Virus genome (UHGV): UHGV-1332848
Source of the DNA: a virus
Length of the DNA stretch: 64,000 nucleotides
Direction: 5' to 3' (one strand)
Shown here: in pieces, positions 1 through 64,000 of the stretch
Layout: every line of letters starts with the position of its first letter
How positions within the stretch are numbered: the first letter of the stretch is position 1
Notes under the pieces: model-generated
What the model was told of the DNA's origin: nothing
Database searches by the model: none
The model's input: the letters and a program-made list of their open reading frames with translations, nothing else
Position numbers and translations under genes: made by a program

Positions 1-1341
1 AATTTAATTAATATACTTAGAGGGCAAGGATATAATGTAGTGTTTGATGATTTCCTAGAGTATAAGCCAAGTAAGTATTATGATTTAATAATAGCCAACT
101 TTCCTTTTAGTGAAGGGGACAAGCACTTTCTAAAGGCAATAGAAATACAATCAAGGACTGGTGGAGAAATAATTGCTTTGATAAATGCTCAAACACTAAA
201 GAATACATATAGCAACAATAGAAAATATTTAGCACAATTATTAAGTGAATATGATGCTGAAATTGAATACATAGAAAATGCTTTTAGTGAAGCAGAAAGA
301 AAAACAGATGTAGAAGTGGCTTTAGTTCATGTAAAAATACCAATGGTTAAAACTGAAACTATATTTGAAAGAGAATTTAAAAGAGATAATCCAGAAATAA
401 ATTTCAAAGATATAAATGCTTTAACAGTAAAAATGAATAAGTTACAACAATTAGTTTTTGAATACGATCTGGTTATTAAATCAACTATGACTTTATTTGA
501 AGAAGAAATAAGAATTAATAAGTTATTAGAAGGCTTTGGTATGACTTCGGATATATCTATTTGCAACAGTAACGTTCATGCTAAAAAGCTATCTATGAAT
601 GAATTTATAGAAAATACTAATTTAAAGTTTTGGGATAGATTTATAAAGGAAACAGATTTAGAAACTAGGCTACCTAGTAAACTTAGAAATAGTTTTAGAA
701 GTGATATGCAAAAACAAAGGAATATAGCTTTCAATATGGATAATGTAAGGTATTTCTATGAACAACTTATAGACTCAATACCGAATTCGTATGAGCAAAC
801 ATGCGGTGATTTATTTGAAGCTGTAACAAGAAAATATAATTATACTGATAATGAATGGAATAAAAATATTTGGGGTTATAGTGGTTGGAAAACTAATAAT
901 GCTTATGCAATACAGAAGAAAATTATAATTCCATGTTATTTGTCTGCTGAATCCTTTTGTTATTTGCTACCAGATGAATTATTGGATTTGAACATAGTTT
1001 TCAACAACATAACAGGCATAAGAGATAATGATGAATTTAAATATAGTGGAGAAATCCATAATAGGATAAAGAATAAGGAAAAGAAAATTGAATCAACTCA
1101 CTTTATTATGGATAGCTATAAGAAAGGAACTTTGCATATAACCTTTAAGGATAAAAAAGCATTGGCAGTATTTAATTATCTAGGAAGTAAAGGTAAAGGA
1201 TGGCTTAATGGAGATTTTGCAACTAAGAGTTATTCAGATATGAACGAAGAAGAAAAAGGGATAGTGAAGATTTTAGGATTTGAACCAGTAGATTACAATA
1301 CTTATATTGGTCAAAGAAAAGATTATTTACGATTATTGTAA
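1..1341 (+). CDS. N6-adenine DNA methyltransferase, 5'-truncated by window edge (C-terminal catalytic/TRD portion)
   Basis: Reading frame open from nt 1 (no stop upstream of annotated start). 'LIIANFPF' is an (N/D)PP(F/Y) motif IV variant. Large C-terminal region is typical of a target-recognition domain. Confidence 0.65.
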   Translation, partial: NLINILRGQGYNVVFDDFLEYKPSKYYDLIIANFPFSEGDKHFLKAIEIQSRTGGEIIALINAQTLKNTYSNNRKYLAQLLSEYDAEIEYIENAFSEAERKTDVEVALVHVKIPMVKTETIFEREFKRDNPEINFKDINALTVKMNKLQQLVFEYDLVIKSTMTLFEEEIRINKLLEGFGMTSDISICNSNVHAKKLSMNEFIENTNLKFWDRFIKETDLETRLPSKLRNSFRSDMQKQRNIAFNMDNVRYFYEQLIDSIPNSYEQTCGDLFEAVTRKYNYTDNEWNKNIWGYSGWKTNNAYAIQKKIIIPCYLSAESFCYLLPDELLDLNIVFNNITGIRDNDEFKYSGEIHNRIKNKEKKIESTHFIMDSYKKGTLHITFKDKKALAVFNYLGSKGKGWLNGDFATKSYSDMNEEEKGIVKILGFEPVDYNTYIGQRKDYLRLL

Positions 1342-1342
1342 A

Positions 1343-1389
1343 ATAATTAATTAAAAAGCATTTACAAGTATGAAACTAAATGGTAATAT
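1343..1389 (+). promoter_or_regulatory. AATAATTAATTAAAAA motif followed by TTTACA-17-TAATAT sigma-A-like promoter
   Basis: -35 TTTACA at 1361-1366, 17-nt spacer, -10 TAATAT at 1384-1389. Upstream AT-rich palindromic motif. Confidence 0.55.
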
Positions 1390-1445
1390 ATAGTTAAAGG
1401 GGGAATAAAGACTAATTAAATTTTCCCTTTTAATAATTAATTAAA

Positions 1446-1787
1446 ATGAGAGGTGAAAATATGGTTAAAAGGTTTGTATTAAAACTAAAGAATAGAAAAA
1501 TGCTGGAGGAACTAGATAAGATAAATATTAGAAATTCCGCATTACAAGATTATAAAAAATATGTATGGAATAATAGGTATGAAGAAGATGAGCGATTAAT
1601 AAAAAAGCTAAAGAGAAATTTTATTTTGGCTGAAGAGGTAAATTCTTATACTAAAAAGTATGGGAACTTATACATATATCATAGCATGAACACTATAACA
1701 AAAATATATAATGAAAAAGGTTCATCTAATGGGCTAAATATTGATGTTAAATTGAAAGAAGAGTTAAATTACATATTGGGAATATAG
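1446..1787 (+). CDS. hypothetical protein
   Basis: 113-aa ORF, RBS GAGAGG upstream. No recognisable motif. Confidence 0.5.
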   Translation: MRGENMVKRFVLKLKNRKMLEELDKINIRNSALQDYKKYVWNNRYEEDERLIKKLKRNFILAEEVNSYTKKYGNLYIYHSMNTITKIYNEKGSSNGLNIDVKLKEELNYILGI

Positions 1788-1798
1788 GAGGAATACAT

Positions 1799-2374
1799 AT
1801 GAATAAATTATTTGTTTTAATTGGAAAATCAGGTAGTGGGAAGTCTACTATAGAAAAAGAAATAGACAGATTGGGTTATGCCAATAAAATTATTTCTACT
1901 ACTACACGTAAACCTAGAAGCTTCGAGTATGATTCGATTGATTACTACTTTATAAGCCAAACTGTATTTGATATATATTTAAAGCAAGGGCAATATGCAG
2001 AACATAGTACATATCCAACTGTTTGGGGATTGGCTAGTTACGGAATTAATAAAAATGATATTAAACTCGATGAAGGCAATGCAATAGCGGTTGTGAATCC
2101 GCATGGCTATTTTCAACTCGTTGAGTCATTAGGGAAAGAAAATGTTGTAGGAATATATATAGATAGAAATGATAGAAAAAGGGTTATATCAGCCATAGAA
2201 AGAGATAAGAGTGATGATTTGGTTTCTATATTAGAGGAAGTTACTAGAAGGATTAAGGCTGACGAAAGAGATTTTGAAGGAATGAAAGATAAAGCAGACT
2301 ATGTCGTTAAAAATCATAGACTGCACATAGCAATTGATAAAGTTATAGAAATAATTAAAAAAGAAACCATGTAA
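1799..2374 (+). CDS. guanylate kinase-like P-loop kinase (GMP/dNMP kinase)
   Basis: Walker A 'GKSGSGKST'. Guanylate-kinase signature 'STTTRKPRSFEYDSIDYYF' (S.TTR..R..E..G.dY.F). RBS GGAGG. Confidence 0.7.
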   Translation: MNKLFVLIGKSGSGKSTIEKEIDRLGYANKIISTTTRKPRSFEYDSIDYYFISQTVFDIYLKQGQYAEHSTYPTVWGLASYGINKNDIKLDEGNAIAVVNPHGYFQLVESLGKENVVGIYIDRNDRKRVISAIERDKSDDLVSILEEVTRRIKADERDFEGMKDKADYVVKNHRLHIAIDKVIEIIKKETM

Positions 2375-2457
2375 GAGGTGCAAATAATGGACAAACGTTT
2401 AGAAGAATTATCGAGAGAACTGAAGAGACAATTTTTGAAGAGGAGGAAGTTGAAAGA

Positions 2458-2634
2458 TGAAAGCATTAAGAATAGTAAGTAAAAATAAAATTTCTAATTG
2501 GTGGTGTAAGTCTTGTTCTAGGAGTATGAATGCACTCATCAAGGTGGACAATAGGAGTTTTTGTGATGAATGTGTTCCAGAGCAATTTAAAGACAAATTA
2601 GTTACTGTAAATCAAAATAGGGAGGAAATATAGA
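2458..2634 (+). CDS. small Zn-ribbon-like protein (CxxC...CxxC)
   Basis: 58-aa ORF with AGGAGG RBS, plus strand. Overlaps the minus-strand track ORF 2408..2596, which is considered antisense noise. Confidence 0.4.
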
Positions 2635-2636
2635 TA

Positions 2637-2809
2637 TGGATGAAGACAAGATGTTGTGTCCGTTTAGAAAAGTAATTATTGGTTCAAATAATGGCTTAAA
2701 TCATAAAAGGTTACATAAAACAACAGAAGAATTTGCTTTTTGTGAAGGATACAAGTGTATGGCATATGAATGGCTTTCTAAAAAATGTAGATTAGTAGAC
2801 AATAAGTAA
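2637..2809 (+). CDS. small Cys-rich hypothetical protein
   Basis: 57-aa ORF directly after previous stop, GGGAGG RBS. Confidence 0.4.
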
Positions 2810-2850
2810 ATAAAAAATATATTTTAATAATTAATTGAATGAGGTGAATT

Positions 2851-3036
2851 ATGGGTAGGGGATTAATTGAGAAAATAGGTTGGGAATTAGATGATTTAGA
2901 GGGTTATGCTACAGAATTACGAGACGAAGAAAGCAAGAAAGATATGGAATACAGAGTAGAAAACATTAGAGGATTTTTGAATGAGATTAAATCAGAAATA
3001 GATGATGCAAATAGATGTTTAAAAAATATAAATTAG
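2851..3036 (+). CDS. hypothetical protein
   Basis: 61-aa ORF, RBS GAGGTG, preceded by AATAATTAATT motif. Confidence 0.45.
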   Translation: MGRGLIEKIGWELDDLEGYATELRDEESKKDMEYRVENIRGFLNEIKSEIDDANRCLKNIN

Positions 3037-3067
3037 TTAAAATAACTGTTTTAAGAAAAAAAGAAAC

Positions 3068-3216
3068 TACTTTTTAGTAGTAGATTCTATTTTATCTAAA
3101 TATTCTTTTACTAGGTCATTTAGGATATCGGCAACAGAAAGATTTCTTTCTATAGCATTGATTTTTAATTTTTTAATCATATTCTCTTCGATGTATGTAG
3201 TTAGTTTCTTTCTCAT
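3068..3216 (-). CDS. ribbon-helix-helix (CopG/Arc-like) DNA-binding protein
   Basis: 49-aa minus-strand ORF not in the track. Translation 'MRKKLTTYIEENMIKKLKINAIERNLSVADILNDLVKEYLDKIESTTKK' has an RHH pattern (beta strand + two helices). RBS GAGGTGA 7 nt upstream. Confidence 0.45.
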
Positions 3217-3313
3217 AGGGTATCACCTCAATGATATTATACCATGAAGATTAGATAAAGAAATAAAAAAGTTAAAAGAACCATTTTATATTAAATTAAA
3301 GGAGTGAGTAAAA

Positions 3314-4348
3314 TTGAACGCTACAATATTTATACCACAAACAATAAAAGTAGGCTTTCAAGAAAGAAAGGGTACATATACAGGGAAATTAGCTTATGTA
3401 ATTTATACTGATAACAATGGAAAATTAAGAAAAGAAACATCATGGAATGGTTGGAGGAATAAGGATATAGAACCTGAAGATTATGAAAATACACCAATAG
3501 AGGGATTTGTATTAAATAAAAAGGTTGGAGATTATAGCACAGGTTGGAATCACCGACAAGCTTATACGAGAGTCTATGATCCAAGAGGATTTGAATTTGA
3601 AATAACTATTGAAAATTTACTTTATATATTAGAGAATACAAGTTCTATAAAAGGAAAAGGCTTGGAGGGAGAGTTTGTATATGGTTGGGATGGTAAAGAT
3701 TTAATATTATTACCAACCTGTTCGCCTGATTATAAAGAAATAACAATGTATAGTAATAAAATTCAACACAATAAGTTTATAAAGGCAAAAGATTTAAAAG
3801 TAGGATCTACATATTTAACAAAGCAAAATGAAAAATGGATATATATGGGTAGATTTGATTGTTGGGGTTATGATTGGAGAAATTCTAATAAAGATTATAA
3901 AAATAAAGGTAAACATTATTTCTTTGCATATAAAAGTAGTTATGGAGATGATTATTATTTCACAACAATAAAATCATTGGGACAAAAACTAATAGATGTT
4001 TTAAGTGAAAATTGCTGTGAAAACTATGCTGAACTTTTTGACTTACTGGAAGGGAAAGATATCTATTCACCAGTTGATGAAACTTTAGATGCATATGTTC
4101 CTTATACATATGATGAATTTGAAAAAATTTATAAAGATAGACGTTGGAAGTATATGTACTTCGATAAAAAAAGAAGAGAGTTGATTGTGAATTTAACTGA
4201 TAAAAAATACTACTTAGATGATGATAGATTATATGGAAATAGTAGAGGATATGATTTTATAGATTTGAAAGAAGTTTATGATAGATTAAATCCTTGTTAT
4301 TTAATACAATATTTAAAAAATAAAAAGAAATATAGAGAGGATAAGTAA
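3314..4348 (+). CDS. hypothetical protein
   Basis: 344-aa ORF, TTG start with AAGGAG RBS. Confidence 0.55.
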   Translation: MNATIFIPQTIKVGFQERKGTYTGKLAYVIYTDNNGKLRKETSWNGWRNKDIEPEDYENTPIEGFVLNKKVGDYSTGWNHRQAYTRVYDPRGFEFEITIENLLYILENTSSIKGKGLEGEFVYGWDGKDLILLPTCSPDYKEITMYSNKIQHNKFIKAKDLKVGSTYLTKQNEKWIYMGRFDCWGYDWRNSNKDYKNKGKHYFFAYKSSYGDDYYFTTIKSLGQKLIDVLSENCCENYAELFDLLEGKDIYSPVDETLDAYVPYTYDEFEKIYKDRRWKYMYFDKKRRELIVNLTDKKYYLDDDRLYGNSRGYDFIDLKEVYDRLNPCYLIQYLKNKKKYREDK

Positions 4349-4350
4349 AT

Positions 4351-4764
4351 ATGAGCAATATGAATGATTCAAAAATATTAAAGTTAAAAGAACAAATAAA
4401 GATTAAGAAGGAAAAGTTAAATAAAATAAAAAAGTTTAGTCCAACAACTAATTGCATACTAGATTTAGATGGTGAGAAGTGCAATATACAGGTATTAAAT
4501 AGACAACAAGTTATAAGTTTATTAGTGAAATTAAATTGTTATAGAATATCTGCTGAAGAACTTGAGTTATTAAATGATTATGAACTCAGTGGATATAAAC
4601 TAAATGATTGGATTGAGGATTTGAAAAGTAAATTAGACTTGATAAGTATGAGAGAAGAAGAATTTAAGCTGAAACAAATGGAATTAAAGTTAGACAAGTT
4701 ATTATCTGAAGACAAAAAGGTTGAATTAGAACTAAGTGAAATTGAGTCAATGCTAGGCGAATAA
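4351..4764 (+). CDS. hypothetical coiled-coil protein
   Basis: 137-aa ORF, K/E/L-rich heptad-like sequence. Start overlaps previous stop. Confidence 0.5.
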   Translation: MSNMNDSKILKLKEQIKIKKEKLNKIKKFSPTTNCILDLDGEKCNIQVLNRQQVISLLVKLNCYRISAEELELLNDYELSGYKLNDWIEDLKSKLDLISMREEEFKLKQMELKLDKLLSEDKKVELELSEIESMLGE

Positions 4765-4801
4765 TAGATAAAATGAGACTTTTAAAAATTAATTAAAGGG
4801 G

Positions 4802-5373
4802 ATGATTATTATAAGTGCAACAAATAGAGTAGCTGAAAGAAAACCACAAGATTTTTATGCCACTCCAATAGATTGTGTAGAAAACTTCACAAATAATTAT
4901 GGGGGGTAATATCTGGGAAAATACTAGAACCATCAGCAGGTAATGGAAATATAATTCAAGCACTAAGGAATAAAAATATAAATGGGAATATAACAGCTAT
5001 TGAATTAAGAGAAGAAGAATTAAGTAATTTAAATAAGATTGGTGATAATGTTATAATAACTGATTTTCTAAATGGATTAGATCATAAAGAAAAATATGAT
5101 TATATAATTGGTAATCCACCATATACATATGCAAGAGAATTTGTAGAGAAATGTTTATCAATGCTTAATGAAAATGGAAAGCTAATATTTTTATTGAGAA
5201 CAGCTTTTTTAGAAAGTAAATCAAGGTATGATTTTTGGCAGGATAATCCTTTAAGTGGTCTGTATGTAATGAGTAAAAGACCATCATTTACAGGTAAAGG
5301 AACAGATGCTACAAGCTATAGCTGGTTTGTATGGGATAAGTCAACAGATAAACAAGAGATTAAGGTTATATAG
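4802..5373 (+). pseudogene. N6-adenine DNA methyltransferase interrupted by frameshift at G6 tract (4901-4906)
   Basis: Frame 2 'MIIISATNRVAERKPQDFYATPIDCVENFTNNYGG*' (motif X 'DFYATP') stops at TAA right after GGGGGG. Frame 1 continues 'LWGVISGKILEPSAGNGN...IIGNPPY...' (motif I, motif IV NPPY). A single extra G fuses both into one ~190-aa MTase. Confidence 0.8.
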
Positions 5374-5419
5374 GAAAATAATACATAAAATTACAGATTT
5401 AATAATTAATTGAAAGGAT

Positions 5420-5929
5420 ATGAGATATATGCAAGATGAAATTAAAAAAGTAGAAATTGTATTAGAAAATTGTGAGGTTATTACAGTTGAAGGTAAGCAT
5501 ATAGGAGACTTTATTTGTGATAATATAGAGTATTCTATAAATCGTATGGGGTGTAATTATATAGGTGAGACATATACTTGCAAAGATTTTTCCATGAGTA
5601 TACATAAAGATTGTGCTTTAAATGACAAAGAAGAATGGAGTTTTGGAACTCTTGATAGAAAAAGAAATCCTTTAAAAAGAATCAATGATTATAAAGATAT
5701 AACTTCAATATACATATACTTTACTAATGATAAAAAAGATATTAAACAAATATATGTTAAATGGGGTGGTGACAATGAGTGTATCAATGAATATCAGAAA
5801 TCATACATAAATAAATTTGGAGATTTATTTATAGTTGTAAGTAAAGATTTAAATTTAGAAGATGTTTTTGATTTAGAAGAAATAGAAGATGAAGATTTTA
5901 TGGGTTTTACATGGGATATGTATAGTTAA
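5420..5929 (+). CDS. hypothetical protein
   Basis: 169-aa ORF, RBS AAAGGA, preceded by AATAATTAATT motif. Confidence 0.5.
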   Translation: MRYMQDEIKKVEIVLENCEVITVEGKHIGDFICDNIEYSINRMGCNYIGETYTCKDFSMSIHKDCALNDKEEWSFGTLDRKRNPLKRINDYKDITSIYIYFTNDKKDIKQIYVKWGGDNECINEYQKSYINKFGDLFIVVSKDLNLEDVFDLEEIEDEDFMGFTWDMYS

Positions 5930-5957
5930 AATCAATTAAAATTATGGAGGTTAAAAT

Positions 5958-6356
5958 ATGAGTAAATTTGAAAATTATTTTCTACTGATTATTGCATTAG
6001 CAACAATATCATATTGGGTGATAATGGGCGTTAAAGATAAAAGAAAAACAGATAAAATAAAAAATACTCCAATTGATGTTTATAGGTATAGGTATAAGGT
6101 TTATTTAAATGATGGAAGTTTTTATGAAAAGTTAGCTAATCTTTATGTGACATATTCGTTTGACGACTTTGTAAAAACAGATATTTTATGGAAAGATACT
6201 TTAAAGTATAATGATTCCCTGTCAATAAATACTAAAAATATAACCAAGGTGGAATGTATTAAAACTATACATAATAGAGTAAAACCAATTTTAAGTGATT
6301 TTGGTGTAGATAAAGTTTATACCGAAGAAGAAGTTTTAGAAAGAAAAGTTAAATAG
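5958..6356 (+). CDS. hypothetical membrane-anchored protein
   Basis: N-terminal hydrophobic helix 'YFLLIIALATISYWVIMGV'. RBS GGAGG. Confidence 0.5.
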   Translation: MSKFENYFLLIIALATISYWVIMGVKDKRKTDKIKNTPIDVYRYRYKVYLNDGSFYEKLANLYVTYSFDDFVKTDILWKDTLKYNDSLSINTKNITKVECIKTIHNRVKPILSDFGVDKVYTEEEVLERKVK

Positions 6357-6373
6357 AAAGAAGGAGATGATTA

Positions 6374-7024
6374 ATGGTGATTTGTGTCGGTGGGATGATT
6401 TCATTAGGTAAAAGTTCAGTTGCAAAGATTTTAGGAGAATATTTTAGCTCAGAGGTGTTTTATGAAAGCGTAGAGGATAATAAGATATTGCCATTATTCT
6501 ATACATCAACCGAAGAAGAGATTCAAAGAAATAGATATCCATTTTTACTACAATTATATTTTTTAAATACTAGATTCAAATCAATTAAGCAGGCTTTATA
6601 CCATGACAAAAATATTCTTGATAGAAGTATCTATGAAGATTGGTATTTTGCTAAGAAAAACATGGAATTGGGTAGAATTAGTGAATTAGAATTTGAAATA
6701 TATGAAGGATTGCTAAGCAATATGATGGAAGAGCTTAAAGGGATTTCAAAGAAATCACCCGACTTAATGGTGTACCTCAAAGGTTCTTTTGAAACTGTGT
6801 TAAATAGAATAGCTCTAAGGGGTAGAGAATTTGAGTTAGATGAAGGGTTGAGAGATTATTATCATTTCCTATGGAAAGATTATGATAATTGGGTTATGAA
6901 TCATTACAATGCTTCTCAGGTTTTAATAGTTGATATGGACAAGATGGATGTTGTAAACAATGAAGATGATAAGAAATTATTAATAGAAATGGTTGAAAAT
7001 AAATTAAAAGAGATAAGAAGTTAA
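6374..7024 (+). CDS. deoxynucleoside kinase (dNK/dGK/dCK family)
   Basis: P-loop 'GGMISLGKSS'. 'DRSIYED' resembles the ERS motif of dNKs. Size 216 aa. Confidence 0.65.
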   Translation: MVICVGGMISLGKSSVAKILGEYFSSEVFYESVEDNKILPLFYTSTEEEIQRNRYPFLLQLYFLNTRFKSIKQALYHDKNILDRSIYEDWYFAKKNMELGRISELEFEIYEGLLSNMMEELKGISKKSPDLMVYLKGSFETVLNRIALRGREFELDEGLRDYYHFLWKDYDNWVMNHYNASQVLIVDMDKMDVVNNEDDKKLLIEMVENKLKEIRS

Positions 7025-7060
7025 TGAAAAGTTTATTTTAATAATTAATGTGAAACTATT

Positions 7061-7288
7061 ATGAAGAAAGCGAGGATATTTGAGGTGAAATTACAATGGG
7101 ATAAATATTATATCGTTAAACTGTCGTATTTTAAAGGTAATCCAATCCACGAAAGCATTATATATGTTAGACATGATGTAGAAGGGGAAGAAATAGCTGT
7201 CGTTTTCAAGGGATTTAGTTGTGAAGAAATAAGAATAAATAATTTAAATTATTTTGAAATAGTTAGTCATATTGATATAAAGAAATAG
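7061..7288 (+). CDS. hypothetical protein
   Basis: 75-aa ORF after AATAATTAAT motif. Confidence 0.45.
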   Translation: MKKARIFEVKLQWDKYYIVKLSYFKGNPIHESIIYVRHDVEGEEIAVVFKGFSCEEIRINNLNYFEIVSHIDIKK

Positions 7289-7333
7289 TTCGCAATTGAA
7301 ATATATTACAAAGAAACAGGGGTTGTTTAAATA

Positions 7334-7492
7334 ATGTTTGTTGTACCTAAAAAGAATATGAATAATTTAAGAATGGGAAAACAGTACAAAATCGTAAATG
7401 CTGATTATTACGAATATGAGATACTATGTGAAGATGGAATTAGATTATGGATTGACAAAGGAGATATTGAAAATTTTGATTATCATTGTTAG
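7334..7492 (+). CDS. small hypothetical protein
   Basis: 52-aa ORF with weak RBS. Not in track. Confidence 0.3.
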   Translation: MFVVPKKNMNNLRMGKQYKIVNADYYEYEILCEDGIRLWIDKGDIENFDYHC

Positions 7493-7563
7493 TTTGCAAT
7501 TCAGAAATAATGCATAAATTGATAGTTTTATTCACTTTAGAATAAATTAAATGAGGTGATATT

Positions 7564-8373
7564 TTGGAGAATATACAATTATATAACGGGGATTGTTTAG
7601 AAATTATGGATAAATTAATTGAAGAAGGAATTGTGGTTGATGCTATTATCACAGACATTCCTTATGGAACAACTTCGTGTTGTTGGGATAGTATAATACC
7701 ATTAGAAGATATGTGGAAAAAGATAGATAAGATAAGTAAAGACGAAGCTCCAATAGTATTATTTAGTAGTCAACCTTTTACTTCTCAGCTTATAAATTCT
7801 AATATTAAAAACTATAGAGAAGAAATCATATGGTTGAAAAATAAAGGTGCTAGTGGATTACAAGCTAAACAAAAGCATATCAAAGTACATGAAAATATAA
7901 TTGTTTTTAGTAAAAAAGGCAAATATACATATAATCCTCAAAAATGGGAAGTGAAAGAAAAGGAATTTTTAACTCAAAGAAAAACAATGAGTGTTTATGG
8001 TGAAACAAATAATATATATGGTAATTTAAAAAGAAACAGAAAAGCAGATGATGGAACTAGAAATCCTATATCAATTATACCATTTAGAGTGCCAATAACA
8101 CCTGCGAAAACAAAAAATTATGATAAGTCTATTGATATAAGAATCCACGAAACACAGAAGCCTATATTATTAATGGATTATTTGGTTAGAACTTATAGTA
8201 ATGAAGGGGCAACTATATTAGATTTTACAATGGGTAGTGGAACAACTGGTATATCAGTTTTAAATGTTGGTGGTGATAGAAAATTTATAGGTATAGAAAA
8301 AGACCATACATATTTTGATATAGCAAAAGAAAGAATTGAAAATACATATAATGAGAAGTTAAAAAGTGAATAA
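7564..8373 (+). CDS. DNA methyltransferase (N4-C/N6-A, DPPY motif, ParB-less 'DNA methylase N-4/N-6' family)
   Basis: 'DAIITDIPYG' DPPY motif IV near the N-terminus and C-terminal 'ILDFTMGSGTTG' motif I (beta-class order). RBS GAGGTG. Confidence 0.85.
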   Translation: MENIQLYNGDCLEIMDKLIEEGIVVDAIITDIPYGTTSCCWDSIIPLEDMWKKIDKISKDEAPIVLFSSQPFTSQLINSNIKNYREEIIWLKNKGASGLQAKQKHIKVHENIIVFSKKGKYTYNPQKWEVKEKEFLTQRKTMSVYGETNNIYGNLKRNRKADDGTRNPISIIPFRVPITPAKTKNYDKSIDIRIHETQKPILLMDYLVRTYSNEGATILDFTMGSGTTGISVLNVGGDRKFIGIEKDHTYFDIAKERIENTYNEKLKSE

Positions 8374-8483
8374 AATTTAGATTTTAAAAATAATTAATTA
8401 AATAGTAAATATATTAAGACCTTCAGCATATACTATATTGTAGAATGAAATGTTGGAGGTTTTTTAGTGAAAAATGTTTATAT

Positions 8484-8531
8484 AATAATTAATTAAAAAC
8501 TATTGACAGGTAAAATATGGTTTGGTACAAT
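8484..8531 (+). promoter_or_regulatory. AATAATTAATTAAAAA motif + consensus TTGACA-17-TACAAT promoter
   Basis: TTGACA 8503-8508, 17-nt spacer, TACAAT 8526-8531. Confidence 0.65.
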
Positions 8532-8620
8532 AAGATTAGAGATAAGGAATGACAGCAAGATCAGAAAATGATAAACTTAATTATAAATAAATAGAATATG
8601 TATTTTAAGGGGAGATAAAT

Positions 8621-9196
8621 ATGAAATGTGTGAAATTACTAAAAGAAGATAATGTGGTTTTTATGTTAGACAATGAAGGCGGAAAGCTGAATTTAGAAGA
8701 TGATATAAAAACACAAAGATATGAGAAATCTCATAATGTAAATGTTAAAGATATGGTCAATAAATACTTAGGTGAAGAAGATAACGGGTTTGCAAAAATA
8801 ATTTGTGAAATAGAAAAGTTAGTCAAAAGATATAATATAGATTATTTCATGTACGGGGATGGCAAGAATGTAACTCAAGATAGTTTAGCATTAATATATA
8901 ATTTGAAGAACAGAAATTCTTATATAGATTGTACTTTAAAAGTTTTCTTTAGTATTGAGAAAACATCGCATCATAGCATTGATAGAATTAAATATATGAT
9001 TGATTTTTCGACTGGCTCAAAGGGAAACACTTATGGATTTGAATTCTTCAAGTATTTTACTTGTGATAATTTTTATGAAATTAAACATAAATTAGAATCA
9101 TATTTTTCTGGGAATGACGATAGGGCGAAGGATATAGAAGTTATAGAAGATTGCTTTAATAATGTAAAAAATAGAATAAATTATTATTACAGTTAA
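8621..9196 (+). CDS. hypothetical protein
   Basis: 191-aa ORF, RBS GGGGAG, downstream of strong promoter. Confidence 0.55.
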   Translation: MKCVKLLKEDNVVFMLDNEGGKLNLEDDIKTQRYEKSHNVNVKDMVNKYLGEEDNGFAKIICEIEKLVKRYNIDYFMYGDGKNVTQDSLALIYNLKNRNSYIDCTLKVFFSIEKTSHHSIDRIKYMIDFSTGSKGNTYGFEFFKYFTCDNFYEIKHKLESYFSGNDDRAKDIEVIEDCFNNVKNRINYYYS

Positions 9197-9245
9197 AAGG
9201 TGAAGTGGTAGATAAAATGATGTTTTTATAAAGTATAAAAAAGGG

Positions 9246-9452
9246 GTGGAGTGTGTGACATACAATACAATAGAAGAGTTAATGAATGATTTAAACTCTG
9301 TAGTGGGTAATCTAAATCATAAAGCTGAAAAGAAAGTTTTAGATGAATTTTACGAGGATAAAAGAAAAGAGCTGGAATTTTTAAAGGAACATATAAAAGA
9401 TATTGAAAGTGGAAAATATGAACCTAAAGATTTTGAAAGGTCTAATAGATAA
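9246..9452 (+). CDS. hypothetical protein
   Basis: 68-aa ORF, RBS GGGGTGGAG. Confidence 0.45.
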   Translation: MECVTYNTIEELMNDLNSVVGNLNHKAEKKVLDEFYEDKRKELEFLKEHIKDIESGKYEPKDFERSNR

Positions 9453-9483
9453 ATGATGTTATTTAATATGGAGGGGTGAGGTT

Positions 9484-9669
9484 TTGGGGAGAAGAAGAAA
9501 AGCAAAATGCGAGGGAAATATTTGTCCTCACTGCAATATTGAAATGGAATATGAGAATGGGGAAAATGGAGAACTTACAGAATTTTGGTGGGAATGCAAA
9601 GAATGTGGCAGAAGCTATGATGAAAACAGAAATGATATAACTGAATATGAATTTATGGATATTAAGTAG
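9484..9669 (+). CDS. Zn-ribbon protein (CPHC...CKECG)
   Basis: 61-aa ORF, two CxxC pairs, RBS GGAGGGGTGAGG. Confidence 0.5.
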   Translation: MGRRRKAKCEGNICPHCNIEMEYENGENGELTEFWWECKECGRSYDENRNDITEYEFMDIK

Positions 9670-9681
9670 GAGGTTTTCAAA

Positions 9682-9846
9682 ATGGGGGATAAAGAGATAT
9701 TATGCACATATAAGTTCGATGGCAATTATACTTTTGATTGGTTGGATGAAAATGAAGTTGAGTGCTGGATAGAAGAAAATAAAGATAAATATGAAGATAT
9801 AGAAATAATTAGAATTAAAGTAACAGAGATACTTTATGAAAGTTAA
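9682..9846 (+). CDS. small hypothetical protein
   Basis: 54-aa ORF with strong RBS GTAGGAGG. Not in track. Confidence 0.45.
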   Translation: MGDKEILCTYKFDGNYTFDWLDENEVECWIEENKDKYEDIEIIRIKVTEILYES

Positions 9847-9861
9847 TAGGGAGGAGCGAAG

Positions 9862-10056
9862 ATGAAAACAGAAGGATTATCAATAATAGAGCAAGTAGAA
9901 ATAGTGATGGATGACATGAAACAACTTTTAGAAGATTTAGAAGGTACTGATTCAGAAAATATTGATTTTGACCAGTTGAGAAAATTAGCTAATTACAGCA
10001 AGAATTATGCCATAGACATAAGAGATTTTGTAGCCAATAGAGATTTAGAAGAATAG
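9862..10056 (+). CDS. hypothetical acidic protein
   Basis: 64-aa ORF, RBS GGGAGGAG. Confidence 0.5.
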   Translation: MKTEGLSIIEQVEIVMDDMKQLLEDLEGTDSENIDFDQLRKLANYSKNYAIDIRDFVANRDLEE

Positions 10057-10095
10057 ATAAATGATACATTTTATTAGGGCTTTAGGAGATTTTAA

Positions 10096-10278
10096 ATGGA
10101 TAAATTCAAGGTAAAAATAACAGAAATGTATTGCTATGAAGTGGAAGTTGATGCAAAAGACAAGAAAGAAGCTTTGAAGAAGGCTAAGAAAATATATGAA
10201 GAAGATTATGAAAAAGAAGGATATTGTTTTGTTGCAGATTCAGCTACTTTAGAAGCAACAAAGTATAAAGTAGAGTAA
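10096..10278 (+). CDS. hypothetical protein
   Basis: 60-aa ORF, RBS AGGAG. Confidence 0.5.
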   Translation: MDKFKVKITEMYCYEVEVDAKDKKEALKKAKKIYEEDYEKEGYCFVADSATLEATKYKVE

Positions 10279-10316
10279 GTTACGATACATTTTATTAATT
10301 ATAAGGAGGGGTTAAG

Positions 10317-10475
10317 ATGGAATATAATATTGATTTCAAAAAGATTAGTGAAATTCTAAAAAAAGAAGAGGAAAGAAAATTGAAAGAAGGGGATATTATT
10401 AATTTTGAAGGTGTTAATATGAGAATATCTCGTATTGATAAAAACGGGATTATTTCAGCGATCAAGCATAATTAA
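10317..10475 (+). CDS. small hypothetical protein
   Basis: 52-aa ORF, strong RBS AAGGAGGGG. Not in track. Confidence 0.45.
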   Translation: MEYNIDFKKISEILKKEEERKLKEGDIINFEGVNMRISRIDKNGIISAIKHN

Positions 10476-10515
10476 AATAATGATTTTAAAGAGTATATAA
10501 AAGGTGGTGAATATT

Positions 10516-10909
10516 GTGAATGATAGTTTAGATTTTGCCAATGTGGTTAGTGCTAAAATCCAGACAAAAAAATGACTTCTCTAATATAGTTATGGAGATG
10601 GTGGAAAACAACTTAATTACTGAAAATGAATATAAGGTGTTAAGCAACATGATTTTGAATAACGTAATAATGAATATATATGATTACTATAACAACAATG
10701 TATATCTTAGTTTTAATTATATATCGAAGATAACTAAAATAAATTTTGAAAGTTTAAAAGGTGTATTAGGTAGCTTAATTAAGAAAGGATTAATGTTTAA
10801 AGAGAGTAATGATAATAATTATGAAGGAAATCAATTTAGTGTAAGTTGTTACGTATATGGTGTTTATAGCGATGAAGAATTCAAAAGGATAACTAAGGAT
10901 TTAAACTAA
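10516..10909 (+). pseudogene. hypothetical protein interrupted at A7 tract (10566-10572)
   Basis: RBS-supported GTG at 10516 reads 'VNDSLDFANVVSAKIQTKK*'. Frame of track ORF 10535..10909 has no RBS. One extra A fuses them (..TKKNDFSNIVMEMVENN..). Confidence 0.5.
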
Positions 10910-10929
10910 TTAGTAAAGAAGGTATAATT

Positions 10930-11154
10930 ATGAGATTAGGTTATAATGTTGAAAATGACCGTTATGGAATTTTAGATCATGATTTATGGATTGATAGAGG
11001 GCTACATTGTGGAGAATCCATAGAAGTATTTGTAAACGATAAGTGGATTAAAGATAGAATAGAATATGACCATAAAATTAAGAATTGGTATCTTGTAAAC
11101 AGTGGTTTGATTGGAGAAGATTTAGAATATTTAAAGGTTAGATTAGGGGAGTAA
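10930..11154 (+). CDS. hypothetical protein
   Basis: 74-aa ORF, RBS AAGGT. Followed by hairpin TAGGGGA-GTAAAA-TCCCCTA at 11144-11163. Confidence 0.5.
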   Translation: MRLGYNVENDRYGILDHDLWIDRGLHCGESIEVFVNDKWIKDRIEYDHKIKNWYLVNSGLIGEDLEYLKVRLGE

Positions 11155-11208
11155 AATCCCCTAAATAATTCTTAAAAGAGTTGTTTTATAAATTTTTGTA
11201 AGCGTACA

Positions 11209-11796
11209 ATGCAAGTTGAGGAGATGTTTAATATGAACATTTGGGAATTTTTAAGAAAGTTTGATAATATTAAAAACAGAAAGACAAAGGAGTTTTATGA
11301 AATAGTACATAAGGAGCTGATGAAAAAGCAATATACAGAGGAAAGTATAAGAAGTATGGGTAATGAATATGCTGACAAAATAATAGATGTGGAGAAATTC
11401 ATAAAAGAAAAAGATGGATTAACATATATATATGGTAATCTTGATAAAATAGACAATAAGGAACAATGGGTGAAAGTAATGCTTCTTGAAAAAAATAACA
11501 GACTAGAACACTGGATAGTTGAGAAAGGCGAAGATTTTTATAACAGGGTAAGAAATGAAGGATTAGTAGTAGTTAAAAATTATTTTATACAAAACAATTT
11601 TACTATTGATGACCTTTACAATGAACATTTTATATATGATGTGTTTTATCCAACTATTGATAGAAAGAAAAATATAATAAAAGAAGAAGTATTCTCCATG
11701 ATTGACGACTTGAGTTTAGGGGATATAATTAAAATAAAAGATTACATTGAGTATTTAGAATATAAAAGAGAGTTAGATGAAGGAGAAGTGAGATAG
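11209..11796 (+). CDS. hypothetical protein
   Basis: 195-aa ORF, RBS GAGGAG. Confidence 0.5.
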   Translation: MQVEEMFNMNIWEFLRKFDNIKNRKTKEFYEIVHKELMKKQYTEESIRSMGNEYADKIIDVEKFIKEKDGLTYIYGNLDKIDNKEQWVKVMLLEKNNRLEHWIVEKGEDFYNRVRNEGLVVVKNYFIQNNFTIDDLYNEHFIYDVFYPTIDRKKNIIKEEVFSMIDDLSLGDIIKIKDYIEYLEYKRELDEGEVR

Positions 11797-11838
11797 CTAA
11801 AAAACTTAGTTAAAACTCGTAAAGATTATAATATAATT

Positions 11839-11880
11839 AAAAAGGAGCAAATTTGAGATTAAAAAACTCCTTTTTAAAAA
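11839..11880 (+). terminator. rho-independent terminator (AAAAAGGAG...CTCCTTTTT)
   Basis: 9-bp stem 11839-11847/11867-11875 followed by T-run. Immediately upstream of next promoter. Confidence 0.55.
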
Positions 11881-11887
11881 ACTTTTT

Positions 11888-11936
11888 TAATAATTAATTA
11901 AAAAGTCTTGAAGGTTAATATATAATATGGTAATAT
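11888..11936 (+). promoter_or_regulatory. AATAATTAATTAAAAA motif + TTGAAG-17-TAATAT promoter
   Basis: TTGAAG 11908-11913, TAATAT 11931-11936. Confidence 0.55.
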
Positions 11937-11984
11937 AAATATATCAAGAAATTCTTGGTAAAATAATTAAAGTGAGGTAATGAA

Positions 11985-12323
11985 ATGAATGAATTAAAAG
12001 CATTTTACATTACAGATGATAACGGGATTATAAAAGATCTCATAATAGGAACAAAAGAAGATAGACAAGTTGCCTTAACTACACTAGATTTTATAGAAAG
12101 TAGAAATGATAGTTGGCTCAAGCATCGAGTAGTTGAGATGCCAGCAGAAGGGATAATACATAAAGGATATATGAATATAGTAACTACTATAAAGATGAAT
12201 GGAATTCCAATTCGATGTATTCTTAATGGATTTCATAGCTTAATTGAGGCTATAGACAAGTATATGAGTATTGAAGATGGTTATAGACATTATAGTTATA
12301 TTAGCGAATACATAAAGTTGTAA
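11985..12323 (+). CDS. hypothetical protein
   Basis: 112-aa ORF, RBS GTGAGG. Confidence 0.5.
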   Translation: MNELKAFYITDDNGIIKDLIIGTKEDRQVALTTLDFIESRNDSWLKHRVVEMPAEGIIHKGYMNIVTTIKMNGIPIRCILNGFHSLIEAIDKYMSIEDGYRHYSYISEYIKL

Positions 12324-12354
12324 TAATTAATTAAAAATAGGTGGAAACACCTAC

Positions 12355-12554
12355 AATAAAGGTCGATTCAACGGTGATATGGTAAAAAGTATCACATACC
12401 TAAATCGAGAAGTATCAACCACCAAGTATTTTCTTGAAAGGGCTGAAAACTCTCGATAAACCAAAAGAGCGAATAGCTGGTAAATTCTTAGCGACAGTGG
12501 ATATTAGGGTGCTAAGACATATATACTATATCTAACAACAGTATATTTACTAGG
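12355..12554 (+). ncRNA. structured non-coding scaffold A (tracrRNA/omegaRNA-like), upstream of mini-array A
   Basis: Shares ordered blocks with scaffold B: AATAAAGGTYGATT (12355-12368), ACCTAAATCGAGAAG (12398-12412), AACTCTCGATAA (12448-12459), CAAGTATTTT..CTTG. ATCGAGA/TCTCGAT can pair. Contains anti-repeat ACATATATACTATATCTAAC (12517-12536). Confidence 0.5.
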
Positions 12555-12652
12555 GTTAGATATTAACATAGTATATATGTGAATACATGTAGCAACGGAT
12601 CATATAAAAAATGCTATCAAGTTAGATATTAACATGGTATATATATTGAATA
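12555..12652 (+). CRISPR. mini CRISPR-like array A: 2 x 31-nt repeats (GTTAGATATTAACATRGTATATAT...) with one 35-nt spacer, period 66
   Basis: Repeats at 12555-12585 and 12621-12652 with 2 mismatches. Unique spacer CATGTAGCAACGGATCATATAAAAAATGCTATCAA. Confidence 0.5.
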
Positions 12653-12711
12653 TTAGAATTGTGTATATAAATGAATTATTAACAAAATTAATTAAATAAA
12701 GAGGTATAAAA

Positions 12712-14061
12712 ATGGGGATTAAAATAAATAAATGTATAAAAGTAACTTTAAATAAATGCTTAAATATGGATATGAAAGAAATAAAAAGAATAATTAGAGA
12801 TTTTAACTATGATTCTTGTAGAGCGTCAAATAAAGCAATTAGAATGTGGTTATTCCATGCACAAGACATGATGGCAATGAAATTTATAGATAAAGATTTT
12901 AACATAAAAAAATATGAAAAAGAGAAGTATGGGAAAACGTATAGAAATGTAATTGAAAGAGAAATGAAATTATTAATGCCATTAGCGAATACTTCTAACG
13001 TAGGAACTTTACATCAGCAATTGGTTCAAAATGATTGGGGTAGAATAAAAAAGGATGTTTTAAATTACAAAGGACAAATAAGTAGATATAAATTAGATAC
13101 TCCTTATTTTATAAAAAATGATAATTACATATTAAGAAATCATAATGGATATTTTGTAGACATAGCATTTTTTAATAAAGAAGGATTAAAAAAATATGGA
13201 TATAAAGCTGGTCATAAATTTGAATTTCAAATAGATAAAATAGACAATAATAAAAAATCAGTTATAAATAAGTTAATAAATGGAGAATATAAACAAGGTT
13301 CATGTCAAATATATATTTCTAAAAAGGGAAAAATAGAATTAATAATAAGTTATGGATTTGAAAAAGAAATAGAAAATACTTTAAATCCTAATAAAATCCT
13401 TGGAGTTGATTTAGGCATAGTAAATACTGCAACAATGATAGTTTACGACTCTGAAATGGAGAAATATGATTATTTTAGTTGGAAGACAAATGTTATAGAT
13501 GGAGCAGAGTTAATTAAATTCAGACAGAAATATTATAATCTTAGAAAAGATATGAGTATAGCTAGTAAATATGCTGGTGATGGTAGAATTGGACATGGGT
13601 ATAAGACAAAAATGAAACCAGTAAATAAAGTTAGAGATAAGGTTGCTAATTTCTCAGATACTATAAATCACAAATATAGCAAATACATAGTTGAGTTTGC
13701 AGAAAAGAATAGTTGTGGAGTTATTCAAATGGAGGATTTATCAGGGGCTACTGCAAATGTGAAAGAGAAGTTTTTAAAAGAATGGAGTTATTATGACTTG
13801 CAAAAGAAAATAGAATACAAAGCTAAAGAAAAAGGAATCGCAGTAGTAAAAGTTAATCCTAAATATACCTCAAAAAGATGTAACAAGTGTGGGAATATAC
13901 ATAACGATAATAGAAATTGTAAAGATAATCAATCAAAATTCAAATGTGTTATTTGTGGACACGAAGATAACGCTGACATAAATGCTAGTAAAAATATTGC
14001 AATACCTAACATAGATAAAATAATCAATACATATATAAGTGATAATGAGAAAGTTGGTTAA
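12712..14061 (+). CDS. TnpB/Cas12f-like RNA-guided RuvC endonuclease (449 aa)
   Basis: RuvC-I 'ILGVDLGIVNTATM', RuvC-II 'GVIQMEDLSG', Zn finger 'CNKCGN...CVICGH', RuvC-III 'NADINASKNIA'. RBS AAAGAGG. No adjacent TnpA. Confidence 0.85.
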   Translation: MGIKINKCIKVTLNKCLNMDMKEIKRIIRDFNYDSCRASNKAIRMWLFHAQDMMAMKFIDKDFNIKKYEKEKYGKTYRNVIEREMKLLMPLANTSNVGTLHQQLVQNDWGRIKKDVLNYKGQISRYKLDTPYFIKNDNYILRNHNGYFVDIAFFNKEGLKKYGYKAGHKFEFQIDKIDNNKKSVINKLINGEYKQGSCQIYISKKGKIELIISYGFEKEIENTLNPNKILGVDLGIVNTATMIVYDSEMEKYDYFSWKTNVIDGAELIKFRQKYYNLRKDMSIASKYAGDGRIGHGYKTKMKPVNKVRDKVANFSDTINHKYSKYIVEFAEKNSCGVIQMEDLSGATANVKEKFLKEWSYYDLQKKIEYKAKEKGIAVVKVNPKYTSKRCNKCGNIHNDNRNCKDNQSKFKCVICGHEDNADINASKNIAIPNIDKIINTYISDNEKVG

Positions 14062-14074
14062 TTCCAACTTTAAA

Positions 14075-14283
14075 ATAAAGGTTGATTTACCAACCTAAAT
14101 CGAGAAGCAATATAAATAAAATGGCTTATGTGCTATGATTGGAGATATTAACTCTCGATAATGCCTTCAAGTATTTTAGCTTGGGAAAAGTGAAAGTTGG
14201 AGAGCTGATAAAGTCAGCGAGGTTGCTTTCTGATACATCTTATTGGACTTATTTATATATGGTTAAATGGCTATTTTAAAATG
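14075..14283 (+). ncRNA. structured non-coding scaffold B (tracrRNA/omegaRNA-like) beginning 14 nt after the TnpB-like stop
   Basis: Blocks AATAAAGGTTGATT (14075-14088), ACCTAAATCGAGAAG (14093-14107), AACTCTCGATAA (14150-14161), CAAGTATTTTAGCTTG. Has 8-9 nt complementarity (GATACATCT, 14223-14231) to the repeat. Confidence 0.5.
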
Positions 14284-14510
14284 GTTTGATATTAACATGA
14301 GATGTATTTAAATTTATTAATATCTAATTGTTTAGTAACTTTTGATATGTTTGATATTAACATGAGATGTATTTAAATTACATTGGTAAAAACTCTTTAT
14401 AATAGAAGTCTATGTTTGATATTAACATGAGATGTATTTAAATTAATCTCCACAGTATTCGTTTAAATCTAAATTGTAGCTTGATATTAACATAAGATGT
14501 GTTCGAATTG
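14284..14510 (+). CRISPR. mini CRISPR-like array B: 4 repeats (GTTTGATATTAACATGAGATGTATTTAAATT), 3 unique spacers (~34 nt), period exactly 65; terminal repeat degenerate
   Basis: Repeat starts 14284, 14349, 14414, 14479. Last repeat TTGATATTAACATAAGATGTGTTCGAATTG is mutated. Spacers are unrelated to each other. Confidence 0.6.
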
Positions 14511-14523
14511 AGTTGAATATGCA

Positions 14524-14570
14524 ATAATTAATTAAAAACTATTGAGAAACATAGAAATATATGGTAATAT
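14524..14570 (+). promoter_or_regulatory. AATAATTAATTAAAAA motif + TTGAGA-17-TAATAT promoter
   Basis: TTGAGA 14542-14547, TAATAT 14565-14570. Immediately after array B. Confidence 0.55.
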
Positions 14571-14777
14571 AAAAGAGTGGATAAATTCTACAAATAAAAT
14601 CGTACTAGATTAAATTTACATATATAAAAATAGTTAATTAAAAGGAGGTGGAATATATAAATAAAATTAAAATTTTCTTATATGGACTAATGATAAGAGT
14701 AGACGTCAAATTCAGACTGTACCACAAATGGAGTGAATTTAAAAAATGGGTTGATGTAAAAATGGGTTGATGTAAAA

Positions 14778-14942
14778 ATGGGTTGCAGGGATAAAACTGG
14801 AAATATCATAAAATGTAGGTATTGTAGGTCTAAAAACTTAGATTGTTACGATAACATAATTGATTCTGGATGGTGTTCTATTATTGAAAAGATGGTAGGA
14901 TGCAAACAATGTGGAAAAGATTTGGGGTATAAAAATAATTAA
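14778..14942 (+). CDS. small Cys-rich Zn-ribbon-like protein
   Basis: 54-aa ORF with 6 Cys including CxxC pairs. Start created by third copy of a 16-bp tandem repeat (ATGGGTTGATGTAAAA x2.5). Confidence 0.3.
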   Translation: MGCRDKTGNIIKCRYCRSKNLDCYDNIIDSGWCSIIEKMVGCKQCGKDLGYKNN

Positions 14943-14970
14943 TTAAAATGAAAAAAGGAGAGATATAAAA

Positions 14971-15648
14971 ATGAAAATTAATTCAACAAAAAATATTATT
15001 AAAGAAATTAAAGGAACAAACACTTTCGAGGTGATAACTTTTGGGGAAGGAAAAGATTTAGATGAATTAAAAGATAAACTAGCAATGAATGGATTTGAAT
15101 TTAAAAAGGATGGATCAATATTAAACTTAAAAAGAAGAATTAAAGAGTTGGAACAATATATAAACAATGCAGGCTCAATTGTAAAAAGAAGTACACAGTC
15201 CACTGTAAGAGAAATAATAAGCAATGCATATAAATATTCTTCATATTTTAATGAAGAGAAGAAGAACTGTATGTTTAAATATATATTAGATATGAATAAT
15301 ATTGAAGTAATTTTAGATGAGGATTTTAATGGAAACCTAATGGGTAAAATAGTCATAGATATTAAAACAAGCGATGATAATAACCTATTGTCATGGGCAG
15401 AAGTTAATAATAACAACGATGAAAATCTAATTACGATTTCTGATTATAATTACTATGACAATAGTTCATATGGAATAAAAAAGACCAACGATTTGGATGA
15501 TAAAATAGTTATATATACTGATATAAACAATGCCACTTGTAAAATTGAAACAGGTATGAATGTTATGCTTAAAGGTAAAGATTCAATTTATACTGTATTG
15601 AGTGCTGATAGGAGATCACATGATAGATTAAGAATGGTATTGATTTAA
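14971..15648 (+). CDS. hypothetical protein
   Basis: 225-aa ORF, RBS AAAGGAGAG, after AATAATTAATTAAAATG motif. Confidence 0.55.
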   Translation: MKINSTKNIIKEIKGTNTFEVITFGEGKDLDELKDKLAMNGFEFKKDGSILNLKRRIKELEQYINNAGSIVKRSTQSTVREIISNAYKYSSYFNEEKKNCMFKYILDMNNIEVILDEDFNGNLMGKIVIDIKTSDDNNLLSWAEVNNNNDENLITISDYNYYDNSSYGIKKTNDLDDKIVIYTDINNATCKIETGMNVMLKGKDSIYTVLSADRRSHDRLRMVLI

Positions 15649-15774
15649 GAATGAGGCATTAGAGTGTAGATTATATAATAGTTTTAAAAAGGATGTGAAT
15701 AATGAAAGCAATAGGTGATAAATAGTGCGACAAGACGGGTATATAATGATGTGAAAAATGAGGAGGGATTTAGT

Positions 15775-16026
15775 ATGGAATTACAATGTGCAAGAATAGG
15801 GAGAGTATTTAAAAGTATTTTTGAAAAAATAAAAATTACTCAAGTTGCTGGAGAATTAAATCAATTAGGAATAAATGTTAGAAAAACAAATAATGAATTT
15901 AAAACGCTTGAAGAAATATTGGAAGAAGTTTCAAAATTAAATAATGAAGATGCAATGAAGGCTAGTAGGTTAATAGCTGGGGAATATAATGCCAATCATT
16001 TATTTGCCATGATAAAGAGTTTATAA
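15775..16026 (+). CDS. hypothetical protein
   Basis: Track ORF 15715..16026. Internal ATG at 15775 has strong RBS GAGGAGGG, so this start is preferred. Confidence 0.5.
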   Translation: MELQCARIGRVFKSIFEKIKITQVAGELNQLGINVRKTNNEFKTLEEILEEVSKLNNEDAMKASRLIAGEYNANHLFAMIKSL

Positions 16027-16286
16027 AATGACTATTTTAAAAAGAAAAAGGATTAGAGACAGACTAATCTTTATCCCTAATCCAATTTCATATGCGAGGT
16101 CGAAGAAGATGACCCCAGTTATATTAATTACAGTTTTTATTATAAACAATGTTGTGATATAAGTAAAGATGAAAATACTGGATAAGGAGGAAAATATGAA
16201 AAGAACAGATTGAAGAAACTAAATGAATAAATAAAAGATTTAAAGGTGAGCAAATTGTAAATATTGCGAAGAAAAGGAGATAGGAA

Positions 16287-16634
16287 TTGATGAGTGTAAA
16301 ATTAAGCGAATTAAAAGATAATGAAATGTTATTGATAGATGATGATTATAATTCAATTATGTCTAAGGAAGATTACTTGGGGGATTTAGAAAGCTATAAA
16401 GGGTATGAAGTGTACACAACCACAGAATATAGAGCAAGTATTGATGCTAAATATATGCTAGAGAGTGAAATAGAATGTGAAGCTTCTAATATGTATGAGG
16501 ATTGGGAGTATGACGTATGGGATGATATAACTGAAGAAGATATAAATGAACTTCAAAGGATTGTAGATAGAATATTAAGTGGGAGTAGAAATATTTCTTA
16601 TATCGCTGACAAAAGAGTAGAAATTGATATTTAG
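16287..16634 (+). CDS. hypothetical acidic protein
   Basis: 115-aa ORF, RBS AAGGAGATAGG. Confidence 0.5.
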   Translation: MMSVKLSELKDNEMLLIDDDYNSIMSKEDYLGDLESYKGYEVYTTTEYRASIDAKYMLESEIECEASNMYEDWEYDVWDDITEEDINELQRIVDRILSGSRNISYIADKRVEIDI

Positions 16635-16705
16635 TTAATACGCATTTCAGAAATATCACTAATTAAAATATAGTATTTAACAATTATTAGAAGGTGGTGA
16701 AATAA

Positions 16706-16882
16706 ATGGTAGATGAGATTAGAGAGTATCTTCAAAGTCAATTAAACAGTGTATATTGTGATACCTGCGGATCAGAGAATTGTGATGAGTGTCACAGAAA
16801 ATCTATGTATTGGAGTATATCAGAAGATTATGCTGAAACGTTGGCAAATAGAATTATAAATATAATGAAAGAAGAAGGTTAA
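16706..16882 (+). CDS. small Cys-containing hypothetical protein
   Basis: 58-aa ORF, RBS AAGGTGGTG. Contains CDTCGSENCDEC. Confidence 0.45.
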   Translation: MVDEIREYLQSQLNSVYCDTCGSENCDECHRKSMYWSISEDYAETLANRIINIMKEEG

Positions 16883-16937
16883 ATTGAACAGTTGATAAGA
16901 TATAATAAGGCTCTAGGAAAGATTAAATAATTTTATA

Positions 16938-16986
16938 TAATAATTAATTAAAAACTATTTACAATACAATAAAAAGATGTTAATAT
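16938..16986 (+). promoter_or_regulatory. AATAATTAATTAAAAA motif + TTTACA-17-TAATAT promoter
   Basis: TTTACA 16958-16963, TAATAT 16981-16986. Confidence 0.55.
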
Positions 16987-17038
16987 TAGATTGTAAGGTA
17001 AATATTACTAATAAATACATAAAAGAGAGGTTAAATTT

Positions 17039-17767
17039 ATGAGAAAAGATGAATTAATGAAAGACTTATTAAGTTGTGGATTTAAATTTAATGAAAGAGG
17101 TGATATTGTAAATTTTGAGAGCAGGAAAACGGATTTAGAAGGAATGTTATATTCGTGGAAGGGTACTATTTTTGAAAACTCTGTGAAAGATAGTGTAAGT
17201 AATGTATTAAAAAACGTAGATGAATATAACGAATTAAATAAAGTGGTAAAAACAAATAAAATAAACTACAAAGACGGACTTGGAATTCTGTCTTGGGAGT
17301 TATTAGACAAAAATAATTTAAAGGTGAAAGTGCATAGTGGGCGATTCCATATTGTGACATTATTAAAGATATTAATTTCCGAAATAGATGTTTTGAAAGA
17401 ATTTAGCTATAAAAGAATTAGCCCTTATAAGCTAGAATGGGAAAGACCTATGCATAGAGAAGATAAGACTCACGTCTACAAAATGGTGTTTATTGATGTG
17501 AAGGATGAAAATAAAATCAAAGAATCTGAAATAATAAAGCTGAATTGTAGCATGAGCTTAGAGGTAGGGGAATATAATTTTTTCATTCCAGATTTATTGG
17601 AACTTGCGAGATTGAAAGGTTTAGTTAAACTAGAAGAAGATATTTATAAATATGTAGAAGGTAGATTTATTGATGTATTGAATATAAAATATATTGACGA
17701 TAGTATGAGCAAGGAGAAACTTAAAGCAAGTGGTTGGACAGTACCCATAGGATATGTAGAAAGATAA
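17039..17767 (+). CDS. hypothetical protein
   Basis: 242-aa ORF, RBS AGAGAGG. Confidence 0.55.
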   Translation: MRKDELMKDLLSCGFKFNERGDIVNFESRKTDLEGMLYSWKGTIFENSVKDSVSNVLKNVDEYNELNKVVKTNKINYKDGLGILSWELLDKNNLKVKVHSGRFHIVTLLKILISEIDVLKEFSYKRISPYKLEWERPMHREDKTHVYKMVFIDVKDENKIKESEIIKLNCSMSLEVGEYNFFIPDLLELARLKGLVKLEEDIYKYVEGRFIDVLNIKYIDDSMSKEKLKASGWTVPIGYVER

Positions 17768-17798
17768 AATAATTAATTAAAAAGAAAGGGGTGGTATT

Positions 17799-17972
17799 AT
17801 GAATGAAGAAATCTTAAAACTATTAGAAATAATAAAGATATTTAACTTTCATGGAGTGCTAGAAGATGAATTTAATGCTTTTGCTGAAGAGTTTAAAGAT
17901 AAAGAAGTAGTAACAATCAAAGAATTAATAGAGACTTGTGAAACAGAAATGAGTTGCTGGGAAACAGATTAA
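17799..17972 (+). CDS. small hypothetical protein
   Basis: 57-aa ORF, RBS AAAGGGGTGG. Not in track. Confidence 0.45.
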   Translation: MNEEILKLLEIIKIFNFHGVLEDEFNAFAEEFKDKEVVTIKELIETCETEMSCWETD

Positions 17973-18089
17973 AAAAATAATTAAATTCACAATTTTATAA
18001 AGTTTCAAATTGGATTAATAGTTACTCAGAGAAGTGATATCCATCATATAATAATTATTTAAAAATATAAGAAAAAGAGGAGAGATTTT

Positions 18090-19169
18090 ATGGCAAAAGA
18101 AAGAGTTTTTGACTTACCAGAAACTAAAGGGGAATTTAAAGCAAGAGGATTAGTAACAGGGACATCAAAGGATAAATACTTAAAATTAAAACAAGGGGAT
18201 GATAAAAAACTTAGAAAGTTTCTTCACTTTGGATTAAAGATAAAAGAGGATGGTTCATCAGTATATTGTGACTTACAAGGTAATGAAAAAGATTTTGTTT
18301 ATTTTTACAAAAAGGGAGATAAAAAAACTGGTACTAAAGGGGTAAGCCAAAAGGTTAACTTTAATACAAGAGATAAGTTTAAAGAAGAAGGATTTGAACC
18401 AATAGGGGTAAAGGTTGGTATAGAACAATACATAGATGGTAAAGGTGCTTTAAAAAATAAAAATATTCCAATGTTTGAATTTGATGCAGTAGATTATCTG
18501 AAAGCAAACTTAACAGAAGAAATGCCTGTGTTTATTAGAGGTAAAATGGAGTTTAGTAGTTTTATAAATGGAACAACAGGTGATAAAGTTAGAATGCAAA
18601 AGTTTGTTCCAACTCAAATAAGTGGAGTTACAACAGACTTAAAAATGTCTGATGAAAACTATGCACCAGTTAATGACTTTATCCAAACAATAGTTTTTAT
18701 GGGGTTAGAATTAGATGAAACAAGCAAAGAAGATAAGAAGGGCATTTTATCTGCTAAAGTAATTAACTATTCCACAATAGAAGATGTTGAATTTATAATA
18801 AGAGATCAAAAAATATTCAAGACATTTAAAAAGAATTTAAAGCCATACAATGCTATAAAGGTCTTTGGTAAAATACATAATAAGGTTGAAAAAGAAGAAG
18901 TTGAAGATGATGGATGGGGAAGTTCTAATAATTCATTTGAGCAAAAGAACAATTCATTTACAAAGGAGCTATTAATACTTGGTGCTGATCCAGATACATT
19001 AGACAAAGAAACTTATACAAAAGAAAATATTGAAGAAGCTTTAGAAAAAATAAAATCAAGTAGAAAAGCAAGAGAAGATTTTGGTTCAAAAAATAATGAA
19101 GAAGGAAATGATTGGGGTACAAGTTCAAGTGATTCAAGTTCAGATGATGAGTTTGATAACTGGGATTAA
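18090..19169 (+). CDS. hypothetical protein with acidic C-terminal tail (possible ssDNA-binding/recombination accessory protein)
   Basis: 359 aa. C-terminus 'DWGTSSSDSSSDDEFDNWD' resembles the acidic tails of SSB-type proteins. Sits at the head of the replication module. RBS AGAGGAGAG. Confidence 0.35.
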   Translation: MAKERVFDLPETKGEFKARGLVTGTSKDKYLKLKQGDDKKLRKFLHFGLKIKEDGSSVYCDLQGNEKDFVYFYKKGDKKTGTKGVSQKVNFNTRDKFKEEGFEPIGVKVGIEQYIDGKGALKNKNIPMFEFDAVDYLKANLTEEMPVFIRGKMEFSSFINGTTGDKVRMQKFVPTQISGVTTDLKMSDENYAPVNDFIQTIVFMGLELDETSKEDKKGILSAKVINYSTIEDVEFIIRDQKIFKTFKKNLKPYNAIKVFGKIHNKVEKEEVEDDGWGSSNNSFEQKNNSFTKELLILGADPDTLDKETYTKENIEEALEKIKSSRKAREDFGSKNNEEGNDWGTSSSDSSSDDEFDNWD

Positions 19170-19214
19170 TAATTAATTAAAAGAAAATTAGAATTAAAAG
19201 GAGAGATTTGAAGT

Positions 19215-20372
19215 ATGGCAAAAGCAAGAAAAGGAAGTTCAATTCAAAAAACAATATCAATATTAGCTTATGGTGAAAAGGGTACATGGAAAAGTTCATT
19301 AGGCTGTGAAGCTTTAGCACTTAAAAGGTATGATGGCAAGGATATGAGAGTTCTTATAATAGATTCAGAATTTGGTGGTGTGGATTCAGCACTTGAGATG
19401 AAAGCTGAAAAGTATGGCTTTAATCCTGATAATGCTTGGGTAGTATATACAGAAAGTTATTCAGAAATTCTATCCTTATTAGATAAGGTTAAAAACAGAG
19501 AATGTTTCTATATGTATGATGAAGAAGGAAATGAAACAGAAGAAGTTGTTCTTGATGCAGATGGAGAAGAATTCCACCCTGATTTTATAGTACTAGATGG
19601 GACGACAGTCGTGTATAATGCTTCATCAATAGCTAAAGTTAAATTCTCTGAAAGAAGAGCAAAAGTTAAAGCAAAATTGGCTGATAAAAATGCTGAGGAA
19701 ACTTTAGTTGCAGTACAAGGTGCAGATTTAGAGTTTAAGGATTATAAAAAACTAAATGTTGAAATGTCACAAGAGTTAATATTGAAACTTATTTCAACAG
19801 GAGTTCATCATTACATAACTGCAAGAGAAACAGATGAAAAGCAAAAAACAACTGTATTAGATCCAATAACAGGTAAAAATAAAACTGAAAATGTTCCAAC
19901 TGGCAAGAAGATACCAGAAGGTTTTAAAGATATGGAATATAACGTGGGTACTGTTATAAGATTGTTTGTAAATGAATTTGGTCAAGTTAATGCAGAAGTT
20001 ATAAATAAAGATAGAACAGGTGTGCATGAGCCTAATTCAATAATAGAAGAACCAACACTATTAGCTTATCAATCAGTAATTGATGGAAACAAAGGGAAGG
20101 CTAGAGTTGACGTAAATCCAACATTTAAAGAATCAATAGACAAAGAGTTTGAAAAAGAACTAGAAGCAAATAATGTTGCAATTCAAAATACTAAAAATGA
20201 AATGACTCCGACAGATTATCATAATGAAATTAAAGCTGTTTTAGGTTCAATGGTGGCTTCAAAGAAAAAGATGGTAGGTGCAAAACTTAAAGAAAAAGGA
20301 TACACACCTAAGTACAGTGAAATGACAGATGTTGAACAACTAAAAGAGTATTTAGAAATATTAAAAGCTTAG
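19215..20372 (+). CDS. hypothetical protein, degenerate P-loop (possible RecA-fold/Sak4-like ATPase)
   Basis: 'ILAYGEKGTWKSS' resembles a Walker A. 385 aa. RBS AAAGGAGAG. Confidence 0.3.
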   Translation: MAKARKGSSIQKTISILAYGEKGTWKSSLGCEALALKRYDGKDMRVLIIDSEFGGVDSALEMKAEKYGFNPDNAWVVYTESYSEILSLLDKVKNRECFYMYDEEGNETEEVVLDADGEEFHPDFIVLDGTTVVYNASSIAKVKFSERRAKVKAKLADKNAEETLVAVQGADLEFKDYKKLNVEMSQELILKLISTGVHHYITARETDEKQKTTVLDPITGKNKTENVPTGKKIPEGFKDMEYNVGTVIRLFVNEFGQVNAEVINKDRTGVHEPNSIIEEPTLLAYQSVIDGNKGKARVDVNPTFKESIDKEFEKELEANNVAIQNTKNEMTPTDYHNEIKAVLGSMVASKKKMVGAKLKEKGYTPKYSEMTDVEQLKEYLEILKA

Positions 20373-20375
20373 TTT

Positions 20376-20405
20376 ATAGGGGGAGTTTTCTCCCCTATTT
20401 TCTTA
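20376..20405 (+). terminator. rho-independent terminator (ATAGGGGGA-GTTTTC-TCCCCTAT + T-run)
   Basis: Stem 20376-20384/20391-20398 followed by TTTTCTT. Confidence 0.6.
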
Positions 20406-20413
20406 AAGGAGAG

Positions 20414-21118
20414 ATGGTTATGGCACTTAGAACAAATAGAAAGTGTACTGTTTGTGAAAAAGTTTTTAACATATTGGAGAAGGATTATGTTTTTTTTAGA
20501 GGTGGGTTAGCAGAGGTAGATTGCTATAGGAATTATAAAATAAGTAAAGGAAAGACAGAAGAGTTAGTTGATTTAGAAATTGAAGAAATGTTAGATGTGG
20601 CTAGAAAAGATAAAGATGAAAGAATACAAAAGGATATAGATATAGCAAGAAATAAAGCAAGAGCAAAAAGTAAAGAACTAAATAGAAGAAAGAATTTAGA
20701 TAACTTAATAAGGTATCTAACAAGTGTTTATAACGTAACATATTATCCTAGTTTCTTTTATAAAAAGTTAGCAGAAATAAATAGTGGTAATCATAAGGGG
20801 ATGACAAGTGGAATACCTTATGATGATTTATTGGATATGTTTAAAAAGAAACAGGGATACTTAGATAAAGTTGCATTTAATAATAACAAGATAGGTAAAG
20901 TAATGAGTGGGTTATCAAGAATAAATTATGATTTAGCAATACTTATAAATAAATATGATGAATATTTAAGTTGGAAGAATAAACAAAAGGTAATAGAAAA
21001 TTCAAATCAAATTCAAAAAGAAGATAAAGATAAGATTTATATAGATTACAAAGAGATTAGACATACAAATGAAAATGTTGGTTTAGATGTCTCTGATATA
21101 TTAAATGATATTTTTTAG
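20414..21118 (+). CDS. hypothetical protein
   Basis: 234-aa ORF, RBS AAGGAGAG. Confidence 0.5.
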   Translation: MVMALRTNRKCTVCEKVFNILEKDYVFFRGGLAEVDCYRNYKISKGKTEELVDLEIEEMLDVARKDKDERIQKDIDIARNKARAKSKELNRRKNLDNLIRYLTSVYNVTYYPSFFYKKLAEINSGNHKGMTSGIPYDDLLDMFKKKQGYLDKVAFNNNKIGKVMSGLSRINYDLAILINKYDEYLSWKNKQKVIENSNQIQKEDKDKIYIDYKEIRHTNENVGLDVSDILNDIF

Positions 21119-21129
21119 GAGGTGTTAGG

Positions 21130-22653
21130 TTGGAAGAATTAAATATATATAATATTCAAAATGAAATATTGACTGTAGGGTGTATATATAAAAACTCAAA
21201 CCTATATGTAGAACATGGAAAAATTATAAAAGCTCAATATGATTTTTATGATGAAGTAACTAGGTTTTACTATAACAGTTTTGAGATTATGTATAAAACA
21301 TTTACTCAAACTATAACTGAAAATTCCATTAACACTTTTATGAGTCAAGATATGGAAAGGTTAAAAACTTACAGGAAGTATGGTGGATATAAAACATTAA
21401 AAAAATGGATGGATTTAGCCAATATAGATGATATTAGAAACTATTTAGAAATAGTCAAAAAGTATTCTTTATTAAGAGAATACAACACTAGAGGTTATAA
21501 TGTGGCTAAAATAATGAATCATCCTAAGTTTGAACTATTTAAAGCCAATGACATTTACAAAATAATTAGAGCAGGTGCAGACAAAGTTAGCACAACTATA
21601 ATGGCTGAAAATGAAAGTGTTATTGTTAGTAAGGGAAATCAAGAATTAGTAAAGAAAATGCTTATTAAACCTCAGATGGGGTTAGAGATACCATTTGCCT
21701 TACTAAATGAAATGTTTAGAGGTTTTAGGCTAGGCAAAATAATGGCACTAGGCTTTCTTTCAAATGAAGGTAAAACTAGACTTGCTACCTTAATAGCTTG
21801 TTTTATAGCTTTCTGCAAGGGTGAAAAGGTATATTTAATGGCAAATGAAACAGATGAGGAAGATATTAGGGCTTGTATTTTGACTACAGTAATTAATAAT
21901 GATTATTTTAAGGAGATGCATGGTGTAGATATAAATAAACAAGAGAGAGAAATAGTTTTAGGTTTATATAGAGATGATGAAGGTAATTTAATTCAAAGGA
22001 AGGTTGATGACTTTGGAGACTTTGAAGAATCAGAAGAAGAGTTTATCAATAGAGTTCAAAATACTTCTAGGGCGTATAGAAATGTGCTAAAGGTAGCTAA
22101 ATGGATAGACAATCAGGAAAATAAGACAATATTCTTTCAAAGATTTACTGACTATAGTGATGAAAATTTAGAATTTGAAATAAGAAAAATGCACATAGCA
22201 CATGGAGTAAAATATTTTATATATGATACTTTAAAGGGCTATAAAGATGATAGTTGGACTGTCATAAAGCAAACTACAACAATGCTAAGCGATATAGCTA
22301 GTGAGTTAAAAATATGCTTATGGGCAGATATACAGTTAACTGATGATTCAGTTTATACAGATATATTTGGTTTTTCATCAAACAATATAGCAAATGCAAA
22401 ACAACTTAAACACGTATTGGATCATCTAATATTAGGTAAAAGGTTATCCAAAGAAGAATATTGTAAGTATAAGATAGTTTTAAGTGATAATGAGTGGGGA
22501 TTAAAAGAAAAGGAATTAGATTTAGGGAAAACATATTACTGTTTAAAAGTAGATAAAAATCGAAGTGGAAGCAAGGATAAAATTCCTGTTTTAGAAGTTG
22601 ATTTAGATTTAAATGTATGGAAAGAGTTGGGATATTTAATTAAAAATAAGTAG
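21130..22653 (+). CDS. DnaB-like replicative DNA helicase (RecA-fold C-terminal domain)
   Basis: 'LGFLSNEGKTRLA' Walker A-like (cf. DnaB RPSMGKT). 507 aa. Position immediately upstream of primase, as in SPbeta yorI-yorJ. Confidence 0.5.
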   Translation: MEELNIYNIQNEILTVGCIYKNSNLYVEHGKIIKAQYDFYDEVTRFYYNSFEIMYKTFTQTITENSINTFMSQDMERLKTYRKYGGYKTLKKWMDLANIDDIRNYLEIVKKYSLLREYNTRGYNVAKIMNHPKFELFKANDIYKIIRAGADKVSTTIMAENESVIVSKGNQELVKKMLIKPQMGLEIPFALLNEMFRGFRLGKIMALGFLSNEGKTRLATLIACFIAFCKGEKVYLMANETDEEDIRACILTTVINNDYFKEMHGVDINKQEREIVLGLYRDDEGNLIQRKVDDFGDFEESEEEFINRVQNTSRAYRNVLKVAKWIDNQENKTIFFQRFTDYSDENLEFEIRKMHIAHGVKYFIYDTLKGYKDDSWTVIKQTTTMLSDIASELKICLWADIQLTDDSVYTDIFGFSSNNIANAKQLKHVLDHLILGKRLSKEEYCKYKIVLSDNEWGLKEKELDLGKTYYCLKVDKNRSGSKDKIPVLEVDLDLNVWKELGYLIKNK

Positions 22654-22664
22654 GTGATATTTTA

Positions 22665-23723
22665 GTGTTATCTAAAGAAATGATAAAAGAATACATAATT
22701 GTTAATGAAAAAGTAGAAGAAATTTTAAAAGAATTAAATTGTAAAGGTGTAAAACCACATGATAACACAAGATATTACACAGGTGGTTTTCCTGATAGTG
22801 ATGGGAATACTAGCTTTGCTTTATTCTCAGACAGTCTTTATGTAGATAGCTATACAAGAAATATTAAAGATCAATATGGTAATTCTGATATATTCAGTTT
22901 GGTAATGTTTATTAAAGATATGTATTTTAGTAACGCTTTAAATTGGATATGTCAAATATTAGGTTTAGATTACTATGATGACTCTACAGAAGAGATACCA
23001 TTAAGTTTACAGTTAACTAATCTAATTTTTGATATGAACAATGGGTTAGATGAAAATGAAGAAAATGAAATGTTAAAACCTATAAATGAGAATATATTAA
23101 AAACTTACTACAAGGGTGGCAATGATTTATTTATAAATGATGGGGTTAGTTTAGCCACACAAAGAGAATTTGAAATAGGTTTTGATTTAGATAGTGGAAG
23201 AATAACAATACCAATAAGAGATGAATTAGGAACTTTGGTTGGAGTAAAAGGTAGACTGTTTAATAAAAGTGATATAGGAGAGAAATACATATATTTAGAA
23301 AGATGTTCAAAATCTAAAATACTTTATGGATTATATAAAACAATTGAATATATAAGGCAAAAAGGTATATGTATAGTAGTTGAGTCTGAAAAAAGTGTTT
23401 TAGTTTTATGGGAGCAAGGAATTAGAAATGTAGTTGCAATAGGGGGGCATTCGCTTTCTAAAATTCAAGTTGAAAAGATAACTAGGTTAGGAGTAAAAGA
23501 GGTAGTTCTTTGTTATGACTCAGACGTTGCAAGACTTGAAGATGGCAAGATAGACAAAAAAGAGTATTTAGAGGAAGCAAATAAGTTTATAGAAGAAGTT
23601 AAGGTTTCAGCTATGGTTGATATAAAAGGAGATATATTAAAAGAAAAAGAATCGCCAGTGGATAGATTTGAAAATTTCATAAAAATGTATGATGAAAGGA
23701 AGGTTTTACAGGTTGGTAAATAA
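22665..23723 (+). CDS. DNA primase (Toprim domain)
   Basis: 'IVVESEKSVLVLWEQG' (Toprim Glu) and 'VVLCYDSDVA' (DxD). Confidence 0.65.
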   Translation: MLSKEMIKEYIIVNEKVEEILKELNCKGVKPHDNTRYYTGGFPDSDGNTSFALFSDSLYVDSYTRNIKDQYGNSDIFSLVMFIKDMYFSNALNWICQILGLDYYDDSTEEIPLSLQLTNLIFDMNNGLDENEENEMLKPINENILKTYYKGGNDLFINDGVSLATQREFEIGFDLDSGRITIPIRDELGTLVGVKGRLFNKSDIGEKYIYLERCSKSKILYGLYKTIEYIRQKGICIVVESEKSVLVLWEQGIRNVVAIGGHSLSKIQVEKITRLGVKEVVLCYDSDVARLEDGKIDKKEYLEEANKFIEEVKVSAMVDIKGDILKEKESPVDRFENFIKMYDERKVLQVGK

Positions 23724-24681
23724 GCTTATAGAGGTAAATAAAGATTGTAAAAAGATAAAAGTTAATATAAATGAGTTACCTATAAAAGATAAATTAAGTT
23801 ATTCAAGATTAGATTGTTTTAAAAGTTGTGAATATAAATATAAATTGAAATACATAAATAAGAATTATACAAATGATTCAAGCTTAGCATTAAGGATAGG
23901 TACTATACTCCATTTAGGATTAGAATATAAGTATTTAAAAAAATATAAAAATGAAGAAATATTGGATTTAATTTATAAGGGTTGTATTGAAGAAGGAGAA
24001 GAAGTTATAGGATTAGATAAACTAAAAGATGAATATCCTTTTGAATGGGAAGAAGAAGATAAATTTGGGAGAACATATGATGAAAAAATAGAACTTTATA
24101 AATATAGGCTGTTAGAGGACATAGAAAAGGATTGGGAATGCATAGGTTGTGAAGTTCCATTTGATATTTTATTTGAAAATAAAGCTATAATACATGGATT
24201 TATAGATAGAGTAGATAGACACAAAATTACAGCAGACATAAGAGTTGTTGACTATAAAAGTTCAAAAAAGCCTTATGATAAAAAAGAATTAGCCACTCCT
24301 TTACAGATGTATGTTTATGCCTTAGCTTGTAAAGAAATGTATGGTAAATTTCCTAGTAAGTTTATATATGATATGATTTTAATAGGAGAAAAACAAGAAG
24401 CGATGACTAAAGGTTGGGAGAAAAGAGGATATACAGCTCTTAGTAAATTGATAAACAACTTAATCGTACATAATGAAAATAACAATATTAATATGATACC
24501 TAAACCATCGCCACTTTGCCATTGGTGTAGTTATAGTGAAACTAATCCTAATGCTACAAATGGTAAAGGGCTTTGCGAATACAATCTCTTGTGGACACCT
24601 GATAATAAAGTTTGGAAACAGAATAAAGAGTGGATTGAGGTAGTTGAGGATAATGATGGTTGGGGAGATGAATGGGAATAA
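23689..24681 (+). CDS. PD-(D/E)XK nuclease with C-terminal Cys cluster (Cas4/RecB-like exonuclease, DUF2800-type)
   Basis: 'GFIDRVDR...VVDYKSSKK' (D..D/EXK). C-terminal 'CHWCSY...C' Fe-S/Zn cluster as in Cas4/AddB. Confidence 0.6.
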   Translation: MMKGRFYRLVNKLIEVNKDCKKIKVNINELPIKDKLSYSRLDCFKSCEYKYKLKYINKNYTNDSSLALRIGTILHLGLEYKYLKKYKNEEILDLIYKGCIEEGEEVIGLDKLKDEYPFEWEEEDKFGRTYDEKIELYKYRLLEDIEKDWECIGCEVPFDILFENKAIIHGFIDRVDRHKITADIRVVDYKSSKKPYDKKELATPLQMYVYALACKEMYGKFPSKFIYDMILIGEKQEAMTKGWEKRGYTALSKLINNLIVHNENNNINMIPKPSPLCHWCSYSETNPNATNGKGLCEYNLLWTPDNKVWKQNKEWIEVVEDNDGWGDEWE

Positions 24682-24720
24682 ATATATATAATAATTAATT
24701 AAAAGTGATGAGGTGAAAAT

Positions 24721-27700
24721 ATGATAAACAAGTATGTTCCTTTGCATAACCATGATGAATTCAGCTTATTGGATGGGTTTTCTCATCCTCACGAATATCT
24801 TGATAGAATACTAGAATTAGGACTTAGCTCTTTTGCGATAACAAATCATGGTAATCAGCTTAGTTGGGTTTATTATGCATTGTTACAAAAGGAGGAAAAG
24901 TATAAAGATATTAAAGTTATATATGGAGTTGAGGTTTATGAATGTTTTGATATGTCTGTAAAGGACAAAAACACTAGATATTTTCATTTAGTTTTACTAG
25001 CCAAGAATGAAAATGGTAGAAAGGCTTTAAATAAGATTGTTACAGAAAGTAATTTTAAAGGCTTTTATTATAAACCAAGAGTAGACTTGAATTTGTTAAA
25101 AGAATATGCTGATGATTTGATAGTTTTAACTGCTTGTTTGGCAAGTAAGTTGGCAAGAGAATCAGATTATAAAAAATGTGTAGATTACGTGAATGAATAC
25201 AAAACTATATTTCCACACTTTTATTTAGAAATGCAATCTCACAAGCATAAAGATCAAGAAATGTATAATAAAAAGATATTGCAACTAAGTAAAGATACAA
25301 ATGTAGAATATGTTATAACAACAGACGCTCATTGTGCAAGAAAAGAGGATTTGTACTTCCAAGGAAAACATGTTCAAATAGCTCAAGATAGAGAAACCAT
25401 GTCAGAATCATATGAGGGTTGTTATATACAAAGTATAGATGAAATACATGAAATAATGGATTCACAGGTTGGAATTGATGTTGTTGATAAAGGGCTAAAT
25501 AACACTATGGTAATTAATAACTTAATTGAGAATATTAAAATGCCATTCCAAGAACCTCAACTACCTTCATTTACTTTACCAAGTGGGTTTAAAAACGACA
25601 ACGATTATTTAAGGTTTTTATTAAATGAGGGATGGAAAAAAAGAAAAGTTGATTTTATGAGTGATGAAGATATTGAAATTAGAAAAGAAAGACTTAATTA
25701 TGAATTAAGTGTTATTCATAAAATGAAATTTGATGGCTACTTTATAATAGTTTGGGATATGATAAACTATGCAAAAGAAAATGAGGTAATGGTTGGTGCA
25801 GGTAGAGGAAGTGGAGCAGGTTCATATGTTTGCTACTTACTAGGAATAACTGATGTAGATCCAATAAAATATGGCTTAATATTTGAAAGATTTTTAAATG
25901 AAGAGAGAATAAGTATGCCAGATTTAGATATAGATTTCTCTGACAGAACACCTGTAGTAGACTATCTTGTTAAAAAATATGGAAACGACAGAGTTTGTCA
26001 AGTTATTAACTTTTCTTATATAACTCCACTAAATGCAATAAGAGATTCATTTAGAGTATGTGGAATACATAGTTCAATAGCAAATAAAATATCAAAAAGA
26101 TTTTCATATGAAACATTTGAAGAATGCCTTGAAAAGAATCCAACAATATACGAAGAATATCCTGAATATGAAGAAGCTTTTAATATAGCAAGTAAAATAA
26201 GTGGTAGAGTTAGAGGAATAGGTATTCATGCAGGTGGTTGTGGGATAGTAGACACTACAATAAATGATTATATGGGAATGGTTAGAGGTGGCGATGGAGA
26301 GCAAGTAATACAGGTAGATAAAAGAATAATAGAAAAAATAGGAATAATTAAATTTGATTTACTTGGGGTTAAAACACTAAAACTAGTTCAGGATATAGTA
26401 AAAGATGCAAATATAGATGAATGGGAAATAAATATAAATAATGAGAAATTTGAAACTGATAGAGAAAGTTATGAACTTTTAAGTTTAGCTAACACAAATG
26501 CTGTTTTTCAAGTTGAAAGTAGTGGTATGAAGAATTTATTACTAAGACTTAAACCACAAAATATAGAAGAATTATCAGCAGTTATAGCATTATATAGACC
26601 TGATAGCATGGGTGCATTAGAAGAATTTATAGAATGTAAACATGACTCTTCAAAAATCAAATATATACATGATGATATGAAATCAATATTAGGATTAACA
26701 TATGGTTGCTTAATATATCAAGAGCAATTGTTAGATATTGTTAGAAAGTTTGGGGGAAGAACATACGGTGGAGCTGATTTGTTCCGTAAAGGAATCGGTA
26801 AAAAGGATGTAAAATTAGTTCAGAAAGAATCAGATTTATTATATGGTGAGATAAAAAACAATGGTTATTTAGAAGATACAGCAAAGGAAATTAGTAATGA
26901 TATGAGGAATAAGGGTGGGTACTTATTTAATAAGTCACATTCTTTCTCATATGCAGTATTAGCTTTACAAACAGCTTATTTAAAAAAGCATTATCCGAAA
27001 GAGTTCTACAAGGCATTATTTAATCTAAGAAAAGAAAATAAAGGGAAACTTAATAAATATATAAAAGATGCTATGGATAATGGTGTTAAGGTTCTTCCAC
27101 CTCACATAAATAAGTCAGAAATGGAATTTATAATATACAATGATGTTATTTTATTTGGACTTTCTGCCATATCGGGATTAGGCGAAACAAGTGTTACACC
27201 AATTATTGAAGAACGAAGATTGGGTGGTAAGTATCTGTCATTAAATAATTTTATAGAAAGAACTAATATATCCGAGTCTAATTTAGTCTGCTTAGTAAAA
27301 TCTGGAGCAATACCTTCTAAAAACAAGATGAATACGTTACTAAATTATATTAATTCAAAGATAGTTGCATCTGAATACAAAGAAGTTGCTTCATTACCAA
27401 CGTTATTAAAGATGAATACAGAATGGGATATTGACACAAATTTAATTAAAACCAAAGAGGAGAGACTAAAGGTTTATAATGAGAAAAGAAAAGTAATTCA
27501 TTTAAATAAAGAAAAAGAAAAAAGAGAGAAACAAATAACAGATTTTAAGAACAAACACTTAAATGATCCTGAGATGTGGGAGTTTGAAACATTATCTGTA
27601 TTTTTAACACACAATCCATTTGAAGAAGTAAGTAGGATTTTAACTCCTTTTGATGATGTAGAAAATGACTCAGAAGTTGTTGTGGTTGGAGTGGTTTCAA

Positions 27701-27948
27701 ATGTTGTATTAAAAAAGAATAAAAATAAACAACAGTTTTGTTATTTCACTTTGGCTACTGGATTTGGATTAGTAGAAATAGGTTGTTGGAGTAAACAATA
27801 TTCTTTATATTCAGATTTAATAAAAAAGGGTAAAAGATTGGCAGTTCTTTGTAATAAAAGTGAAGATAAATATTCTGTTAAAGACTTAAAACAATATAGT
27901 AAATGGCTAGAAGATATGAAAAATAAATTAAAGGAAGTGGTCAATTGA
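24721..27948 (+). CDS. DNA polymerase III alpha subunit (PHP + polymerase core)
   Basis: N-terminal PHP 'LHNHDEFSLLDG'. Catalytic 'MPDLDIDFSDRT'. 1075 aa. RBS GAGGTG. Confidence 0.9.
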   Translation: MINKYVPLHNHDEFSLLDGFSHPHEYLDRILELGLSSFAITNHGNQLSWVYYALLQKEEKYKDIKVIYGVEVYECFDMSVKDKNTRYFHLVLLAKNENGRKALNKIVTESNFKGFYYKPRVDLNLLKEYADDLIVLTACLASKLARESDYKKCVDYVNEYKTIFPHFYLEMQSHKHKDQEMYNKKILQLSKDTNVEYVITTDAHCARKEDLYFQGKHVQIAQDRETMSESYEGCYIQSIDEIHEIMDSQVGIDVVDKGLNNTMVINNLIENIKMPFQEPQLPSFTLPSGFKNDNDYLRFLLNEGWKKRKVDFMSDEDIEIRKERLNYELSVIHKMKFDGYFIIVWDMINYAKENEVMVGAGRGSGAGSYVCYLLGITDVDPIKYGLIFERFLNEERISMPDLDIDFSDRTPVVDYLVKKYGNDRVCQVINFSYITPLNAIRDSFRVCGIHSSIANKISKRFSYETFEECLEKNPTIYEEYPEYEEAFNIASKISGRVRGIGIHAGGCGIVDTTINDYMGMVRGGDGEQVIQVDKRIIEKIGIIKFDLLGVKTLKLVQDIVKDANIDEWEININNEKFETDRESYELLSLANTNAVFQVESSGMKNLLLRLKPQNIEELSAVIALYRPDSMGALEEFIECKHDSSKIKYIHDDMKSILGLTYGCLIYQEQLLDIVRKFGGRTYGGADLFRKGIGKKDVKLVQKESDLLYGEIKNNGYLEDTAKEISNDMRNKGGYLFNKSHSFSYAVLALQTAYLKKHYPKEFYKALFNLRKENKGKLNKYIKDAMDNGVKVLPPHINKSEMEFIIYNDVILFGLSAISGLGETSVTPIIEERRLGGKYLSLNNFIERTNISESNLVCLVKSGAIPSKNKMNTLLNYINSKIVASEYKEVASLPTLLKMNTEWDIDTNLIKTKEERLKVYNEKRKVIHLNKEKEKREKQITDFKNKHLNDPEMWEFETLSVFLTHNPFEEVSRILTPFDDVENDSEVVVVGVVSNVVLKKNKNKQQFCYFTLATGFGLVEIGCWSKQYSLYSDLIKKGKRLAVLCNKSEDKYSVKDLKQYSKWLEDMKNKLKEVVN

Positions 27949-30128
27949 CAAAATCTTATGAGTTTAAAATAAAACCTATGTCAGAATTATTTTATAATGA
28001 AGATAGTTTGTATGGTATATATAAATTCAGCACACAACAAGATATTCCATATTTAGAAAAGATACCTTTTGGGGATGATATTGGCATAAGTACAATAGTG
28101 GGTAAAATGCAAAGATTAACAATAGGTTTAGATTATGAGTGTACAGCAATAGAGTCTTATAATAACAAATATAAAAAATGGCAATATGAGGTTGTTGATA
28201 TAAAAGCAGATAAACCTAGTACAATAGAGGATAAAATATCATTTTTAAAGTGTATAGTTACGGATAAACAGGCAGAGACTTTAATTTCTGCCTACCCTAG
28301 TATAATAGAAATGATATTAAATGAAGAAGAAGTTGATATAAAAAAGTTAAAAGGAATAGGAGATTATACATTTGAAAAAATAAAAGAGAAAGTAGTGGAA
28401 AACTATATACTGTCAGATATTATTGTTATGCTAAAACCTTACGGTGTTTCTAATAGTATTATAAAAAAGATATTTGCCAAAGAAAAGAACGCAGTAATAT
28501 TGAAACAGAAGCTAAAAAATAATCCATACATTTTAACAGAAATTAAAGGGCTAGGCTTTAAAAAAGTAGATAGTGTAGCAATAAAATTAAATCCTAAATT
28601 AGTGAATAGCAAAGAAAGAATGGTGGCTTTTATAGGGTATTATTTAACAGAAGTAGGTAATAAGTCAGGACATAGTAGAATATCTTTAGATGAGCTAAAT
28701 AAAGCATTAAAAGAAAATGTGTTAGAGTGTTTTGATTTGTTTAATGAGTTTTTAGAAAGTGAAGTAGATAAACCTTTTTTATTACATATAGAAGATGGTT
28801 TTGTAGGCTTAATGAAATATTATAAAAGAGAAAAGAATATACTAGAAAAACTAAAAGAATTAAATGAATGTGCAAGTTTTGGCAAGTTACATCAAAAAGA
28901 AATTAATTGTGCTTTTGAAGAATTTAAAAAAGATAGAGGTTATGATCTATCTAAAGAGCAAAAAGAAATAGTTTATGCTATGAATGACAATAATGTAGTT
29001 TTACTGACTGGGAAAGCAGGAGCTGGTAAGAGTTCAGCCATAGATGTAGTTCTAAAGGCATTTAAAAATAGGAAAATAGCTTTAACAGCATTATCTGCAA
29101 AAGCAGTAAGAAGGATGGTTGAAACAACAGGAGTTGAAGAAGCTAAAACAATACATAGGCTTTTAGGTTTTGAAGGTAAAGAATTTAAATACAATGAAGA
29201 GAATCCTTTAGTTGAGAATATATTTATTATTGATGAATCTTCTATGATTAATAGTAGTTTATTCTTATCATTAATAAAAGCAATACCTTTAGGTAGTAAA
29301 TTATTGATTGTATTTGATGATGGTCAATTACCACCAATAGGTGTAGGAAATATAGCAAAAGATTTATTAAAAAGTGAATTTAAGCATATTGGATTGAACA
29401 AAGTATTTAGACAGGCGTTGGATAGTGGGATATTGTCAGATGCTAATGAAATAAGAGAAGGAATCAATCCAGTAGAAAAACCTTCTTCAAATTTAGTTAG
29501 AGGTAATTTGAAAGATATGTATTACATATTTGAAAATGATAATGAGAAGATTTTTGAAAAGGCTATTAATTATTTTATGAAGTCAATAAGTAGTCTGAGT
29601 TTAGATGAAGTAGTAATATGCGTTCCTAGAAAAGAGAATTGTGTAAATTCTGCACTAACTTACAATAATAGAATACAAGATTTATTATTAGGCAATGAAA
29701 AAACAAAAATACAAAAAGGGGATAAAATATTTAAGTTAGGTGCTAAAGTAATTCAAAAAGTTAATAATTATGAAAGAGAAGTTGTTAATGGTGAAATTGG
29801 GTTTGTAATAGATATTAATAGCGAATTTTTTAAAGTGGAATTTGATAAAGAAAAGGTTAAAGAGTATTCAATAAAAGATATAGATGAATTAGAGTTAGCT
29901 TATGCACTTACAGTACATTCTATGCAAGGTAGCCAATGTAATACTGTTATAATACCTTTGGACATGAATAGCTATACTCTATTAAGTAGAGAGTTAATCT
30001 ATACAGCTATAACAAGATCTTCAAAAAGGTGTTTGGTTGTATCTCAACCTAAAGCGTTTAATATGGGTATAAAAATAAAGGCAAGTAAGAGGAACACTTG
30101 GTTAGAAAACTTACTAAAAACTTTATAA
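27945..30128 (+). CDS. RecD-like ATP-dependent DNA helicase
   Basis: Walker A 'LLTGKAGAGKSS'. Walker B 'IFIIDESSMI'. Motif 'ALTVHSMQGSQ'. Start overlaps polymerase stop (ATGA). Confidence 0.8.
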   Translation: MTKSYEFKIKPMSELFYNEDSLYGIYKFSTQQDIPYLEKIPFGDDIGISTIVGKMQRLTIGLDYECTAIESYNNKYKKWQYEVVDIKADKPSTIEDKISFLKCIVTDKQAETLISAYPSIIEMILNEEEVDIKKLKGIGDYTFEKIKEKVVENYILSDIIVMLKPYGVSNSIIKKIFAKEKNAVILKQKLKNNPYILTEIKGLGFKKVDSVAIKLNPKLVNSKERMVAFIGYYLTEVGNKSGHSRISLDELNKALKENVLECFDLFNEFLESEVDKPFLLHIEDGFVGLMKYYKREKNILEKLKELNECASFGKLHQKEINCAFEEFKKDRGYDLSKEQKEIVYAMNDNNVVLLTGKAGAGKSSAIDVVLKAFKNRKIALTALSAKAVRRMVETTGVEEAKTIHRLLGFEGKEFKYNEENPLVENIFIIDESSMINSSLFLSLIKAIPLGSKLLIVFDDGQLPPIGVGNIAKDLLKSEFKHIGLNKVFRQALDSGILSDANEIREGINPVEKPSSNLVRGNLKDMYYIFENDNEKIFEKAINYFMKSISSLSLDEVVICVPRKENCVNSALTYNNRIQDLLLGNEKTKIQKGDKIFKLGAKVIQKVNNYEREVVNGEIGFVIDINSEFFKVEFDKEKVKEYSIKDIDELELAYALTVHSMQGSQCNTVIIPLDMNSYTLLSRELIYTAITRSSKRCLVVSQPKAFNMGIKIKASKRNTWLENLLKTL

Positions 30129-30176
30129 AATAATTAATTAAAAAGTATTTACAAAATATAGATATGGTGTTATTAT
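30129..30176 (+). promoter_or_regulatory. AATAATTAATTAAAAA motif + TTTACA-17-TATTAT promoter-like element, followed by hairpin 30180-30213
   Basis: TTTACA 30148-30153, TATTAT 30171-30176. Hairpin AGTACAAGG...CCTTGTACT + T-rich right after. Confidence 0.4.
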
Positions 30177-30238
30177 AATAGTACAAGGTGATTACAAAAT
30201 TTTCCTTGTACTATTTTCTTATATAAGGAGGTAATTCC

Positions 30239-30445
30239 ATGTATGAAGAGTACTATAGACCAGAAGATGTTAAGGTTAGACTTTTAGGCTATGAAAAACA
30301 TGCAAGACAAGTAATAACATTTCTAAAAGATGCATATAGCGAAGAAAGTTATCAGAGCAATTTAAATGACATGAAAAGTAATCATAAAATACATAAGATA
30401 GTTAAAATTGAAAATGGTGAGGAGGAATTGATTTTAGAAAGATAA
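30239..30445 (+). CDS. hypothetical protein
   Basis: 68-aa ORF, RBS AAGGAGG. Confidence 0.5.
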   Translation: MYEEYYRPEDVKVRLLGYEKHARQVITFLKDAYSEESYQSNLNDMKSNHKIHKIVKIENGEEELILER

Positions 30446-30493
30446 AAAAATAAATAAAATATTTATTTTAATAATAATTAATTAAATAAGAGG

Positions 30494-31267
30494 GTGGTTA
30501 ATGTGTGTAAAAGAATCTATAAAAGTTATAAGATTAAAGTTATTAATGATGATGGTGAGAAATACATAGACTTCAACAAAAATATTGATACAACATCATA
30601 CAATACAGTAATAAAGTACTATCATATGACTAAATATAAATATCAAAATGAAGATTGTACAGTAGAAATGGTGGGTGTGTACGAAGATGGTACAATAGGT
30701 AGTATTATATTCAGTAAAACATTTTCTAAGGAAGTTATTGAAGATAAAGAAATTTTAAAATCCACAGATGACATAGTAAGTGAGATAAAGGAGTTACTAG
30801 AACTATTAGATAGAAAGAATGAATATCATAATAGTATGAAAAGTTTTTTCGACAAGAAACAAGATGTCTTACTTCATAAAATAGAATCTGTAAAATTTTT
30901 AGATGCTACTAAGGTGAATATAGTTGATGAGAAACTAAAGATAATAAATGAATTGGAAGAAGTTAGACATAATAGAAGAATTAATAAAAATGAAGCAAGA
31001 AAGTTACAGCTAGTATATAGTAAAGCAAATATACAAGAAATTATAGATAAGTTTAATCAAATAAAAATCCCGATTGATACAAAAGATTATGAATACATAA
31101 ATGGTGATTTAGAAGAACAAATGATAAAAGAGATTAAATATAATTCTGAAAAGCAACGTATAAATTTAATGAAACAGATAGAGGGTAAATATAAAAAGAT
31201 TATTAATGATGAAGTTAGAAAAGTGTTGATATGCTACAACAAGGCTTATTATAAGAGTAATAATTAA
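30494..31267 (+). CDS. hypothetical protein
   Basis: 257-aa ORF, RBS AGAGGGTGG. Confidence 0.5.
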   Translation: MVNVCKRIYKSYKIKVINDDGEKYIDFNKNIDTTSYNTVIKYYHMTKYKYQNEDCTVEMVGVYEDGTIGSIIFSKTFSKEVIEDKEILKSTDDIVSEIKELLELLDRKNEYHNSMKSFFDKKQDVLLHKIESVKFLDATKVNIVDEKLKIINELEEVRHNRRINKNEARKLQLVYSKANIQEIIDKFNQIKIPIDTKDYEYINGDLEEQMIKEIKYNSEKQRINLMKQIEGKYKKIINDEVRKVLICYNKAYYKSNN

Positions 31268-31294
31268 TTTAAAATATAAAAGAGGTGACATTAA

Positions 31295-31558
31295 ATGATA
31301 ATAAAATTTAAAAATGGTATAACAAAAGAATTATTTAAAAAGATAGCAGGTAGACCAAAAGAAGGGGAGGTTATTGAGTGCATAAATCCTATAGTAGTAT
31401 TGCCTGTGGCAATGATTAGTTTCTTCTTTATGTTGTGGGCTATAACGTTTCAAAATATATTTATGGGATTATTTTCTATGATGTTCGCTTGGCAGATAGG
31501 TTGGAGTATGAGTATAGAAAGATTTAAAAACAGTGAGAATAAGGGGAAGGATGAATAA
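31295..31558 (+). CDS. small membrane protein
   Basis: Hydrophobic segments 'VVLPVAMISFFFMLWAITF' and 'MGLFSMMFAWQIGW'. RBS AGAGGTG. Confidence 0.5.
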   Translation: MIIKFKNGITKELFKKIAGRPKEGEVIECINPIVVLPVAMISFFFMLWAITFQNIFMGLFSMMFAWQIGWSMSIERFKNSENKGKDE

Positions 31559-31703
31559 TGATAGAACTTTATTTTAAATTAAAAGTTATAGGAATAGTAA
31601 TTTCACTAATATTATTGTTTGGATTTTTTGTATTTTACGTAGGTCTTGTAATTTTAAATTATATTGACAAACGAAAGAAAAACAGGAGAAAAAATGATTT
31701 ATA
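31558..31703 (+). CDS. small membrane protein
   Basis: 48-aa ORF. Start overlaps previous stop (ATAATGA). One TM helix. Confidence 0.3.
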
Positions 31704-31740
31704 AAACAGATATTTTAAAGAGTTTAAGGAGGAGGATAAT

Positions 31741-32190
31741 ATGTTAGAATTTTATAGTGATATTCCTACAATAATAGAAAAAGACTTTGACGGATATTGT
31801 ATGCTAGATGGTGATTTTATTGAGATATTATATAGTGAGGAAAAGGTTATATCTAAAGATGAGTATAATTCATACAACTTAGCTATTCTTAGTAACCTTA
31901 GAAAAGGAAAAGGTGTTAACTGGTTATATTTTAACAAAAGTGGACAATTAAATTCCTCAAACACATTCGCCAAAGATGGTAATTTTGATTATATAATAAA
32001 TATAGAAAAATATTATTCAAAGAAATACAAGAATAAATACAAGATATGCAAGTATTATACTGATTATATTTATTCTTATTCACATTGTGGTTGTGTGATA
32101 CCTGAAGAATCTTACTATGAACAAAATTTATCAGATGATGGAAGTGAATTTATATCTAAGAGAAATATATATAGGTATAGAGAGATTTAA
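31741..32190 (+). CDS. hypothetical protein
   Basis: 149-aa ORF, RBS AAGGAGGAGG. Confidence 0.5.
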   Translation: MLEFYSDIPTIIEKDFDGYCMLDGDFIEILYSEEKVISKDEYNSYNLAILSNLRKGKGVNWLYFNKSGQLNSSNTFAKDGNFDYIINIEKYYSKKYKNKYKICKYYTDYIYSYSHCGCVIPEESYYEQNLSDDGSEFISKRNIYRYREI

Positions 32191-32250
32191 AAATTAACTA
32201 AAAGTTGTTAAAATCAAGATTTTATTAAGAGAGGAGATGTGTGAATTATT

Positions 32251-32565
32251 ATGAATATATTGGTTTATGATGAGTATTGTGGCGATATGGGTTGTTTGTA
32301 TAGAAATAACTATGATGATTATCACGTAATACAAGTAGAAGAAATACACAACAAAGGAAAAATAGATTTAGATGATCTTATTAATAAAATATACAAAGAA
32401 TGGATAAAGGTTTCTAGGTTTGAGTTTGAAAATGTAATTTTAAAAAACAGAGAAATATTGAATTATAATGGAATGTCAAAAGTTAAATGGATTATATTAC
32501 CTGATGGCGATAATAATAGATATTCACAAGAAATTATAATAAAAGAGAGGTTTAAGGAGGTGTAA
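32251..32565 (+). CDS. hypothetical protein
   Basis: 104-aa ORF, RBS GAGAGGAG. Confidence 0.5.
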   Translation: MNILVYDEYCGDMGCLYRNNYDDYHVIQVEEIHNKGKIDLDDLINKIYKEWIKVSRFEFENVILKNREILNYNGMSKVKWIILPDGDNNRYSQEIIIKERFKEV

Positions 32566-32567
32566 AA

Positions 32568-32735
32568 ATGGTTAGTATTATTTTCTTTGTAAAGAATGGC
32601 ATAGGTGGCTTTACGCCTCAGCATAGTGAAGAATTTAATACTTATGATGAAGCTTTAGATTTCTATATTATGAATAAAGAAAAGTATAGAAATCAAGGTG
32701 TATTTTTAAAAATTAATGTGAAGGGAGAATAGTTA
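32568..32735 (+). CDS. small hypothetical protein
   Basis: 55-aa ORF, RBS AAGGAGGTG. Not in track. Confidence 0.4.
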
Positions 32736-33049
32736 TGGATAGAAGTTTAATAATGTTAACTTATAACCATAGAGATGGTATAACGGAAATAAAGCCTATC
32801 AAAGCAGAACTTACTAGCGAGAGAAAATGTAAATATGTAATTAGATTAAATGATAATAATACATATATTTATGAACATAATTTTAATATAAGGCAGAAGA
32901 TTGGAAAACTCAAAGATAGTAGGTATCGTGAGTATTTCATAATATCAGAGAATGAAGAAACTGCTGTAAAATCTTATAGTGAAGAGATCAAGAAACTTGT
33001 TAAAGTTCATTTAAGTAGCGTAGATTATCTTTTAAAATTATTAAAGTGA
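32735..33049 (+). CDS. hypothetical protein
   Basis: 104-aa ORF, RBS AAGGGAGAA. Confidence 0.5.
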   Translation: MDRSLIMLTYNHRDGITEIKPIKAELTSERKCKYVIRLNDNNTYIYEHNFNIRQKIGKLKDSRYREYFIISENEETAVKSYSEEIKKLVKVHLSSVDYLLKLLK

Positions 33050-33215
33050 AAAACGAGAGGTGTAATAATATATTGAAAAATAAAATGATTTACTGGTTAG
33101 AGTGTCTAGGTTTAACTATTGAAATTATACTTATAACATTGCTTTATACAGTTGTAATTAAAATGGGAGGATAGAAATTTTTTAAAATTGTTGTTTCAAC
33201 AGCTAATTAAAGGAT

Positions 33216-33593
33216 GTGATAGATATGGATTATTTTGATGAAGGTAATAAGCTTTACGATATAAGAAATTATAAACAGGCTATTAAAAAATACAAAAAGA
33301 GCATTGAATTTAAGGTGCATGAGGAACGTAGCTATTATAATATGGGGTGTTGTTACATAAAGCTAAAAGACTACAATAAAGCCATTGAATGTTTAAGGAA
33401 AGCAATGTCATTTAGTAGAGAAAGTGAATATTATTTTAATTTAGGATATTGCTATGCGTATAAAGAAGACTATGGATCTTCATTATTTAATTTTATAATA
33501 GCTTCAAAATTAGATGAAAATGATTATGACGCAGTAAAAGCTATAAATGTGCTTACAGAAGAAATAAAAGAGTTAAATTGCAACAATAATTAA
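33216..33593 (+). CDS. tetratricopeptide-repeat (TPR) protein
   Basis: Repeated 'Y..G.CY.KLKDY.KAIEC..KA' / 'YFNLGYCYAYKEDY' TPR-like 34-residue units. Confidence 0.5.
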   Translation: MIDMDYFDEGNKLYDIRNYKQAIKKYKKSIEFKVHEERSYYNMGCCYIKLKDYNKAIECLRKAMSFSRESEYYFNLGYCYAYKEDYGSSLFNFIIASKLDENDYDAVKAINVLTEEIKELNCNNN

Positions 33594-33641
33594 AATGCGA
33601 ATTTTATTAACAATTAATTAAAATATAAAAAGAGGTGTTAA

Positions 33642-34355
33642 ATGCAATACGTTGGAAGTAAAAATAGGTTATCTAAAGAGTTGATACCTATAATACAATC
33701 ATACATAAATGAAAACACAAAAGGTTATTTAGAGCCTTTTGTTGGTGGAGCAAATATAATAGATAAAATTAAATGTAATAACAAAATAGGATTCGATATA
33801 CACAAAGAGTTAATAGCATTACTTAAATATGTTTCAGAAGGAAAAGATTTGCCCAATACAATCACAAAAGAAGAGTATGATTATGTTAAAAATAATAGAG
33901 ATAAGTTTGAAGATTGGTATATAGGTTTAGTTGGTTTTTGTGGTAGTTATGGTGCAAAATATTTCGGTGGTTATGCTAAGGGTAATGATAAAAGAGATAG
34001 ACAAAATGAAGCCATAAGAAATTTAGCAAATCAGTCATATAATTTAAGAAACATATCTTTTATACATAGGGATTTTAGTGATATAGATAAAGATGAGTTT
34101 AAAAATTACGTTATATACTGTGATATACCTTATAAAGATACAACAAAATACAGTACAAAAGAATTTCCATATGAAGAATTTTATGAATGGGTAAAAGAAA
34201 TGTCAATACATAATACAGTGTTAATAAGTGAATATGATATGCCTGATGAGTTTGAGTGCATATGGTCAAAAGAACATAAGGTTAATTTTGATAGCAATAG
34301 AAATAACGCAGAAAAAAGAGTAGAAAAACTATTTACATACAATAAACAAATATAA
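33642..34355 (+). CDS. Dam-family N6-adenine DNA methyltransferase (D12 class)
   Basis: N-terminal 'QYVGSKNRL' (Y.GSK SAM motif), 'FVGGANI', and 'YCDIPY' (DPPY variant). Confidence 0.8.
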   Translation: MQYVGSKNRLSKELIPIIQSYINENTKGYLEPFVGGANIIDKIKCNNKIGFDIHKELIALLKYVSEGKDLPNTITKEEYDYVKNNRDKFEDWYIGLVGFCGSYGAKYFGGYAKGNDKRDRQNEAIRNLANQSYNLRNISFIHRDFSDIDKDEFKNYVIYCDIPYKDTTKYSTKEFPYEEFYEWVKEMSIHNTVLISEYDMPDEFECIWSKEHKVNFDSNRNNAEKRVEKLFTYNKQI

Positions 34356-34410
34356 TTGGTACATAATATATACTAATATATAACAAATAACTTAATAAAA
34401 TTTCTATTTT

Positions 34411-34459
34411 AAAAATTGTTTAATAATTAATTAAAAACTCTTTACAGTTTTTAGAATAA
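34411..34459 (+). promoter_or_regulatory. AATAATTAATTAAAAA motif + TTTACA-17-TAACAT promoter
   Basis: TTTACA 34431-34436, TAACAT 34454-34459. Confidence 0.5.
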
Positions 34460-34494
34460 GTGGTAACATATAAATATAGGGAGGAGGTGAACGA

Positions 34495-34791
34495 ATGACA
34501 CCTTATGAACTAATAGAAACAATAAGTCAAAACCACAGTCCTTCTGAAACAATAGAAATAGTAAATGAGTTAATAGGTGAAATTGATAATAATCCAAGCA
34601 AATACATAAATGGATTATCACAATCTATTGAAGACTATGGCGAAATACATAACTTATGTCCTTTATGTGGATCTAAATTAACTACAAATACATACGAAGA
34701 AGATAGAGGAGAGTATTTCGGTTTTAACTCATACGAAACAATGTTTCATGGTGAATGTTCTAATCCAGAGTGTTCATATACAGAAGAGTAG
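34495..34791 (+). CDS. hypothetical protein with C-terminal Cys cluster
   Basis: 98-aa ORF, 'CPLCGS...HGECSNPECSY'. RBS GGGAGGAGGTG. Confidence 0.5.
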   Translation: MTPYELIETISQNHSPSETIEIVNELIGEIDNNPSKYINGLSQSIEDYGEIHNLCPLCGSKLTTNTYEEDRGEYFGFNSYETMFHGECSNPECSYTEE

Positions 34792-34804
34792 AAAGGGGGA
34801 ATTT

Positions 34805-35375
34805 GATGGCAAAGAATAGGATTCTAAGCACTTTACTCTCGGTTATGTTATTAACACCATTGATTAAGGTAAGGGCTATAGAGATTCCTGCTTCTAAACC
34901 AAGAAAGGGAATTGAATTTGACAGGAATTTGAATTTAAGAAATTATGAAGTCGAACAAGTGGAAGAATTAATTAAAGTTGAATTTAAAAAACGTAAGAAA
35001 ATCGAATTGGAAGAACAAAAGAAAAGGGAAATTGAGGAGCAAAAGTTGGAAAATAAAAAGCAGTATTGGAAGTTTGAAGTGAGTTACTATTGTGGATGCT
35101 ACTACTGTACTCAGAATGGTAATTTAATTACAGCAAGTGGCGAGTGTGCACAAGAAGGAGTGACGATAGCTTTGCCCAAAGATATACCTTTTGGCAGTAA
35201 AGTGCATATAGACGATGTTGGGGATTTTATAGTACAAGACCGAGGTGGGTACATCGAATACACGTATGATGAAGAAGGAAACTTAATAATGAGGGCAGAT
35301 GTGTATATTGAAAATCATGATAGAGCTTTGGAGTTAGGAAGACATATTGAAAGTGGATATATAATAATTAATTAA
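34805..35375 (+). CDS. secreted 3D-domain protein (MltA/YuiC-like peptidoglycan-binding/lytic)
   Basis: Signal peptide 'MAKNRILSTLLSVMLLTPLIKVRA'. C-terminal 'ASGECAQEGVTIALPKDIPFGSKVHIDDVGDFIVQDRGG' matches the 3D-domain pattern. ATG at 34805 has RBS AAAGGGGGA (track start 34770 lacks one). Confidence 0.5.
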
Positions 35376-35395
35376 AATAATTGAGGGGTGGTTTT

Positions 35396-35743
35396 ATGAA
35401 ACAATTTGCTTGTAAATCTTGTGGAAGTGTAGATTTATTTACAAAAGATAAAGGCGGAAATACAATGTTATATTGTTCAGATTGTGGAGCATATCAACAA
35501 AACTTAGGAAAGAATGACAAATTATTATTTGAAGAGTATAAAAAGTCTTTAGAGCCAGTTAAAAAGATAGCTAATAACATACAAGCTATGGAAAGTATTT
35601 TAAATTACGATGGTAGCACAGTTGCTGAATTAAACAATCTAATAGTTGCGGAAAAGGCTAGGCTAGAATTTATAAATAATAGTTTTCAAAGAGGAATAAT
35701 AAAAGGTTTAGAAATGGCTTTGAAACTTATGGTGGATAAATAA
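35396..35743 (+). CDS. Zn-ribbon protein
   Basis: 'CKSCGS...CSDCG'. ATG at 35396 has RBS GAGGGGTGG. Confidence 0.5.
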   Translation: MKQFACKSCGSVDLFTKDKGGNTMLYCSDCGAYQQNLGKNDKLLFEEYKKSLEPVKKIANNIQAMESILNYDGSTVAELNNLIVAEKARLEFINNSFQRGIIKGLEMALKLMVDK

Positions 35744-35766
35744 ATGAAAGATGTTGAGGGAGAGAA

Positions 35767-35937
35767 ATGAATATATTTTTAATACTATGGTTTATCGGTT
35801 TCTTTATATTTACTATAAGCTTTGTGCTTTGGGTAGTGTTTTTAATTAAAAAAGATATTGATAAAATGCTTAAATGGAATATGGTATTATTGGTTGGATG
35901 TCTTTTAATGAACCTATTTGGCAAATACATAAAATAA
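35767..35937 (+). CDS. small two-TM membrane protein
   Basis: 56-aa ORF, RBS GAGGGAGAG. Antisense track ORF 35727..35930 rejected in its favour. Confidence 0.45.
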   Translation: MNIFLILWFIGFFIFTISFVLWVVFLIKKDIDKMLKWNMVLLVGCLLMNLFGKYIK

Positions 35938-35961
35938 GTCTTTTATAATGTTTTTTAAGAG

Positions 35962-36366
35962 GTGAGAATTGTGAGAAAGATTAAGTTTAGGTTTAGATTA
36001 GAAGATAAAATAACAAAAGAAATAATAATGGTTTATGCTGAATTATATAATCCAAAGTATTCAAGTGATTTAATGCAATATCCTATAAATTTAGAAGAGT
36101 TTAATGTGTTATCTATTGATGAATATACAGGACTTAGAGATAAAAATGCAAAAGAAATCTATGAAGGTGATGTTATAAGACATAAAAATCCAAAACCATT
36201 TAAAGATTCAATTTATAAAGTAGTATTTTTAAATGGAGGATTTGCAATAAAGAATAGTGATTATGTAGAAGATTTAAATGAATTTTTGAAAGGTAGTTCA
36301 AGTGCTGAGGTCGTAGGAAACATATATGAAAATTTAGATTTGTTGAAAGGTTGCAATAATGGATAA
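35962..36366 (+). CDS. hypothetical protein
   Basis: 134-aa ORF, RBS AAGAGGTGAG. Confidence 0.5.
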   Translation: MRIVRKIKFRFRLEDKITKEIIMVYAELYNPKYSSDLMQYPINLEEFNVLSIDEYTGLRDKNAKEIYEGDVIRHKNPKPFKDSIYKVVFLNGGFAIKNSDYVEDLNEFLKGSSSAEVVGNIYENLDLLKGCNNG

Positions 36367-36640
36367 ATGGAAAGAGGTTTATAAATATTACAAAGAAAAT
36401 AAAATAGAGTATTATGAAGATTACTTAGGCGCAAAATTAACAAAATTTCAAAAGATTAAATTGAAAATATACAACATTTTCATTAGGTACTTGCAAGAAC
36501 TTATTGAAAGACAAAGAGAGATAATAGATGAAATGTTAATAGAACCTTATGGTAGTCTTAGATATGTAACTTTAAAGTTACATATGAATGTGTTGGATTT
36601 AAAAATTATATTTATTAAAGAGTTATTTAAAATTAAATAA
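36359..36640 (+). CDS. hypothetical protein
   Basis: 93-aa ORF overlapping previous stop. Confidence 0.45.
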   Translation: MDKWKEVYKYYKENKIEYYEDYLGAKLTKFQKIKLKIYNIFIRYLQELIERQREIIDEMLIEPYGSLRYVTLKLHMNVLDLKIIFIKELFKIK

Positions 36641-36656
36641 CAAGAGGTGTTTAGAT

Positions 36657-36923
36657 ATGAAATTTTGTCCATTTTGTAAAACAAGATTGAGAGAGTATAA
36701 TTATACAAGTCATTATGACCCTCCAGAATATGGTACAGTTTGTGATAACACTAAATGTGGAAAATATTATAGTGGATATTTTTATTATGATGGTATTAGT
36801 TTAAAATGTGGGAATTGGACATATTTTGAGAAGTGTGACGAAACAGACAGTGTAGATTCTAAGTTGTTAGAGTTTAGAAAAAGAATTAATTACCAATTAA
36901 AGAAAAGCAATAAAAAGAGGTGA
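36657..36923 (+). CDS. Zn-ribbon protein
   Basis: 'CPFCKT...CDNTKCG'. RBS AAGAGGTG. Confidence 0.5.
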   Translation: MKFCPFCKTRLREYNYTSHYDPPEYGTVCDNTKCGKYYSGYFYYDGISLKCGNWTYFEKCDETDSVDSKLLEFRKRINYQLKKSNKKR

Positions 36924-36927
36924 TTGT

Positions 36928-37110
36928 ATGGATAATTGCTGTAACTGTAATAAAGAATGTGAATCTGAATATGTTTGTTCAGAATGTAGAGAAATAATGT
37001 GTTATAATTGTTGGCAAATTATGGTGGTATATGCGAAAGTTGCTATGATAAATATTATAGTGATGATGAAGAAGATATTTAAAAGAGGTATTTTATTAAA
37101 AATAAATTAA
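36928..37110 (+). CDS. Cys-rich small protein (possible internal frameshift)
   Basis: N-terminus 'MDNCCNCNKECESEYVCSECREIMCYNCW'. An alternative frame downstream reads 'GGICESCYDKYYSDDEEDI*'. Confidence 0.35.
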   Translation: MDNCCNCNKECESEYVCSECREIMCYNCWQIMVVYAKVAMINIIVMMKKIFKRGILLKIN

Positions 37111-37124
37111 AAGGAGAAAGTTAA

Positions 37125-37559
37125 ATGAAAATTGAAGAAGCTGTACAAATTATAAAATCATTTGATATACCAGAGATTAATGAAGCTATGAGATGGATAA
37201 CACCAATGATTTACGAAAGAGATAAGTACAAAGAGAATTTTATAAAAATGGTGAAAATCTACAAAAAGATGTTGCCAACAATACATAAAGACAAAGAGAT
37301 AGAATTAAACAAAACCTATTGGGTTACCGAATGGTCTTGGAGTCCAATGTGTGACGGAAGATTTGTATATGAAGAAACTATAAGAAGTCATAAAGTTATT
37401 AATGGAATAGATTGTTATTTTACAGATAGTAATTATAGAACTTATTTTAAAGAAGATATTTACGAATCAAGAGAAGAAGCCGAAGAGGTAGTTAGGTGGC
37501 AAAATAAATTTGCCTACGATTATGAAACTATAATATCTAGGCAAAATGATATAAGATAA
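37125..37559 (+). CDS. hypothetical protein
   Basis: 144-aa ORF, RBS AAAGGAGAAAG. Confidence 0.5.
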   Translation: MKIEEAVQIIKSFDIPEINEAMRWITPMIYERDKYKENFIKMVKIYKKMLPTIHKDKEIELNKTYWVTEWSWSPMCDGRFVYEETIRSHKVINGIDCYFTDSNYRTYFKEDIYESREEAEEVVRWQNKFAYDYETIISRQNDIR

Positions 37560-37624
37560 AATAAAAACATAATTTTAATAATTAATTTGTAACTATTATA
37601 AATTAATTTTGAGGGGGAAATGAA

Positions 37625-38086
37625 ATGGGAAGAGAATTGAAAAGAGTTCCTTTAGATTTTAATTATCCATTAAATGAAGTCTGGGAAGGTTATGCTCCAA
37701 CTATAGAGAAGATTAAGTCTATAAAAGGTATATTTAAAAAAGCACCCTACTTAAAAGATTGTAAGTCATCTTGGGATATATGCTCCAAATGTGATGAAAT
37801 AATAAATTGTTGCAGTGAAAGTGCAGAACATTGTATATGGTATAACAAGGACAATAAAAGAGAATGGTATAAAGAAGTACCTGAAGGTGAAGGGTATCAG
37901 TTATGGGAAACTACATCCGAAGGCTCTCCTATTAGTCCAGTATTCAAAACTTTGAATGATTTATGTGAATGGTGTGAAGATAATGCAACTACATTTGCAG
38001 ATTATAAAGCCACAAAAGAAGAATGGAGAAGAATGTTGCAAAGTGGGCTTGTAAGCCATAAAGAAGTAAATATTGAATTTATTTAA
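37625..38086 (+). CDS. hypothetical Cys-rich protein
   Basis: 153-aa ORF, RBS GAGGGGGAAA. Confidence 0.5.
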   Translation: MGRELKRVPLDFNYPLNEVWEGYAPTIEKIKSIKGIFKKAPYLKDCKSSWDICSKCDEIINCCSESAEHCIWYNKDNKREWYKEVPEGEGYQLWETTSEGSPISPVFKTLNDLCEWCEDNATTFADYKATKEEWRRMLQSGLVSHKEVNIEFI

Positions 38087-38132
38087 TATGTCATCCAGAA
38101 ATAATAATAATATGGGAAAAGGGGAGATTGAT

Positions 38133-38501
38133 ATGGGAATTTATAAAATAGGGAAATGCGATTATTGTGATAATAAAGGTGAAATAGTCAGACCTACACC
38201 TTTTATGGCAGACATAGCAATGATGTGTGAATATTGTTGGGGTGAAACTAAAAGAGAGTATGCTAATTCACATGGAGAATATATAGATGATTTTCAAAGT
38301 GACAAAGAAGATTATAAAAAATTAGACGAAATACAAAAGAATATGGCTTACGAAGAAGAACTAAAAAGACTAGAATTAAAATTTAGAGAATGTGGATATA
38401 GCGATGATGCTATAGAATCAATAAAATATAATGATGGGGCAACAGAAGTAGAAGAATTTATTGCAAATTTAGAAGAAGAGTTAAGTTGTTGGAGTGAGTA
38501 G
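38133..38501 (+). CDS. hypothetical Cys-containing protein
   Basis: ATG at 38133 has RBS AAAGGGGAG (track start 38073 is upstream of it). Confidence 0.45.
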   Translation: MGIYKIGKCDYCDNKGEIVRPTPFMADIAMMCEYCWGETKREYANSHGEYIDDFQSDKEDYKKLDEIQKNMAYEEELKRLELKFRECGYSDDAIESIKYNDGATEVEEFIANLEEELSCWSE

Positions 38502-38551
38502 TAAACAATTCAGAAATAAAAATAAATTAAATAAAAAAAGGATGTGTAAAA

Positions 38552-38779
38552 ATGTATATAAATAATACAACATATTGTGGAAATCAAGATTGTGATAATT
38601 GCAAAAACAATGATATTTGCAAGTGGGTTTCTTCAAGAAAAGAGATAAATAGTAAGGTCAATGAAATGAGAAAAGATAAAGATTTTTGTTCTCCAGTACA
38701 GATAAAAGTTACTTGTAATAGCTTTGAAAAGAAGGAAGAGAAACGAGATGGTTGGAAGCTAACAAATAAATTTAATTAA
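38552..38779 (+). CDS. Cys-rich small protein
   Basis: 75-aa ORF, RBS AAAGGATGTG. Confidence 0.45.
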   Translation: MYINNTTYCGNQDCDNCKNNDICKWVSSRKEINSKVNEMRKDKDFCSPVQIKVTCNSFEKKEEKRDGWKLTNKFN

Positions 38780-38791
38780 GGTAGGTGAAAT

Positions 38792-39118
38792 ATGGACAAA
38801 TTTAAATACACTATAAACGATATATTTAAATTTCCAATAGGAACTAAATTACAAGATGAAGAGGGTAATACATATAAAATATTTCAAGATAAACTTGGTT
38901 CGAAAACATTCAAGTATGCAATATTAAATGATAGATTAATGAATAGTAAATTTAAAGTGGTTGATTATAATGATGTTGAAGATAAGGATTTAATATGCCC
39001 TGATTGTGGTAGAGAGCTGGGAAGAAGATTTGTAAAAATAGATGACCACGGCGGATATGATTTCATTCTTGGAGTAGAATACGATTGTGAGTGTGGTTAT
39101 TACAGAGTAGATAAATAA
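38792..39118 (+). CDS. Zn-ribbon protein
   Basis: 'CPDCGRE...CECGYY'. RBS AAGGTAGGTG. Confidence 0.5.
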   Translation: MDKFKYTINDIFKFPIGTKLQDEEGNTYKIFQDKLGSKTFKYAILNDRLMNSKFKVVDYNDVEDKDLICPDCGRELGRRFVKIDDHGGYDFILGVEYDCECGYYRVDK

Positions 39119-39145
39119 TAAATTAAAAAGTGAGAGGTGTAAAAT

Positions 39146-39370
39146 ATGGAAATGATTCAAAGAGATATAGAGCATGACAACCTTGAAGAAGCTAGAAATA
39201 ATTTAAATGATTTTACTGGTAAAATAAAGAGAAGATATGAAAGAGAAATACATATGGATAATGATAGATTAATAGATGAATGGCAATTAGGTTTTATAAA
39301 TGAGAATCCTGATTTGAGTTTTGATGAAATATTATTAGTAAAAAGAGTTTTTGATTATAGAAGGGATTAG
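39146..39370 (+). CDS. hypothetical protein
   Basis: 74-aa ORF, RBS GAGAGGTG. Confidence 0.5.
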   Translation: MEMIQRDIEHDNLEEARNNLNDFTGKIKRRYEREIHMDNDRLIDEWQLGFINENPDLSFDEILLVKRVFDYRRD

Positions 39371-39380
39371 ATAGAAAATA

Positions 39381-39605
39381 ATGATTGAATTGTGGTTTGT
39401 AATCTCAATGTTAACATGCATCATTTATTTCCTTATTCTGTTCAGATGTGAAAAGATTATAAAAAAACATTTGAGCATAAAATTTATTGAAACAATCAAA
39501 ACACTTTTAATATGTTTTATACCAATAGTACACATGTTCGTGATGCTGGGTTTAATGTTTGTATTGTTATTTGTGAGTGACGAAAAATTAAAGAGTTTAG
39601 TGTAG
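39381..39605 (+). CDS. small membrane protein (2 TM)
   Basis: Hydrophobic 'LWFVISMLTCIIYFLILF' and 'LICFIPIVHMFVMLGLMFVLLFV'. Confidence 0.45.
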   Translation: MIELWFVISMLTCIIYFLILFRCEKIIKKHLSIKFIETIKTLLICFIPIVHMFVMLGLMFVLLFVSDEKLKSLV

Positions 39606-39697
39606 AGTAGATAAAACATTGATTTTATTAATAATTAATTAAAAATAAGCCAACGTTGCTGAAACAGGGGTGAGTATAGATTAAAGGGAGGAATTAC

Positions 39698-40845
39698 ATG
39701 AAAGTTATTAAAAGAGACGGAACAGATGTAGATTTTCAAAAGGAGAAAATAGAAAATGCAATATTTAAAGCTATGAAAAATGGTAGTGGTGTAGTAAAGG
39801 AGAAGATTGCACAAAAGATATCAGAAGAAATACAACAATCTGCAATAAGTGTTCTATCAGTATCACAGATAGAAAAAATGGTTTATGATCTGTTAATTAA
39901 ATATAAACAAAAAGATACAGCTAGAGCATATGAGAGGTTCAGGGCAGTACAAGAATTTAAAAGAAATAATAATACAACAGACGAAAGTATACTAAGTCTT
40001 TTAAATAAAACTAATGAAGATGTTGCTAAAGAAAATTCCAATAAAAACTCAGTTATTGCGTCTACTCAAAGAGATTTGATAGCAGGTGAAGTTTCAAAAG
40101 ATATAGCAAAAAGAAAACTTATTCCAACACATATAGTTCAAGCACATGAAGAAGGGGCAATCCACTACCACGACCTAGATTATGCAATACAAAATATTTT
40201 CAATTGTTGTTTAATAAACCTACAAGACATGCTTGATAACGGGACGGTGATTAATGATAAATTAGTCGAATCACCAAAATCCTTTAGTACAGCATGTACA
40301 ATAACAACTCAAATAATGGCTCAAGTTGCAAGTAATCAGTACGGTGGACAAAGTATAACTATTGCACATTTAGCTCCTTATTTAAGAAGAACAAGAGACA
40401 AAGCATTTAAACATTATTATAATGACTTAGGCTTTGATGTTGAAACTTCTAATAAATTATCTAAAGATATAATGATGAAAGAACTTAAAGATGGTGTTCA
40501 GACTATAAGATATCAGCTTTCAACATTACAAACTACTAACGGTCAAGCTCCATTTGCAACTATTTACCTTGAAATTGATGAAGGTAATGAGTATGAGGAA
40601 GAAATGGCTTTGATTTGTGAAGAAATGATAAAGCAAAGATTAGAGGGCATGAAAAATTATAAAGGACAAGAAATAGGAGAGGCTTTCCCAAAACTTGTTT
40701 ATTTATTAGATGAACACAATTGTCTTGAAGGTGGAAAATATGACTACATAACTAAATTATCAGCTAAGTGTACAGCAAAAAGACTTGTTCCAGACTATCA
40801 GTCGGCAAAAATTATGAGAATGAATTATGAAGGAAATACTTTCCC
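39698..40845 (+). CDS. nrdD: anaerobic ribonucleoside-triphosphate reductase NrdD, exon 1 (3' boundary approximate)
   Basis: N-terminal ATP-cone 'VIKRDGTDVDFQKEKIENAIFKAM'. RBS AAGGGAGG. ORF runs into intron and stops at 40858. True 5' splice site lies a few codons upstream and is not determined here. Confidence 0.8.
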
Positions 40846-41729
40846 ACCGATAAACTAAAACTGTCGCATATAGTAGTGATATTATATGAAAACCCATCTA
40901 AACGGAGAAAGTCCTATATAAAGGATAACTCACCGTACTAAATTGTTGAATATTTAAAAATTAATTAAATAGGAGGTGTTATATTGTGGAAAGATATTCA
41001 AAATTGGGAAGATTTATATGAAGTTAGCGATACTGGGGAGGTTAGAAATAAATTATCCAATAATTTATTAGTTGGTGATATTAATAACGCAGGTTACTAT
41101 CGTGTATGTTTATATAATAAGAACCACATACCGCCAAAACAAAGGTTCTTTAGACATAGACTGGTGGCAAAACATTTTATAGATAACCATAAAAATCTAC
41201 CTCAAGTAAACCATATAGATGGTGATAAATCAAATAATTCGATGAATAACTTAGAATGGGTTAGCCCAAAAGAGAATGAAATACATAGTAGAAAAGTTAT
41301 TGGCGTAAAAGAATATAAACCATTTGCTGTAGTTTTTGATAATGGTAAAACCATTGTTTGTAATTCAAAATCAGAATTAAGCAATGAAATTGGGTTAACA
41401 AAAACTTCTATAAAAGAATGGTTGCATAAAGGTAACACCGGTTATTTAAAAAGAGGGATTAAAGATATATACTACATATAAAGTAAAAGTATTCAACATA
41501 AAAGTCTAAAGACTAACGAAAACAATTAATAGAGAAACACTATTAAGGGAATGAGTAGTGTAGAGCCACAAGCTTATGGTGGTAAGGCACGGGAGATAAG
41601 ACCTTTTAAATCGAAACGATGGGGCTCTTATCAATGGTAACAGTTGTAAGAGTGTGATATAGTCTAATATCTTATGGTAACATAAGGAAGTTCATAAGAG
41701 AACTGTACAACAGTTGCGATGTTGTATGA
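40846..41729 (+). other. group I-like self-splicing intron interrupting nrdD (boundaries approximate), carrying an HNH homing endonuclease ORF
   Basis: ~0.9 kb non-NrdD insertion between two NrdD-coding halves. Downstream part (41482-41729) is structured RNA-like (paired GAGCC...GGCTC, AAATCGAAACGATGG). Exon-2 reading frame reopens at 41730 after in-frame TGA 41727-41729. Confidence 0.65.
40984..41481 (+). CDS. HNH homing endonuclease (intron-encoded)
   Basis: 'VNHIDGDKSNNSMNNLEWVSPKENEIH' HNH motif. 165 aa. RBS AGGAGGTG. Located inside the nrdD intervening sequence. Confidence 0.75.
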   Translation: MWKDIQNWEDLYEVSDTGEVRNKLSNNLLVGDINNAGYYRVCLYNKNHIPPKQRFFRHRLVAKHFIDNHKNLPQVNHIDGDKSNNSMNNLEWVSPKENEIHSRKVIGVKEYKPFAVVFDNGKTIVCNSKSELSNEIGLTKTSIKEWLHKGNTGYLKRGIKDIYYI

Positions 41730-42701
41730 ATATTATGGGGATGTAGATCACATGTAGGATGTGGTTGGAAAGATGAAAATAACAACTATAAGTTTTACGG
41801 AAGATTTAATCAGGGTGTAATATCGTTGAATTTACCACAAATAGCAATTCTATCTAATGGAGATATTGAAACATTTTGGGATATACTTGACCAAAGATTA
41901 CAACTGTGTAAAGAAGCATTATTGGTTAGACATAATCATTTAATTGGAACTCTTTCAGATGTTTCACCTATTCATTGGCAACATGGAGCAATAGCCAGAC
42001 TAGATAAAGGAGAGAAGATAGATAAATTACTGCAAAATGGTTATTCTACACTTTCATTAGGGTATGTTGGTGTATGCGAGATGACATACGCTATGTTAGG
42101 TGTAAGTCATACGACACTTGAGGGTGAGAGGTTTGCTTTGGAAGTAATGAATCATATGAATGAAGCATGTCAAAAATGGAAAGATGAAACTGGATTAGGC
42201 TTCAGTCTATATGGCACTCCAGCAGAAAATTTAATATATAGATTTTGCAAACTAGACAAGCAAAGGTTCGGTAATATACCAAATGTAACAGATAAGTTAT
42301 ACTATACTAATTCTTATCATGTTCATGTTTGTGAAGAAATAGATGCATTTAGTAAATTAAAATTTGAATCTCAATTCCATAACATAAGCCTAGGTGGATG
42401 TATTTCTTATATAGAAGTTCCTGATATGAGCAAAAACTTAGATGCAATTGAACAAATTATAAACTTTATATATCACAATATACAATATGCAGAAATAAAT
42501 ACTAAACCAGATATCTGTTATAAATGTGGATTTACTGGTGAAATAAAGAATGATGATAACTTAGAATGGTATTGTCCTAATTGTGGCAATAGAGATGAGT
42601 CAGAAATGCAAGTAATGAGAAGAACTTGTGGTTATATAGGGACTAATTATTGGAATAAAGGAAGAACTGCTGAAATAAAAGATAGAGTAATTCATTTATA
42701 A
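41730..42701 (+). CDS. nrdD: NrdD exon 2 (glycyl-radical domain); coding resumes upstream of the track ORF start 41826
   Basis: Frame-0 translation from 41730 'ILWGCRSHVGCGWKDENNNYKFYGRFNQGVISLNLPQIAILS...' is continuous and NrdD-like. Zn site 'CYKCGF...CPNCG'. Glycyl radical motif 'RRTCGYIG'. Confidence 0.8.
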   Translation: MLWGCRSHVGCGWKDENNNYKFYGRFNQGVISLNLPQIAILSNGDIETFWDILDQRLQLCKEALLVRHNHLIGTLSDVSPIHWQHGAIARLDKGEKIDKLLQNGYSTLSLGYVGVCEMTYAMLGVSHTTLEGERFALEVMNHMNEACQKWKDETGLGFSLYGTPAENLIYRFCKLDKQRFGNIPNVTDKLYYTNSYHVHVCEEIDAFSKLKFESQFHNISLGGCISYIEVPDMSKNLDAIEQIINFIYHNIQYAEINTKPDICYKCGFTGEIKNDDNLEWYCPNCGNRDESEMQVMRRTCGYIGTNYWNKGRTAEIKDRVIHL

Positions 42702-42705
42702 GAAG

Positions 42706-43212
42706 GTGTTTTGTATGAATTATGCAGAAATTAAAAAGTTTGATATAGCTAATGCTCCAAAAGTTTGTTGTACAATATTTTTTAGTGGGTGTACTCATAA
42801 TTGCAAGGGATGCTTTAACAAAGAAGTACAAAATTTTAATTATGGAAAAGAATTTTCTAACGAGGTTATGAATTACTTCATAAGCAAAGCTAGTCATAAA
42901 CAGATTAAAAATATATGTATATTAGGAGGAGAACCGTTCCAGCAAGAAATTGATATAATGATTAATTTCCTTGAAAGGCTTAAAATTGAAGTTAAAAAAC
43001 CAATCTGGGTTTGGACGGGATATCTATACGAAGAGTTACTAAAAGACAGAAATAAAAATAGACTATTAAAATACATAGACGTTTTAATTGATGGTAGATT
43101 TGAATTGGATAAAAAAGATTTAAATTTAAGGTTTAGAGGTTCAAGTAATCAAAGAATTATAGATGTACAAAAAAGCCTTAAGCAAAATAGAATAATAGAA
43201 TTTTTATATTAA
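42706..43212 (+). CDS. nrdG: anaerobic RNR activating protein NrdG (radical SAM)
   Basis: 'CTIFFSGCTHNCKGCFN' CxxxCxxC radical-SAM cluster motif. 168 aa. Immediately after nrdD. Confidence 0.85.
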   Translation: MFCMNYAEIKKFDIANAPKVCCTIFFSGCTHNCKGCFNKEVQNFNYGKEFSNEVMNYFISKASHKQIKNICILGGEPFQQEIDIMINFLERLKIEVKKPIWVWTGYLYEELLKDRNKNRLLKYIDVLIDGRFELDKKDLNLRFRGSSNQRIIDVQKSLKQNRIIEFLY

Positions 43213-43228
43213 AGGAGATTAAAAAAAT

Positions 43229-43711
43229 ATGTTTAAAATAATATTGGTGTTATGGTTTTTGAGATTTTTTATAAATCTATTTACAAACAATTTTACATTT
43301 AAATATTTATATAAAAGGTATTTAAAAAGTTTAGAGAGATACAATGTGACAAAAAGTGGTGATATAGACTCGATAGAGGAAGATGGTAAGATTGAGATAA
43401 TGTTAGAAAGGTTCTGTATAATCGTTGTTGGTATTTATAAGATTTTAATGCTAATAATTGGTTTAATAATGATGTTGACTATGGTTAAATACGATCCAAC
43501 ACTTATAACAAAGATATTTATACTTTTAAATATTACATATATAATTGTATCAATGATAAAAGCTAAATTTGCTAAAAAGAAAGATGATAATCTTATTGAA
43601 TCAACCAGAAAAACTATTTACGATATAGAAAGATTTTCTTTTTATAAGCTTATATGTAGACTTATAAATGTTTTATATTGGGGTTATGCAATATATCTAT
43701 TATTCTTCTAA
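43229..43711 (+). CDS. hypothetical multi-pass membrane protein
   Basis: 160 aa with 3-4 hydrophobic helices. RBS AAAGGAGA. Confidence 0.5.
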   Translation: MFKIILVLWFLRFFINLFTNNFTFKYLYKRYLKSLERYNVTKSGDIDSIEEDGKIEIMLERFCIIVVGIYKILMLIIGLIMMLTMVKYDPTLITKIFILLNITYIIVSMIKAKFAKKKDDNLIESTRKTIYDIERFSFYKLICRLINVLYWGYAIYLLFF

Positions 43712-43725
43712 TAGAATATTTATTT

Positions 43726-43773
43726 AATAATTAATTAAAAACTTATTGACTTCCTTACAGTATGTGGTAAAAT
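43726..43773 (+). promoter_or_regulatory. AATAATTAATTAAAAA motif + TTGACT-16-TAAAAT promoter overlapping a hairpin (43749-43790)
   Basis: TTGACT 43746-43751, TAAAAT 43768-43773. Inverted repeat TTCCTTACA...TGTAAGGAA + T-rich. Confidence 0.45.
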
Positions 43774-43830
43774 ATAAATTGTAAGGAAGTTATTTCTTTA
43801 TAATCAATTAAATGAAAAGGAGAGGATGAA

Positions 43831-44316
43831 ATGAAGATTAGAATTAAATACTTTAATAATGCAACAAAATTACAAAAGATTGAGAAAGGTAACTGGATAG
43901 ACCTATATGCAAATGAAGATGTTTTTGTACCACAAGGAGAAAAAGCAATGATTCCATTGGGAATAGCTTTAGAGTTACCTAAAGGCTGGGAGGCACATGT
44001 AGTCCCAAGATCAAGCACATTCAAAACATGGGGAATAATACAAACTAATCACATGGGCGTAATTGATGATACGTATATAGGAGATAATGATATGTGGTGG
44101 TTTCCAGCCTATTGTTTAAAAGGTAAGGAACATAAGGTAGAAACTGAACCTCACTCTACAACATATCCATTGGGAGTTAAAGGAACTTGGATTAGAAAAG
44201 GGGATAAAATTTGCCAATTTAGAATAATGGAAATTATGCCTGAAATAGAATTTGAAGAAGTAGAACATTTTGGCAATGTTGATCGTTCAGGATTTGGTTC
44301 TACGGGAGCTAGGTAA
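43831..44316 (+). CDS. dut: dUTP diphosphatase (dUTPase)
   Basis: Motifs 'VPRSS', '[10 protein letters not shown]', C-terminal 'RSGFGSTG' (motif V). RBS AAAGGAGAGG. Confidence 0.85.
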
Positions 44317-44560
44317 TATGTATAATGCAAGAATATTAAATAATAAACTTCTATGTGGACATTGTGGAAGTAATAAAATATCTGGAATAAGAGATTATAA
44401 AGAGGTCTTTATGAACGATATCGCTTACACTATGTTTCAAGTAAAGTGTTACTCATGTAACTCTGATAATAGGTATTTAGCCGACGTTACTTTGGAAGGT
44501 ACAACTAGATATGAGATAAATCATAAAATAACTGACATGAAACAATACAATAATAATTAA
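44317..44560 (+). CDS. Zn-ribbon protein
   Basis: 'CGHCGS...CYSCNS'. ATG at 44317 directly after dut stop. Track start 44270 overlaps dut. Confidence 0.45.
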
Positions 44561-44622
44561 TTAAATAGTAGATTTATAAAGTAAGTAAGTTGATATTATT
44601 ACGAATCGTAATGGAGGTAGGA

Positions 44623-44907
44623 ATGAAAAAAAGAGCAATGAAAAAATGGATACCCAAAGGTGCATATTGTCATGGAAATGGGACTAAAAAGCGTCCTAAT
44701 TGTAAATGGAGAAAGTATATAACCACTATAAAAAGGAATAAGAACAATTGCGAATATTCGAATGAATGCAACGAAGAGTGTTGGAGCAAACCTAATAACT
44801 CATGCTATCATGTGGTTTATAAATGTGAATATATGAAATACATTGATTGGACACAAGATAGTTTACTTTGGGACGCTTGTAAAGAATGTGGAATAAAAGA
44901 TTATTAA
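44623..44907 (+). CDS. Cys-rich protein
   Basis: ATG at 44623 with RBS GGAGGTAGG. Many Cys (CHGNG..C..C.C..C). Confidence 0.45.
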   Translation: MKKRAMKKWIPKGAYCHGNGTKKRPNCKWRKYITTIKRNKNNCEYSNECNEECWSKPNNSCYHVVYKCEYMKYIDWTQDSLLWDACKECGIKDY

Positions 44908-44926
44908 TTCGAAATTTAGAAAAGGA

Positions 44927-45124
44927 GTGAATATATTGTTGGACAATATTTATGTTGGTTGTAAAAGATGTGACTATAAAAAAGTTGATGTAATGTCGGT
45001 CAGAGAAGAAACAGTAAAATATGAAGGCAAGGAAATTCCAACAGCAACAATAACTTATATATGTCCTAGCTGTGGATGGATTGAGGATGATGAACATTAT
45101 TTATATAAGAAGAAAGTGAAATAA
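44927..45124 (+). CDS. Zn-ribbon protein
   Basis: 'CKRCDY...CPSCGW'. RBS AAAGGAGTG. Confidence 0.45.
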   Translation: MNILLDNIYVGCKRCDYKKVDVMSVREETVKYEGKEIPTATITYICPSCGWIEDDEHYLYKKKVK

Positions 45125-45202
45125 TTGAAGATATGAAAAGACTAAAAGGTATCTCGGAAATATTAATAACTATGAAAAATATTATTGAAAATGAGGATTA
45201 AC

Positions 45203-45379
45203 TATGATTGATGATGTTGATAGAAATAAACAATTTAAAAGCACAGTGAAGTATAATGGTTTGACTTATTTAGAAGATATTCTAAAAATCATAACAAACA
45301 TGTCAGATGAGGAGTTTATAGAATATATAGATGTGGTTATTAACAAAAATGATAATTGGAGGATTAAAAATGAAATATG
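45203..45379 (+). CDS. small hypothetical protein
   Basis: 58-aa ORF, RBS AATGAGGA. Not in track. Confidence 0.35.
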
Positions 45380-45939
45380 AGATACAAATACTTAGCAAAG
45401 ATGAAATGACTTTGTTTTCAACTAAAGATTTAGCCAAAGATTATATTGTAATATCAATAAATGACACAGGATACAATACAGTAATTTATAAAAACAAACA
45501 TATAGTAGATAGGTTAAAGTTATGGTTTGACGATATTTTCTTAAAGGAACATGAAGATGAAGATTTAAAATTAATGATACCAACAGATGCACAAAAGATA
45601 AAGAATTTTATAGATACATATAAGAATAAAATAAATAATATTATAGTTCATTGTACTGCTGGAATAAGTAGAAGCGGAGCTGTAGGTTGTGCTTTATCTA
45701 GGTATTTAAATGGGGATGACGAATATTTATTAGCAACAGGAAAATACATCCCTAATAAACACGTTTATAAATTAATGTGTGAAGTATTGGGTTTAGATTA
45801 TTCAGAAGAAATGTTTAAAGAGAAGCTAAGGATAAGAAATAAAGGTAATAGAAGCAATTTAAAGGGTTACGGGGATTATGGTATAGATTTGAATGATATG
45901 TTTTGCGATGTGACAATAAAGGAGGATTTAAATGAGTAG
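45371..45939 (+). CDS. dual-specificity/tyrosine protein phosphatase (CX5R)
   Basis: Active-site 'HCTAGISRSGAV' (HCxxGxxRS). ATG 45371 with RBS TGGAGGATT. Confidence 0.8.
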
Positions 45940-46093
45940 ATTAGATTTTGAATTGAAGATAGCAGATTTATTAGATGAAGCTAATGGTAAATTAAAAAGC
46001 GAAGATTTCAATAAGTTATTAGCTAACTTGAAGGAGGTTGTCGAGGACTATGAATAATGTAGCAATAGAATGTAGTAAGGTAGGTGAGAGAAC

Positions 46094-46315
46094 TTGATTA
46101 ATAAAAGATTAGAAGAATTACTTAGAATAAATAACAGACAAGACTTTGAAAGTAAATTTCTTATAAATGGTGACAGTTCCTGTGCTTTTCTTCGTACCAA
46201 AGATGGAGATTTTGAATGTGAGTGCCCTTGGATAAAGAGATGTAATCCTAAAGATGATTGCATGGAATGTTGGGAAAATGCAATACAAAACTCAAAATTT
46301 AATGGGGAATATTAG
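46094..46315 (+). CDS. Cys-rich small protein
   Basis: 73-aa ORF, 'CAFLRTKDGDFECECPWIKRCNPKDDCMECW'. Confidence 0.45.
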   Translation: MINKRLEELLRINNRQDFESKFLINGDSSCAFLRTKDGDFECECPWIKRCNPKDDCMECWENAIQNSKFNGEY

Positions 46316-46467
46316 TTTATAATACAAATAATTAAACGCAAATGGTGTTTATTACGCATTAAATGGAGGGAGTTTACGAGATATAAATACTAACCATGTT
46401 TATGGTAGCTCTGTTGTTAGTTATAAGAAAATAAATTAATTTGTATTTTAAAGATAGGAGGATAAGA

Positions 46468-46650
46468 ATGGTAGAAGTGAAGAAGATAGAGAAAAAATAA
46501 CAGAAATTAAAGTTTCTAATAAACAGAATAGATTTTTTATAGAACAATTGAAGTTTATAGGAGCAATACCGACAAAAGAAAGTAGTAGATATACGTATTT
46601 TAGATTTAATGGGGATTTTGCAGAGTGTAGAAAGTATTTAGGAATTGAAT
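46468..46650 (+). pseudogene. small protein interrupted at A6 tract (46492-46497)
   Basis: Strong RBS ATAGGAGGATAAG + ATG 46468 gives 'MVEVKKIEKK*'. One extra A fuses to the 50-codon downstream frame ('...ITEIKVSNKQNRFFIEQLKF...ECRKYLGIE*'). Confidence 0.45.
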
Positions 46651-46744
46651 AGTTCATCATTCAAAAATATTATGTAGTAACTAGGTGAATTTATGAATTT
46701 TAAATTAATATTTATTTTATTGCAAATTAGAAAGGAGATTTTAA

Positions 46745-46945
46745 ATGATAAAATTTGATGTAATTATAACTAATGGTTATATAGATAGAGACACTATATA
46801 TAATAAGTGTAATGAAGGATGGAACTTTGTTGTTACTTTACCAGCAAAGGCTTTACACCCTAATGCTTTAGAAACAGATAAAGCAACGATATTTTCTAAA
46901 TATATAAAACCAACTATAGAGGAATTGTCAAACACTGAAGCATAG
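46745..46945 (+). CDS. hypothetical protein
   Basis: 66-aa ORF, RBS AAAGGAGA. Confidence 0.45.
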   Translation: MIKFDVIITNGYIDRDTIYNKCNEGWNFVVTLPAKALHPNALETDKATIFSKYIKPTIEELSNTEA

Positions 46946-47074
46946 TTAATGAATAATACATATAAAGAAAGCAAATACCGTATTTAGTATATAAATAAAA
47001 TTCAGACACAATATATGGTATATAAAAGTTTATAAAACTAAGATTTTAATAATTAATTGAAAGGAGATAAAGTT

Positions 47075-47260
47075 ATGAAGATAATAGCAATAGATAATTT
47101 TGATAGAGATTGGGTGAGCGATACTCTTATTTGTGAAAATATAAATGAATATTATGGTAAAATAATTGTTGATTATTTAAACGAAAAAGAAGGTGAAAAA
47201 TCTCAAAATTTCTATGTTTTAAAGGAAGATGATTATAAATTATATGTATATGAAGATTAA
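47075..47260 (+). CDS. hypothetical protein
   Basis: ATG 47075 with RBS AAAGGAGATAAAG, after AATAATTAATT motif. Confidence 0.5.
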   Translation: MKIIAIDNFDRDWVSDTLICENINEYYGKIIVDYLNEKEGEKSQNFYVLKEDDYKLYVYED

Positions 47261-47277
47261 TTAAAGAGGTAATTACT

Positions 47278-47466
47278 ATGATTGTAATATGTCGAGAATG
47301 GAATATACTTACAGATGTAGGAAAAACATATGAAGTAATAAAAATCATAGAGGATGAATATGGCGATAGATGGTATAAAATAAAGGATATCAAATATGGT
47401 TCAATTGCTACATGGTGTTTTGACATTATAGATTCGACTATATATCCGCAGGTGGAAACATGCTAA
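47278..47466 (+). CDS. hypothetical protein
   Basis: 62-aa ORF, RBS AAAGAGGTAA. Confidence 0.45.
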   Translation: MIVICREWNILTDVGKTYEVIKIIEDEYGDRWYKIKDIKYGSIATWCFDIIDSTIYPQVETC

Positions 47467-47511
47467 TTTTTAAGAGTATAACCATTTACTAAATTTTAGG
47501 AGGAGTAATAA

Positions 47512-47733
47512 ATGATAACAATAGCTTATCAATCAATACAATATTTAGATATTGAAATAGAGGGGTTAACCGAAGAAGATATTAAAGATATGTCAGATGA
47601 TGAAGTTATGAAACTGGTTGAAGATACATATGTACACAACGAAAGAGATGATTTTTCTTGTAGTGAAAACATTATAGAAAGACATGAAATATTAAATGAA
47701 AATGACGAATCTATACGATATATTGAGAGGTGA
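47512..47733 (+). CDS. hypothetical acidic protein
   Basis: 73-aa ORF, RBS TAGGAGGAG. Confidence 0.5.
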   Translation: MITIAYQSIQYLDIEIEGLTEEDIKDMSDDEVMKLVEDTYVHNERDDFSCSENIIERHEILNENDESIRYIER

Positions 47734-47738
47734 ATTTT

Positions 47739-47987
47739 ATGAATATGGATATAATTTATGTAGTTTATTTTGATGAAGAAATGTATAAAGACAGAGGGAG
47801 AAAATCAACCTATTTGAAGCTAGGAAGTGCAAAACAAATAGTTAGTTCAGATTCTAAATATATCGCTCAACGTATGTGTGAAAATGAGAAAATTGATTGG
47901 TATGATTTAGGCAAAGAACAAAGGGAAGAATGGTTGGATAAAGCAAAACAAAGGTTTGAAATTAAAGAATTTATAGAGAGGGTGTAA
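47739..47987 (+). CDS. hypothetical protein
   Basis: ATG 47739 with RBS GAGAGGTG. Confidence 0.45.
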   Translation: MNMDIIYVVYFDEEMYKDRGRKSTYLKLGSAKQIVSSDSKYIAQRMCENEKIDWYDLGKEQREEWLDKAKQRFEIKEFIERV

Positions 47988-47992
47988 GTTAT

Positions 47993-48376
47993 ATGAAAGA
48001 GGAATGGATAGTTGAATTAACCGAAAGTGATAGTGAAATATGGAGTTCTGACATTGATTGTGATAGTAGAGAAGAAGCAATTCAAGAAGGAATGAAATGT
48101 GCTAAAGATGATGGTTTAAAATCTTTTAGAATAGGTAGAGTTATTCCTTGCGGAATCCCGAATATAGATACTGATTGGCTCTTGGAAAAAGCACAAGAGG
48201 AATTATATGATGAAGTAGGTGAATCATCAGAAGTATATTTAGATGGGGTTAGCAAAGAACAAATTGAAGAATTAGATGAACAACTTAACGAGGTTTTTTA
48301 TCAATGGCATAAAAAACATAAGTTAGAGCCTGATTGCTATACAGTTGTTAATGACGAGGTTATTGAGGTGGAGTAA
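47993..48376 (+). CDS. hypothetical acidic protein
   Basis: 127-aa ORF, RBS AGAGGGTG. Confidence 0.5.
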   Translation: MKEEWIVELTESDSEIWSSDIDCDSREEAIQEGMKCAKDDGLKSFRIGRVIPCGIPNIDTDWLLEKAQEELYDEVGESSEVYLDGVSKEQIEELDEQLNEVFYQWHKKHKLEPDCYTVVNDEVIEVE

Positions 48377-48835
48377 ATGAGTAAATTGTTTTATTGTCCA
48401 GAATGTAAATCCGAGGATGCTGAATTTAAATTTAAAAATGAATCAGAAAGAAGAAGGTTATTAATATGGATAAATACTAGGGGTGGTTATGGTAGAGTTA
48501 TAGAACATATAAGATGCCCTAAGTGTGATAACCCTTTGAGTGGTGTAATGTTGTTATTAAAAGATAAAGATTTTGATGATAATTATACAGAAATTGATTA
48601 CTGTAAAGATTTAATAACCGCATATAATACAGAAATAAAAGATGGTGGGTACTTAGTTGGTGATTTGGATTGTTTAAAATCAAAGCTGATAGCTAAAAAT
48701 GAAAAGAGAAATAAAAAGGAAGCTACACCATTAACAGAAGAGAAAAAGAAAATCCTTAAAGATTTAATGGGTAGTGCATCTAATCAACAAATAGATTTTA
48801 ATAAAGTTAGAGATGAGTGGAGGGATAATAGATGA
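48377..48835 (+). CDS. Zn-ribbon protein
   Basis: 'CPECKS...CPKCDN'. RBS GAGGTGGAG. Confidence 0.5.
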   Translation: MSKLFYCPECKSEDAEFKFKNESERRRLLIWINTRGGYGRVIEHIRCPKCDNPLSGVMLLLKDKDFDDNYTEIDYCKDLITAYNTEIKDGGYLVGDLDCLKSKLIAKNEKRNKKEATPLTEEKKKILKDLMGSASNQQIDFNKVRDEWRDNR

Positions 48836-49029
48836 GCGTTTTTAGTAAATTAATGACTATGATGGGATTGATAGGTATATATTTTATCGCTTTTACAATT
48901 GTTTCTTCGGTTTATATATTCATCAACATACTAATTCCTAATTTATCAACAACTATCGTTTGTTTGGTTATAACATTTTTATTATTAAAGAAGTTTATAA
49001 TAAAAGTTTGTGACGAATTAGAAAAATGA
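48832..49029 (+). CDS. small membrane protein (2 TM)
   Basis: Overlapping start (ATGA). Hydrophobic 'LIGIYFIAFTIVSSVYIFINILIPNLSTTIVCLVITFLLL'. Confidence 0.45.
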   Translation: MSVFSKLMTMMGLIGIYFIAFTIVSSVYIFINILIPNLSTTIVCLVITFLLLKKFIIKVCDELEK

Positions 49030-49088
49030 ATAATAGATAAAATTCGTGTTTTAATTAAAAAATGTAAGTTTGATAAGAGGGGTATAAC

Positions 49089-49289
49089 ATGGAGAAAACA
49101 AAAGACCGATTGCTTTATAATATATGTTTATTAGAAACATATAAAGAAATTTTTGAAGATTATGGTTACACTAAAGAACGAGTGGATGAAGTTATGGATA
49201 TCCTAGATAAAGAATTATCATTAATTTATAGAGTTATGTGTGACGAAAAGTGGGACTTTGAAGACAGTGATTATAAAAAGGAGAAATAA
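49089..49289 (+). CDS. hypothetical protein
   Basis: 66-aa ORF, RBS AAGAGGGG. Confidence 0.45.
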   Translation: MEKTKDRLLYNICLLETYKEIFEDYGYTKERVDEVMDILDKELSLIYRVMCDEKWDFEDSDYKKEK

Positions 49290-49291
49290 AT

Positions 49292-49681
49292 ATGAGATTG
49301 TCAGAAGTGGAAAATATTCAAAATGAAATTATAACCAAAAGTGGCGTTCAAACTTGTTTTGAAAGAATATTAATTGATATATACAAAGGACGAAAAGGAA
49401 AGAAACCGAAATATTATCATAGAGGTACTGAGGTTGAAATTGATGTAATTAAAGATGACATAGAAAAGATAGCTTATTGTGACCGTTGTATGATTTGCGT
49501 TCCTGATGAAATAGCTAAAGTGAAATGTAATAAATGCGGTAATGAAATATCTTGGATACAAGGATATAAATTGAAAAATAAAAAATATTATTTATACTCA
49601 GATAATGAATGGAGTGGGTTTAATAAAGATTATACATCCACAAGATCAAATGAAATGATTAGATATGAGGGGGAAATATGA
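49292..49681 (+). CDS. Cys-cluster protein
   Basis: 'CDRCMICVPDEIAKVKCNKCG'. RBS AAGGAGAAA. Confidence 0.5.
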   Translation: MRLSEVENIQNEIITKSGVQTCFERILIDIYKGRKGKKPKYYHRGTEVEIDVIKDDIEKIAYCDRCMICVPDEIAKVKCNKCGNEISWIQGYKLKNKKYYLYSDNEWSGFNKDYTSTRSNEMIRYEGEI

Positions 49682-50151
49682 GAAGAAAAATAATGGCATT
49701 AGTAACTAATAAAAATATTAAAGAAGGAGAAGTATATATTTCTCGCCACCATAATAAAGATAACGATACTGAAATGATAAGGCTTGGAAGTATGGATAGT
49801 CCCAAATACATATATGAACCTACATCTAATTTTAAAGAACTACCAAGAGATGTAGCATTTTATGAATTTGAAAATAACGATTATTATTTGTTAGCACTAG
49901 TTGATAGATTAGAAAGTAATAAAAGCAAAAAGGCAATGGAGATATATTGGAAATATATAGGCGATGGGGACTTTGATAATTTTGATTCATTCTATTGTCA
50001 AAGTGGAATTTACCCTATAGAAATAACAGAGGAGACAGCATTGCTAAAATGGTATAGTGTAAATAAAAAGGAAACTGTAGAAAAAGCTCATAGAGAATTT
50101 TATATAAACTTAGAGGATGATGCATTGCTAATAGATGGAGACTTACTATAA
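49678..50151 (+). CDS. hypothetical protein
   Basis: 157-aa ORF overlapping previous stop. RBS GAGGGGGAA. Confidence 0.5.
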   Translation: MRRKIMALVTNKNIKEGEVYISRHHNKDNDTEMIRLGSMDSPKYIYEPTSNFKELPRDVAFYEFENNDYYLLALVDRLESNKSKKAMEIYWKYIGDGDFDNFDSFYCQSGIYPIEITEETALLKWYSVNKKETVEKAHREFYINLEDDALLIDGDLL

Positions 50152-50163
50152 AGGAGTGATTTA

Positions 50164-50553
50164 ATGAGAATTATAATAGCAGGTTCAAGAGATTTTAATG
50201 ACTACAATAAACTTAAATCAGAAACATTAAAAATAATCAATGAATTGAATTTCAAAGATTATAATACAAAAAGAGAAAATGTAGAAATAATTAGTGGTAC
50301 TGCAAGAGGGGCTGACCAATTAGGTGAAAGATTTGCTAAAGAATACAAATTAAACTTGGTTAAGTTTCCTGCCAATTGGGATAGCTTCGGAAAGCGAGCT
50401 GGTTATTTAAGAAATGCCGAAATGAGTAAATATGCTAAACAAGATGCAGAATTAGGTGTATTGATAGCGTTTTGGAATGGGAGTAAAGGAACTAAACATA
50501 TGATAGATTTAGCGACCAAAGATGGTTTGAAAGTTTATGTTGTGAAATTTTAA
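50164..50553 (+). CDS. SLOG/DUF2493-type (DprA-like Rossmann) protein
   Basis: 'MRIIIAGSRDFNDY...ISGTARGADQLGERFA' matches the G.ARG.D Rossmann motif of DprA/YspA-like SLOG proteins. Confidence 0.45.
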   Translation: MRIIIAGSRDFNDYNKLKSETLKIINELNFKDYNTKRENVEIISGTARGADQLGERFAKEYKLNLVKFPANWDSFGKRAGYLRNAEMSKYAKQDAELGVLIAFWNGSKGTKHMIDLATKDGLKVYVVKF

Positions 50554-50558
50554 GAGAG

Positions 50559-51074
50559 GTGATTATCATTAATAAAATACAATTGCAAATAAAAATCAAA
50601 AGATTAAAAAGAAGGTTAATTGAAAAGTGGTATAAATTAGTTAAACCATTAGCTAATTTAATAGATAAAGTAGACAGTATAAAAGATAAAATACACAACA
50701 AGAAAGTAGAGAATATAACTATTGAAAAAGCATCTAAGTTACTTTCCAAGACTATCATCAAAGATTTGGTCAGACATTCTTCGGTAGATGGGTACGAAAT
50801 TGAATTAGAGGTAGCTAAAAGGAGTCAAGAATATTGCGGTGATACCGTTTTAGAATATATTAATAAATTTACGAACAATAAGTACTTAAAAACTTGGGCT
50901 TGGAGAGTTAAAGATGAGGACAAAGTTAATCATTGTAAAACTTTGGCTGAAATATTAATACATGGAGATTTAAAGAAATCTGGAGTTTCTATAAAAGTCT
51001 ATAAAAGAGATTACGGAATATACAAACATAGGATCCCAGAAGACTACCAATATACAATACAGATAAGTTTATAA
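50559..51074 (+). CDS. hypothetical protein
   Basis: 171-aa ORF, GTG start, RBS AAGAGAGGTG. Confidence 0.45.
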   Translation: MIIINKIQLQIKIKRLKRRLIEKWYKLVKPLANLIDKVDSIKDKIHNKKVENITIEKASKLLSKTIIKDLVRHSSVDGYEIELEVAKRSQEYCGDTVLEYINKFTNNKYLKTWAWRVKDEDKVNHCKTLAEILIHGDLKKSGVSIKVYKRDYGIYKHRIPEDYQYTIQISL

Positions 51075-51115
51075 AATGTGGATTTCAATAATTAATTAAA
51101 GGAGTGGATTATAAA

Positions 51116-51706
51116 ATGACATGTGTGGTAGGAATGTTAGATAAAGAGAATAAAACAGTTTACTTGGGTGGAGATAGCTTAGGCTCAAATGGTTATATAA
51201 AGACAATTTATAAACAAAGAAAGGTTTTTCATTCAAAAGATACAAATGATTTAATTATAGGTATTTGTGGTTCTTTCAATTTTCAAGGGTTAGAATATGA
51301 AAAATTGCTAGATGAAACAAAATTATTGAAAGGCGAGATAGATAGAGAATATTTAATAACAAAGTTTATACCAAATTTAAGAAGAATAATATCGTCATAT
51401 AACTGTAACGAATCCAAAAGCGGGATAGATAGTATGGAAGGAGTTTTACTATTCGGATATAGAGATAATTTATTTATGATACAATCCGATTACTCGTTAG
51501 TGGAATCTACTGATGATTATTTGGCAATTGGTAGTGGGATGGATTACGCTTTAGGAAGTTTAGCAACAACTTATGATAATGAAATACCTATAATAGACAA
51601 AATACATATGGCTTTAAAGTCAGCTACAAAACATGTGGTAGGAGTTGAACCACCGTTCTACATAATAAATACAGCTAATGACGAAGTAATAGAATTGTTA
51701 GAATAA
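51116..51706 (+). CDS. HslV/proteasome-beta-like Ntn-hydrolase peptidase
   Basis: ATG 51116 (RBS AAGGAGTGG) gives N-terminal 'MTCVVGM' (Thr1 nucleophile after Met removal). 'LGGDSLGS' and 'LAIGSGMDYALGSLA' parallel HslV 'IAGDGQ' and 'IAIGSGGPYAQAAA'. Confidence 0.55.
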   Translation: MTCVVGMLDKENKTVYLGGDSLGSNGYIKTIYKQRKVFHSKDTNDLIIGICGSFNFQGLEYEKLLDETKLLKGEIDREYLITKFIPNLRRIISSYNCNESKSGIDSMEGVLLFGYRDNLFMIQSDYSLVESTDDYLAIGSGMDYALGSLATTYDNEIPIIDKIHMALKSATKHVVGVEPPFYIINTANDEVIELLE

Positions 51707-51726
51707 ATTAAAAGGAGATGAGAATA

Positions 51727-51882
51727 ATGAAAATCAAAGCAATAACTAATTTAAGAGAATTTGTATTCGATACTGAAGATATGAAAACTCAAAATAGAGG
51801 TGGAGTAGGTGTCAGCTTATTAGGATTAGCCAAAAATCAATTAGAAAAAGGAGAAAATCTAGTAAGACTAGTGGAAGTGTAA
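51727..51882 (+). CDS. small hypothetical protein
   Basis: ORF with RBS AAAGGAGATGAG. Not in track. Confidence 0.4.
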   Translation: MKIKAITNLREFVFDTEDMKTQNRGGVGVSLLGLAKNQLEKGENLVRLVEV

Positions 51883-51883
51883 G

Positions 51884-52573
51884 ATGAAGAGAAAATTAAT
51901 CAATAAGATTATATTAACATTATCTTTAACATTAGCGATAACAACATATTATACAATAGATAAATACATAAATATAAAACAACAACAAAAGGTTATGCCG
52001 TTATCAACTAAAGAAGAAATTGATCTAATATCTAAAGATGTGATAATTAAAAAACTTAATAATGAGAACCAAATGTTAGTAGTGTCTGGAGAAACAGAAG
52101 TCCAAGTTACATATTCAAATAAAGATATAGCTGAAGATGATGTTAATTTTAAATGGATTAAAGATTGGTTTTCTAAGATGAATAGTAAAGACTTAAAGAT
52201 TAATGCTACTTATACATATCAATTCCATTACGATTTAAAGGACTTAGACATAACAATAGTTAATAATAAACCCAGTATGAATCTTAGTAAGAATAGACTA
52301 AACTGTGAAGCTGAATTGATAGATAATAAATCTATTTATGCTGATAGGGTAGGCATATTTGAATCTCAGTTTACTCCACAGGAAGTTAGTTCTATTAATG
52401 CAAGAACTAAAGCAATAGTATTAAATAAAATACAGAATGATAAAGAACTTAGGGATAAAGCTATGGCTAATGTACAAAAGAATATAGAGGATTTATTAAA
52501 GATTGATTGTAAATTTAGTGTAGCAAAATATGATGTAGTTGAATATAATAATGAAATTTTATTTAATAATTAA
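51884..52573 (+). CDS. membrane-anchored hypothetical protein
   Basis: N-terminal TM 'LINKIILTLSLTLAITTYYTI'. 229 aa. Confidence 0.5.
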   Translation: MKRKLINKIILTLSLTLAITTYYTIDKYINIKQQQKVMPLSTKEEIDLISKDVIIKKLNNENQMLVVSGETEVQVTYSNKDIAEDDVNFKWIKDWFSKMNSKDLKINATYTYQFHYDLKDLDITIVNNKPSMNLSKNRLNCEAELIDNKSIYADRVGIFESQFTPQEVSSINARTKAIVLNKIQNDKELRDKAMANVQKNIEDLLKIDCKFSVAKYDVVEYNNEILFNN

Positions 52574-52612
52574 TTAAAAACTATTTACAATGTAAGAAAA
52601 TGATGGTATTAT
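52566..52612 (+). promoter_or_regulatory. AATAATTAATTAAAAA motif + TTTACA-17-TATTAT promoter
   Basis: TTTACA 52584-52589, TATTAT 52607-52612. Confidence 0.5.
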
Positions 52613-52659
52613 TAATACAAGAACAGAAGTTCTTAAAAATAAGATGGTGGGTGGATAAT

Positions 52660-52818
52660 ATGAATATTGAAAAAATGAGTTATGAAGAATTAAAGGCTTT
52701 TGCAAATGAACTAATGAGGGAGAATGAAAAGCTAAAGAGTAAAGTTGATACTTATTCAGTAGATATGACAGTTGAAGATATGGAGGCACAATATAAAGAT
52801 TATTACAGTCAATATTAA
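52660..52818 (+). CDS. small coiled-coil protein
   Basis: Track ORF 52600 begins inside the promoter. ATG 52660 with RBS GGTGGGTGG preferred (52 aa). Confidence 0.45.
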   Translation: MNIEKMSYEELKAFANELMRENEKLKSKVDTYSVDMTVEDMEAQYKDYYSQY

Positions 52819-52862
52819 TACATAATAATTAATTAAAAATATTATAATAAAGGAGAATGATT

Positions 52863-53372
52863 ATGAATAAAAACAAAAAAATCTACATCGCAGGGAGTTT
52901 ATTTTCTGAAGCTGAGGTTGCACAAAGAATAAAGGAGGGAGAGTTGTTAAAAAAAGTTGGGTTTGAAAATATATATAATCCTATACAAGCCCCATGCAAT
53001 TCCAAGGAAGATTTGCCGACTGCTGAAGATATTTTCTGGGGAGACACAAAAGAAGTATTAGAATCAGAAATTGTAGTGATTGATATAAGTAACCCACTAG
53101 ATGCAGGAGTTTTTTGTGAAACTGGGATAGCTTGGGCTTGTAATTACATCCATAGGTTAGCTAATGAAGGTAAGAATTTAGATGAAGTTTTAAACATAAT
53201 GAAAGAAAAGATGGTAGTAGCACATCTATCTGATATAAGGAAATCGACATCACATAGATATAATGGCAACCATATTCCAGTAGGATTTAATCAATTTGCA
53301 GTAGCCTGTATTGAAGATGTTGGTGTTATAAAAGACAGTTTCAATGAAGTATTAGAAGAGTTAAATGATTAA
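52863..53372 (+). CDS. nucleoside 2-deoxyribosyltransferase-like protein
   Basis: N-terminal 'KKIYIAGSLFSEAE' matches the NDT/Rcl family 'iYlAGp.F' motif. RBS AAAGGAGAA. Confidence 0.45.
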   Translation: MNKNKKIYIAGSLFSEAEVAQRIKEGELLKKVGFENIYNPIQAPCNSKEDLPTAEDIFWGDTKEVLESEIVVIDISNPLDAGVFCETGIAWACNYIHRLANEGKNLDEVLNIMKEKMVVAHLSDIRKSTSHRYNGNHIPVGFNQFAVACIEDVGVIKDSFNEVLEELND

Positions 53373-53405
53373 TTTGTATCTATTGCGAAGAAAATGGAGG
53401 TAACT

Positions 53406-53684
53406 ATGGATTTAAAAATAAAAGATAAAGTTATATTCACTAATATGCAAAATGGAAATGAAGAAGTTGGAGAAATACAACTAATTGCACAAGTCACAGA
53501 TTGTGATACTACTGGAATAGTCGGTAAAAATGTTTATTATGTTAGAACTATAACGGGAGGACAACTATTTTTTAGGCAAAACTTAGAAAAATATACAGAA
53601 GGAGTTAAGGATCAATGTCCTTGTATGAAAGAGCCAAGCTATAATTGTGGCATGAAATGTTCAAGATGTGGAAGAGAATTGTAA
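53406..53684 (+). CDS. small protein with C-terminal Cys cluster
   Basis: ATG 53406 with RBS AATGGAGGTAA. 'CPCMKEPSYNCGMKCSRCG'. Confidence 0.45.
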   Translation: MDLKIKDKVIFTNMQNGNEEVGEIQLIAQVTDCDTTGIVGKNVYYVRTITGGQLFFRQNLEKYTEGVKDQCPCMKEPSYNCGMKCSRCGREL

Positions 53685-53729
53685 TTCGCAATTCAGAAAT
53701 AAGAATAAATTAGGGGAGGAAATGAAAAT

Positions 53730-54014
53730 ATGAATTTAGCAACATTATTTAGTACATTTCAATTAGTAGGAGGTGTAGTTCTGTTTATATCGTATTTACC
53801 GATGATTAAGTTGCTACACACTACAAAATCAGCTAAAAATCAAAGTATTAGTTTTTGGATCATATTAGATGTAGGAATGGTTTTATTTGAGTTAAATGCT
53901 CTATATTTAGCAATTACACTAGGACAACTATCATATGCAATAAGCCAATCATTAAATTTATTATGCGGTATTATTGTATTAATTCAATTATTAATTTATA
54001 GAAAGAATGATTAG
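53730..54014 (+). CDS. small 3-TM membrane protein
   Basis: 94 aa, hydrophobic throughout. RBS GGGGAGGAAATG. Confidence 0.5.
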   Translation: MNLATLFSTFQLVGGVVLFISYLPMIKLLHTTKSAKNQSISFWIILDVGMVLFELNALYLAITLGQLSYAISQSLNLLCGIIVLIQLLIYRKND

Positions 54015-54023
54015 GAGTAAGTG

Positions 54024-54663
54024 GATGAAGAAATTAAAATTATTTATAGATATGGATGAGTGTATTTTCGACCTTTCAGATGCTATAAGATTAAGAGTAA
54101 ACAAAGACTTTAACAAAAATTATCCGAAGGGATTCAATAAATCTTATTGGTGGTCAGATTATGAAATACCAAAGAAATATTTTGAAAATTTACTAAATCA
54201 AAAAGGATTATTTTTAGATTTGCAACCATATGAATGTGCAATAGAAACATTAACTAAACTACATGAAGAAGGTTATGATATACATATTCTAACTTGCCCA
54301 CAGTACAATGAAACGTGTTTCATAGAAAAAGTATTGTCGGTTAAAAAATACTTACCATTCATAAATATAGAAACTAATTTTCATACAAGTGGCAATAAAG
54401 GTTTGTTTGCTAAAGAGAATAGAATATTAGTTGATGATAATCCAATTTACATAAACCAATTTAGAGACAATGGTGGCTATGCGATAGTATTCAATCAACC
54501 TTGGAATAAAGAATGTAATGATGCTAGGGCGTTTAATTGGAATGATGTTTATGAGTATATAAAATTATATGATGAAGTTTATAATTTTAATAATACAAAT
54601 GTAAAAGTTAATGTAGATATAAATAATTATAAAAAGTATATGGAAGGAGCTTATCATGAGTAG
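54024..54663 (+). CDS. HAD-family 5'(3')-deoxyribonucleotidase-like protein
   Basis: N-terminal 'LFIDMDECIFDL' matches HAD motif I (DxD) as in NT5C 'vDMDGVLadf'. RBS TTAGGAGTAAGTGG. Confidence 0.45.
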
Positions 54664-55273
54664 TAAATTATATTTCAAGTATGGCTGTATGAACTCAAGT
54701 AAATCATTAAATCTTTTAGCAACAGCTCATAACTATGAATCACAGGGTAAAAAAGTATTGCTAATAAAACCAACTTTAGATACAAGGACAGACAAAGGAA
54801 TTATTGAAAGTAGAGTAGGTATTTCTAAAAAATGTATTGATGTAGATAAGGATACTAACTTAATAAATTTATTTAAAATGCATATAAAGTATAATGATTT
54901 AATACATTGTATTTTGATTGATGAAGCACAATTCTTAACGAAAGATCAGGTAAAACAATTAGCAAAAATAGTTGATACATACGATATTCCAGTTCTTTGT
55001 TATGGTCTTAAAAACAGTTATATCGAATCTGAATTGTTTGAAGGAAGTCAAGCACTTTTATACTACGCAGACAAGTTGGAAGAAATTAAAACAACTTGCT
55101 TTTGTGAGGGATGTAATTCAAAGGCTACAATGAATCTTAGGATATTAAATGGTGAAGCCGTATATAACGGAGAAATGATTAATTGCGGAGATACCAAACC
55201 AACAAGCGATTATTATATGCCAGTATGTAGAAAACATTATTACAATCAAATAGGTTATTATAATCTTAAATAA
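54656..55273 (+). CDS. tdk: thymidine kinase
   Basis: 'YFKYGCMNSSKS' P-loop of TK1 family. C-terminal Zn ribbon 'CFCEGCNSKA...PVCRKHY'. Confidence 0.85.
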   Translation: MSSKLYFKYGCMNSSKSLNLLATAHNYESQGKKVLLIKPTLDTRTDKGIIESRVGISKKCIDVDKDTNLINLFKMHIKYNDLIHCILIDEAQFLTKDQVKQLAKIVDTYDIPVLCYGLKNSYIESELFEGSQALLYYADKLEEIKTTCFCEGCNSKATMNLRILNGEAVYNGEMINCGDTKPTSDYYMPVCRKHYYNQIGYYNLK

Positions 55274-55390
55274 GTTACTCGTAAATGATATAGATATTAT
55301 AATTAATTAAACTATATCAAAATTACTTCTGAAACATATAATATATCATAATAAGTTTATAGGAAGAGTTTTTATGAAAAAATAAAAAAA

Positions 55391-55431
55391 TAGGGGATAT
55401 ACACTCAAATTAATGAATATATATCCCCTAA
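55391..55431. terminator. bidirectional rho-independent terminator (AGGGGATATA...TATATCCCCT flanked by A- and T-runs)
   Basis: 10-bp GC-containing stem 55392-55401/55420-55429. A8 upstream, AT-rich downstream. Sits between convergent gene blocks. Confidence 0.6.
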
Positions 55432-55476
55432 ATTAAAAATGATAATTTACATATACTAATAGATTTAATACAGAAA

Positions 55477-55515
55477 GGAGTGAGTTTTACATGCAGGTGA
55501 CTCACTCCTTTCTTT
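55477..55515 (+). terminator. rho-independent terminator (GGAGTGAG...CTCACTCC + TTTCTTTT)
   Basis: 8-bp stem 55477-55484/55501-55508 followed by T-rich tract. Confidence 0.55.
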
Positions 55516-55670
55516 TACCCAATTTTAGAATCCAGCTCTTCAAGCAAATCTAATAAGCATTTTCTATAGCCCTGAGAATAATTATATGTATTCTCGTTAT
55601 AATTGTCTATTTCATAACTTATTAATTTTTCTTGGAGTTGAGATTTAAATCTTTGTAGTATTAAATCCAT
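55515..55670 (-). CDS. small hypothetical protein
   Basis: 52-aa minus-strand ORF 'MDLILQRFKSQLQEKLISYEIDNYNENTYNYSQGYRKCLLDLLEELDSKIG' with RBS AAAGGGGATGGG. Not in track. Confidence 0.35.
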   Translation of the reverse strand: MDLILQRFKSQLQEKLISYEIDNYNENTYNYSQGYRKCLLDLLEELDSKIG

Positions 55671-56021
55671 TTTCCCATCCCCTTTATACTATATATAGTA
55701 TTTTTTATTATCAACATCTACAATATGTAGTATTGAAAACTTTTTAAAATAACAATTTTATCTATTTACTTTAACTTTAGTTTATTATATAATTAAACTT
55801 ATAATTGATAATATTTTGTTATTTTTATATCAATTATAAGTTTCTATTTTTTTATACAGATAGATTAAACCTAAACAAAGTAAATGCATTATGTGTTGAA
55901 TGTAAAGTTTAATCTATCTTTTTTATTGTAATATTAATTATTACGAATATTGGTATCACTAATATCTTTTATATTCGTACTCATATTTTATCGTTAGTGC
56001 GTAATATGTTTCTATTATTAC

Positions 56022-56453
56022 CTACATATTTCTATATTTTATTACCTTTGCAGGAGATCCAACTGCTACAGCGTTATTTGGTATATCTCTAGTAACAACG
56101 CTATTAGCCCCTATTATTACATTGTCGCCAACAATCACATTCCCTATAATTTTCGCACCAGCACCTATTACTACACTATCTCCAATTCTTGGAACTTCCT
56201 TTTGACCTATACTTCCTCCAATAGTTACTTGTTGACTTATCTTACAATTCTTCCCAATGATAGCATTGGGATGCAAAACTATTCCTAACCCATAATATCC
56301 AAAGCTTGTACCTTCTCCGATTTTTGTCTGGTATGGTATAACACATCCGAATACTATTCTCATCAATATTTTTATTAATTTAGGAATTACAGGTATTTTA
56401 TGTTTATATAGAAAATGTGACATATTATACAAATAGTTTATTATTTTAATCAT
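56022..56453 (-). CDS. hexapeptide-repeat (LbH) acetyltransferase
   Basis: 'IGDSVVIGAGAKIIGNVIVGDNVIIGANSVV' left-handed beta-helix hexapeptide repeats. Sugar O-acetyltransferase-like. Confidence 0.8.
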   Translation of the reverse strand: MIKIINYLYNMSHFLYKHKIPVIPKLIKILMRIVFGCVIPYQTKIGEGTSFGYYGLGIVLHPNAIIGKNCKISQQVTIGGSIGQKEVPRIGDSVVIGAGAKIIGNVIVGDNVIIGANSVVTRDIPNNAVAVGSPAKVIKYRNM

Positions 56454-56526
56454 CCCCTTTAAAATTCTTATTAATCTTATTCACACCTTCTATTTTACAA
56501 TGTAATTGAATTTGTTACAACTTTTG

Positions 56527-58026
56527 TTATTCTGCATTAAATATAATCTCTTTAGTTATGGTTGCAGTAGATTTATCTAAGAAGCTTGTAGATGCTCTTC
56601 TTACAGTATTTTTTACATTTATAAACTTAATCAAGTTGTGTGTACCTGTTAAATACAACATTGTTGTACTATCATTTGTATAAGTTCCATTCATAATTAT
56701 AGTATTTAAAAATGAAATATCATCAGAACCGCTTGATGATAATAAATAGCTTCCACCAGTTCCATTTATCCATATTGTACAACCAATTATTTTAAATTCA
56801 CATTTGTTATTTATTCCAAATCCCCCGTATGGAGACTTTCCTCTATCGTAATAAATTGAGCAATTTTCAAAGTTGACATAACATTTCCCATTAGAATTCG
56901 TTACCAATCTATTACAGCTATCCTCTATAATTGAATTTCTAATAGTTATTTTAGTATAAGATATACCGTTATTTTCTTTATTAGCTTCTACAAAACTTGA
57001 ATTAACAAGGTTATTAGAGTTGTAAAATACACAATTATCGACTTTAACATTAGAAAGTTCACCTAAAACAATATTTATATTGCTTATGTCAGAATTTTTA
57101 ATGGAAAGTTTAGTTTCCTTATCAGTTGCCCCATACTGAGTCAGTTTTATACCTGCTCCACTAGATATGATAAAACTTCCACTTTTTGAAGTAATAATAT
57201 TAAGATTATCTATAACCGCATCACTTGTTCTAAACACCTCTATTGGATTGAAAGGTAATCTGCTTCCTGTTACTATCATTTTACAATCCTGTAGCTTTGC
57301 ACCACTTATAAATGATTTTTTTCCACTGAATTTAACGGGGGTTTGAGTCGAATTATTTAAATAAGATGGTCTTAATACGTCCAAATCAACAATCCAAGTT
57401 ACATTCTTGTATACTATGTTATGTAAACAAGTTGCATAACCTTGCTGTTGAATTATACAATTTTCTACAAGTAAGTTACTAGCAAAATTAACGACCTCAT
57501 TATCATTTAAACTTCCTATATTTATTACTGATTGGTATGCTTTTCCCTTTGTATAAATATTTTTTATAGTTACATTAAATTCTGTTATTTTTGTACTATC
57601 ATATCTAAAATAAAATAAATCATAAAAATCAGTATCATCTGTGAGTGTTATTTTAGTTGTATCGACCGTAAAGTCTCGATAACTTGAATCATGCATATTT
57701 AAACATTTAAAAATACCACTAACACCATTTGGAGAATTATTATCTAAATATATAACAGTTTCTTCACCAGCACCAATTAAATCAATGTTAGGATAAGCTT
57801 CTATAAAACAGTCTCCTTTAGAAGTTTTAGTTTTAAAATAGTAATTCTCTTGATTAAGTTTTATTTTTCCTTTCTTGCCATTTAAATAATCGTATGCTCT
57901 TTGGAGTCTAGGTGCATCATCCATTTCTAGTGTCAATCGTGGAAACTGATTAATATTTACTGTTGCAATATGTTCCAATGACGCACTATGTTCTTTTATT
58001 TTACTTTCTACTTCTCTGTATAACAT
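56527..58026 (-). CDS. tail fibre/receptor-binding-like protein (predicted beta-helix, N/S/T/I-rich repeats)
   Basis: 499 aa, Asn/Ile/Thr-rich repetitive segments. N-terminal 18 aa identical to the product of 62159..63472. RBS AAGGAGGTGAATG. Confidence 0.35.
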   Translation of the reverse strand: MLYREVESKIKEHSASLEHIATVNINQFPRLTLEMDDAPRLQRAYDYLNGKKGKIKLNQENYYFKTKTSKGDCFIEAYPNIDLIGAGEETVIYLDNNSPNGVSGIFKCLNMHDSSYRDFTVDTTKITLTDDTDFYDLFYFRYDSTKITEFNVTIKNIYTKGKAYQSVINIGSLNDNEVVNFASNLLVENCIIQQQGYATCLHNIVYKNVTWIVDLDVLRPSYLNNSTQTPVKFSGKKSFISGAKLQDCKMIVTGSRLPFNPIEVFRTSDAVIDNLNIITSKSGSFIISSGAGIKLTQYGATDKETKLSIKNSDISNINIVLGELSNVKVDNCVFYNSNNLVNSSFVEANKENNGISYTKITIRNSIIEDSCNRLVTNSNGKCYVNFENCSIYYDRGKSPYGGFGINNKCEFKIIGCTIWINGTGGSYLLSSSGSDDISFLNTIIMNGTYTNDSTTMLYLTGTHNLIKFINVKNTVRRASTSFLDKSTATITKEIIFNAE

Positions 58027-58041
58027 TCGTCATTCACCTCC

Positions 58042-58317
58042 TTATTCCTTAGCCAAGATCACAATTTTGCAGTTCATAGGCTCACCATTGTAAATCTTTA
58101 TTGTATTTGAATCAATTATTTCTATATTATTCATTGACAGGGAAGTATTATCTTTAAAAATACTAATTGTCAAATTATCAGTTCTTAAATTATGAGTTAC
58201 ATTAGTTGTATATTCATTTCCAATCAAAGTCCAATCAGATATAATCACATTCTTAATTGACTGTTTTATATTTCCTCCTCCAGAGAATATGCCGAATCTA
58301 AAATCATTTATAAACAC
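58042..58317 (-). CDS. hypothetical protein
   Basis: 91-aa ORF just upstream (on the minus strand) of the tail fibre-like gene. Confidence 0.45.
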   Translation of the reverse strand: MFINDFRFGIFSGGGNIKQSIKNVIISDWTLIGNEYTTNVTHNLRTDNLTISIFKDNTSLSMNNIEIIDSNTIKIYNGEPMNCKIVILAKE

Positions 58318-58325
58318 ATCACCAC

Positions 58326-58619
58326 CTACATTCCTAACAAGATATCATAATTAGTTCCTACAGGAGCTTTAATTTTTAAACTAACCCAAGGAACAAAATT
58401 ATCTAAAATAACAGATTGACCACTTTTAATTTTTATACTTGAAATGCTATTATTTATAGTTCCAACAAATTCACAGTCAGCATCAGCCCAAAGAGTAGCA
58501 TAATAAATATAATTTTTATCATACTTACCTTTAAATAATTCTTCTTCAGCAGAAGTAGTAACTCCGTATTTTTTAATTAATTTTTCATATTGGGTATTAA
58601 AATGTATTAAATTTGCCAA
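58326..58619 (-). CDS. hypothetical protein
   Basis: 97-aa ORF, RBS AAGTAGGTGGG. Confidence 0.45.
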   Translation of the reverse strand: MANLIHFNTQYEKLIKKYGVTTSAEEELFKGKYDKNYIYYATLWADADCEFVGTINNSISSIKIKSGQSVILDNFVPWVSLKIKAPVGTNYDILLGM

Positions 58620-58768
58620 AAACCCACCTACTTTCTTAAATTTTAAAAATTCACACCTCCAAGAATGGCTATATTACTAGCTTTCAGGAGTTGAATTTAT
58701 TTATAAAATGTTGATTTTAACAATTGTATCAAAATAGGGTAGAGAGTTAGCCCTACCCGTAAAAATTA

Positions 58769-59239
58769 TTAAACTTGATATTTAACTTCAGCTAAAACTT
58801 CTTCTATTTTCACCTCGATATATGAATTTATATCTTTTATTCCACCATTTAAAATATCTAACGTCCCATCTGTTAGTTGATTTAATACATTTTCTTTTAC
58901 TTGAACAGCAAGGTGTTTTAATTCTTCCTTGTCAATCTCTCCATCAAGCATAGCCTTTTCAATTAATTCTTTCTTAAGTGTGTTTTCCATAGCGATTATA
59001 TTTGTTTGAATTAATTTTTCAGTTTTCTCTATAGCGTTATTAAACATAGCCTGAACTCTTTCGTCTTCTAGTCTAGCAACCTCGATTTTAGCCTTTTGTG
59101 TAGCCTTAGCAACCCATAAACCAATATAAGCAGTAGCAATAGCGATAAGACCTCCTAAGACAACTGATAGTAATTGTAAAGCACTTTCTTGTAACATTTC
59201 CATTGTAAAATCCCTCCATTTAATTATTTTTATTGACAC
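58769..59239 (-). CDS. membrane-anchored coiled-coil protein
   Basis: TM 'LLSVVLGGLIAIATAYIGLWVA' followed by long charged coiled coil. RBS AATGGAGGGAT. Confidence 0.45.
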   Translation of the reverse strand: MSIKIIKWRDFTMEMLQESALQLLSVVLGGLIAIATAYIGLWVAKATQKAKIEVARLEDERVQAMFNNAIEKTEKLIQTNIIAMENTLKKELIEKAMLDGEIDKEELKHLAVQVKENVLNQLTDGTLDILNGGIKDINSYIEVKIEEVLAEVKYQV

Positions 59240-59357
59240 CTAGACTCAACTAGGTTAAAATACACTTGTTAGAATAATCCATTTCTAACGTAATAGGAGT
59301 TATATCCTATTACCTCACATCAGTGTAATAGGTTTTAGCATTACCTATTGCACTTTT

Positions 59358-59675
59358 TTATTTATCTAATTTATTTTTTATATCAGTTACATCTTTTTTA
59401 ATTTCTTCCATAACGTCAAACTTATCAGCTAGATCAGAAATTATTTCTTGATTTTTATTTATAATATCCTGATTATTGTTTATTATCTCTTGGTTCTTGT
59501 TTATCGTATTTTGCATTTTTTCTTCTCTATTTTTACTTTCCAGTTCCCTTTCCCTACTTTCTTCTCTAGTATCCTCAACAAGTTTGTTATAGTCTTTTCT
59601 TTGATAAAACCACATAATAGCCATCAATCCCAAGATAGGACTAGATTTAAATATATCTACAAACATTGATTCCAT
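59358..59675 (-). CDS. BhlA/UviB-like holin-type small membrane protein
   Basis: 105 aa. N-terminal TM 'ILGLMAIMWFY' then N/Q/E-rich coiled coil, the architecture of the BhlA/UviB family. RBS AAGGAGGTAT. Confidence 0.35.
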   Translation of the reverse strand: MESMFVDIFKSSPILGLMAIMWFYQRKDYNKLVEDTREESRERELESKNREEKMQNTINKNQEIINNNQDIINKNQEIISDLADKFDVMEEIKKDVTDIKNKLDK

Positions 59676-59804
59676 TCAAATACCTCCTTATTTATGTTTT
59701 ATTTTTATGTTTCGTAAGGAGGTATTGAATAGTGATTTTTACTATGCAAAATAGTGATAGGGCAATAATAAATTTCATTTTAACCGCCTCCTTTTTTTAA
59801 TTTA

Positions 59805-60813
59805 TTATTTCTCAAATAGTTTATTAGCTTCTTCAGAATCGTCTCTTAAATCATAATGATTTGAAGTGGTAGAAATATCATTATGTTGACCAACATATTT
59901 GCTGACTACCTTTATATCTTTACCTTGTTCTAACAAATATGTTATAGCACTAGCTTTAAATAAGTGAGGATTTATTCTTCTGCCTAATATATCTGATAAG
60001 GTATCAGAACAAAAGAAATCAGCCCATTCCAAACCTATTTGGATAACTTCATCTTTGAACTTTTTAGCAAATATATATTTACTTTCAAAACCTCTTTTTT
60101 CTAACCACAACCTACAATACTTCAAAACTTCTTCATTAGCCATATATCTTACACGTTTGCCGTCATCAGATTTACCTTTTTCTCTAACGTAATTTGTATT
60201 AACGAACGTTCTACCTTCTGGAATTTCTTGGTATACAAAACTGGTTTCAAATTGTCTTATTCCTCCACGTCTAGCACCAGTATTAAAAGCACACACAACC
60301 CAAGCTAATCCCATGTAATTTTCATCATCCATTAATGTTTCTTTTAATATTTCATATTCTTCTTTAGAGATAGGTATTTTCTCATAAACATGGTTTTTGG
60401 GAATGTCTTTAAATGCTTTTGTAAAGTTTCTAAAATTCTTATATTCTTCAAAATCATCATCTTCAGCAATTACATCTTCTATATACGCACATAGAGTACT
60501 AACTGATGATTTTTTAAATCTCAAACCTGAACCGCTCATCCCTCTATTTGTTAAATAACTCATATACCTATTAAAATCTCTTTTCTTTATTTTATATAAG
60601 GGTTTATCATTACAAGATGAATATATCCAATATATAAATTGCTTTAATCCTGATATATATTGTCTTTTAGTGGCTGGAGATAGTTGAGGATTCATTTGCA
60701 AAAATTCTTCCATCATATCTCTATTTTCTTTATTACACAAGTTATACATTTCATCCGTTACTGAAGGAAGTTTTAATGCTCTTTCTCTAATCATATTTTT
60801 ATTTATTGTCAAA
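59805..60813 (-). CDS. tyrosine recombinase/integrase
   Basis: C-terminal 'HLFKASAITYLLEQGKDIKVVSKYVGQHNDISTTSNHYDL' matches the XerC/D-type box II (H..[RK]...LGH....TT..Y.). TTG start at 60813 is 7 nt after RBS AAGGAGG, so the track start 60860 is probably too far upstream. Confidence 0.7.
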
Positions 60814-61006
60814 TAAATACCTCCTTTATGTTTAATTTCGCATTTTATTTCGTTTTTCAAACTTAACCATATATGACCATATAGTTATTTTAAGGCTTTA
60901 TAAATAACCTTTATTACTCTTAGCCATATTCATTTAATCAGCATTTATTAGATATTTTTTATAACCATGTTGAAAAATATTTAACCATATAGTATAATTT
61001 GCTTAA

Positions 61007-61258
61007 ATGATGCATATACTAGGAGGTTACATTTTGTTTAATATAAATGGTTATCAAATAAAAGAGGGGAATGAATATCTAAAACACCCAAGAACAAAGG
61101 TCACAACAACTATAAGAAGTGAATATTACACAGAATATAAAAAGTTGATGAGTGCGATAGGTGAAGAATATTGTAAGGGCTTTGATATAATGATTGAATT
61201 ACTAAGTCAAAACGAAGAATTACTAGATGAATTTGTATCAAGAGTTAAAAAATACTAA
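61007..61258 (+). CDS. hypothetical protein (only plus-strand gene of this block, divergent from recombinase)
   Basis: 83-aa ORF, RBS TAGGAGGTTA. Confidence 0.45.
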   Translation: MMHILGGYILFNINGYQIKEGNEYLKHPRTKVTTTIRSEYYTEYKKLMSAIGEEYCKGFDIMIELLSQNEELLDEFVSRVKKY

Positions 61259-61394
61259 CTCAATACATAGTTTATATAACTACAACATGTAGTAATCAAA
61301 ATATATAAAACTTCAATTTTAAATAAAATTCAAATTAGTAATTATAAGTACAGTAGGGGAGTTAAAATTTAAATTCTCCTACAAATCAACCCTA

Positions 61395-61961
61395 TTATTT
61401 TTGCTTTTTCTTTTTTAATTTATTATTCCTCAACGTTTCTTCACGCTTTTTAGATTTTGCAATTTCTTTAATGGCAGTTTCATATAACAATTCCTCATCG
61501 TATTCACAATCATAAAATTCTATTCTTGATCCTTCAATTCCTTTATGGTATTCAACGGTGATAGTTAATTCTTTTATGCATAAATAACTATCATCAACTA
61601 ATACGCCACTAGCTTCAGCAGTAAGACCATCTAAAATCATCTTCGGAGTATAATTGTCAATATCTTTTCTCCTTGAAGTAGAATTGTAAACCACATATTT
61701 ACATTTACAATTTGATATTCCTAAATCTTCTAAGCCATAATGTTTTACCACATAAACAACGAAATCTTTCCAGTCTTGTTTCAGTTTATTCATAGTTATT
61801 CTCTGCAAAATCACCCATTTATTCAAAGATGGATGACTAGGGTTATCTATTGGTCTTTTTTTACTTCTTGGATGCTTTTTAAAATATTCTTTTGTCCAAT
61901 TCTCCAAAAGTTCCTCCGTAAACTCTATTACTATTTTTTCATTATTCATCCTTAACCTCAT
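61395..61961 (-). CDS. rusA: RusA-like Holliday junction resolvase
   Basis: 'RRKDIDNYTPKMILDGL' fits the RusA D.DN..K...D.L catalytic signature. 188 aa with N-terminal extension. Confidence 0.6.
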   Translation of the reverse strand: MRLRMNNEKIVIEFTEELLENWTKEYFKKHPRSKKRPIDNPSHPSLNKWVILQRITMNKLKQDWKDFVVYVVKHYGLEDLGISNCKCKYVVYNSTSRRKDIDNYTPKMILDGLTAEASGVLVDDSYLCIKELTITVEYHKGIEGSRIEFYDCEYDEELLYETAIKEIAKSKKREETLRNNKLKKKKQK

Positions 61962-62158
61962 TTTCTATTTCAATATAAAATGACTAGCCAAATCAATGAC
62001 TAGTCAAAGTATTTAATTAATTATTTTATTGCGTAATATTTATCAATTTACTAGTAATAACACTTGCTAGGTGAGCTAATTTCCTTATAACTATCATCTT
62101 TATCCCTCGCCTAGCATTATTTTTTATAATAAATAAAAAAGACTAGCTTTCACTACTC

Positions 62159-63472
62159 TTAGATTCCACCACCAAATATTGAATTATAAGCTTCTTCATA
62201 CATCTCTATATGACCATTGGCGTTCGGATGTATTTTATCTTCTTGTAATAATGTTAAATCATTTTTAAAAGTATTAAAGAAGTCTATACAGATAATTTTT
62301 TCTTTAGAGCATAATCGTCTCACTTTATTATTATACTCTATTATCCAAGCCCAACTTTGACTATTTACAGCCGAGGTATTTTTTGTTCTATCCATAGGTG
62401 GGCAAGTACAAACAACTGGAATTGCTCCATTTCCTTTACATTGCCATATAGCTTGTCTTAATTGATTTATTGCTGTATTAATATCAGTACCAGTACCATC
62501 AATTCTTGAATTATTTGTACCACCAAGAATAGTTACTAAATCATAACCTTTAAGTATATTATTAACTACCTGACTTAATATAACTTCCATATTTGAGCCA
62601 CTAACTGCAACATTTTCACTTTGAACTTCTGCATTTAATTCTTTAATTTTATTATATAATAAAGTAGTCCATCGTTCTTCTGTATTTACTCCTGCTCCAA
62701 ATGTTAAGCTATCTCCGACATGAAGAATTTTATCTACTTTGTTAGGTAAAATATCGAATTTATATTCCTTAACCCAAGGATTTTCAAATACTATATTTTT
62801 AATCCATGTATCTATATTTGTAGACCCATTATAAATACCAAATCCAAATAATCCTATACTTTCTCTTAAAGTAAAACAACTTGAGACATCTTCATCGAAT
62901 AAAGCACTCCCATTCATATAAACACTAAATCTAGTACCTATAAATCTAACAGATAGATTTATACCTTCACCATTTTTCGGAACAATTTGATTAACATCAT
63001 AACTAATTGCTTTAGCTCTTTCGAAAGCTCCATTTGTAGTTTTACCTAGCCAAAGTTGTTTAAAATTAAAAAATAATAAGCATGAAAAGTAATCTGTTTT
63101 ATTTTTCCCTTTAAAATTTATTGCTACAGCATTGTTGTCCGTAGAATTTATATCAAATCCTTTTATTGTAACTCCTATTTCACCATCTTGAATTAACTTA
63201 GTCTTATGAAAAATATTCACTCCATGAGTATTAAATTGAGTGAAAGTAGGTTTAAGTGTTTCATCACTGAATATCCAATCGCCCTGTTCTTGATTAGGTG
63301 TTAACCAACAACTTTTTTTCCAATCTTCTTGACCATTAAAAAGATTTATAAATTCTAATTTTGTTCTATTTATTAGACTTGATACATTATTATTTTCTTT
63401 ATTTATAGTATTCATTTGTTCCAATGACGCACTATGTTCTTTTATTTTACTTTCTACTTCTCTATATAGCAT
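62159..63472 (-). CDS. SGNH/GDSL hydrolase (esterase) with N-terminal ~250-aa binding domain; receptor-binding/depolymerase-like
   Basis: Block I 'ILHVGDSLTFGAG', block III 'ILGGTNNS', block V 'DKIHPNANGH'. N-terminal 18 aa identical to the product of 56527..58026. Confidence 0.7.
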   Translation of the reverse strand: MLYREVESKIKEHSASLEQMNTINKENNNVSSLINRTKLEFINLFNGQEDWKKSCWLTPNQEQGDWIFSDETLKPTFTQFNTHGVNIFHKTKLIQDGEIGVTIKGFDINSTDNNAVAINFKGKNKTDYFSCLLFFNFKQLWLGKTTNGAFERAKAISYDVNQIVPKNGEGINLSVRFIGTRFSVYMNGSALFDEDVSSCFTLRESIGLFGFGIYNGSTNIDTWIKNIVFENPWVKEYKFDILPNKVDKILHVGDSLTFGAGVNTEERWTTLLYNKIKELNAEVQSENVAVSGSNMEVILSQVVNNILKGYDLVTILGGTNNSRIDGTGTDINTAINQLRQAIWQCKGNGAIPVVCTCPPMDRTKNTSAVNSQSWAWIIEYNNKVRRLCSKEKIICIDFFNTFKNDLTLLQEDKIHPNANGHIEMYEEAYNSIFGGGI

Positions 63473-63504
63473 TTAATAAAATTACCTCCTTTTGTAATTA
63501 ATTT

Positions 63505-64000
63505 TTATATAGCCAAAGGCGTCATGTATCCATAACACACTGTATCAGTATTCAAATCTTTTGATATATTACTTTTAACAAATAATTTATATCCAGTTGC
63601 ATTATAATCTATAGCACCTGATAAATCACCATATGTGATACTTGGACTTAAATTTTTACCATCTATAGTTCTGTCATTTAAATTAACAACAAATGGATTG
63701 ATTTTACCGTTATATAAATTAAAACTTAATAAAAAAGTAGCTGAATTAAAAGTACCCGGGCTAACAACTCCTCCGATAGATATTAAATATTGCTTATTTA
63801 AAAGATTTTTTGCAGGTTCATTAATTAAGTCAGTTGACAAATAAATGTAATTTGAACCTAAAAGTCTATAAGGATTCAATTTAATTCTTTTGGTTAGCTG
63901 ATAATTTACAACATGGTTAATTCCATTAATGTCATTTTCTAATACATTTATCTCTGTTTGTATATTGTTTTTTAGTTCAACAAATTCAATATTTACATCA
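63505..64000 (-). CDS. tail fibre-like protein, C-terminal part (gene continues beyond window end)
   Basis: Minus-strand frame stays open from 63879 to nt 64000 with no stop, so the 124-aa track ORF is the 3' end of a longer gene. Confidence 0.45.
   Translation of the reverse strand, partial: DVNIEFVELKNNIQTEINVLENDINGINHVVNYQLTKRIKLNPYRLLGSNYIYLSTDLINEPAKNLLNKQYLISIGGVVSPGTFNSATFLLSFNLYNGKINPFVVNLNDRTIDGKNLSPSITYGDLSGAIDYNATGYKLFVKSNISKDLNTDTVCYGYMTPLAI

Follow-up and report, generated by a model that had tools for sequence, protein, structure and literature searches.

Phage and box A

The window analysed here covers the initial 64 kb of a 130-kb contig from an SPbeta-like phage (low-GC Firmicute; 27% GC). 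SPbeta kinship is evident from YomM (51% identity, E 5e-125), dUTPase (51%), homologues of YorI, YorJ and YorL, and Pfam matches to YorF, YopX and YomF_N; the recombination functions encoded include a PDDEXK nuclease and a resolvase resembling RusA. The family is strongly mosaic, with unrelated small genes scattered between conserved modules. Relatives were found in Lysinibacillus chromosome and C. botulinum plasmid records, from which it appears that the phage may be lysogenic.

The plus-strand cluster contains a 15-mer, box A (AATAATTAATTAAAA), in 18 exact copies, all on the plus strand. Allowing up to one mismatch gave 29 copies, every one intergenic and on the transcribed strand, and allowing up to two gave 52 versus 11.3 expected. 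Dinucleotide-preserving shuffles of the intergenic DNA (±15 nt) of this cluster predicted only 0.003 exact copies and 0.23 copies with up to one mismatch; the core TTAATTAA was found 31 times versus 3.7 expected. The motif therefore survives the comparison with shuffled intergenic controls that the sequence-only reading had set as its refuting test, and the count of about 30 copies before genes given there holds. The minus-strand late cluster carries weaker copies sited on the minus strand, and hence box orientation follows transcription.

Box A occurs in two contexts (Table 1): linked to a -35 hexamer (class I) or before a Shine-Dalgarno (SD) sequence without a nearby promoter (class II). For about two copies in three, no promoter lies within 75 nt. 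Placement is tied to gene starts and not to stops: the box was present in 0 of 25 junctions with gaps shorter than 5 nt and in 13 of 17 with gaps of at least 100 nt, and its median distance to the SD is 5 nt even where the upstream stop codon lies 77–102 nt off. TAA is present in all three frames of the box, which supplies or abuts the upstream stop codon in 15 of about 35 copies. No RNA structure was found associated with the box.

Nine class I copies lie upstream of near-identical sigma-A promoters (TTKACA-N14-TGn-TAWNAT), at a distance of 4 nt (5 nt at 43726) from the -35 hexamer; the spacer of 17 nt (16 at 43726) carries TGn. The box spans positions -54 to -40, an A-tract covers -43 to -39, and apart from the sigma-A elements no other element is common to the early promoters. 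The nine top plus-strand promoter matches (14.5–19.9 bits, the next being 13.7) were exactly the nine box-linked ones, with a weight matrix trained on these same nine. The earlier observation that the motif is fused to a promoter at a fixed distance in nine places thus extends to the whole early sigma-A-type set; its coordinates were correct within a few bases (1342, 8484, 11889, 14523, 16939, 30129, 43726, 52565), except that 34411 should read 34422. The leaders following the 1342 and 30129 promoters contain hairpins and then U-runs.

About 19 copies belong to class II. Of the RBS-adjacent sites proposed before, those at 1432, 5401, 14934, 17768, 19168, 24690, 35363, 47048, 51087 and 52824 stand, while two are degenerate: "2825" is a copy with two mismatches and "7036" a truncated one, AATAATTAATgtg.

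Table 1. Box A copies and box-linked promoters in the 64-kb window
Type	Position	Strand	Description
Class I	1342..1389	+	Exact box (1342-1356), 4 nt, TTTACA-17-TAATAT, spacer with TGG; upstream of YorE-like gene (faint Pfam match)
Class I	8484..8531	+	Exact box, 4 nt, TTGACA-17-TACAAT, TGG
Class I	11889..11936	+	Exact box, 4 nt, TTGAAG-17-TAATAT, TGG
Class I	14523..14570	+	Exact box, 4 nt, TTGAGA-17-TAATAT, TGG
Class I	16939..16986	+	Exact box, 4 nt, TTTACA-17-TAATAT, TGT
Class I	30129..30176	+	Exact box directly 3' of helicase stop codon, 4 nt, TTTACA-17-TATTAT
Class I	34422..34469	+	Exact box, 4 nt, TTTACA-17-TAACAT, TGG; L141 orthologous site 16444
Class I	43726..43773	+	Exact box, 5 nt, TTGACT-16-TAAAAT; dUTPase downstream
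Class I	52565..52612	+	Exact box, provides stop codon of upstream gene; 4 nt, TTTACA-17-TATTAT
Class I-like	62011..62025	-	AATAATTAATTAAAT, 3 nt, TTGACT, no clear -10; upstream of RusA-like gene; minus-strand cluster
Class II	1432..1446	+	Exact; after leader hairpin of 1342 promoter; SD 3 nt downstream
Class II	2826..2840	+	2 mismatches, AATAATTAATTGAAT; abuts SD
Class II	5401..5415	+	1 mismatch; abuts SD
Class II	14629..14643	+	1 mismatch, AATAGTTAATTAAAA; abuts GGAGG; downstream of 14523 promoter
Class II	14934..14948	+	Exact; upstream stop codon inside box
Class II	17768..17782	+	Exact; begins directly after upstream TAA
Class II	18050..18064	+	1 mismatch; before YorF homologue; 77 nt past upstream stop, SD 12 nt on
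Class II	19168..19182	+	Exact; YorF/next gene junction
Class II	24690..24704	+	Exact; directly upstream of DnaE-type polymerase
Class II	30473..30487	+	1 mismatch; L141 orthologous site 11336
Class II	31259..31273	+	1 mismatch; upstream stop codon inside box
Class II	33609..33623	+	1 mismatch; DNA methyltransferase downstream
Class II	35363..35377	+	Exact; upstream stop codon inside box
Class II	37098..37112	+	2 mismatches; abuts SD
Class II	39114..39128	+	1 mismatch, AATAATAAATTAAAA
Class II	40956..40970	+	2 mismatches; abuts SD of HNH/NUMOD4 ORF in nrdD insert; 97 nt past upstream stop
Class II	47048..47062	+	1 mismatch; abuts SD; 102 nt past upstream stop
Class II	51087..51101	+	1 mismatch; abuts SD
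Class II	52824..52838	+	Exact; nucleoside deoxyribosyltransferase gene downstream
Extra copy	8389..8403	+	1 mismatch; same gap as 8484 copy, 95 nt upstream
Neither class	12322..12336	+	Exact; gene end, then hairpin and 375 nt non-coding before TnpB gene
Leader copy	39630..39644	+	Exact; head of 53-nt nrdD leader
Stop-containing copy	44552..44566	+	1 mismatch; includes upstream stop codon; SD ~40 nt on
Minus-strand copy	59795..59809	-	AATAATAAATTAAAA; overlaps stop of YomM-like gene, abuts SD
Minus-strand copy	63492..63506	-	Degenerate, AAAAATTAATTACAA; abuts SD of GDSL-family gene

Boxes in related phages

In relatives whose replication module is orthologous, different boxes stand at the matching junctions, in the same two contexts. 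The closest by DnaE identity, L141 (86%), retains box A (6 sites versus 0.24 expected). L142 (75%) has box B, AATATATTAAATAA, at 15 sites versus 0.49 expected, and L143 (70%) has box C, ATTAYAAAWTATA, at 16 sites versus 2.8. Each box is enriched in its own genome only: boxes B and C occur in the window at chance level, and neither L142 nor L143 has box A. The motif is phage-specific, as the sequence-only reading had supposed.

Boxes B and C occupy both contexts; the site ahead of DnaE and the one following the helicase are examples. At the junction before DnaE (24690 in the window), L141 has an identical box, L142 box B and L143 box C; the post-helicase promoter (30129) has a conserved orthologue in L141 and the respective own boxes in L142, L143 and L129. 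L129 carries AATAACTAATTAAAA at the YorF/next-gene junction (19168), and the L139 promoter orthologous to that of dUTPase (43726) has the box core 15 nt from the -35 hexamer. Spacing between box and -35 is fixed at 1–5 nt in three lineages, and boxes B and C likewise abut the SD; both are devoid of the A-tract and of the triple stop. Four orthologous junctions of the window and L141 showed 56/60 identical positions (93%) in the box versus 304/452 (67%) in the flanks; judged by this contrast, the box is under purifying selection. In the more distant L135–L139 (20-kb samples) motifs were only weakly significant.

Comparison with known systems

The closest parallel is within the same phage group. 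The 15-bp SPBRE is the target of the master repressor MrpR (YopR) at about 10 SPbeta early promoters, as determined by ChAP-seq and EMSA (PMC10516654). Our scan of NC_001884 found SPBRE co-oriented with genes and located ahead of the -35, within the spacer, or directly against the SD; the last group includes yopM, yopV, yonX and a copy before yonO. YomM, the replication module, dUTPase, YorF, YopX and YomF are common to both phages, and both motifs are AT-rich, asymmetric, about 15 bp long, co-oriented with the downstream gene and present on the early promoter set. SPBRE, AAATACAAAAAATATGTATA, loosely resembles box C of L143, ATTACAAAATATA, but is unrelated to box A in sequence. Moreover, there are about 30 copies of box A versus about 13 of SPBRE, nearly all SPBRE copies are at promoters, and SPBRE may precede the -35, follow the -10 or fall between the two, whereas the spacing of box A to the -35 is fixed.

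Operators and stoperators of Cluster A mycobacteriophages (L5 gp71, Bxb1, the TipsytheTRex repressor) are likewise present as more than 20 asymmetric 13–15-mers, some at promoters and others within short gaps between genes, oriented with transcription, and differ between related lineages, which constitutes immunity specificity; the motifs vary along with their repressors (PMC6550527). Phage, host phylum and presumably protein are unrelated, box A sits close up to either the SD or the -35 hexamer, and the orientation-dependent elongation block exerted by stoperators is a proposed mechanism for box A.

In the 74 kb of the 130-kb contig examined, no protein of the MrpR family (PF22822/PF22823) or with a clear HTH was found. 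A tblastn search of these 74 kb with six-frame ORFs of SPbeta 50–100 kb, yopR included, gave no match for yopR and one weak match, of an ORF at ~91.4 kb to window positions 23370–23573 inside a replication gene (E 5.7e-4); a database search with MrpR returned Bacillus-group proteins only. The RHH protein at 3067–3216, earlier suggested as a candidate binder, lacks a box in the vicinity of its own promoter region, and nothing ties it to the motif. For the sigma-associated factor that the sequence-only reading also named, the results speak neither for nor against.

Possible functions of the box

The UP element proposed in the sequence-only reading is not a sufficient explanation. Position and composition of the class I box, with its A-tract near -42, do match the E. 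coli and B. subtilis UP consensus. In a broader form, the box would comprise host-read signals only: an UP element for the alpha subunit at promoters and, before the RBS, an unstructured AU-rich leader with a three-frame stop, consistent with the stop codons that it supplies or abuts, and no dedicated phage factor would be needed. This is unlikely: 15/15 identity in 18 copies far exceeds the needs of a degenerate UP or AU-rich signal, most copies are promoter-less, and the box is kept while its flanks have diverged. Unrelated boxes, lacking A-tract and triple stop, stand at the same positions before orthologous genes in relatives, each enriched solely in its own genome, while alpha-CTD and 16S rRNA are probably too conserved for a host element to be replaced in this way.

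Action at the RNA level, with a lineage-specific phage factor recognizing the box 5' of the SD and the promoter-upstream position being secondary, would suit the strict co-orientation with transcription and the 5-nt distance to the SD, held in long gaps and shared by boxes B and C. Such a factor could control translation, negatively or positively, in the manner of T4 RegA, or could be an endoribonuclease cutting between cistrons. A precedent is provided by the start-associated sequences (SAS/ESAS) of Cluster K mycobacteriophages, start-linked repeats thought to act in translation (PMC3203893). These 13-mers are repeated in one orientation in the non-structural genome half, a few nucleotides from gene starts, and sometimes include the upstream stop codon. 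However, SAS contain the SD and are conserved across subclusters, while box A precedes the SD, is in addition fused to promoters and differs between lineages. The class I box is not transcribed from its own promoter, yet its spacing to the -35 is fixed in three lineages, which indicates a DNA-level role; no RNA structure goes with the box, and SPBRE, the sole homologous system tested, is bound by its protein in double-stranded DNA form (PMC10516654). We therefore regard the RNA-level explanation, in all its variants, as rather doubtful.

Lineage specificity demands a phage-encoded factor, not necessarily a repressor. A class I activator contacting RNA polymerase would suit the position beside the -35, and the leader hairpins and U-runs after the 1342 and 30129 promoters could be attenuators requiring a processivity or antitermination factor that would load at every box, in the way RfaH does at ops. 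A positive factor of either kind seems improbable, since class I promoters have a near-consensus -35 and an extended -10 and should be strong unaided, as expected of early promoters; a centre near -47 is not typical for an activator site, and the SPbeta precedent is a repressor. Even less probable is a role of the box in recombination, as a linker or as a mobile regulatory cassette: short identical sequences at the 5' ends of expression units would aid gene shuffling among co-infecting relatives, and the three-frame stop would make every junction safe. The mosaic family, the location of the box at unit boundaries and the encoded nuclease and resolvase are in its favour. A similar role has been proposed for T4-type promoter-early stem-loops, which resemble the present promoters in being near-identical early cassettes repeated between small variable genes, some with a hairpin before or after. 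But box A has no conserved stem-loop and is mostly promoter-less, no evidence of exchange at boxes was found, and an insertion relative to L139 at 50559–51706 contains the box internally, not at its borders. Besides, a 15-bp sequence offers little length for homologous exchange, boxes B and C have not kept the triple stop, and the fixed -35 spacing and concerted replacement of all boxes would be left unexplained.

Since lineage-specific replacement of the boxes at the same sites points to a lineage-specific trans factor, the box is most likely a docking site of a phage-encoded regulator, in agreement with the earlier suggestion of a regulator-binding site, which stands as the best reading. Specifically, we give about an even chance to box A being the recognition site of the lineage's own regulator, most probably the operator of a repressor silencing the 55-kb early cluster, a counterpart of SPBRE/MrpR. 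Speaking against a repressor are the lack of a candidate binding protein in the 74 kb examined, the dissimilarity of box A and SPBRE, the location of about two thirds of the copies off promoters, the fact that a DNA-level repressor needs no tight placement by the SD, an RNA-only signal, the weak significance of the L135–L139 motifs, and a lysogenic life style deduced from relatives and not from this phage itself.

The factor would be a DNA-binding, repressing protein. Bound at about -54 to -40, against the -35 hexamer of nine or ten early sigma-A promoters, it would exclude RNA polymerase. The approximately 20 promoter-less copies before ribosome-binding sites could act like a mycobacteriophage stoperator, blocking polymerases that read through or that start at spurious promoters in the 27% GC DNA, or else may serve as extra nucleation sites.

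Box A in the intergenic DNA of the early cluster

The 15-mer AATAATTAATTAAAA (box A) occurs in 18 exact copies in the window, all on the plus strand, versus none in dinucleotide shuffles of the whole window. With up to two mismatches allowed, the whole window contains 52 matches against 11.3 expected. The statistical control was confined to the intergenic DNA of the plus-strand cluster of early genes (8.7 kb, 24% GC), each segment being shuffled with dinucleotides preserved. There, exact copies numbered 18 (0.003 expected), copies with up to one mismatch 29 (0.23 expected), copies with up to two mismatches 35 (2.2 expected), and the core TTAATTAA was found 31 times (3.7 expected). The sequence-only reading had named such shuffled intergenic controls as the test of its motif, and the difference between 18 and 0.003 exact copies indicates that AT-richness does not produce it. 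The box A observation is genuine, holds up statistically, and has biological meaning. The positions in that reading were right within a few bases, except that its site at 34411 lies at 34422, while 2825 is a copy with two mismatches and 7036 a truncated copy.

A scan of IMG/VR with the box A 15-mer returned single chance matches only, among the matches listed, and a 25-mer comprising the box and the -35 element gave no matches. When the replication region was compared with 50,697 phage records by megablast, no near matches were found. RNA genes were found in the window neither by Rfam at the gathering threshold nor by ARAGORN.

Placement of the box A copies

Every box A copy is intergenic and oriented with the neighboring genes, that is, on the plus strand in the early cluster (1–55.3 kb); weaker copies are present on the minus strand within the cluster of late genes, from 55.5 kb onward. 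Class I boxes are located just upstream of sigma-A-type promoters, and class II boxes just upstream of a Shine-Dalgarno (SD) sequence with no promoter nearby. At the nine class I sites, the box is exact in all cases and followed by A, three to four bases, TTKACA, a spacer of 17 nt (16 at 43726) ending in TGn, and TAWNAT. Comparison of the nine regions revealed no further conserved element beyond the box and the promoter elements. Since a scan with the generic sigma-70 consensus was uninformative in this 27% GC DNA, giving counts equal to shuffles, a position matrix derived from the phage's own promoters was used instead. The nine class I promoters scored 14.5–19.9 bits with this matrix, which was built from the same nine promoters, and the next best plus-strand position scored 13.7. 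As a partly independent check, seven plus-strand matches of the generic scan had a TG-extended -10 element, five of them box-linked.

Class II comprises about 19 sites, in which one or two mismatches are tolerated. The distance from the box to an SD-like tetramer has a median of 5 nt (range -2 to 16), and the ATG lies 12–32 nt from the box. The preceding 75 nt contain no promoter above the null distribution, the sole exception being the box at 1432, downstream of the 1342 promoter.

The box is missing from all 25 junctions with a gap shorter than 5 nt and present in 13 of the 17 with a gap of at least 100 nt. In long gaps (18050, 40956, and 47048; 77–102 nt), it adjoins the SD sequence or the -35 element, away from the upstream stop codon, and therefore belongs to the downstream unit. 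Box A reads TAA in all three frames, and in about 15 copies the box provides the upstream stop codon or directly adjoins it.

Other local elements were noted near promoters. The dUTPase promoter lies within an inverted repeat (GACTTCCTTACA ... TGTAAGGAAGT) that reaches from the -35 element to slightly beyond the start site; its RNA fold has -21.2 kcal/mol (z = -6.2), and the repeat is conserved in the orthologous promoter of the related genome L139 (~17290–17350, minus strand). This repeat may serve as an additional operator specific to this promoter or as a 5' stabilizer. The strong hairpins with U-runs at the head of the leaders of the 1342 and 30129 promoters, the latter conserved in the relative L141, look like attenuators or 5' stabilizers.

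Positions of box A copies and of other features in the window
Feature	Position	Strand	Description
Class I sites (n = 9)	1342, 8484, 11889, 14523, 16939, 30129, 34422, 43726, 52565	+	Exact box and promoter
Tenth class I example	62011	-	Weaker
Other box A copies (n = 4)	8389, 12322, 39630, 44552		Head longer leaders
DUF4942 protein gene	1–1341		Cut by contig start
Leader hairpin, 1342 promoter	1393–1434		-13.1 kcal/mol, z = -2.1
First gene after 1342 promoter and 1432 box	1461–1787	+	Faint Pfam YorE match
N6_N4 methyltransferase and second DNA methyltransferase genes	7564–8373, 33642–34355
Non-coding DNA upstream of TnpB gene	12337–12711		375 nt; hairpin at 12337–12354
TnpB gene	12712–14061	+	449 aa; IS605 OrfB and Cas12f1-like TNB domain
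Leader hairpin, 30129 promoter	30178–30220		-15.8 kcal/mol, z = -3.8
nrdD, split	39698–42701		ATP-cone/NRDD part 39698–40858; glycyl-radical part 41826–42701
nrdD insert	~40859–41825		HNH_3/NUMOD4 homing endonuclease at 40984–41481
Inverted repeat, dUTPase promoter	43745–43795		15 bp
Bidirectional terminator	55391–55430		17-bp stem
YomM-like gene	59805–60812	-	335 aa, integrase fold
Divergent region	60813–61033		Between YomM-like gene and 74-aa ORF
74-aa ORF	61034–61258

Phage identity and gene content

The window represents bases 1–64000 of ENA ERZ807474 NODE_1 (130,278 bp, 211x coverage), the sequence of which was examined up to 73.5 kb. Its replication module encodes YorF, a DnaB-like helicase, a Toprim primase, a PDDEXK nuclease, a DnaE-type polymerase, and a RecD-like helicase. 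The window also encodes nrdD, dUTPase, nucleotide kinases, and DNA methyltransferases, and the opposite strand contains lysis genes, a YomF-like gene, a tape-measure gene, and other tail genes. The YomM orthologue shares 51% identity with SPbeta YomM (E 5e-125) and has homologues in 94 phage records, mostly of SPbeta-group Bacillus phages. SPbeta YosS also matched at 51% identity and YorI, YorJ, and YorL at 23%–27%, and Pfam matches to YorF, YopX, and YomF_N were obtained. YomM-like homologues were found on 120–150 kb contigs, namely gut-virome assemblies, C. botulinum D/C plasmid records, and a Lysinibacillus chromosome contig. Given these contigs and the YomM, Yor, and YosS similarities, the phage is, judging from gene content, distantly related to SPbeta and comes from a low-GC Firmicute, with prophages among its relatives; we infer lysogeny of the phage itself.

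The early and late clusters converge on a bidirectional terminator, and GC skew and AT skew change sign near 55.4 kb along with the direction of transcription (values of +0.3 to +0.5 turning to -0.25). Among the early genes are three of the DNA-modification type (that of the DUF4942 protein and two methyltransferase genes); box A contains TTAA and AATT palindromes, and no link between these and the three enzymes was found. A TnpB gene is present in both the early cluster and the closest relative, L141, at a different location there (18210–18785). The nrdD gene is split by an insert that looks like a group I intron or similar mobile insert; Rfam at the gathering threshold reported no intron in it. 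Another relative, L135, has an I-HmuI-like ORF within nrdD.

The YomM-like gene is a conserved core gene located where the late cluster ends. In its product, Lys replaces the second catalytic Arg (GRRINPHLFKAS), which is invariant in nine of nine aligned family members and is also found in SPbeta YomM and YopP. The protein may be a non-canonical or inactive recombinase. Repeated ACTATATGG(T)TAA / TATATGGTTAAG units in the divergent region next to this gene look like operators of a putative local switch, and the 74-aa protein encoded on the other side had no Pfam match.

Replacement of the box in related phages

Relatives were collected around the DnaE orthologue, which showed 86% identity in L141, 75% in L142, 70% in L143 (a Clostridium sp. 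MAG), and 69% in L129; the YorF-to-helicase module is orthologous in all four. For 20-kb stretches of relatives surrounding YomM, a max-statistic k-mer test was significant for the window and L135 only, and the decisive relatives were taken from the DnaE neighborhood rather than from that of YomM.

L141 retains box A (six copies with up to one mismatch, 0.24 expected), including an exact copy before DnaE and an orthologous class I promoter after the helicase gene. In L142 and L143, box A is absent. Instead, L142 contains box B, AATATATTAAATAA (15 copies with up to one mismatch, 14 of them on the gene strand, 0.49 expected), and L143 contains box C, ATTAYAAAWTATA (16 copies, 15 on the gene strand, 2.8 expected), both of which occur in the window at chance level. 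Boxes B and C either precede, by 1–3 nt, promoters of the TTGACA type that have a TG-extended -10 or abut the SD sequence, and they occupy the same junctions as box A, directly before DnaE and at the promoter after the helicase gene. The L129 promoters have a box-B-like element, CATAATATATTAGAATAA, and in L139 (YomM identity 84%) the core AATTAATTAAA is kept in both contexts. At four orthologous junctions of the window and L141, the box is 93% identical versus 67% for the flanks, which include coding ends, hexamers, and SD sequences.

The position and architecture of the box are conserved, and its sequence is uniform within a genome and replaced in concert between lineages. This replacement appears to be undescribed for this phage family in the literature searched.

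Comparison with known repeated elements

The closest precedent is the SPbeta repeated element (SPBRE), a 15-bp repeat predicted as an operator in 1999 (PMC10516654). In 2023, the master repressor MrpR (YopR) was found to bind it at ten early promoters by ChAP-seq, EMSA, and reporter fusions (PMC10516654). The SPBRE derived from NC_001884 was CAAAKAYAAAWAATATGTATA, with about 13 copies, and the consensus AAATAYAAAWAATATGTATA was used for comparison with box A. In every copy in NC_001884 it is oriented with its gene. The first yonX copy and that at aimR lie upstream of the -35 element, those of yonP, yorE, yorM, yorZ, and yosX within the spacer and -10, and those of yopM and yopV together with the second yonX copy between the -10 and the SD sequence, where they abut GGAGG. 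A single weak copy before yonO is intercistronic. Box A is carried by an SPbeta-like phage, is a repeated asymmetric element, has the same length and orientation rule, shares two of these contexts, and has 9–10 promoter-linked copies, all co-oriented with genes. However, AATAATTAATTAAAA has no sequence similarity to SPBRE, to which only box C is loosely similar, and box A has about twice as many copies, many of them far from any promoter. The first gene after the 1342 promoter gave a YorE match too weak to rely on; yorE of SPbeta has one of the ten promoters controlled by MrpR and SPBRE, and the gene may be an orthologous box-controlled unit.

Box A also resembles the stoperators of Cluster A mycobacteriophages, where more than 20 asymmetric sites are present and the bound repressor blocks elongation depending on orientation, since its 29 sites with up to one mismatch have one orientation relative to transcription and occur at promoters and in intergenic DNA. 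Cluster A stoperators vary with their repressors (PMC9283540, PMC6550527). Boxes A, B, and C are lineage-specific at orthologous junctions and may vary with a repressor in a similar way. Concerted replacement at orthologous positions likewise resembles the operator sets of heteroimmune phages and counts against explanations involving host machinery alone. One such explanation is the UP element proposed by the sequence-only reading. Class I boxes are A/T-rich, span -54 to -40, and have an A-tract at -43 to -39, as expected of a UP element, but for about 19 copies nothing within 75 nt scores as a promoter above the null distribution, and orthologous sites in relatives hold unrelated boxes without the A-tract, which speaks against that proposal. 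Boxes B and C lack both the A-tract and the three-frame TAA of box A. The start-associated sequences of Cluster K differ in that they include the SD sequence and lie 3–7 bp from the start codon, whereas box A is upstream of the SD sequence. A Chi, KOPS, or parS-type site was rejected, such sites being clustered or not limited to intergenic DNA, as was a phage RNA polymerase promoter, since the box is enriched in the early rather than the late cluster and lies upstream of host-type promoters. The end of a MITE or IS was rejected for want of a larger repeat unit.

Search for a binding factor

No MrpR-family domain (PF22822/PF22823) was found in the window or its extension to 73.5 kb. A tblastn search of SPbeta ORFs from 50–100 kb, including yopR, against the 73.5 kb gave no yopR match, the sole match being a weak one from an ORF at ~91.4 kb. 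The homologues of SPbeta MrpR found were all from the Bacillus group. Among about 60 window proteins searched against Pfam and PHROGs, the only candidates detected were the RHH protein and one weak HTH_72 match. This 49-aa RHH protein, the only obvious DNA binder in the window and extension, had been suggested to bind the box, but its gene has no box nearby. The YomM-like recombinase was first proposed as an MrpR analogue for its integrase fold and Lys in place of Arg-II; it was rejected as the repressor, being a conserved late-cluster gene orthologous to SPbeta YomM (51%) with no similarity to YopR/MrpR. Thus, the window and extension to 73.5 kb yielded no box A binding protein, and by synteny with SPbeta the lysogeny module should be located in the remaining 56 kb of the contig.

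Proposed function of the box

Recognition of box A by a phage-encoded factor is the most economical reading, and it is highly probable that some such trans factor reads the box, whether as a repressor, at the RNA level, or as a positive factor. Kinship to SPbeta, the SPBRE/MrpR precedent, and the fact that the box is the only element common to all early promoters favor a repressor operator, a model which has roughly even chances as a whole. Promoter-less copies would then be stoperator-like roadblocks or nucleation sites. Promoter-like sequences occur at chance abundance throughout this 27% GC DNA (~130 per 20 kb), so if repression were confined to promoters, much spurious transcription would escape it. 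The close placement of class II boxes against the SD sequence, a feature of each of the three box lineages and also of SPbeta, is not required by a DNA-level model and therefore keeps an RNA-level or dual-level role alive. In an extended and rather improbable version, the box would be a universal 5' adaptor of expression units that one lineage-specific phage factor reads at two levels: as double-stranded DNA by the -35 element, acting on transcription initiation, and by the SD sequence in the form of RNA or of the non-template DNA strand in the transcription bubble, acting on translation or elongation of single cistrons. One protein and one 15-mer would thereby gate about 30 genes independently of operon structure, with the same logic for SPBRE/MrpR in SPbeta and for a large family of 120–150 kb Firmicute phages, each with its own box. 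Box A is best described as a regulatory box of the SPBRE or stoperator type in a clostridial SPbeta-like phage, rather than as a new category.

SPbeta-like phages are a large, mostly uncultured family of 120–150 kb temperate phages and plasmid-prophages, with members in gut Clostridia, C. botulinum group III, and Bacillus. Our results suggest that the short box found at orthologous promoters and gene starts is specific to each lineage. In that case, the box would be a simple sequence read-out of the immunity group, early promoters could be mapped without transcriptomics, and the cognate repressor could be found by co-variation, lineage-specific replacement offering a direct computational route to the cognate regulator. 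The results take the SPBRE/MrpR idea beyond the roughly ten promoter operators of a single Bacillus phage, to about 30 sites that form a genome-wide network resembling mycobacteriophage stoperators; if this holds, the silencing strategy would have arisen, or be shared, in very distant phage groups.

Follow-up and report, generated by a model that had tools for sequence, protein, structure and literature searches.

A Probable Phage-Encoded Type V-F1 (Cas12f1) CRISPR-Cas System With Two Predicted Guide-RNA Modules

Introduction

What does a compact RuvC nuclease gene do in a phage genome when a structured, non-coding scaffold and a short repeat array stand on both sides of it? The locus examined here lies in a 64,000-nucleotide stretch of UHGV virus genome UHGV-1332848 (the window), for which an initial annotation proposed a phage-borne, hypercompact type V effector with guides against competing mobile elements, and named a decayed insertion sequence (IS) as the alternative. 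The phage setting is confirmed by the DNA polymerase, exonuclease V/helicase, DnaB, and NrdD genes in the window, which belongs to a Clostridium phage contig of 130,278 bp. Effector family, catalytic motifs, RNA structure and covariation, pairing orthogonality, spacer turnover, and protospacers with their flank were computed. The locus is organized as follows:

12322..12336, + strand, phage intergenic motif AATAATTAATTAAAA, abutting the upstream module on its 5' side
12337..12536, + strand, class B tracrRNA-like scaffold, from alignment and covariation over 15 scaffolds
12555..12650, + strand, class B mini-array, 2 repeats, period 66
12712..14061, + strand, cas12f1 (type V-F1 / V-U3 effector), 449 aa
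14074..14243, + strand, class A tracrRNA-like scaffold, from alignment and covariation over 15 scaffolds
14244..14283, + strand, class A leader, with AATGGCTATTTTAAAATG as its 3' end
14284..14508, + strand, class A array, 4 repeats of 30 nt, exact period 65

All the elements described at first were located, at the coordinates given or a few bases away. As set out below, they most probably represent a type V-F1 (Cas12f1) CRISPR-Cas system that is encoded by the phage, draws on two guide-RNA modules, and serves against competing phages.

The Effector

The ORF at 12712-14061 encodes a full-length Cas12f1 (V-F1, formerly V-U3), a hypercompact type V effector. The RuvC-I, RuvC-II, zinc-finger, and RuvC-III layout first read from this 449-aa ORF was located in full, with GVDLG starting at residue 231, QMEDL at 339, CNKC at 390, CVIC at 412, and NADINAS at 420. 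The tri-split RuvC (D233 in GVDLG, E341 in QMEDL, and D422 in NADINAS) is intact, as is the CxxC..CxxC zinc ribbon (C390/C393 and C412/C415) between RuvC-II and RuvC-III, and an alignment with AsCas12f places each of these residues opposite its counterpart. A nuclease-dead effector is ruled out by the intact catalytic residues.

The profile and structure searches suggested for the protein group it with Cas12f. The PADLOC Cas12u3 profile matches residues 5-440 (401.5 bits, E 1.3e-120; profile 3-394 of 398), and the PADLOC Cas12f profile PDLC01699 covers the full length of the protein (386.4 bits). A PDB search returned the AsCas12f chains 8J12, 7WJU, and 8DZJ (E 2.6e-73, residues 9-439), as well as the 433-aa Cas12f chain 9NZQ (E 3e-70), which we take to be OsCas12f. 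The Pfam matches are Cas12f1-like_TNB and OrfB_IS605; NCBIfam guided_TnpB scores 162.6 bits, the NCBIfam IS200_TnpB model, at 61 bits, falls short of its cut-off of 425, and no ISDra2-type TnpB structure was among the PDB matches. Among profiles and structures alike, the protein matches best with Cas12f1/V-U3 and not with IS605 TnpB, which upholds the type V assignment; its novelty was overstated, as Cas12f1 is already named and biochemically characterized, with AsCas12f as a solved relative.

The V-U3/V-F1 subtype is without adaptation genes and occurs in Clostridia and Bacilli (PMC7229846), and V-F1 has been placed near the TnpB root (PMC10691335). Adaptation genes had also been described as missing at first reading, and among the ORFs at 1-24.7 kb of the window no match to Cas1, Cas2, or Cas6 was indeed found. 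None of the cas6-cas8b-cas7-cas5-cas3 genes was found in the same 24.7 kb, and a weak Cas4-like match there is a PD-(D/E)XK nuclease beside the DNA polymerase.

Two Predicted Guide-RNA Modules Flank the Effector Gene

The cas12f1 gene has a predicted structured RNA of ~180-200 nt on each side, with a mini-array behind it that counts 2 repeats in the upstream module and 4 in the downstream one. The class B scaffold opens with a 5' hairpin (12337-12354), after which its conserved core, starting at 12355, runs AATAAAGGTCGATT...CCTAAATCGAG...CTCGATAA into a TCTTAGC..GCTAAGA stem-loop; its anti-repeat consists of ACATATATACTAT (12517-12529) and ATCTAAC (12530-12536). In the array behind it, repeat 1 (12555-12584, GTTAGATATTAACATAGTATATATGTGAAT), a 36-nt spacer (12585-12620), and a terminal repeat 2 with 3 substitutions (12621-12650) follow one another. 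The paralogous scaffold and 2-repeat array of period 66 first described upstream of the gene are present, with the scaffold from 12355 and the repeats at 12555 and 12621. The two scaffolds have AATAAAGGTYGATT, CTAAATCGAG, and CTCGATAA in common, and scaffold motifs co-occur at just two places in the 64 kb, namely the two modules. A second AATAATTAATTAAAA copy (14523-14537) closes the cassette. There are 33 copies of this motif in the window, against 0.8 expected, with their strand matched to the genes; judging from its context, it is possibly a phage promoter or regulatory element.

The class A scaffold contains AATAAAGGTTGATTTACCAACCTAAATCGAG ... CTCGATAATGCC, a CAAG..CTTG hairpin, a long GAAAG..CTTTC stem, and the anti-repeat GATACATCTTAT (14232-14243). 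The initial annotation had recognized this conserved non-coding scaffold, which begins 12 nt, rather than 14 nt, past the cas12f1 stop codon. Because of this short distance, and as neither a promoter motif of its own nor the spacing for one is present, the class A scaffold is probably co-transcribed with cas12f. The AATGGCTATTTTAAAATG sequence is a leader-proximal motif that is conserved in related Cas12f loci. Three of the repeats (at 14284, 14349, and 14414) are GTTTGATATTAACATGAGATGTATTTAAAT, the terminal one at 14479 is degenerate with 5 substitutions, and the spacers (14314-14348, 14379-14413, and 14444-14478) are 35 nt each. The exact 65 period and the degenerate last repeat stand as first described, and the repeat and spacer lengths given as 31 and 34 nt are corrected to 30 and 35-36 nt, because the 31st base varies in relatives and matches the protospacer in 3/3 targets.

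An alignment of 15 scaffolds from related loci was used for covariation. Common to them are stem 1, a long-range stem (ATCGAG/CTCGAT), two hairpins, and the anti-repeat. In this set, 96.3% of cells are paired and compensatory changes occur in 11 of the 20 pairs; none of 500 shuffles reaches the observed pairing statistics, and slid controls pair at 25-47%. For the anti-repeat:repeat helix predicted by RNAalifold, 6/8 pairs are compensatory. As the compensatory changes include this helix, both scaffolds are predicted, on structure and covariation, to be tracrRNAs. Their helices follow the same order as those of the AsCas12f sgRNA, and the CGAGAAGTG...CTCGGTAA junction is common to both; the sequence-profile match to this sgRNA is weak (4.8 bits), yet ranks 1 of 2,002, above all 2,000 shuffles.

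The class B duplex has a predicted energy of -15.1 kcal/mol with the class B repeat, vs. -4.0 with the class A repeat, while the class A duplex reaches -13.0 kcal/mol with its own repeat, vs. -3.1 with that of class B. Over the window and the related loci L003 and L007, cognate duplexes lie at -10 to -15 kcal/mol and non-cognate ones at -3 to -9. The two modules of the window are orthogonal in repeat:anti-repeat pairing; the upstream module of L023 is intermediate and not orthogonal. By covariation and cognate duplex energies, what had been called a scaffold plus a mini CRISPR-like array proves to be a tracrRNA-like unit with a true array.

Conservation of the Layout and Turnover of Spacers

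The same scaffold-plus-array unit adjoins homologs of the gene in another 11 distinct locus types (L001, L003, L006-L008, L011, L016, L020, L023, L025, and L027). Two scaffold/array units for one effector, thought unusual at the outset, are real and recur in three further phage lineages: L003-5 (87% identity), L007 (72%), and L023/24 (71%). Class A is found alone in many loci, including chromosomal ones with 9-12 spacers. The position of the module varies, being upstream of the effector gene in some loci, and in some the scaffold starts right behind the stop codon. L008 and L009 encode the same protein and carry different spacers, and L011-L015 have their trailer-end spacers in common and differ at the scaffold-proximal end. 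The arrays of the relatives grow at the scaffold-proximal end, and their spacers turn over.

Two candidate elaborations were rejected. A regulatory mini-array (crRNA-like autorepressor) does not fit class B spacers that differ completely between the window, L003, and L007, and the upstream 112-aa ORF, considered as an associated gene, is kept in L007 (54% identity) and not in L003, which is synteny only.

A C. perfringens phage-plasmid homolog (46% identity) is without an array, so not every relative is CRISPR-linked. Public annotations name homologs "transposase," for instance gp53 of Bacillus phage Mgbh1, which has its own mini-array. A near-identity search of a phage collection with the 3.2-kb region and a protein-pattern scan of GTDB genomes gave no match, the sole match of a scaffold scan of GTDB genomes was C. 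paraputrificum, and the class B scaffold pattern was not found in IMG/VR.

Spacers Match Phage Genes

In line with the proposal that the guides act against competing elements, a search with the spacers matched 3 of the 4 in the window to phage genes, each with 5'-ATCA flanking the protospacer. The class B spacer encodes HVATDHIKNAI, from the TerL of PhiS63-like Clostridium phages, and matches 11 IMG/VR contigs (flank AATCA); the two closest, at 31/35, differ only at synonymous third positions. Class A spacer 2 matches (31/35) an early gene beside a repressor on a 46-kb viral contig, and class A spacer 3 matches (35/35) a GIY-YIG gene adjoining a small terminase on a phage-like contig. For both of the 31/35 protospacers the mismatches are synonymous, which points to a related phage outside the databases rather than to the exact target. 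No target was found for class A spacer 1, the sequence of which resembles a diverged copy of the leader. From the three protospacers, a PAM of (A)TCA is predicted for this Cas12f1; the PAMs of characterized relatives are T-rich or C-rich (PMC7229846). The phages that carry the protospacers suggest C. perfringens-like hosts, the targets being the sole pointer to the host.

BLAST of the four window spacers gave no match among phages and one weak match among plasmids (E 0.7), which later proved meaningful. The 55 spacers of relatives gave no BLAST match against phages and plasmids, and spacer scans of IMG/VR with exact or partly degenerate patterns were negative as well. Self-targeting was not found, as no spacer matches the 64-kb window with up to 6 mismatches allowed. 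A match between an L014 spacer and L031 (28/34) was discarded as probable chance, the TCA flank being missing.

Proposed Mechanism and the Link to Clostridial Type I-B

The steps from transcription, processing, dimer loading, DNA cleavage, and PAM use by Cas12f to the source of adaptation and the biological role are deduced. Each module would comprise a tracrRNA gene and then, on the same strand, a short CRISPR array. The anti-repeat at the tracrRNA 3' end would pair with the cognate repeat over the 3' half of the latter, and, by analogy with AsCas12f, the tracrRNA:crRNA pair would be bound by a Cas12f dimer, the complex cutting spacer-matching dsDNA that carries the predicted 5' PAM. Because repeat and anti-repeat have diverged in a coordinated manner, the modules would not cross-pair, and, since the protein-binding scaffold core is kept in both, one effector could be loaded from either. 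New spacers would most likely be inserted in trans by host type I-B Cas1-Cas2-Cas4, and the likely role would be to remove competing or resident (pro)phages in the course of an infection.

The class A repeat agrees at 27/30 positions with the Rfam CRISPR-DR3 consensus (36.8 bits, which falls short of the gathering score, 41) and at 27/30 with the repeat of p2BKT015925, where this repeat family is located 3 kb from cas3. Its last 20 nt are those of the C. autoethanogenum type I-B repeat and of a C. chauvoei repeat (PMC4022347; PMC5465433). Clostridial I-B arrays were defined by a GTTGAAC(A/C)TTAACATGAGATGTATTTAAAT repeat family, 35-38-nt spacers, and a 5'-TCA/YCN PAM, and class A has a 30-nt repeat of this family and 35-nt spacers. 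The class B repeat fits the family in its 5' half only (spacer 36 nt), and ends in ..ATGTGAAT vs. the I-B handle ..ATTTAAAT, with a matching anti-repeat kept. TCA is a common clostridial I-B PAM (PMC4022347; PMC4860712; PMC10328091), with which the TCA flank in 3/3 protospacers agrees. In addition, the AATGGCTATTTTAAAATG motif precedes a scaffold-less array on the C. taeniosporum plasmid pCt3. The lack of adaptation genes, together with a I-B repeat, 35-37-nt spacers, and a TCA PAM, points to spacer insertion in trans by a host I-B system. It is tentatively proposed that the phage Cas12f1 has adapted to reading I-B arrays through a class A tracrRNA that pairs with the canonical clostridial I-B repeat, with host Cas1-Cas2-Cas4 filling the phage arrays, the effector also loading host I-B guides, and class B forming a private, insulated set.

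Alternative Explanations

That two orthogonal modules are maintained over 71-87% protein identity needs explaining, and class A might serve mainly in counter-defense: its tracrRNA would pair with the repeats of host I-B pre-crRNA and divert guides into Cas12f, or disturb their maturation in the manner of an RNA anti-CRISPR, while class B would hold private guides. In the window, L003, and L007, class A anti-repeats pair with I-B and own repeats at -13 to -14 kcal/mol (-13.0 to -13.2 for the window with genuine clostridial I-B repeats), and class B anti-repeats pair with I-B repeats at just -3 to -5 kcal/mol; repeat-mimicking RNA anti-CRISPRs exist (PMC10651486). Drawn purely from complementarity, this explanation is nonetheless unlikely, for class A arrays hold phage-targeting spacers of their own, which makes the class A module at least a normal guide source, class A occurs without class B in many loci (among them the chromosomal ones with 9-12 spacers), and the upstream module of L023 is not orthogonal.

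The arrays could also be host-type I-B mini-arrays read by host Cascade-Cas3, like other mini-arrays carried by viruses, the TnpB-like neighbor gene being unrelated. This would account for the clostridial I-B character of the class A repeat (27/30 to the DR3 consensus, and a final 20 nt that occurs unchanged in published repeats), the I-B-like spacer length and TCA PAM, and the pCt3 array, which has the same leader-repeat junction without a Cas12f scaffold. It is considered quite improbable, however, given that a scaffold precedes the array in every locus and its co-varying anti-repeat (6/8) would be roleless in type I, that scaffold, array, and effector co-travel through more than 10 loci in several genomic contexts, and that the I-B 3' handle has been lost from the class B repeat, for which a matching anti-repeat is kept. 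Class A crRNAs may be used by both Cas12f1 and type I-B.

A decaying IS200/IS605 element (a TnpB with an omega-RNA scaffold, the "arrays" being partial right-end duplications) would suit the OrfB_IS605 and guided_TnpB matches, the "transposase" annotations, and the omega-RNA-like scaffolds right behind the stop codon in some loci, but is effectively refuted and hardly credible: no IS ends or TnpA were found at the locus, neither of the ORFs beside it could be assigned to a Pfam, PHROG, or PADLOC family, the cas12f1 locus is single-copy in the 64 kb, the guide region is a repeat-spacer array that lies upstream of the gene in some loci, its spacers are not duplicated IS ends but unique, differing between loci with identical proteins, added at one end, and matching genes of foreign phages next to an invariant PAM, and in its best profile and structure matches the protein falls with Cas12f1/V-U3.

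Comparison With Known Systems

The preferred reading, a phage-encoded Cas12f1 system, has its closest counterparts in AsCas12f and OsCas12f, which are homologous over the full length (422-433 aa vs. 449 here), have the same catalytic and zinc-ribbon motifs, and likewise combine effector, tracrRNA, and short array without adaptation genes (PMC7229846); the predicted scaffolds here also follow the helix order of the AsCas12f guide scaffold and have its CGAGAAGTG..CTCGGTAA junction, at weak overall sequence similarity. In contrast to both, the system described here is phage-carried, has two orthogonal tracrRNA/array modules instead of one, may have a module upstream of the gene, and uses clostridial I-B-type 30-mer repeats. 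The PAM of AsCas12f is NTTR, as opposed to the predicted (A)TCA. CnCas12f1 (PDB 8HR5) is far more distant from the 449-aa protein (E 8e-30, with a match confined to the C-terminal half).

Phages also carry Cas12j (Cas-phi) and Cas12l (Cas-lambda), type V systems in which a single effector is combined with small arrays, adaptation genes are missing, and the targets are thought to be competing elements. On the other hand, these ~700-800-aa proteins represent other Cas12 families (Cas-phi matches at E 8e-5, in the zinc-ribbon region only), and they are not known to need a tracrRNA, whereas the present system is predicted to depend on one. Virus-borne mini-arrays that serve in conflicts between viruses (PMC6858448) are similarly short, with host-type repeats, spacers against related viruses, and host adaptation, but they rely wholly on host effectors, while here the phage would bring an effector and a tracrRNA that reads a host-type repeat. 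The type I-B arrays of Clostridioides difficile prophages resemble the present locus, and differ from it, in the same respects. According to the accessible part of PMC8473940, Cas14a/V-U genes occur on a Clostridium novyi sensu lato BoNT phage and a PICI; these mini Cas12f-like genes of mobile elements also lie beside CRISPR arrays and are without adaptation genes of their own, the BoNT phage locus adjoins partial type I-B loci, and a text search of that part did not find the word "tracrRNA."

IS200/IS605 TnpB and TranC (PDB 9JFO) have the same RuvC/zinc-ribbon core, and the class A scaffold described here begins close behind the stop codon in the manner of an omega-RNA, but the present locus shows neither a transposase nor transposon ends, and the guide would be split into tracrRNA and crRNA, the latter from a true array with spacer turnover; similarity to LaTranC (PDB 9JFO) is weak (E 9e-6). 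The Cas12f1 subtype is known, and what is new here is a phage-borne form with dual orthogonal tracrRNA/array modules in type I-B "grammar."

Significance

Since homologs in cultured phages are annotated just as "transposase," such systems are under-recognized. The locus adds a case of phage-vs.-phage CRISPR targeting in Clostridium, directed at terminase and the early region, with a predicted PAM. One miniature Cas12f with two non-cross-reacting tracrRNA/crRNA pairs would be useful for multiplexed or orthogonal guides with a 449-aa nuclease. If the tentative I-B proposal is true, filling by host I-B Cas1-Cas2-Cas4 would account for polarized growth, spacers of 35-37 nt, and the TCA PAM; the phage would borrow or disturb host immune memory through host I-B guides; and a virus-encoded class 2 effector would supplement a class 1 system, the two tracrRNAs acting as adaptors between them. 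The locus illustrates how V-U3 systems without adaptation genes may stay "adaptive," by using the PAM, the spacer length, and the repeat that belong to a co-resident I-B system, and the long-standing question of how V-U3-type systems acquire spacers becomes testable.

Identity of the effector

The HMM and structure comparison proposed in the initial annotation gave the Cas12u3/Cas12f profiles and AsCas12f as best matches to the effector, not IS TnpB, and on its sequence the protein is assigned to Cas12f1 in current nomenclature (type V-F1, formerly V-U3). The 449-aa ORF that had been described at 12712-14061 was borne out, with GVDLG, QMEDL, CNKC, CVIC, and NADINAS all found. Pfam and NCBIfam resolve the protein only to the TnpB/Cas12f superfamily. 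The PADLOC Cas12u3 profile (401.5 bits, E 1.3e-120) and a V-F Cas12f profile (386 bits) both match it over their full length. The top solved-structure matches are AsCas12f chains (8J12, 8J1J, 7WJU, and 8DZJ; E about 1e-73), in which effector residues 9-439 align with AsCas12f residues 15-428, including the RuvC D, E, D residues and both CxxC pairs. Next is a 433-aa Cas12f chain, 9NZQ (E 3e-70), presumed to be OsCas12f given its length and the structures that 10.1101/2025.08.14.670346 describes. Similarity declines further through CnCas12f, Un1Cas12f, Cas12g, LaTranC, and Cas-phi, and the matches at E<0.01 include no structure of an IS-type TnpB. The V-F1/V-U3 group, for which PAM-dependent dsDNA cleavage has been demonstrated, is known from Clostridia and Bacilli, measures 422-497 aa, and lacks adaptation genes (PMC7229846).

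Two homologs were noted on other elements. Gene gp53 of Bacillus phage Mgbh1 (NC_041879.1, 2001-3302), annotated as a "transposase," shares 37% identity with the window protein along its whole length, and two 37-nt repeats spaced at 66 bp lie ahead of it (1807-1909); this locus looks like an unrecognized Cas12f-like mini-CRISPR in a cultured phage. A 46%-identical homolog lies among the phage-plasmid capsid and tail genes of Clostridium perfringens plasmid pZ1323HCP0072-3 (2923-4251), where a repeat array was not detectable, which argues that some relatives in the same host genus are not CRISPR-linked.

Scaffolds as putative tracrRNA genes

Both flanking units claimed in the initial annotation are present, on the same strand as cas12f:

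From 12355, upstream scaffold (class B): non-coding, paralogous to the downstream scaffold
12555-12650, class B array: two repeats at a 66-bp period
12712-14061, cas12f1
From 14074, downstream scaffold (class A): conserved, non-coding
14284-14508, class A array: four repeats at an exact 65-bp period, the last degenerate

Metagenome searches returned 1,270 homologs of the effector, whose genomic contexts were fetched. The same non-coding unit lies beside cas12f in 11 further distinct locus types, and in these and the window the order is always scaffold then array, always on the strand of cas12f.

Position of the modules relative to cas12f in the window and related loci (L numbers)
Upstream only: L001, L008/9, L011-15, L025/26
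Downstream only: L006, L016/17, L020-22, L027/28
Both sides: window, L003-5, L007, L023/24

Fifteen distinct scaffolds were aligned together with their respective first repeats, and a consensus fold was derived from them. Its elements are stem 1 (6 bp), the long-range stem ATCGAG/CTCGAT, and a helix that joins the scaffold 3' end to the 3' half of the repeat; single-sequence folding adds two hairpins, which occupy the same places in 15/15 scaffolds with different bases. Base pairing holds in 96.3% of cells, with compensatory changes in 11 of the 20 pairs (6/8 in the anti-repeat:repeat helix alone). None of 500 shuffles reached any of five pairing measures, and sliding the pairing partner as a control lowered pairing to 25-47%. 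In addition, the scaffold helices occur in the same order as in the published AsCas12f sgRNA (sequence from 10.1101/2022.10.20.513037), which has the junction CGAGAAGTG...CTCGGTAA in common with these scaffolds. A sequence-only scaffold profile matches that sgRNA weakly (4.8 bits), ranking it 1/2,002, above all 2,000 shuffled copies. Together, the conserved covarying fold and the anti-repeat:repeat helix argue that the scaffolds are tracrRNA genes.

The stem 1 loop of the window class B scaffold carries a 24-nt insertion (GGTGATATGGTAAAAAGTATCACA, 12373-12396) with inverted ends GTGATA/TATCAC, which is absent from the other 14 scaffolds.

Two module classes

Sequence elements of the two module classes
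Class A: scaffold ..GGTTGATTTACCAACC..; anti-repeat GATACATCT..; repeat GTTTGATATTAACATGAGATGTATTTAAAT
Class B: scaffold ..GGTCGATTCAACG..; stem TCTTAGC/GCTAAGA; anti-repeat ACATATATACTAT; repeat GTTAGATATTAACATAGTATATATGTGAAT

The repeats and anti-repeats of the two classes have diverged in step. In the window, cognate duplexes are predicted at -15.1 and -13.0 kcal/mol, whereas crossed duplexes reach only -4.0 and -3.1; the separation is similar in L003 and L007 and less clean in L023. Phage lineages with effectors at 87, 72, and 71% identity to that of the window retain the arrangement of class B upstream and class A downstream. Close relatives (80-84%) have class A alone, and one more distant relative (64%) has a class B-like module alone. 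These distributions suggest that modules have been gained and lost, yet the pair recurs. As the class A scaffold begins 12 nt past the cas12f stop codon, the two probably share a transcript. The window class B module directly follows a copy of a phage intergenic motif, AATAATTAATTAAAA.

Phage setting

The window is AT-rich (~27% G+C) with nearly all genes on one strand. Encoded in it are a phage DNA polymerase of family-A/B type (phrog_405, 940 bits), two helicases (one exonuclease V/Dda-like, the other DnaB-like), and NrdD. The Cas12f locus lies among small ORFs upstream of the replication genes. The exact effector protein is recorded on one contig only (ENA ERZ807474 NODE_1; 130,278 bp, 211x coverage), and no similar phage is present in the INPHARED collection; thus, the locus sits in a large uncultured phage genome.

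The 15-mer AATAATTAATTAAAA occurs 33 times in the window at ≤1 mismatch, against 0.8 expected (e.g., 1342, 8484, 11889, 12322, 14523, 14934, 17768, 24690, 39630, and 52824). Copies always match the coding strand of the local genes, being on the minus strand after 58 kb, and those inspected (14629, 14934) lie a few bases 5' of a ribosome-binding site. The motif is probably a phage-specific promoter or regulatory element, and two copies exactly bracket the Cas12f cassette. Just 3' of the cassette, a perfect 16-nt tandem repeat (AAAAATGGGTTGATGT, 2.8 copies, 14742-14785) overlaps the start of a 54-aa ORF with paired-cysteine motifs (14778-14942). The early region also contains an orphan type II DNA methyltransferase (7564-8373; PADLOC MTase_II, 201 bits) with a likely anti-restriction function.

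Arrays and spacer turnover

The repeat-spacer array described in the initial annotation stands, and its register of 31-nt repeats and 34-nt spacers does not: the repeat is 30 nt and the spacers 35-36 nt, since the 31st base varies in relatives and matches in every protospacer found. L008 and L009 have identical effectors and wholly different spacers. Five metagenome contigs (L011-L015) encode one identical effector with 5 to 11 spacers each; scaffold-distal spacers are common to all, while those near the scaffold differ and are sample-specific, a pattern that is the signature of leader-end acquisition. As a natural data set, these contigs would lend themselves well to the analysis of PAM and adaptation. 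Their effector (P0049, 448 aa) occurs in 174 index blocks, and their arrays lie upstream of a chromosomal-looking Cas12f1 gene, with Spo0A nearby in L012.

Adaptation genes adjoin cas12f in none of the locus contexts fetched, and a PADLOC scan of all ORFs in window positions 1-24.7 kb detected no Cas1, Cas2, or Cas6. The sole adaptation-type match in that interval is a weak Cas4-like score for a PD-(D/E)XK nuclease by the polymerase gene. This 330-aa protein (23689-24681; Pfam PDDEXK_1, 90.5 bits), encoded directly upstream of the polymerase, matches the Cas4 profile at 27.8 bits and is probably a replication/recombination exonuclease. Cas4 takes part in type I-B adaptation.

In every intact class A repeat there is a sigma-70-like TTGATA-17 nt-TAAATT (14286-14314, 14351-14379, and 14416-14444), a match at consensus level only.

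Spacer targets and candidate PAM

Standard BLAST of the spacers, as the initial annotation had suggested, was nearly empty, and its one weak match, that of the class B spacer, was informative. Codon-degenerate and exact scans gave phage targets for three of the four spacers. The class B spacer (12585-12620) matches the large-terminase gene of a C. perfringens phage-like plasmid at 30/35 positions, in frame, with 3/5 mismatches at third codon positions. A codon-degenerate pattern for the encoded peptide HVATDHIKNAI recovered 11 viral contigs (ten PhiS63-like of 28-34 kb and one 10-kb fragment), in which the best protospacers match at 31/35 with all differences synonymous. By the same approach, class A spacer 2 (14379-14413) matches 31/35 in the 30-nt register, again with all four mismatches synonymous, in an ORF beside an XRE-type repressor on a 46-kb viral contig. 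An exact scan of JGI metagenomes located a perfect 35/35 match to class A spacer 3 (14444-14478) at 531-565, minus strand, of contig L042, within a GIY-YIG gene; a small-terminase gene follows 0.9 kb downstream. The search gave no match for class A spacer 1 (14314-14348), which is 54% identical to the leader segment just 5' of repeat 1 (14249-14283) and so may be a leader or leader-repeat duplication, not an acquired spacer.

The flanks of the three protospacers read AATCA, CATCA, and TATCA, pointing to a candidate PAM of 5'-ATCA (TCA), on the side where type V and type I systems alike would carry it. No spacer matches the window itself. Within class A spacer 1 is TTAATATCTAA, which on the opposite strand reads as the start of the class B repeat.

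Connection to type I-B systems

The class A repeat scores 36.8 bits against Rfam CRISPR-DR3 (gathering score 41), whose consensus on the opposite strand is GTTGAACATTAACATGAGATGTATTTAAAT. Over its last 20 nt, the class A repeat is identical both to the C. autoethanogenum type I-B repeat (PMC4022347) and to that of C. chauvoei (PMC5465433). The same repeat family occurs 3 kb from cas3 on C. botulinum plasmid p2BKT015925, whose CRISPR locus is described as type I-B (PMC8473940). An array on C. taeniosporum plasmid pCt3 belongs to this family too and shares 18 leader-proximal bases (AATGGCTATTTTACTATG) with the Cas12f class A modules, and no Cas12f scaffold is present with it. This array (NZ_CP017256.2, 9019-9580) has at least nine repeats (GTTTAACCTTAACATGAGATGTATTTAAAT), and the plasmid as a whole has 27 repeat matches. 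Class A anti-repeats form duplexes with genuine I-B repeats just as they do with their own. For clostridial I-B systems, TCA is described in the literature as a pervasive PAM; in vivo work in C. autoethanogenum bore it out, and it agrees with YCN, the C. difficile consensus.

Relation to known systems

The effector, tracrRNA-dependence, short arrays, and absence of adaptation genes are standard for V-F1/V-U3 (PMC7229846; PMC10691335). Earlier records of miniature type V genes come from viral contigs (PMC12607003) and, in PMC8473940, from the C. novyi BoNT phage and from a PICI. According to PMC10691335, Cas12 arrays lie downstream of the gene in almost all cases; the present system also has one upstream. 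The literature searched yielded no description of two orthogonal tracrRNA/array modules around one cas12f, of arrays upstream of cas12f, or of the full I-B "grammar" (repeat, spacer length, and PAM) with identified phage targets. We infer expression, processing, loading, and cleavage, as well as the PAM read by Cas12f, the adaptation source, and the host. The simplest reading is that this Cas12f1 lineage took over type I-B arrays, with a tracrRNA that evolved to read them, in which case new spacers would depend on a co-resident I-B adaptation module.

Follow-up and report, generated by a model that had tools for sequence, protein, structure and literature searches.

Which RNAs are encoded by the two similar scaffolds, A and B, that lie in the 64-kb window (the whole stretch of viral DNA that was analysed), and what do they serve? 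The original prediction described a span of 12355-14283 with two paralogous structured RNAs, left the RNA unnamed and did not mention the cas12f gene between the scaffolds; both CRISPR arrays fall outside that span. In the present study, the two scaffolds were identified, with high confidence, as tracrRNAs of the intervening Cas12f gene, each tied to its own array. It is considered likely as a whole that the two scaffolds are paralogous tracrRNA genes, with cognate arrays and coupling to the host, and that they serve a miniature type V-F CRISPR-Cas system carried by a Clostridium phage. The RNA is of a known kind, and the dual, host-coupled arrangement is new; a literature search for natural dual tracrRNAs gave nothing relevant.

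In each cassette, a tracrRNA of about 170 nt precedes a short leader and a mini CRISPR array of its own. Cassette A is located upstream of cas12f and cassette B downstream. In cassette A (plus strand), the tracrRNA-A gene with its predicted ends (12358..12531) was recovered by nhmmer with a profile of 23 modules (E 8e-20), by covariation and by single-sequence folding. Its stem 1 is formed by GGTCG (12361-12365) with CG (12372-12373) and ACC (12398-12400), around the loop ATTCA (12366-12370) and a lineage-specific inserted hairpin (12374-12397). These are followed by stem 2 (ATCGAGA 12404-12410 with TCTCGAT 12451-12457), a weak stem 3 (12460-12481), stem 4 (TCTTAGC 12486-12492 with GCTAAGA 12511-12517) and the anti-repeat ACATATATACTAT (12517-12529), a perfect complement of repeat A. 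Leader A (12532..12554) ends in AACAGTATATTTACTAGG, the leader-end motif of host type I-B arrays, and array A (12555..12650) holds repeat GTTAGATATTAACATAGTATATATGTGAAT (12555-12584), one spacer (12585-12620) and a degenerate terminal repeat (12621-12650). In cassette B (plus strand), the tracrRNA-B gene (14077..14245) was supported by nhmmer (E 3e-32), by its minimum-energy fold and by covariation. It has stem 1 (GGTTG 14080-14084 with CAACC 14091-14095) with loop ATTTA (14085-14089), stem 2 (ATCGAGA 14099-14105 with TCTCGAT 14153-14159), stem 3 (14166-14172 with 14179-14185), stem 4 (14192-14197 with 14225-14230, inner hairpin 14204-14218) and the anti-repeat GATACATCTTAT (14232-14243). Leader B (14246..14283) ends in the host-type AAATGGCTATTTTAAAATG, and array B (14284..14508) carries the repeat GTTTGATATTAACATGAGATGTATTTAAAT at 14284-14313, 14349-14378 and 14414-14443, spacers at 14314-14348, 14379-14413 and 14444-14478, and a degenerate terminal repeat at 14479-14508. 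The minimum-energy fold of tracrRNA-B consists of exactly the four stems with the anti-repeat free (z = -2.3); the z-score of tracrRNA-A is -1.6, and both values are modest. A scan of this AT-rich DNA for promoters and terminators was uninformative, with 27 promoter sites against 24 expected. No terminator was evident 3' of either tracrRNA, so each tracrRNA and its array may share one transcript; transcription, RNA ends and processing of the tracrRNAs are predicted here from the sequence. In an Rfam scan of the region the scaffolds matched no RNA family, and CRISPR-DR3 scored 36.8 bits on the array repeats, under the gathering score of 41.

The cas12f gene (12712..14061, plus strand) encodes a protein of 449 aa of the V-U3 / AsCas12f-like clade. 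In PADLOC, the product matched Cas12u3 (1.3e-120) and Cas12f (4.6e-116), both over the full length, with a score of 401 bits for the Cas12f-specific profiles against the phage protein, and Pfam gave Cas12f1-like_TNB at 8.5e-23. Solved Cas12f chains were matched with E values of 1e-73 to 1e-70; the matching chains of 422-446 aa are presumably AsCas12f, as judged also by length. In the alignment to chain 8j12, the phage protein retains DLG, QMEDL and NADINA, which we take to be the RuvC Asp/Glu/Asp catalytic sites, and two CxxC motifs, presumably the zinc finger. A protein search of genome contigs with the Cas12f sequence gave no match, and the sole match found by blastn of the locus against GenBank phages was a distant 'transposase'.

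The shared ordered blocks of the two scaffolds are present as originally described, with minor corrections of coordinates. The first block, AATAAAGGTCGATT, is located at 12355-12368, and its partner AATAAAGGTTGATT at 14074-14087, one base further left than the 14075-14088 reported. The second block, the 15-mer ACCTAAATCGAGAAG (12398-12412 and 14093-14107), and the third, the 12-mer AACTCTCGATAA (12448-12459 and 14150-14161), each occur twice in the 64-kb window against 0.01 copies expected, and none of 100 shuffles reached two copies of either; the fourth is CAAGTATTTTCTTG at 12423-12436 and CAAGTATTTTAGCTTG at 14168-14183. A swapped order of the last blocks had also been proposed, but no homologous element is rearranged: CAAG...CTTG in scaffold B is stem 3, and its look-alike in scaffold A sits at the tip of stem 2, which is variable; other type-A scaffolds also have ACCAAGTA at this place. 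At the true stem-3 position, scaffold A has a weak hairpin only. The extra hairpin GTGATA...TATCAC of scaffold A (12374-12397) exists, but it is an insertion of 24 nt relative to the nearest type-A relatives and not of 29 nt. Blocks 2 and 3 do pair with each other, and six base pairs of this stem are near-invariant across the 23 modules, with compensatory changes at two of them; the seventh predicted pair (A-U) is kept in just 8 of 23.

For the comparison, 23 modules from related phages and prophages were used. Both-side changes were found in 18 of the 29 tested pairs, with 9 of 12 in the anti-repeat/repeat duplex (R:AR-1), and the covariation score was 0.296 against 0.136 in shuffles (0/500), a control that overstates independence because the modules are mutually related. 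Paired cells amounted to 89.2%, compared with 25-49% when partners were slid; this control, together with the cognate/non-cognate design used below, lessens the problem of kinship and does not abolish it. In the fold of every module, stem 2 is separated from the anti-repeat by a stem-3 hairpin and a long stem 4. RNAalifold found no structure for the stem-3/4 region when given a MAFFT alignment, since indels put the arms out of register, and an anchored test of own against permuted arms was used instead. In this test, own partners gave 6.91 of 7 pairs for stem 4 and 5.13 of 6 for stem 3, and permuted partners gave 5.60 and 4.58, respectively (0/20,000 permutations each). The view that the scaffolds are paralogous structured RNAs under structural selection, and not a recent duplication, is thus borne out by homologues rich in compensatory change. 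Nor do they look like a coding remnant, since indels in the alignment of the region are frequently not multiples of three, which argues against a common reading frame. A 46-aa ORF inside scaffold B (14139-14279) was rejected as coding; it overlaps stems 2 to 4, and homologue indels there are often not multiples of three.

According to the proposed mechanism, each tracrRNA would fold into stems 1 to 4 and bind the crRNA of its own array by two contacts. In R:AR-1, the 3' anti-repeat would pair with the middle of the repeat. The mean duplex energy across the 23 modules was -11.8 kcal/mol for cognate and -5.2 kcal/mol for non-cognate partners (0/20,000 permutations), and in the window the cognate duplexes have -14.3 (A) and -12.6 (B) kcal/mol whereas the cross duplexes have -3.2 and -2.6. 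In R:AR-2, which would be pseudoknot-like, the partners are the loop of stem 1 and the final 5 nt of the repeat; all five pairs are formed in 23 of 23 modules and are kept via five co-varying combinations, including ATTCA/TGAAT, ATTTC/GAAAT and ATTCC/GGAAT in type A. Both tracr:crRNA pairs would presumably load the same Cas12f dimer and cut spacer-matched DNA, at least one target being a rival phage. Since the A and B pairs cannot cross-hybridise, the nuclease would have two separate guide channels. The genomic context agrees with this assignment: a scaffold adjoins cas12f in every locus with both flanks readable, and both scaffolds of the window flank the gene. Type-A cassettes are placed directly 5' of cas12f in 7 of the 7 loci that have them. 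The combination of type A and type B recurs in six distinct loci, whose Cas12f proteins are 58-100% identical to that of the window.

The closest known RNA is that of AsCas12f1 (Acidibacillus sulfuroxidans, V-F1), with which the phage tracrRNAs share the order of stem 1, stem 2, stem 3, stem 4 and 3' anti-repeat, a purine-rich linker after the stem-3 hairpin and a long stem 4. The AsCas12f1 tracrRNA has 169 nt and is encoded between cas12f and the array (PMC8548392); the phage tracrRNAs are similar in length, and the gene of cassette B has the same position. In the AsCas12f1 guide scaffold, TGAAC at the end of the repeat is paired with GTTCA in the loop of stem 1 (bioRxiv 10.1101/2022.10.20.513037), and in the AsCas12f1 RNA R:AR-2 is coaxial with stem 1. 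The conserved ATCGAGA/TCTCGAT with the flanking AAG and AAC is stem 2, and its motif ATCGAGAAG...CTCTCGAT is present in both scaffolds of the window. The AsCas12f1 scaffold carries GCCGAGAAG...CGCTCGG (GAGAAG...CGCTC), and a similar motif, GTCGAGAAG...CCCTCGA, was spotted by eye in the Un1Cas12f1 scaffold (both sequences from bioRxiv 10.1101/2022.10.20.513037). With nhmmer, the stem-2 regions of the AsCas12f1 and phage scaffolds are in register; the similarity in sequence (5.6 bits) does not reach beyond the base of stem 2. In AsCas12f1, base triples form at the GAGAAG...CNCUC motif of stem 2, and the RuvC domain grips this stem (bioRxiv 10.1101/2023.07.03.547593), which would explain why conservation is greatest in stem 2 and why it is the same in A and B; by analogy, base triples may also form in the phage stem 2. 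In contrast to AsCas12f1, the phage serves one nuclease with two tracrRNA/array cassettes that have diverged and do not cross-pair, and its system is phage-borne, lacks adaptation genes and has repeats and leaders that copy host type I-B arrays.

The arrays act as live arrays with spacer turnover. Two loci with identical Cas12f protein (L005 and L006) have differing spacers, and one array (L010) carries, relative to two others (L011 and L025), an additional spacer at its end nearer the tracrRNA; nearly all arrays examined end in a degenerate repeat. Type-A arrays are short, with 1-3 spacers, and these differ between phages (window, L002, L008, L016, L018 and L027). Targets were found for just 2 of 57 distinct spacers. 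Spacer 3 of array B matches the contig of another phage at 35/35 beside a 5' TCA, and the other match is diverged, about 28/36; both protospacers have a 5' TCA flank, so that PAM and target range rest on these two cases. No target was obtained for 41 spacers searched against GenBank phages, for 57 against plasmids, for 62 against all related loci retrieved and the window, for exact 24-mers of three window spacers in IMG/VR, or for window spacer A in metagenomes, and two spacers of L010 found only their own arrays in IMG/VR. Type-A repeats were absent from IMG/VR, and in bacteria A-like repeats were found in one locus alone (L118) among the matches listed, at least 120 loci.

How does a locus without cas1 or cas2 obtain its spacers? 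Among the matches listed, the repeat found most often in Clostridium (874 of 1,618 matched host repeats) is identical to the last 22 nt of repeat B, and host arrays with that repeat adjoin Cas1, Cas6/RAMP or Csm1 genes. A Clostridium type I-B array has a 30-nt repeat ending in ...ATTTAAAT, spacers of 34-37 nt, the leader end GAATGGCTATTTTAC..TG and adjacent class 1 cas genes, cas1 and cas2 among them. The leader end GAATGGCTATTTTAC..TG is common to phage leaders of both types, and both phage arrays have the host repeat length and host spacer length. Array B corresponds to a type I-B array in the repeat 3' half, spacer length and leader end, and differs in the 5' part of the repeat; for array A the resemblance is confined to the leader end and the 5' half of the repeat. 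Neither a Cas1 nor a Cas6 homologue was found in the 64-kb window. The phage arrays imitate type I-B arrays yet belong to the Cas12f system. Because cas1 and cas2 are lacking while leader end, repeat length and spacer length are those of the host, we consider it somewhat more probable than otherwise that new spacers would be inserted in trans by the type I-B Cas1-Cas2(-Cas4) of the host, that is, by host-dependent adaptation. AsCas12f has a T-rich PAM, NTTR, with which the TCA flank of the phage system is at odds, and interference by the phage Cas12f at TCA-flanked targets is putative. TCA is the clostridial type I-B PAM (PMC4860712). V-F1 systems reportedly occur together with I-B systems, frequently sharing their PAMs, and borrowing of I-B adaptation was proposed from these shared PAMs on the basis of genome co-occurrence and PAM prediction, as far as the accessible part of that report goes (10.1101/2024.04.09.587696). 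The V-U3 / V-F1 loci without cas1-cas2 described there resemble the present one in their Cas12f effector, missing adaptation module and occurrence in Clostridia, and the 5' TCA flanks found here agree with the proposal. The present locus adds to the accessible part of that report a leader end and a repeat 3' half that are shared, the polarised gain of spacers and a private repeat of a second type; unlike the loci there, the system is carried on a virus and any donor machinery would be in another genome.

Two other origins of the scaffolds were considered. They could be omega-RNA (reRNA) remnants of an IS200/IS605-type TnpB transposon, the gene being a transposon nuclease; in fact the protein matches NCBIfam guided_TnpB (162 bits) and Pfam OrfB_IS605, several homologues are annotated 'transposase', and scaffold B begins just after the stop codon, the place of an omega-RNA. 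The Cas12f-specific profiles, however, are far ahead (401 bits, full length), and the TnpB equivalog models of NCBIfam reach 61 and 36 bits, far below the 425 and 350 bits required. A transposon has a single end guide, whereas the phage loci have repeat-spacer arrays with polarised gain and spacers that vary by phage; no tnpA was recognised beside the gene in the window or in related loci, and the Pfam-annotated neighbours are unrelated. We regard a transposon origin as highly improbable. Equally hard to credit is that the scaffolds are DNA-level leaders of type I-B mini-arrays serving the host Cascade, with the TnpB-like gene an unrelated neighbour. This reading would account for the host-type repeats and leader ends of the arrays and for the position of the scaffolds upstream of them, as in leaders. 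Host leaders match the phage modules over the last ~20 nt only, without any scaffold block, and the scaffold signature occurs in L118 alone (C. tagluense, beside A-like repeats) among the matches listed (at least 120 host loci). Compensatory changes in four stems and co-variation of anti-repeat and repeat are signatures of RNA, the order of elements is that of the tracrRNA sequenced from Cas12f complexes, and the scaffold stands beside cas12f in every locus with both flanks readable.

It is also conceivable, though quite unlikely, that cassette B alone is a working immune module and that cassette A is mainly regulatory (e.g. a repressor of cas12f that resembles a crRNA) or a duplicate in decay. 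Spacers of type A vary between phages, which fits acquisition, even though type-A arrays are short and array A of the window has one spacer and a degenerate last repeat. The window tracrRNA-A has a weak stem 3, but both R:AR contacts are kept by compensatory changes in type-A tracrRNAs, and their stem 2, which binds the protein, is intact across Cas12f identities down to 58%. The position directly 5' of cas12f in all seven loci would suit a regulator, and crRNA-like regulators are reportedly known from other CRISPR systems; on the other hand, type-A leaders retain the host integration motif. A further point for regulation is a fused, single-guide-like version of the scaffold with a fixed guide in one locus (L021), where the guide has a weak, gapped similarity to the region upstream of cas12f and is a candidate autoregulator of this gene. 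Two immune cassettes, each with its own tracrRNA, remain the preferred reading.

Among other compact systems, Cas-phi is not known to need a tracrRNA and processes its own crRNA, and the match of the phage protein to it is marginal (7odf, E 8e-5). TnpB omega-RNA and TranC (e.g. LaTranC) resemble the phage system in a scaffold straight after the nuclease gene, in a pseudoknot-type contact beside the guide and, in L021, in the fused version with a fixed guide; they differ in having one transposon-end guide instead of multi-spacer arrays, and the phage protein is far nearer to Cas12f than to LaTranC (E 1e-73 vs 9e-6). Compact type V systems of phages (Cas-phi/Cas12j of huge phages; 'Cas12 hacker', bioRxiv 10.1101/2025.01.20.633832) have in common with the present one a miniature Cas12, small arrays, missing adaptation genes and at least one spacer against another phage; dual tracrRNA cassettes are not mentioned in the abstract of the 'Cas12 hacker' report.

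A more speculative and rather unlikely role is that tracrRNA-B is a bridge to the CRISPR memory of the host. Since the contacted part of the repeat (its last 22 nt) is the commonest Clostridium type I-B repeat, tracrRNA-B should hybridise with host pre-crRNA. A host-type crRNA, GTTGAACCTTAACATGAGATGTATTTAAAT plus spacer, would pair with tracrRNA-B, and Cas12f could load host spacers against rivals and/or blunt host immunity. Processing of tracr:host-repeat duplexes, presumably by RNase III, could spoil Cas6 maturation and so blunt type I-B or III immunity of the host, while the non-cross-pairing A pair would be an insulated private channel of the phage. If true, tracrRNA-B would act both as an RNA anti-CRISPR and as a thief of guides.

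Among the CRISPR nuclease families used for genome editing, Cas12f is the smallest, and engineering is aimed mainly at its long tracrRNA. This phage family supplies at least 23 natural tracrRNA variants, for which covariation maps the free and fixed parts, and a natural set of two non-cross-pairing tracrRNA:crRNA pairs for one small nuclease. The locus also bears on the source of spacers in type V-F1/V-U3 systems without cas1-cas2, for which uptake through host type I-B is indicated by the host-type leader ends (both cassettes), the repeat half (B), the polarised gain and the two TCA protospacers. Because the system is virus-borne, spacer uptake is directly testable by infection of cas1-positive and cas1-negative hosts. 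In addition, the exact protospacer provides a concrete case of a phage directing CRISPR at another phage. At the edges of the locus, copies of the intergenic motif AATAATTAATTAAAAA mark the left (12322..12337) and right (14523..14538) borders of the cassettes on the plus strand; 28 copies are present in the window against 0.33 expected. A hairpin, GTTGGTTAATTCCAAC (14053..14068, plus strand), extends across the cas12f stop codon immediately 5' of tracrRNA-B, and the resembling AGGTGGAAACACCT (12339-12352) is placed 5' of tracrRNA-A; each may act as a terminator or else extend the RNA at its 5' end.

In the present study, a Cas12f gene and two tracrRNA-like genes of conserved, co-varying structure were found in the window. 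The window is phage DNA, with genes for a DNA polymerase (PHROG, 2.7e-282), exonuclease V, a DnaB-like helicase and NrdD; Cas1 and Cas6 homologues were looked for in the window and none were detected. The ORF at 12712-14061 (449 aa), which lies between the two scaffolds, encodes a Cas12f. Its product matched Pfam Cas12f1-like_TNB (8.5e-23) and, in PADLOC, Cas12u3 (1.3e-120) and Cas12f (4.6e-116), both over full length, and its best solved relatives were full-length Cas12f-type chains of 422-446 aa (E ~1e-73). In alignment with these chains the DLG, QMEDL and NADINA motifs, which carry the RuvC catalytic residues, and two CxxC motifs, those of the zinc finger, are kept. The TnpB-specific models of NCBIfam scored far under their cut-offs on this product, and LaTranC and Cas-phi gave marginal matches.

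The scaffolds (A, 12358-12531; B, 14077-14245; both on the + strand) are very probably Cas12f tracrRNAs. All four shared blocks of the original prediction were found in both. Block 2 (ACCTAAATCGAGAAG; 12398-12412 and 14093-14107) and block 3 (AACTCTCGATAA; 12448-12459 and 14150-14161) each occur exactly twice in 64 kb against 0.01 copies expected, and two copies were seen in 0/100 shuffles. Block 1 is present too, although in B it occupies 14074-14087, shifted left by one base from the predicted 14075-14088. A profile from related sequences matched the window just twice, at the two scaffolds (E 3e-32 and 8e-20). The AsCas12f1 guide scaffold, printed in bioRxiv 10.1101/2022.10.20.513037, matches the phage scaffolds in its elements and in their order. 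Its 5' hairpin has a loop, GTTCA, complementary to the final repeat bases TGAAC; TAAGCCGAGAAG...CGCTCGGTAA comes next, then a small hairpin with GAAAC after it, a long stem and the anti-repeat. In the AsCas12f1 structure, whose nomenclature (stems 1-4, R:AR-1, R:AR-2) we follow, R:AR-2 is coaxially stacked on stem 1, and the stem-2 segments G27-G32 (GAGAAG) and C63-C67 (CGCUC) engage in base triples and are gripped by a RuvC helix hairpin (bioRxiv 10.1101/2023.07.03.547593). This triple motif, together with the shared order of elements, identifies blocks 2 and 3 as this stem-2 core; in a nucleotide profile made from the phage scaffolds, the core aligned in register with AsCas12f1. The Un1Cas12f1 scaffold (bioRxiv 10.1101/2022.10.20.513037) has, by eye, a similar motif, GTCGAGAAG...CCCTCGA. 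The 169-nt AsCas12f1 tracrRNA is encoded between cas12f and the array (PMC8548392), an arrangement shared by cassette B. When copy B was folded by itself, the minimum-energy structure had exactly stems 1-4, with the anti-repeat left unpaired. On every count that sequence can test, both scaffolds are clearly Cas12f tracrRNAs, a class of RNA already known. The proposed swap of two blocks is not a rearrangement, since CAAGTATTTT..CTTG is stem 3 in B but lies in the variable stem-2 tip in A. The extra hairpin of copy A is real (12374-12397), but against the nearest relatives of this copy the insertion measures 24 nt and not 29 nt.

The Cas12f protein had 1,270 relatives; phage-like contigs of 100-160 kb and genomes of Clostridium accounted for many of them. 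From 27 loci derived by cas12f or by pattern, and one bacterial locus, we took 23 distinct modules (one tracrRNA with its own repeat), and pairs were counted with each tracrRNA fused to the final 22 nt of that repeat. Standard pairs filled 89.2% of cells, against 25-49% with partners slid by 1-3 columns, and the covariation score was 0.296 versus 0.136 after shuffling, with the observed score reached in 0/500 shuffles. Compensatory changes on both sides, in 18 of the 29 pairs, bear out the suggested selection on RNA structure. The stem predicted from blocks 2 and 3 does pair: six of its pairs are near-invariant among the 23 modules, and two compensatory changes occur (U-A to C-G in module L016B; C-G to U-A in L027A and L118A). 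Because MAFFT misaligned stems 3 and 4, the arms of each module were scored against their own and permuted partners. Own partners gave 6.91 of 7 pairs in stem 4 (5.60 permuted) and 5.13 of 6 in stem 3 (4.58 permuted), and 0/20,000 permutations reached either score. Copy A of the window has a weak stem 3.

Each scaffold pairs doubly with its cognate repeat, and the repeats are of two types. In R:AR-1, the 16-nt 3' anti-repeat pairs with the repeat body at a mean of -11.8 kcal/mol for cognate and -5.2 for non-cognate partners (0/20,000 permutations); in the window, the cognate values were -14.3 (A) and -12.6 kcal/mol (B), and the crossed values -3.2 (A with B) and -2.6 kcal/mol (B with A). In R:AR-2, the loop pentamer of stem 1 pairs with the final five repeat bases in 23/23 modules, in five co-varying combinations (ATTTA/TAAAT, ATTCA/TGAAT, ATTTC/GAAAT, ATTCC/GGAAT and ACTTA/TAAGT). 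Block 1 (AAAGGTYGATT) is thus stem 1 together with the R:AR-2 loop, and repeat type is tracked exactly by the Y of this block and by the base following GATT. Type A has the loop ATTCA, ATTTC or ATTCC and a repeat ending in GAAT or AAAT after ...TATATGT, and type B has the loop ATTTA and the repeat end ATTTAAAT. Six distinct loci (the window, L002, L008, L015, L016 and L027) carry both types, and their Cas12f is 58-100% identical to that of the window; other loci have B alone or A alone. In L027 the gene is preceded by both cassettes, and in L001 by B. Each cassette (tracrRNA, leader and array) is thus a movable unit.

The gap from scaffold to CRISPR array is about 25-40 nt in both cassettes. 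Array A (12555-12650) has two repeats and one spacer, and array B (14284-14508) four repeats and three spacers; the repeats are 30 nt and the spacers 35-36 nt, and the final repeat of each array is degenerate. Decay of terminal repeats at the far end recurs across related loci. Array turnover was observed: L005 and L006 encode an identical Cas12f and have no spacer in common, and L010 differs from L011 and L025 by one added spacer at the tracr-proximal end. The arrays thus behave as live ones.

The phage arrays carry host-type leaders and a host-type repeat. The repeat 3' half was searched in one genome per species, giving at least 120 loci. Among the matches listed, nearly all were Clostridium, with arrays of up to 121 repeats adjoining Cas1, RAMP/Cas6 or Csm1 genes; the window 22-mer TTAACATGAGATGTATTTAAAT was exact in 874 of 1,618 matched host repeats, and repeats were B-like or unrelated to type A. 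The only exception in that list was the A-like repeats of L118 (C. tagluense), and a search of IMG/VR returned no type-A repeats. L118 (Clostridium tagluense A121, NZ_BHYK01000021.1, ~400-740) has a type-A-like tracrRNA and two A-like repeats on a bacterial contig of 88,910 bp; the record of a Cas12f homologue of 57% identity lists a contig of equal length. Host leaders end in GAATGGCTATTTTAC(A/T)(G/A)TG directly before repeat 1, and phage leaders of types A and B end likewise (in B, for example, AAATGGCTATTTTAAAATG). The type I-B arrays of C. pasteurianum and C. tetani have 30-nt repeats, spacers of 34-37 nt preceded by TAAAT, and the PAM 5'-TCA-3' (Pyne et al., PMC4860712). The phage arrays imitate host arrays.

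A rival-phage protospacer was found for window spacer B3 (14444-14478), which matched 35/35 a 2,987-bp metagenome contig of 24% G+C without flanking repeats, encoding a terminase small subunit. As this contig otherwise has nothing in common with the window, it belongs to another phage. The matched gene (OBZR01003657.1, 171-1073) encodes a 300-aa product without a PHROG match; a GIY-YIG-like segment in it, FIYFILNEFNKIKYIGRTSNIYRRFAFH, seen by eye, raises the possibility that the rival carries a homing-endonuclease-like gene here. One L021 spacer matched about 28/36 the KilAC antirepressor gene of C. tetani phages. The only two 5' flanks found, ...TATCA for B3 and ...ATTCA for the diverged L021 match, both end in TCA. 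Every other spacer target search was empty.

We propose that both RNAs are transcribed from the + strand and that each tracrRNA would pair with crRNA encoded by the array of its own cassette. The two pairs could load the same Cas12f, because stem 2 is the same in A and B, as is the geometry of stem 1 and R:AR-2, and the loaded complex would cut DNA matching the spacer. Spacers may be inserted by the host type I-B Cas1-Cas2(-Cas4). We moderately favour such host-dependent adaptation, an idea that the PAMPHLET preprint had already put forward for V-F1 systems on the grounds of co-occurrence and shared PAMs. At every tracr contact the B channel is predicted to be chemically indistinguishable from host crRNA, so cross-talk with host arrays seems hard to avoid, whether exploited or merely tolerated; the A channel would be insulated from it. 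Outright use or sabotage of host crRNAs is an improbable function. In the literature covered, which was incomplete, we found no report of one Cas12f with two tracrRNA/array cassettes that have diverged and do not cross-pair, or of a host I-B leader end on phage arrays.

Further elements were noted around such cassettes. In L021 (Clostridium sp. GCA_948709175.1, 4430-4680), and likewise in L022, a third cassette type joins a full tracr scaffold, anti-repeat, short loop and repeat 3' half into a natural single-guide-like hairpin, followed by a fixed 'guide' TAGGATATTATTAAGTATATTAATTAC and an intrinsic terminator; its stem-1 loop ACTTA co-varies with TAAGT. Similarity of this guide to the region upstream of cas12f is weak and gapped; the cassette may supply a guide for regulation, or may be an intermediate that resembles omega-RNA. 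Two IMG/VR contigs of 32 and 154 kb (L012, 2916-3100; L013, 9734-9920) hold a distant scaffold with CCTAAATCGAG...CACTCGATAAGG and then, without an array, a single anti-repeat/repeat-like pair (CACTTCATAC / GTATGAAGTG). Hairpins lie directly 5' of tracrRNA-A (12339-12352, AGGTGGAAACACCT) and of tracrRNA-B, there across the cas12f stop codon (14053-14068, GTTGGTTAATTCCAAC), with similar ones 5' of the L002, L008 and L010 modules; they are putative terminators or part of the RNA, and the TACAAT or TAAAAT that follows could be a -10 box. The 16-nt motif AATAATTAATTAAAAA has 28 window copies (at most one mismatch) against 0.33 expected, for example at 1342-1357, 11889-11904, 12322-12337, 14523-14538, 17768-17783 and 30129-30144. 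Copies lie on the same strand as nearby genes, several of those checked directly after a stop codon, and two exactly bracket the cas12f cassette; the motif is a candidate intergenic signal of the phage as a whole, for example an all-frame stop, a promoter element or a terminator element. Immediately downstream of the CRISPR cassette, 2.8 perfect tandem copies of AAAAATGGGTTGATGT (14742-14785) run into the start of the ORF at 14778-14942.
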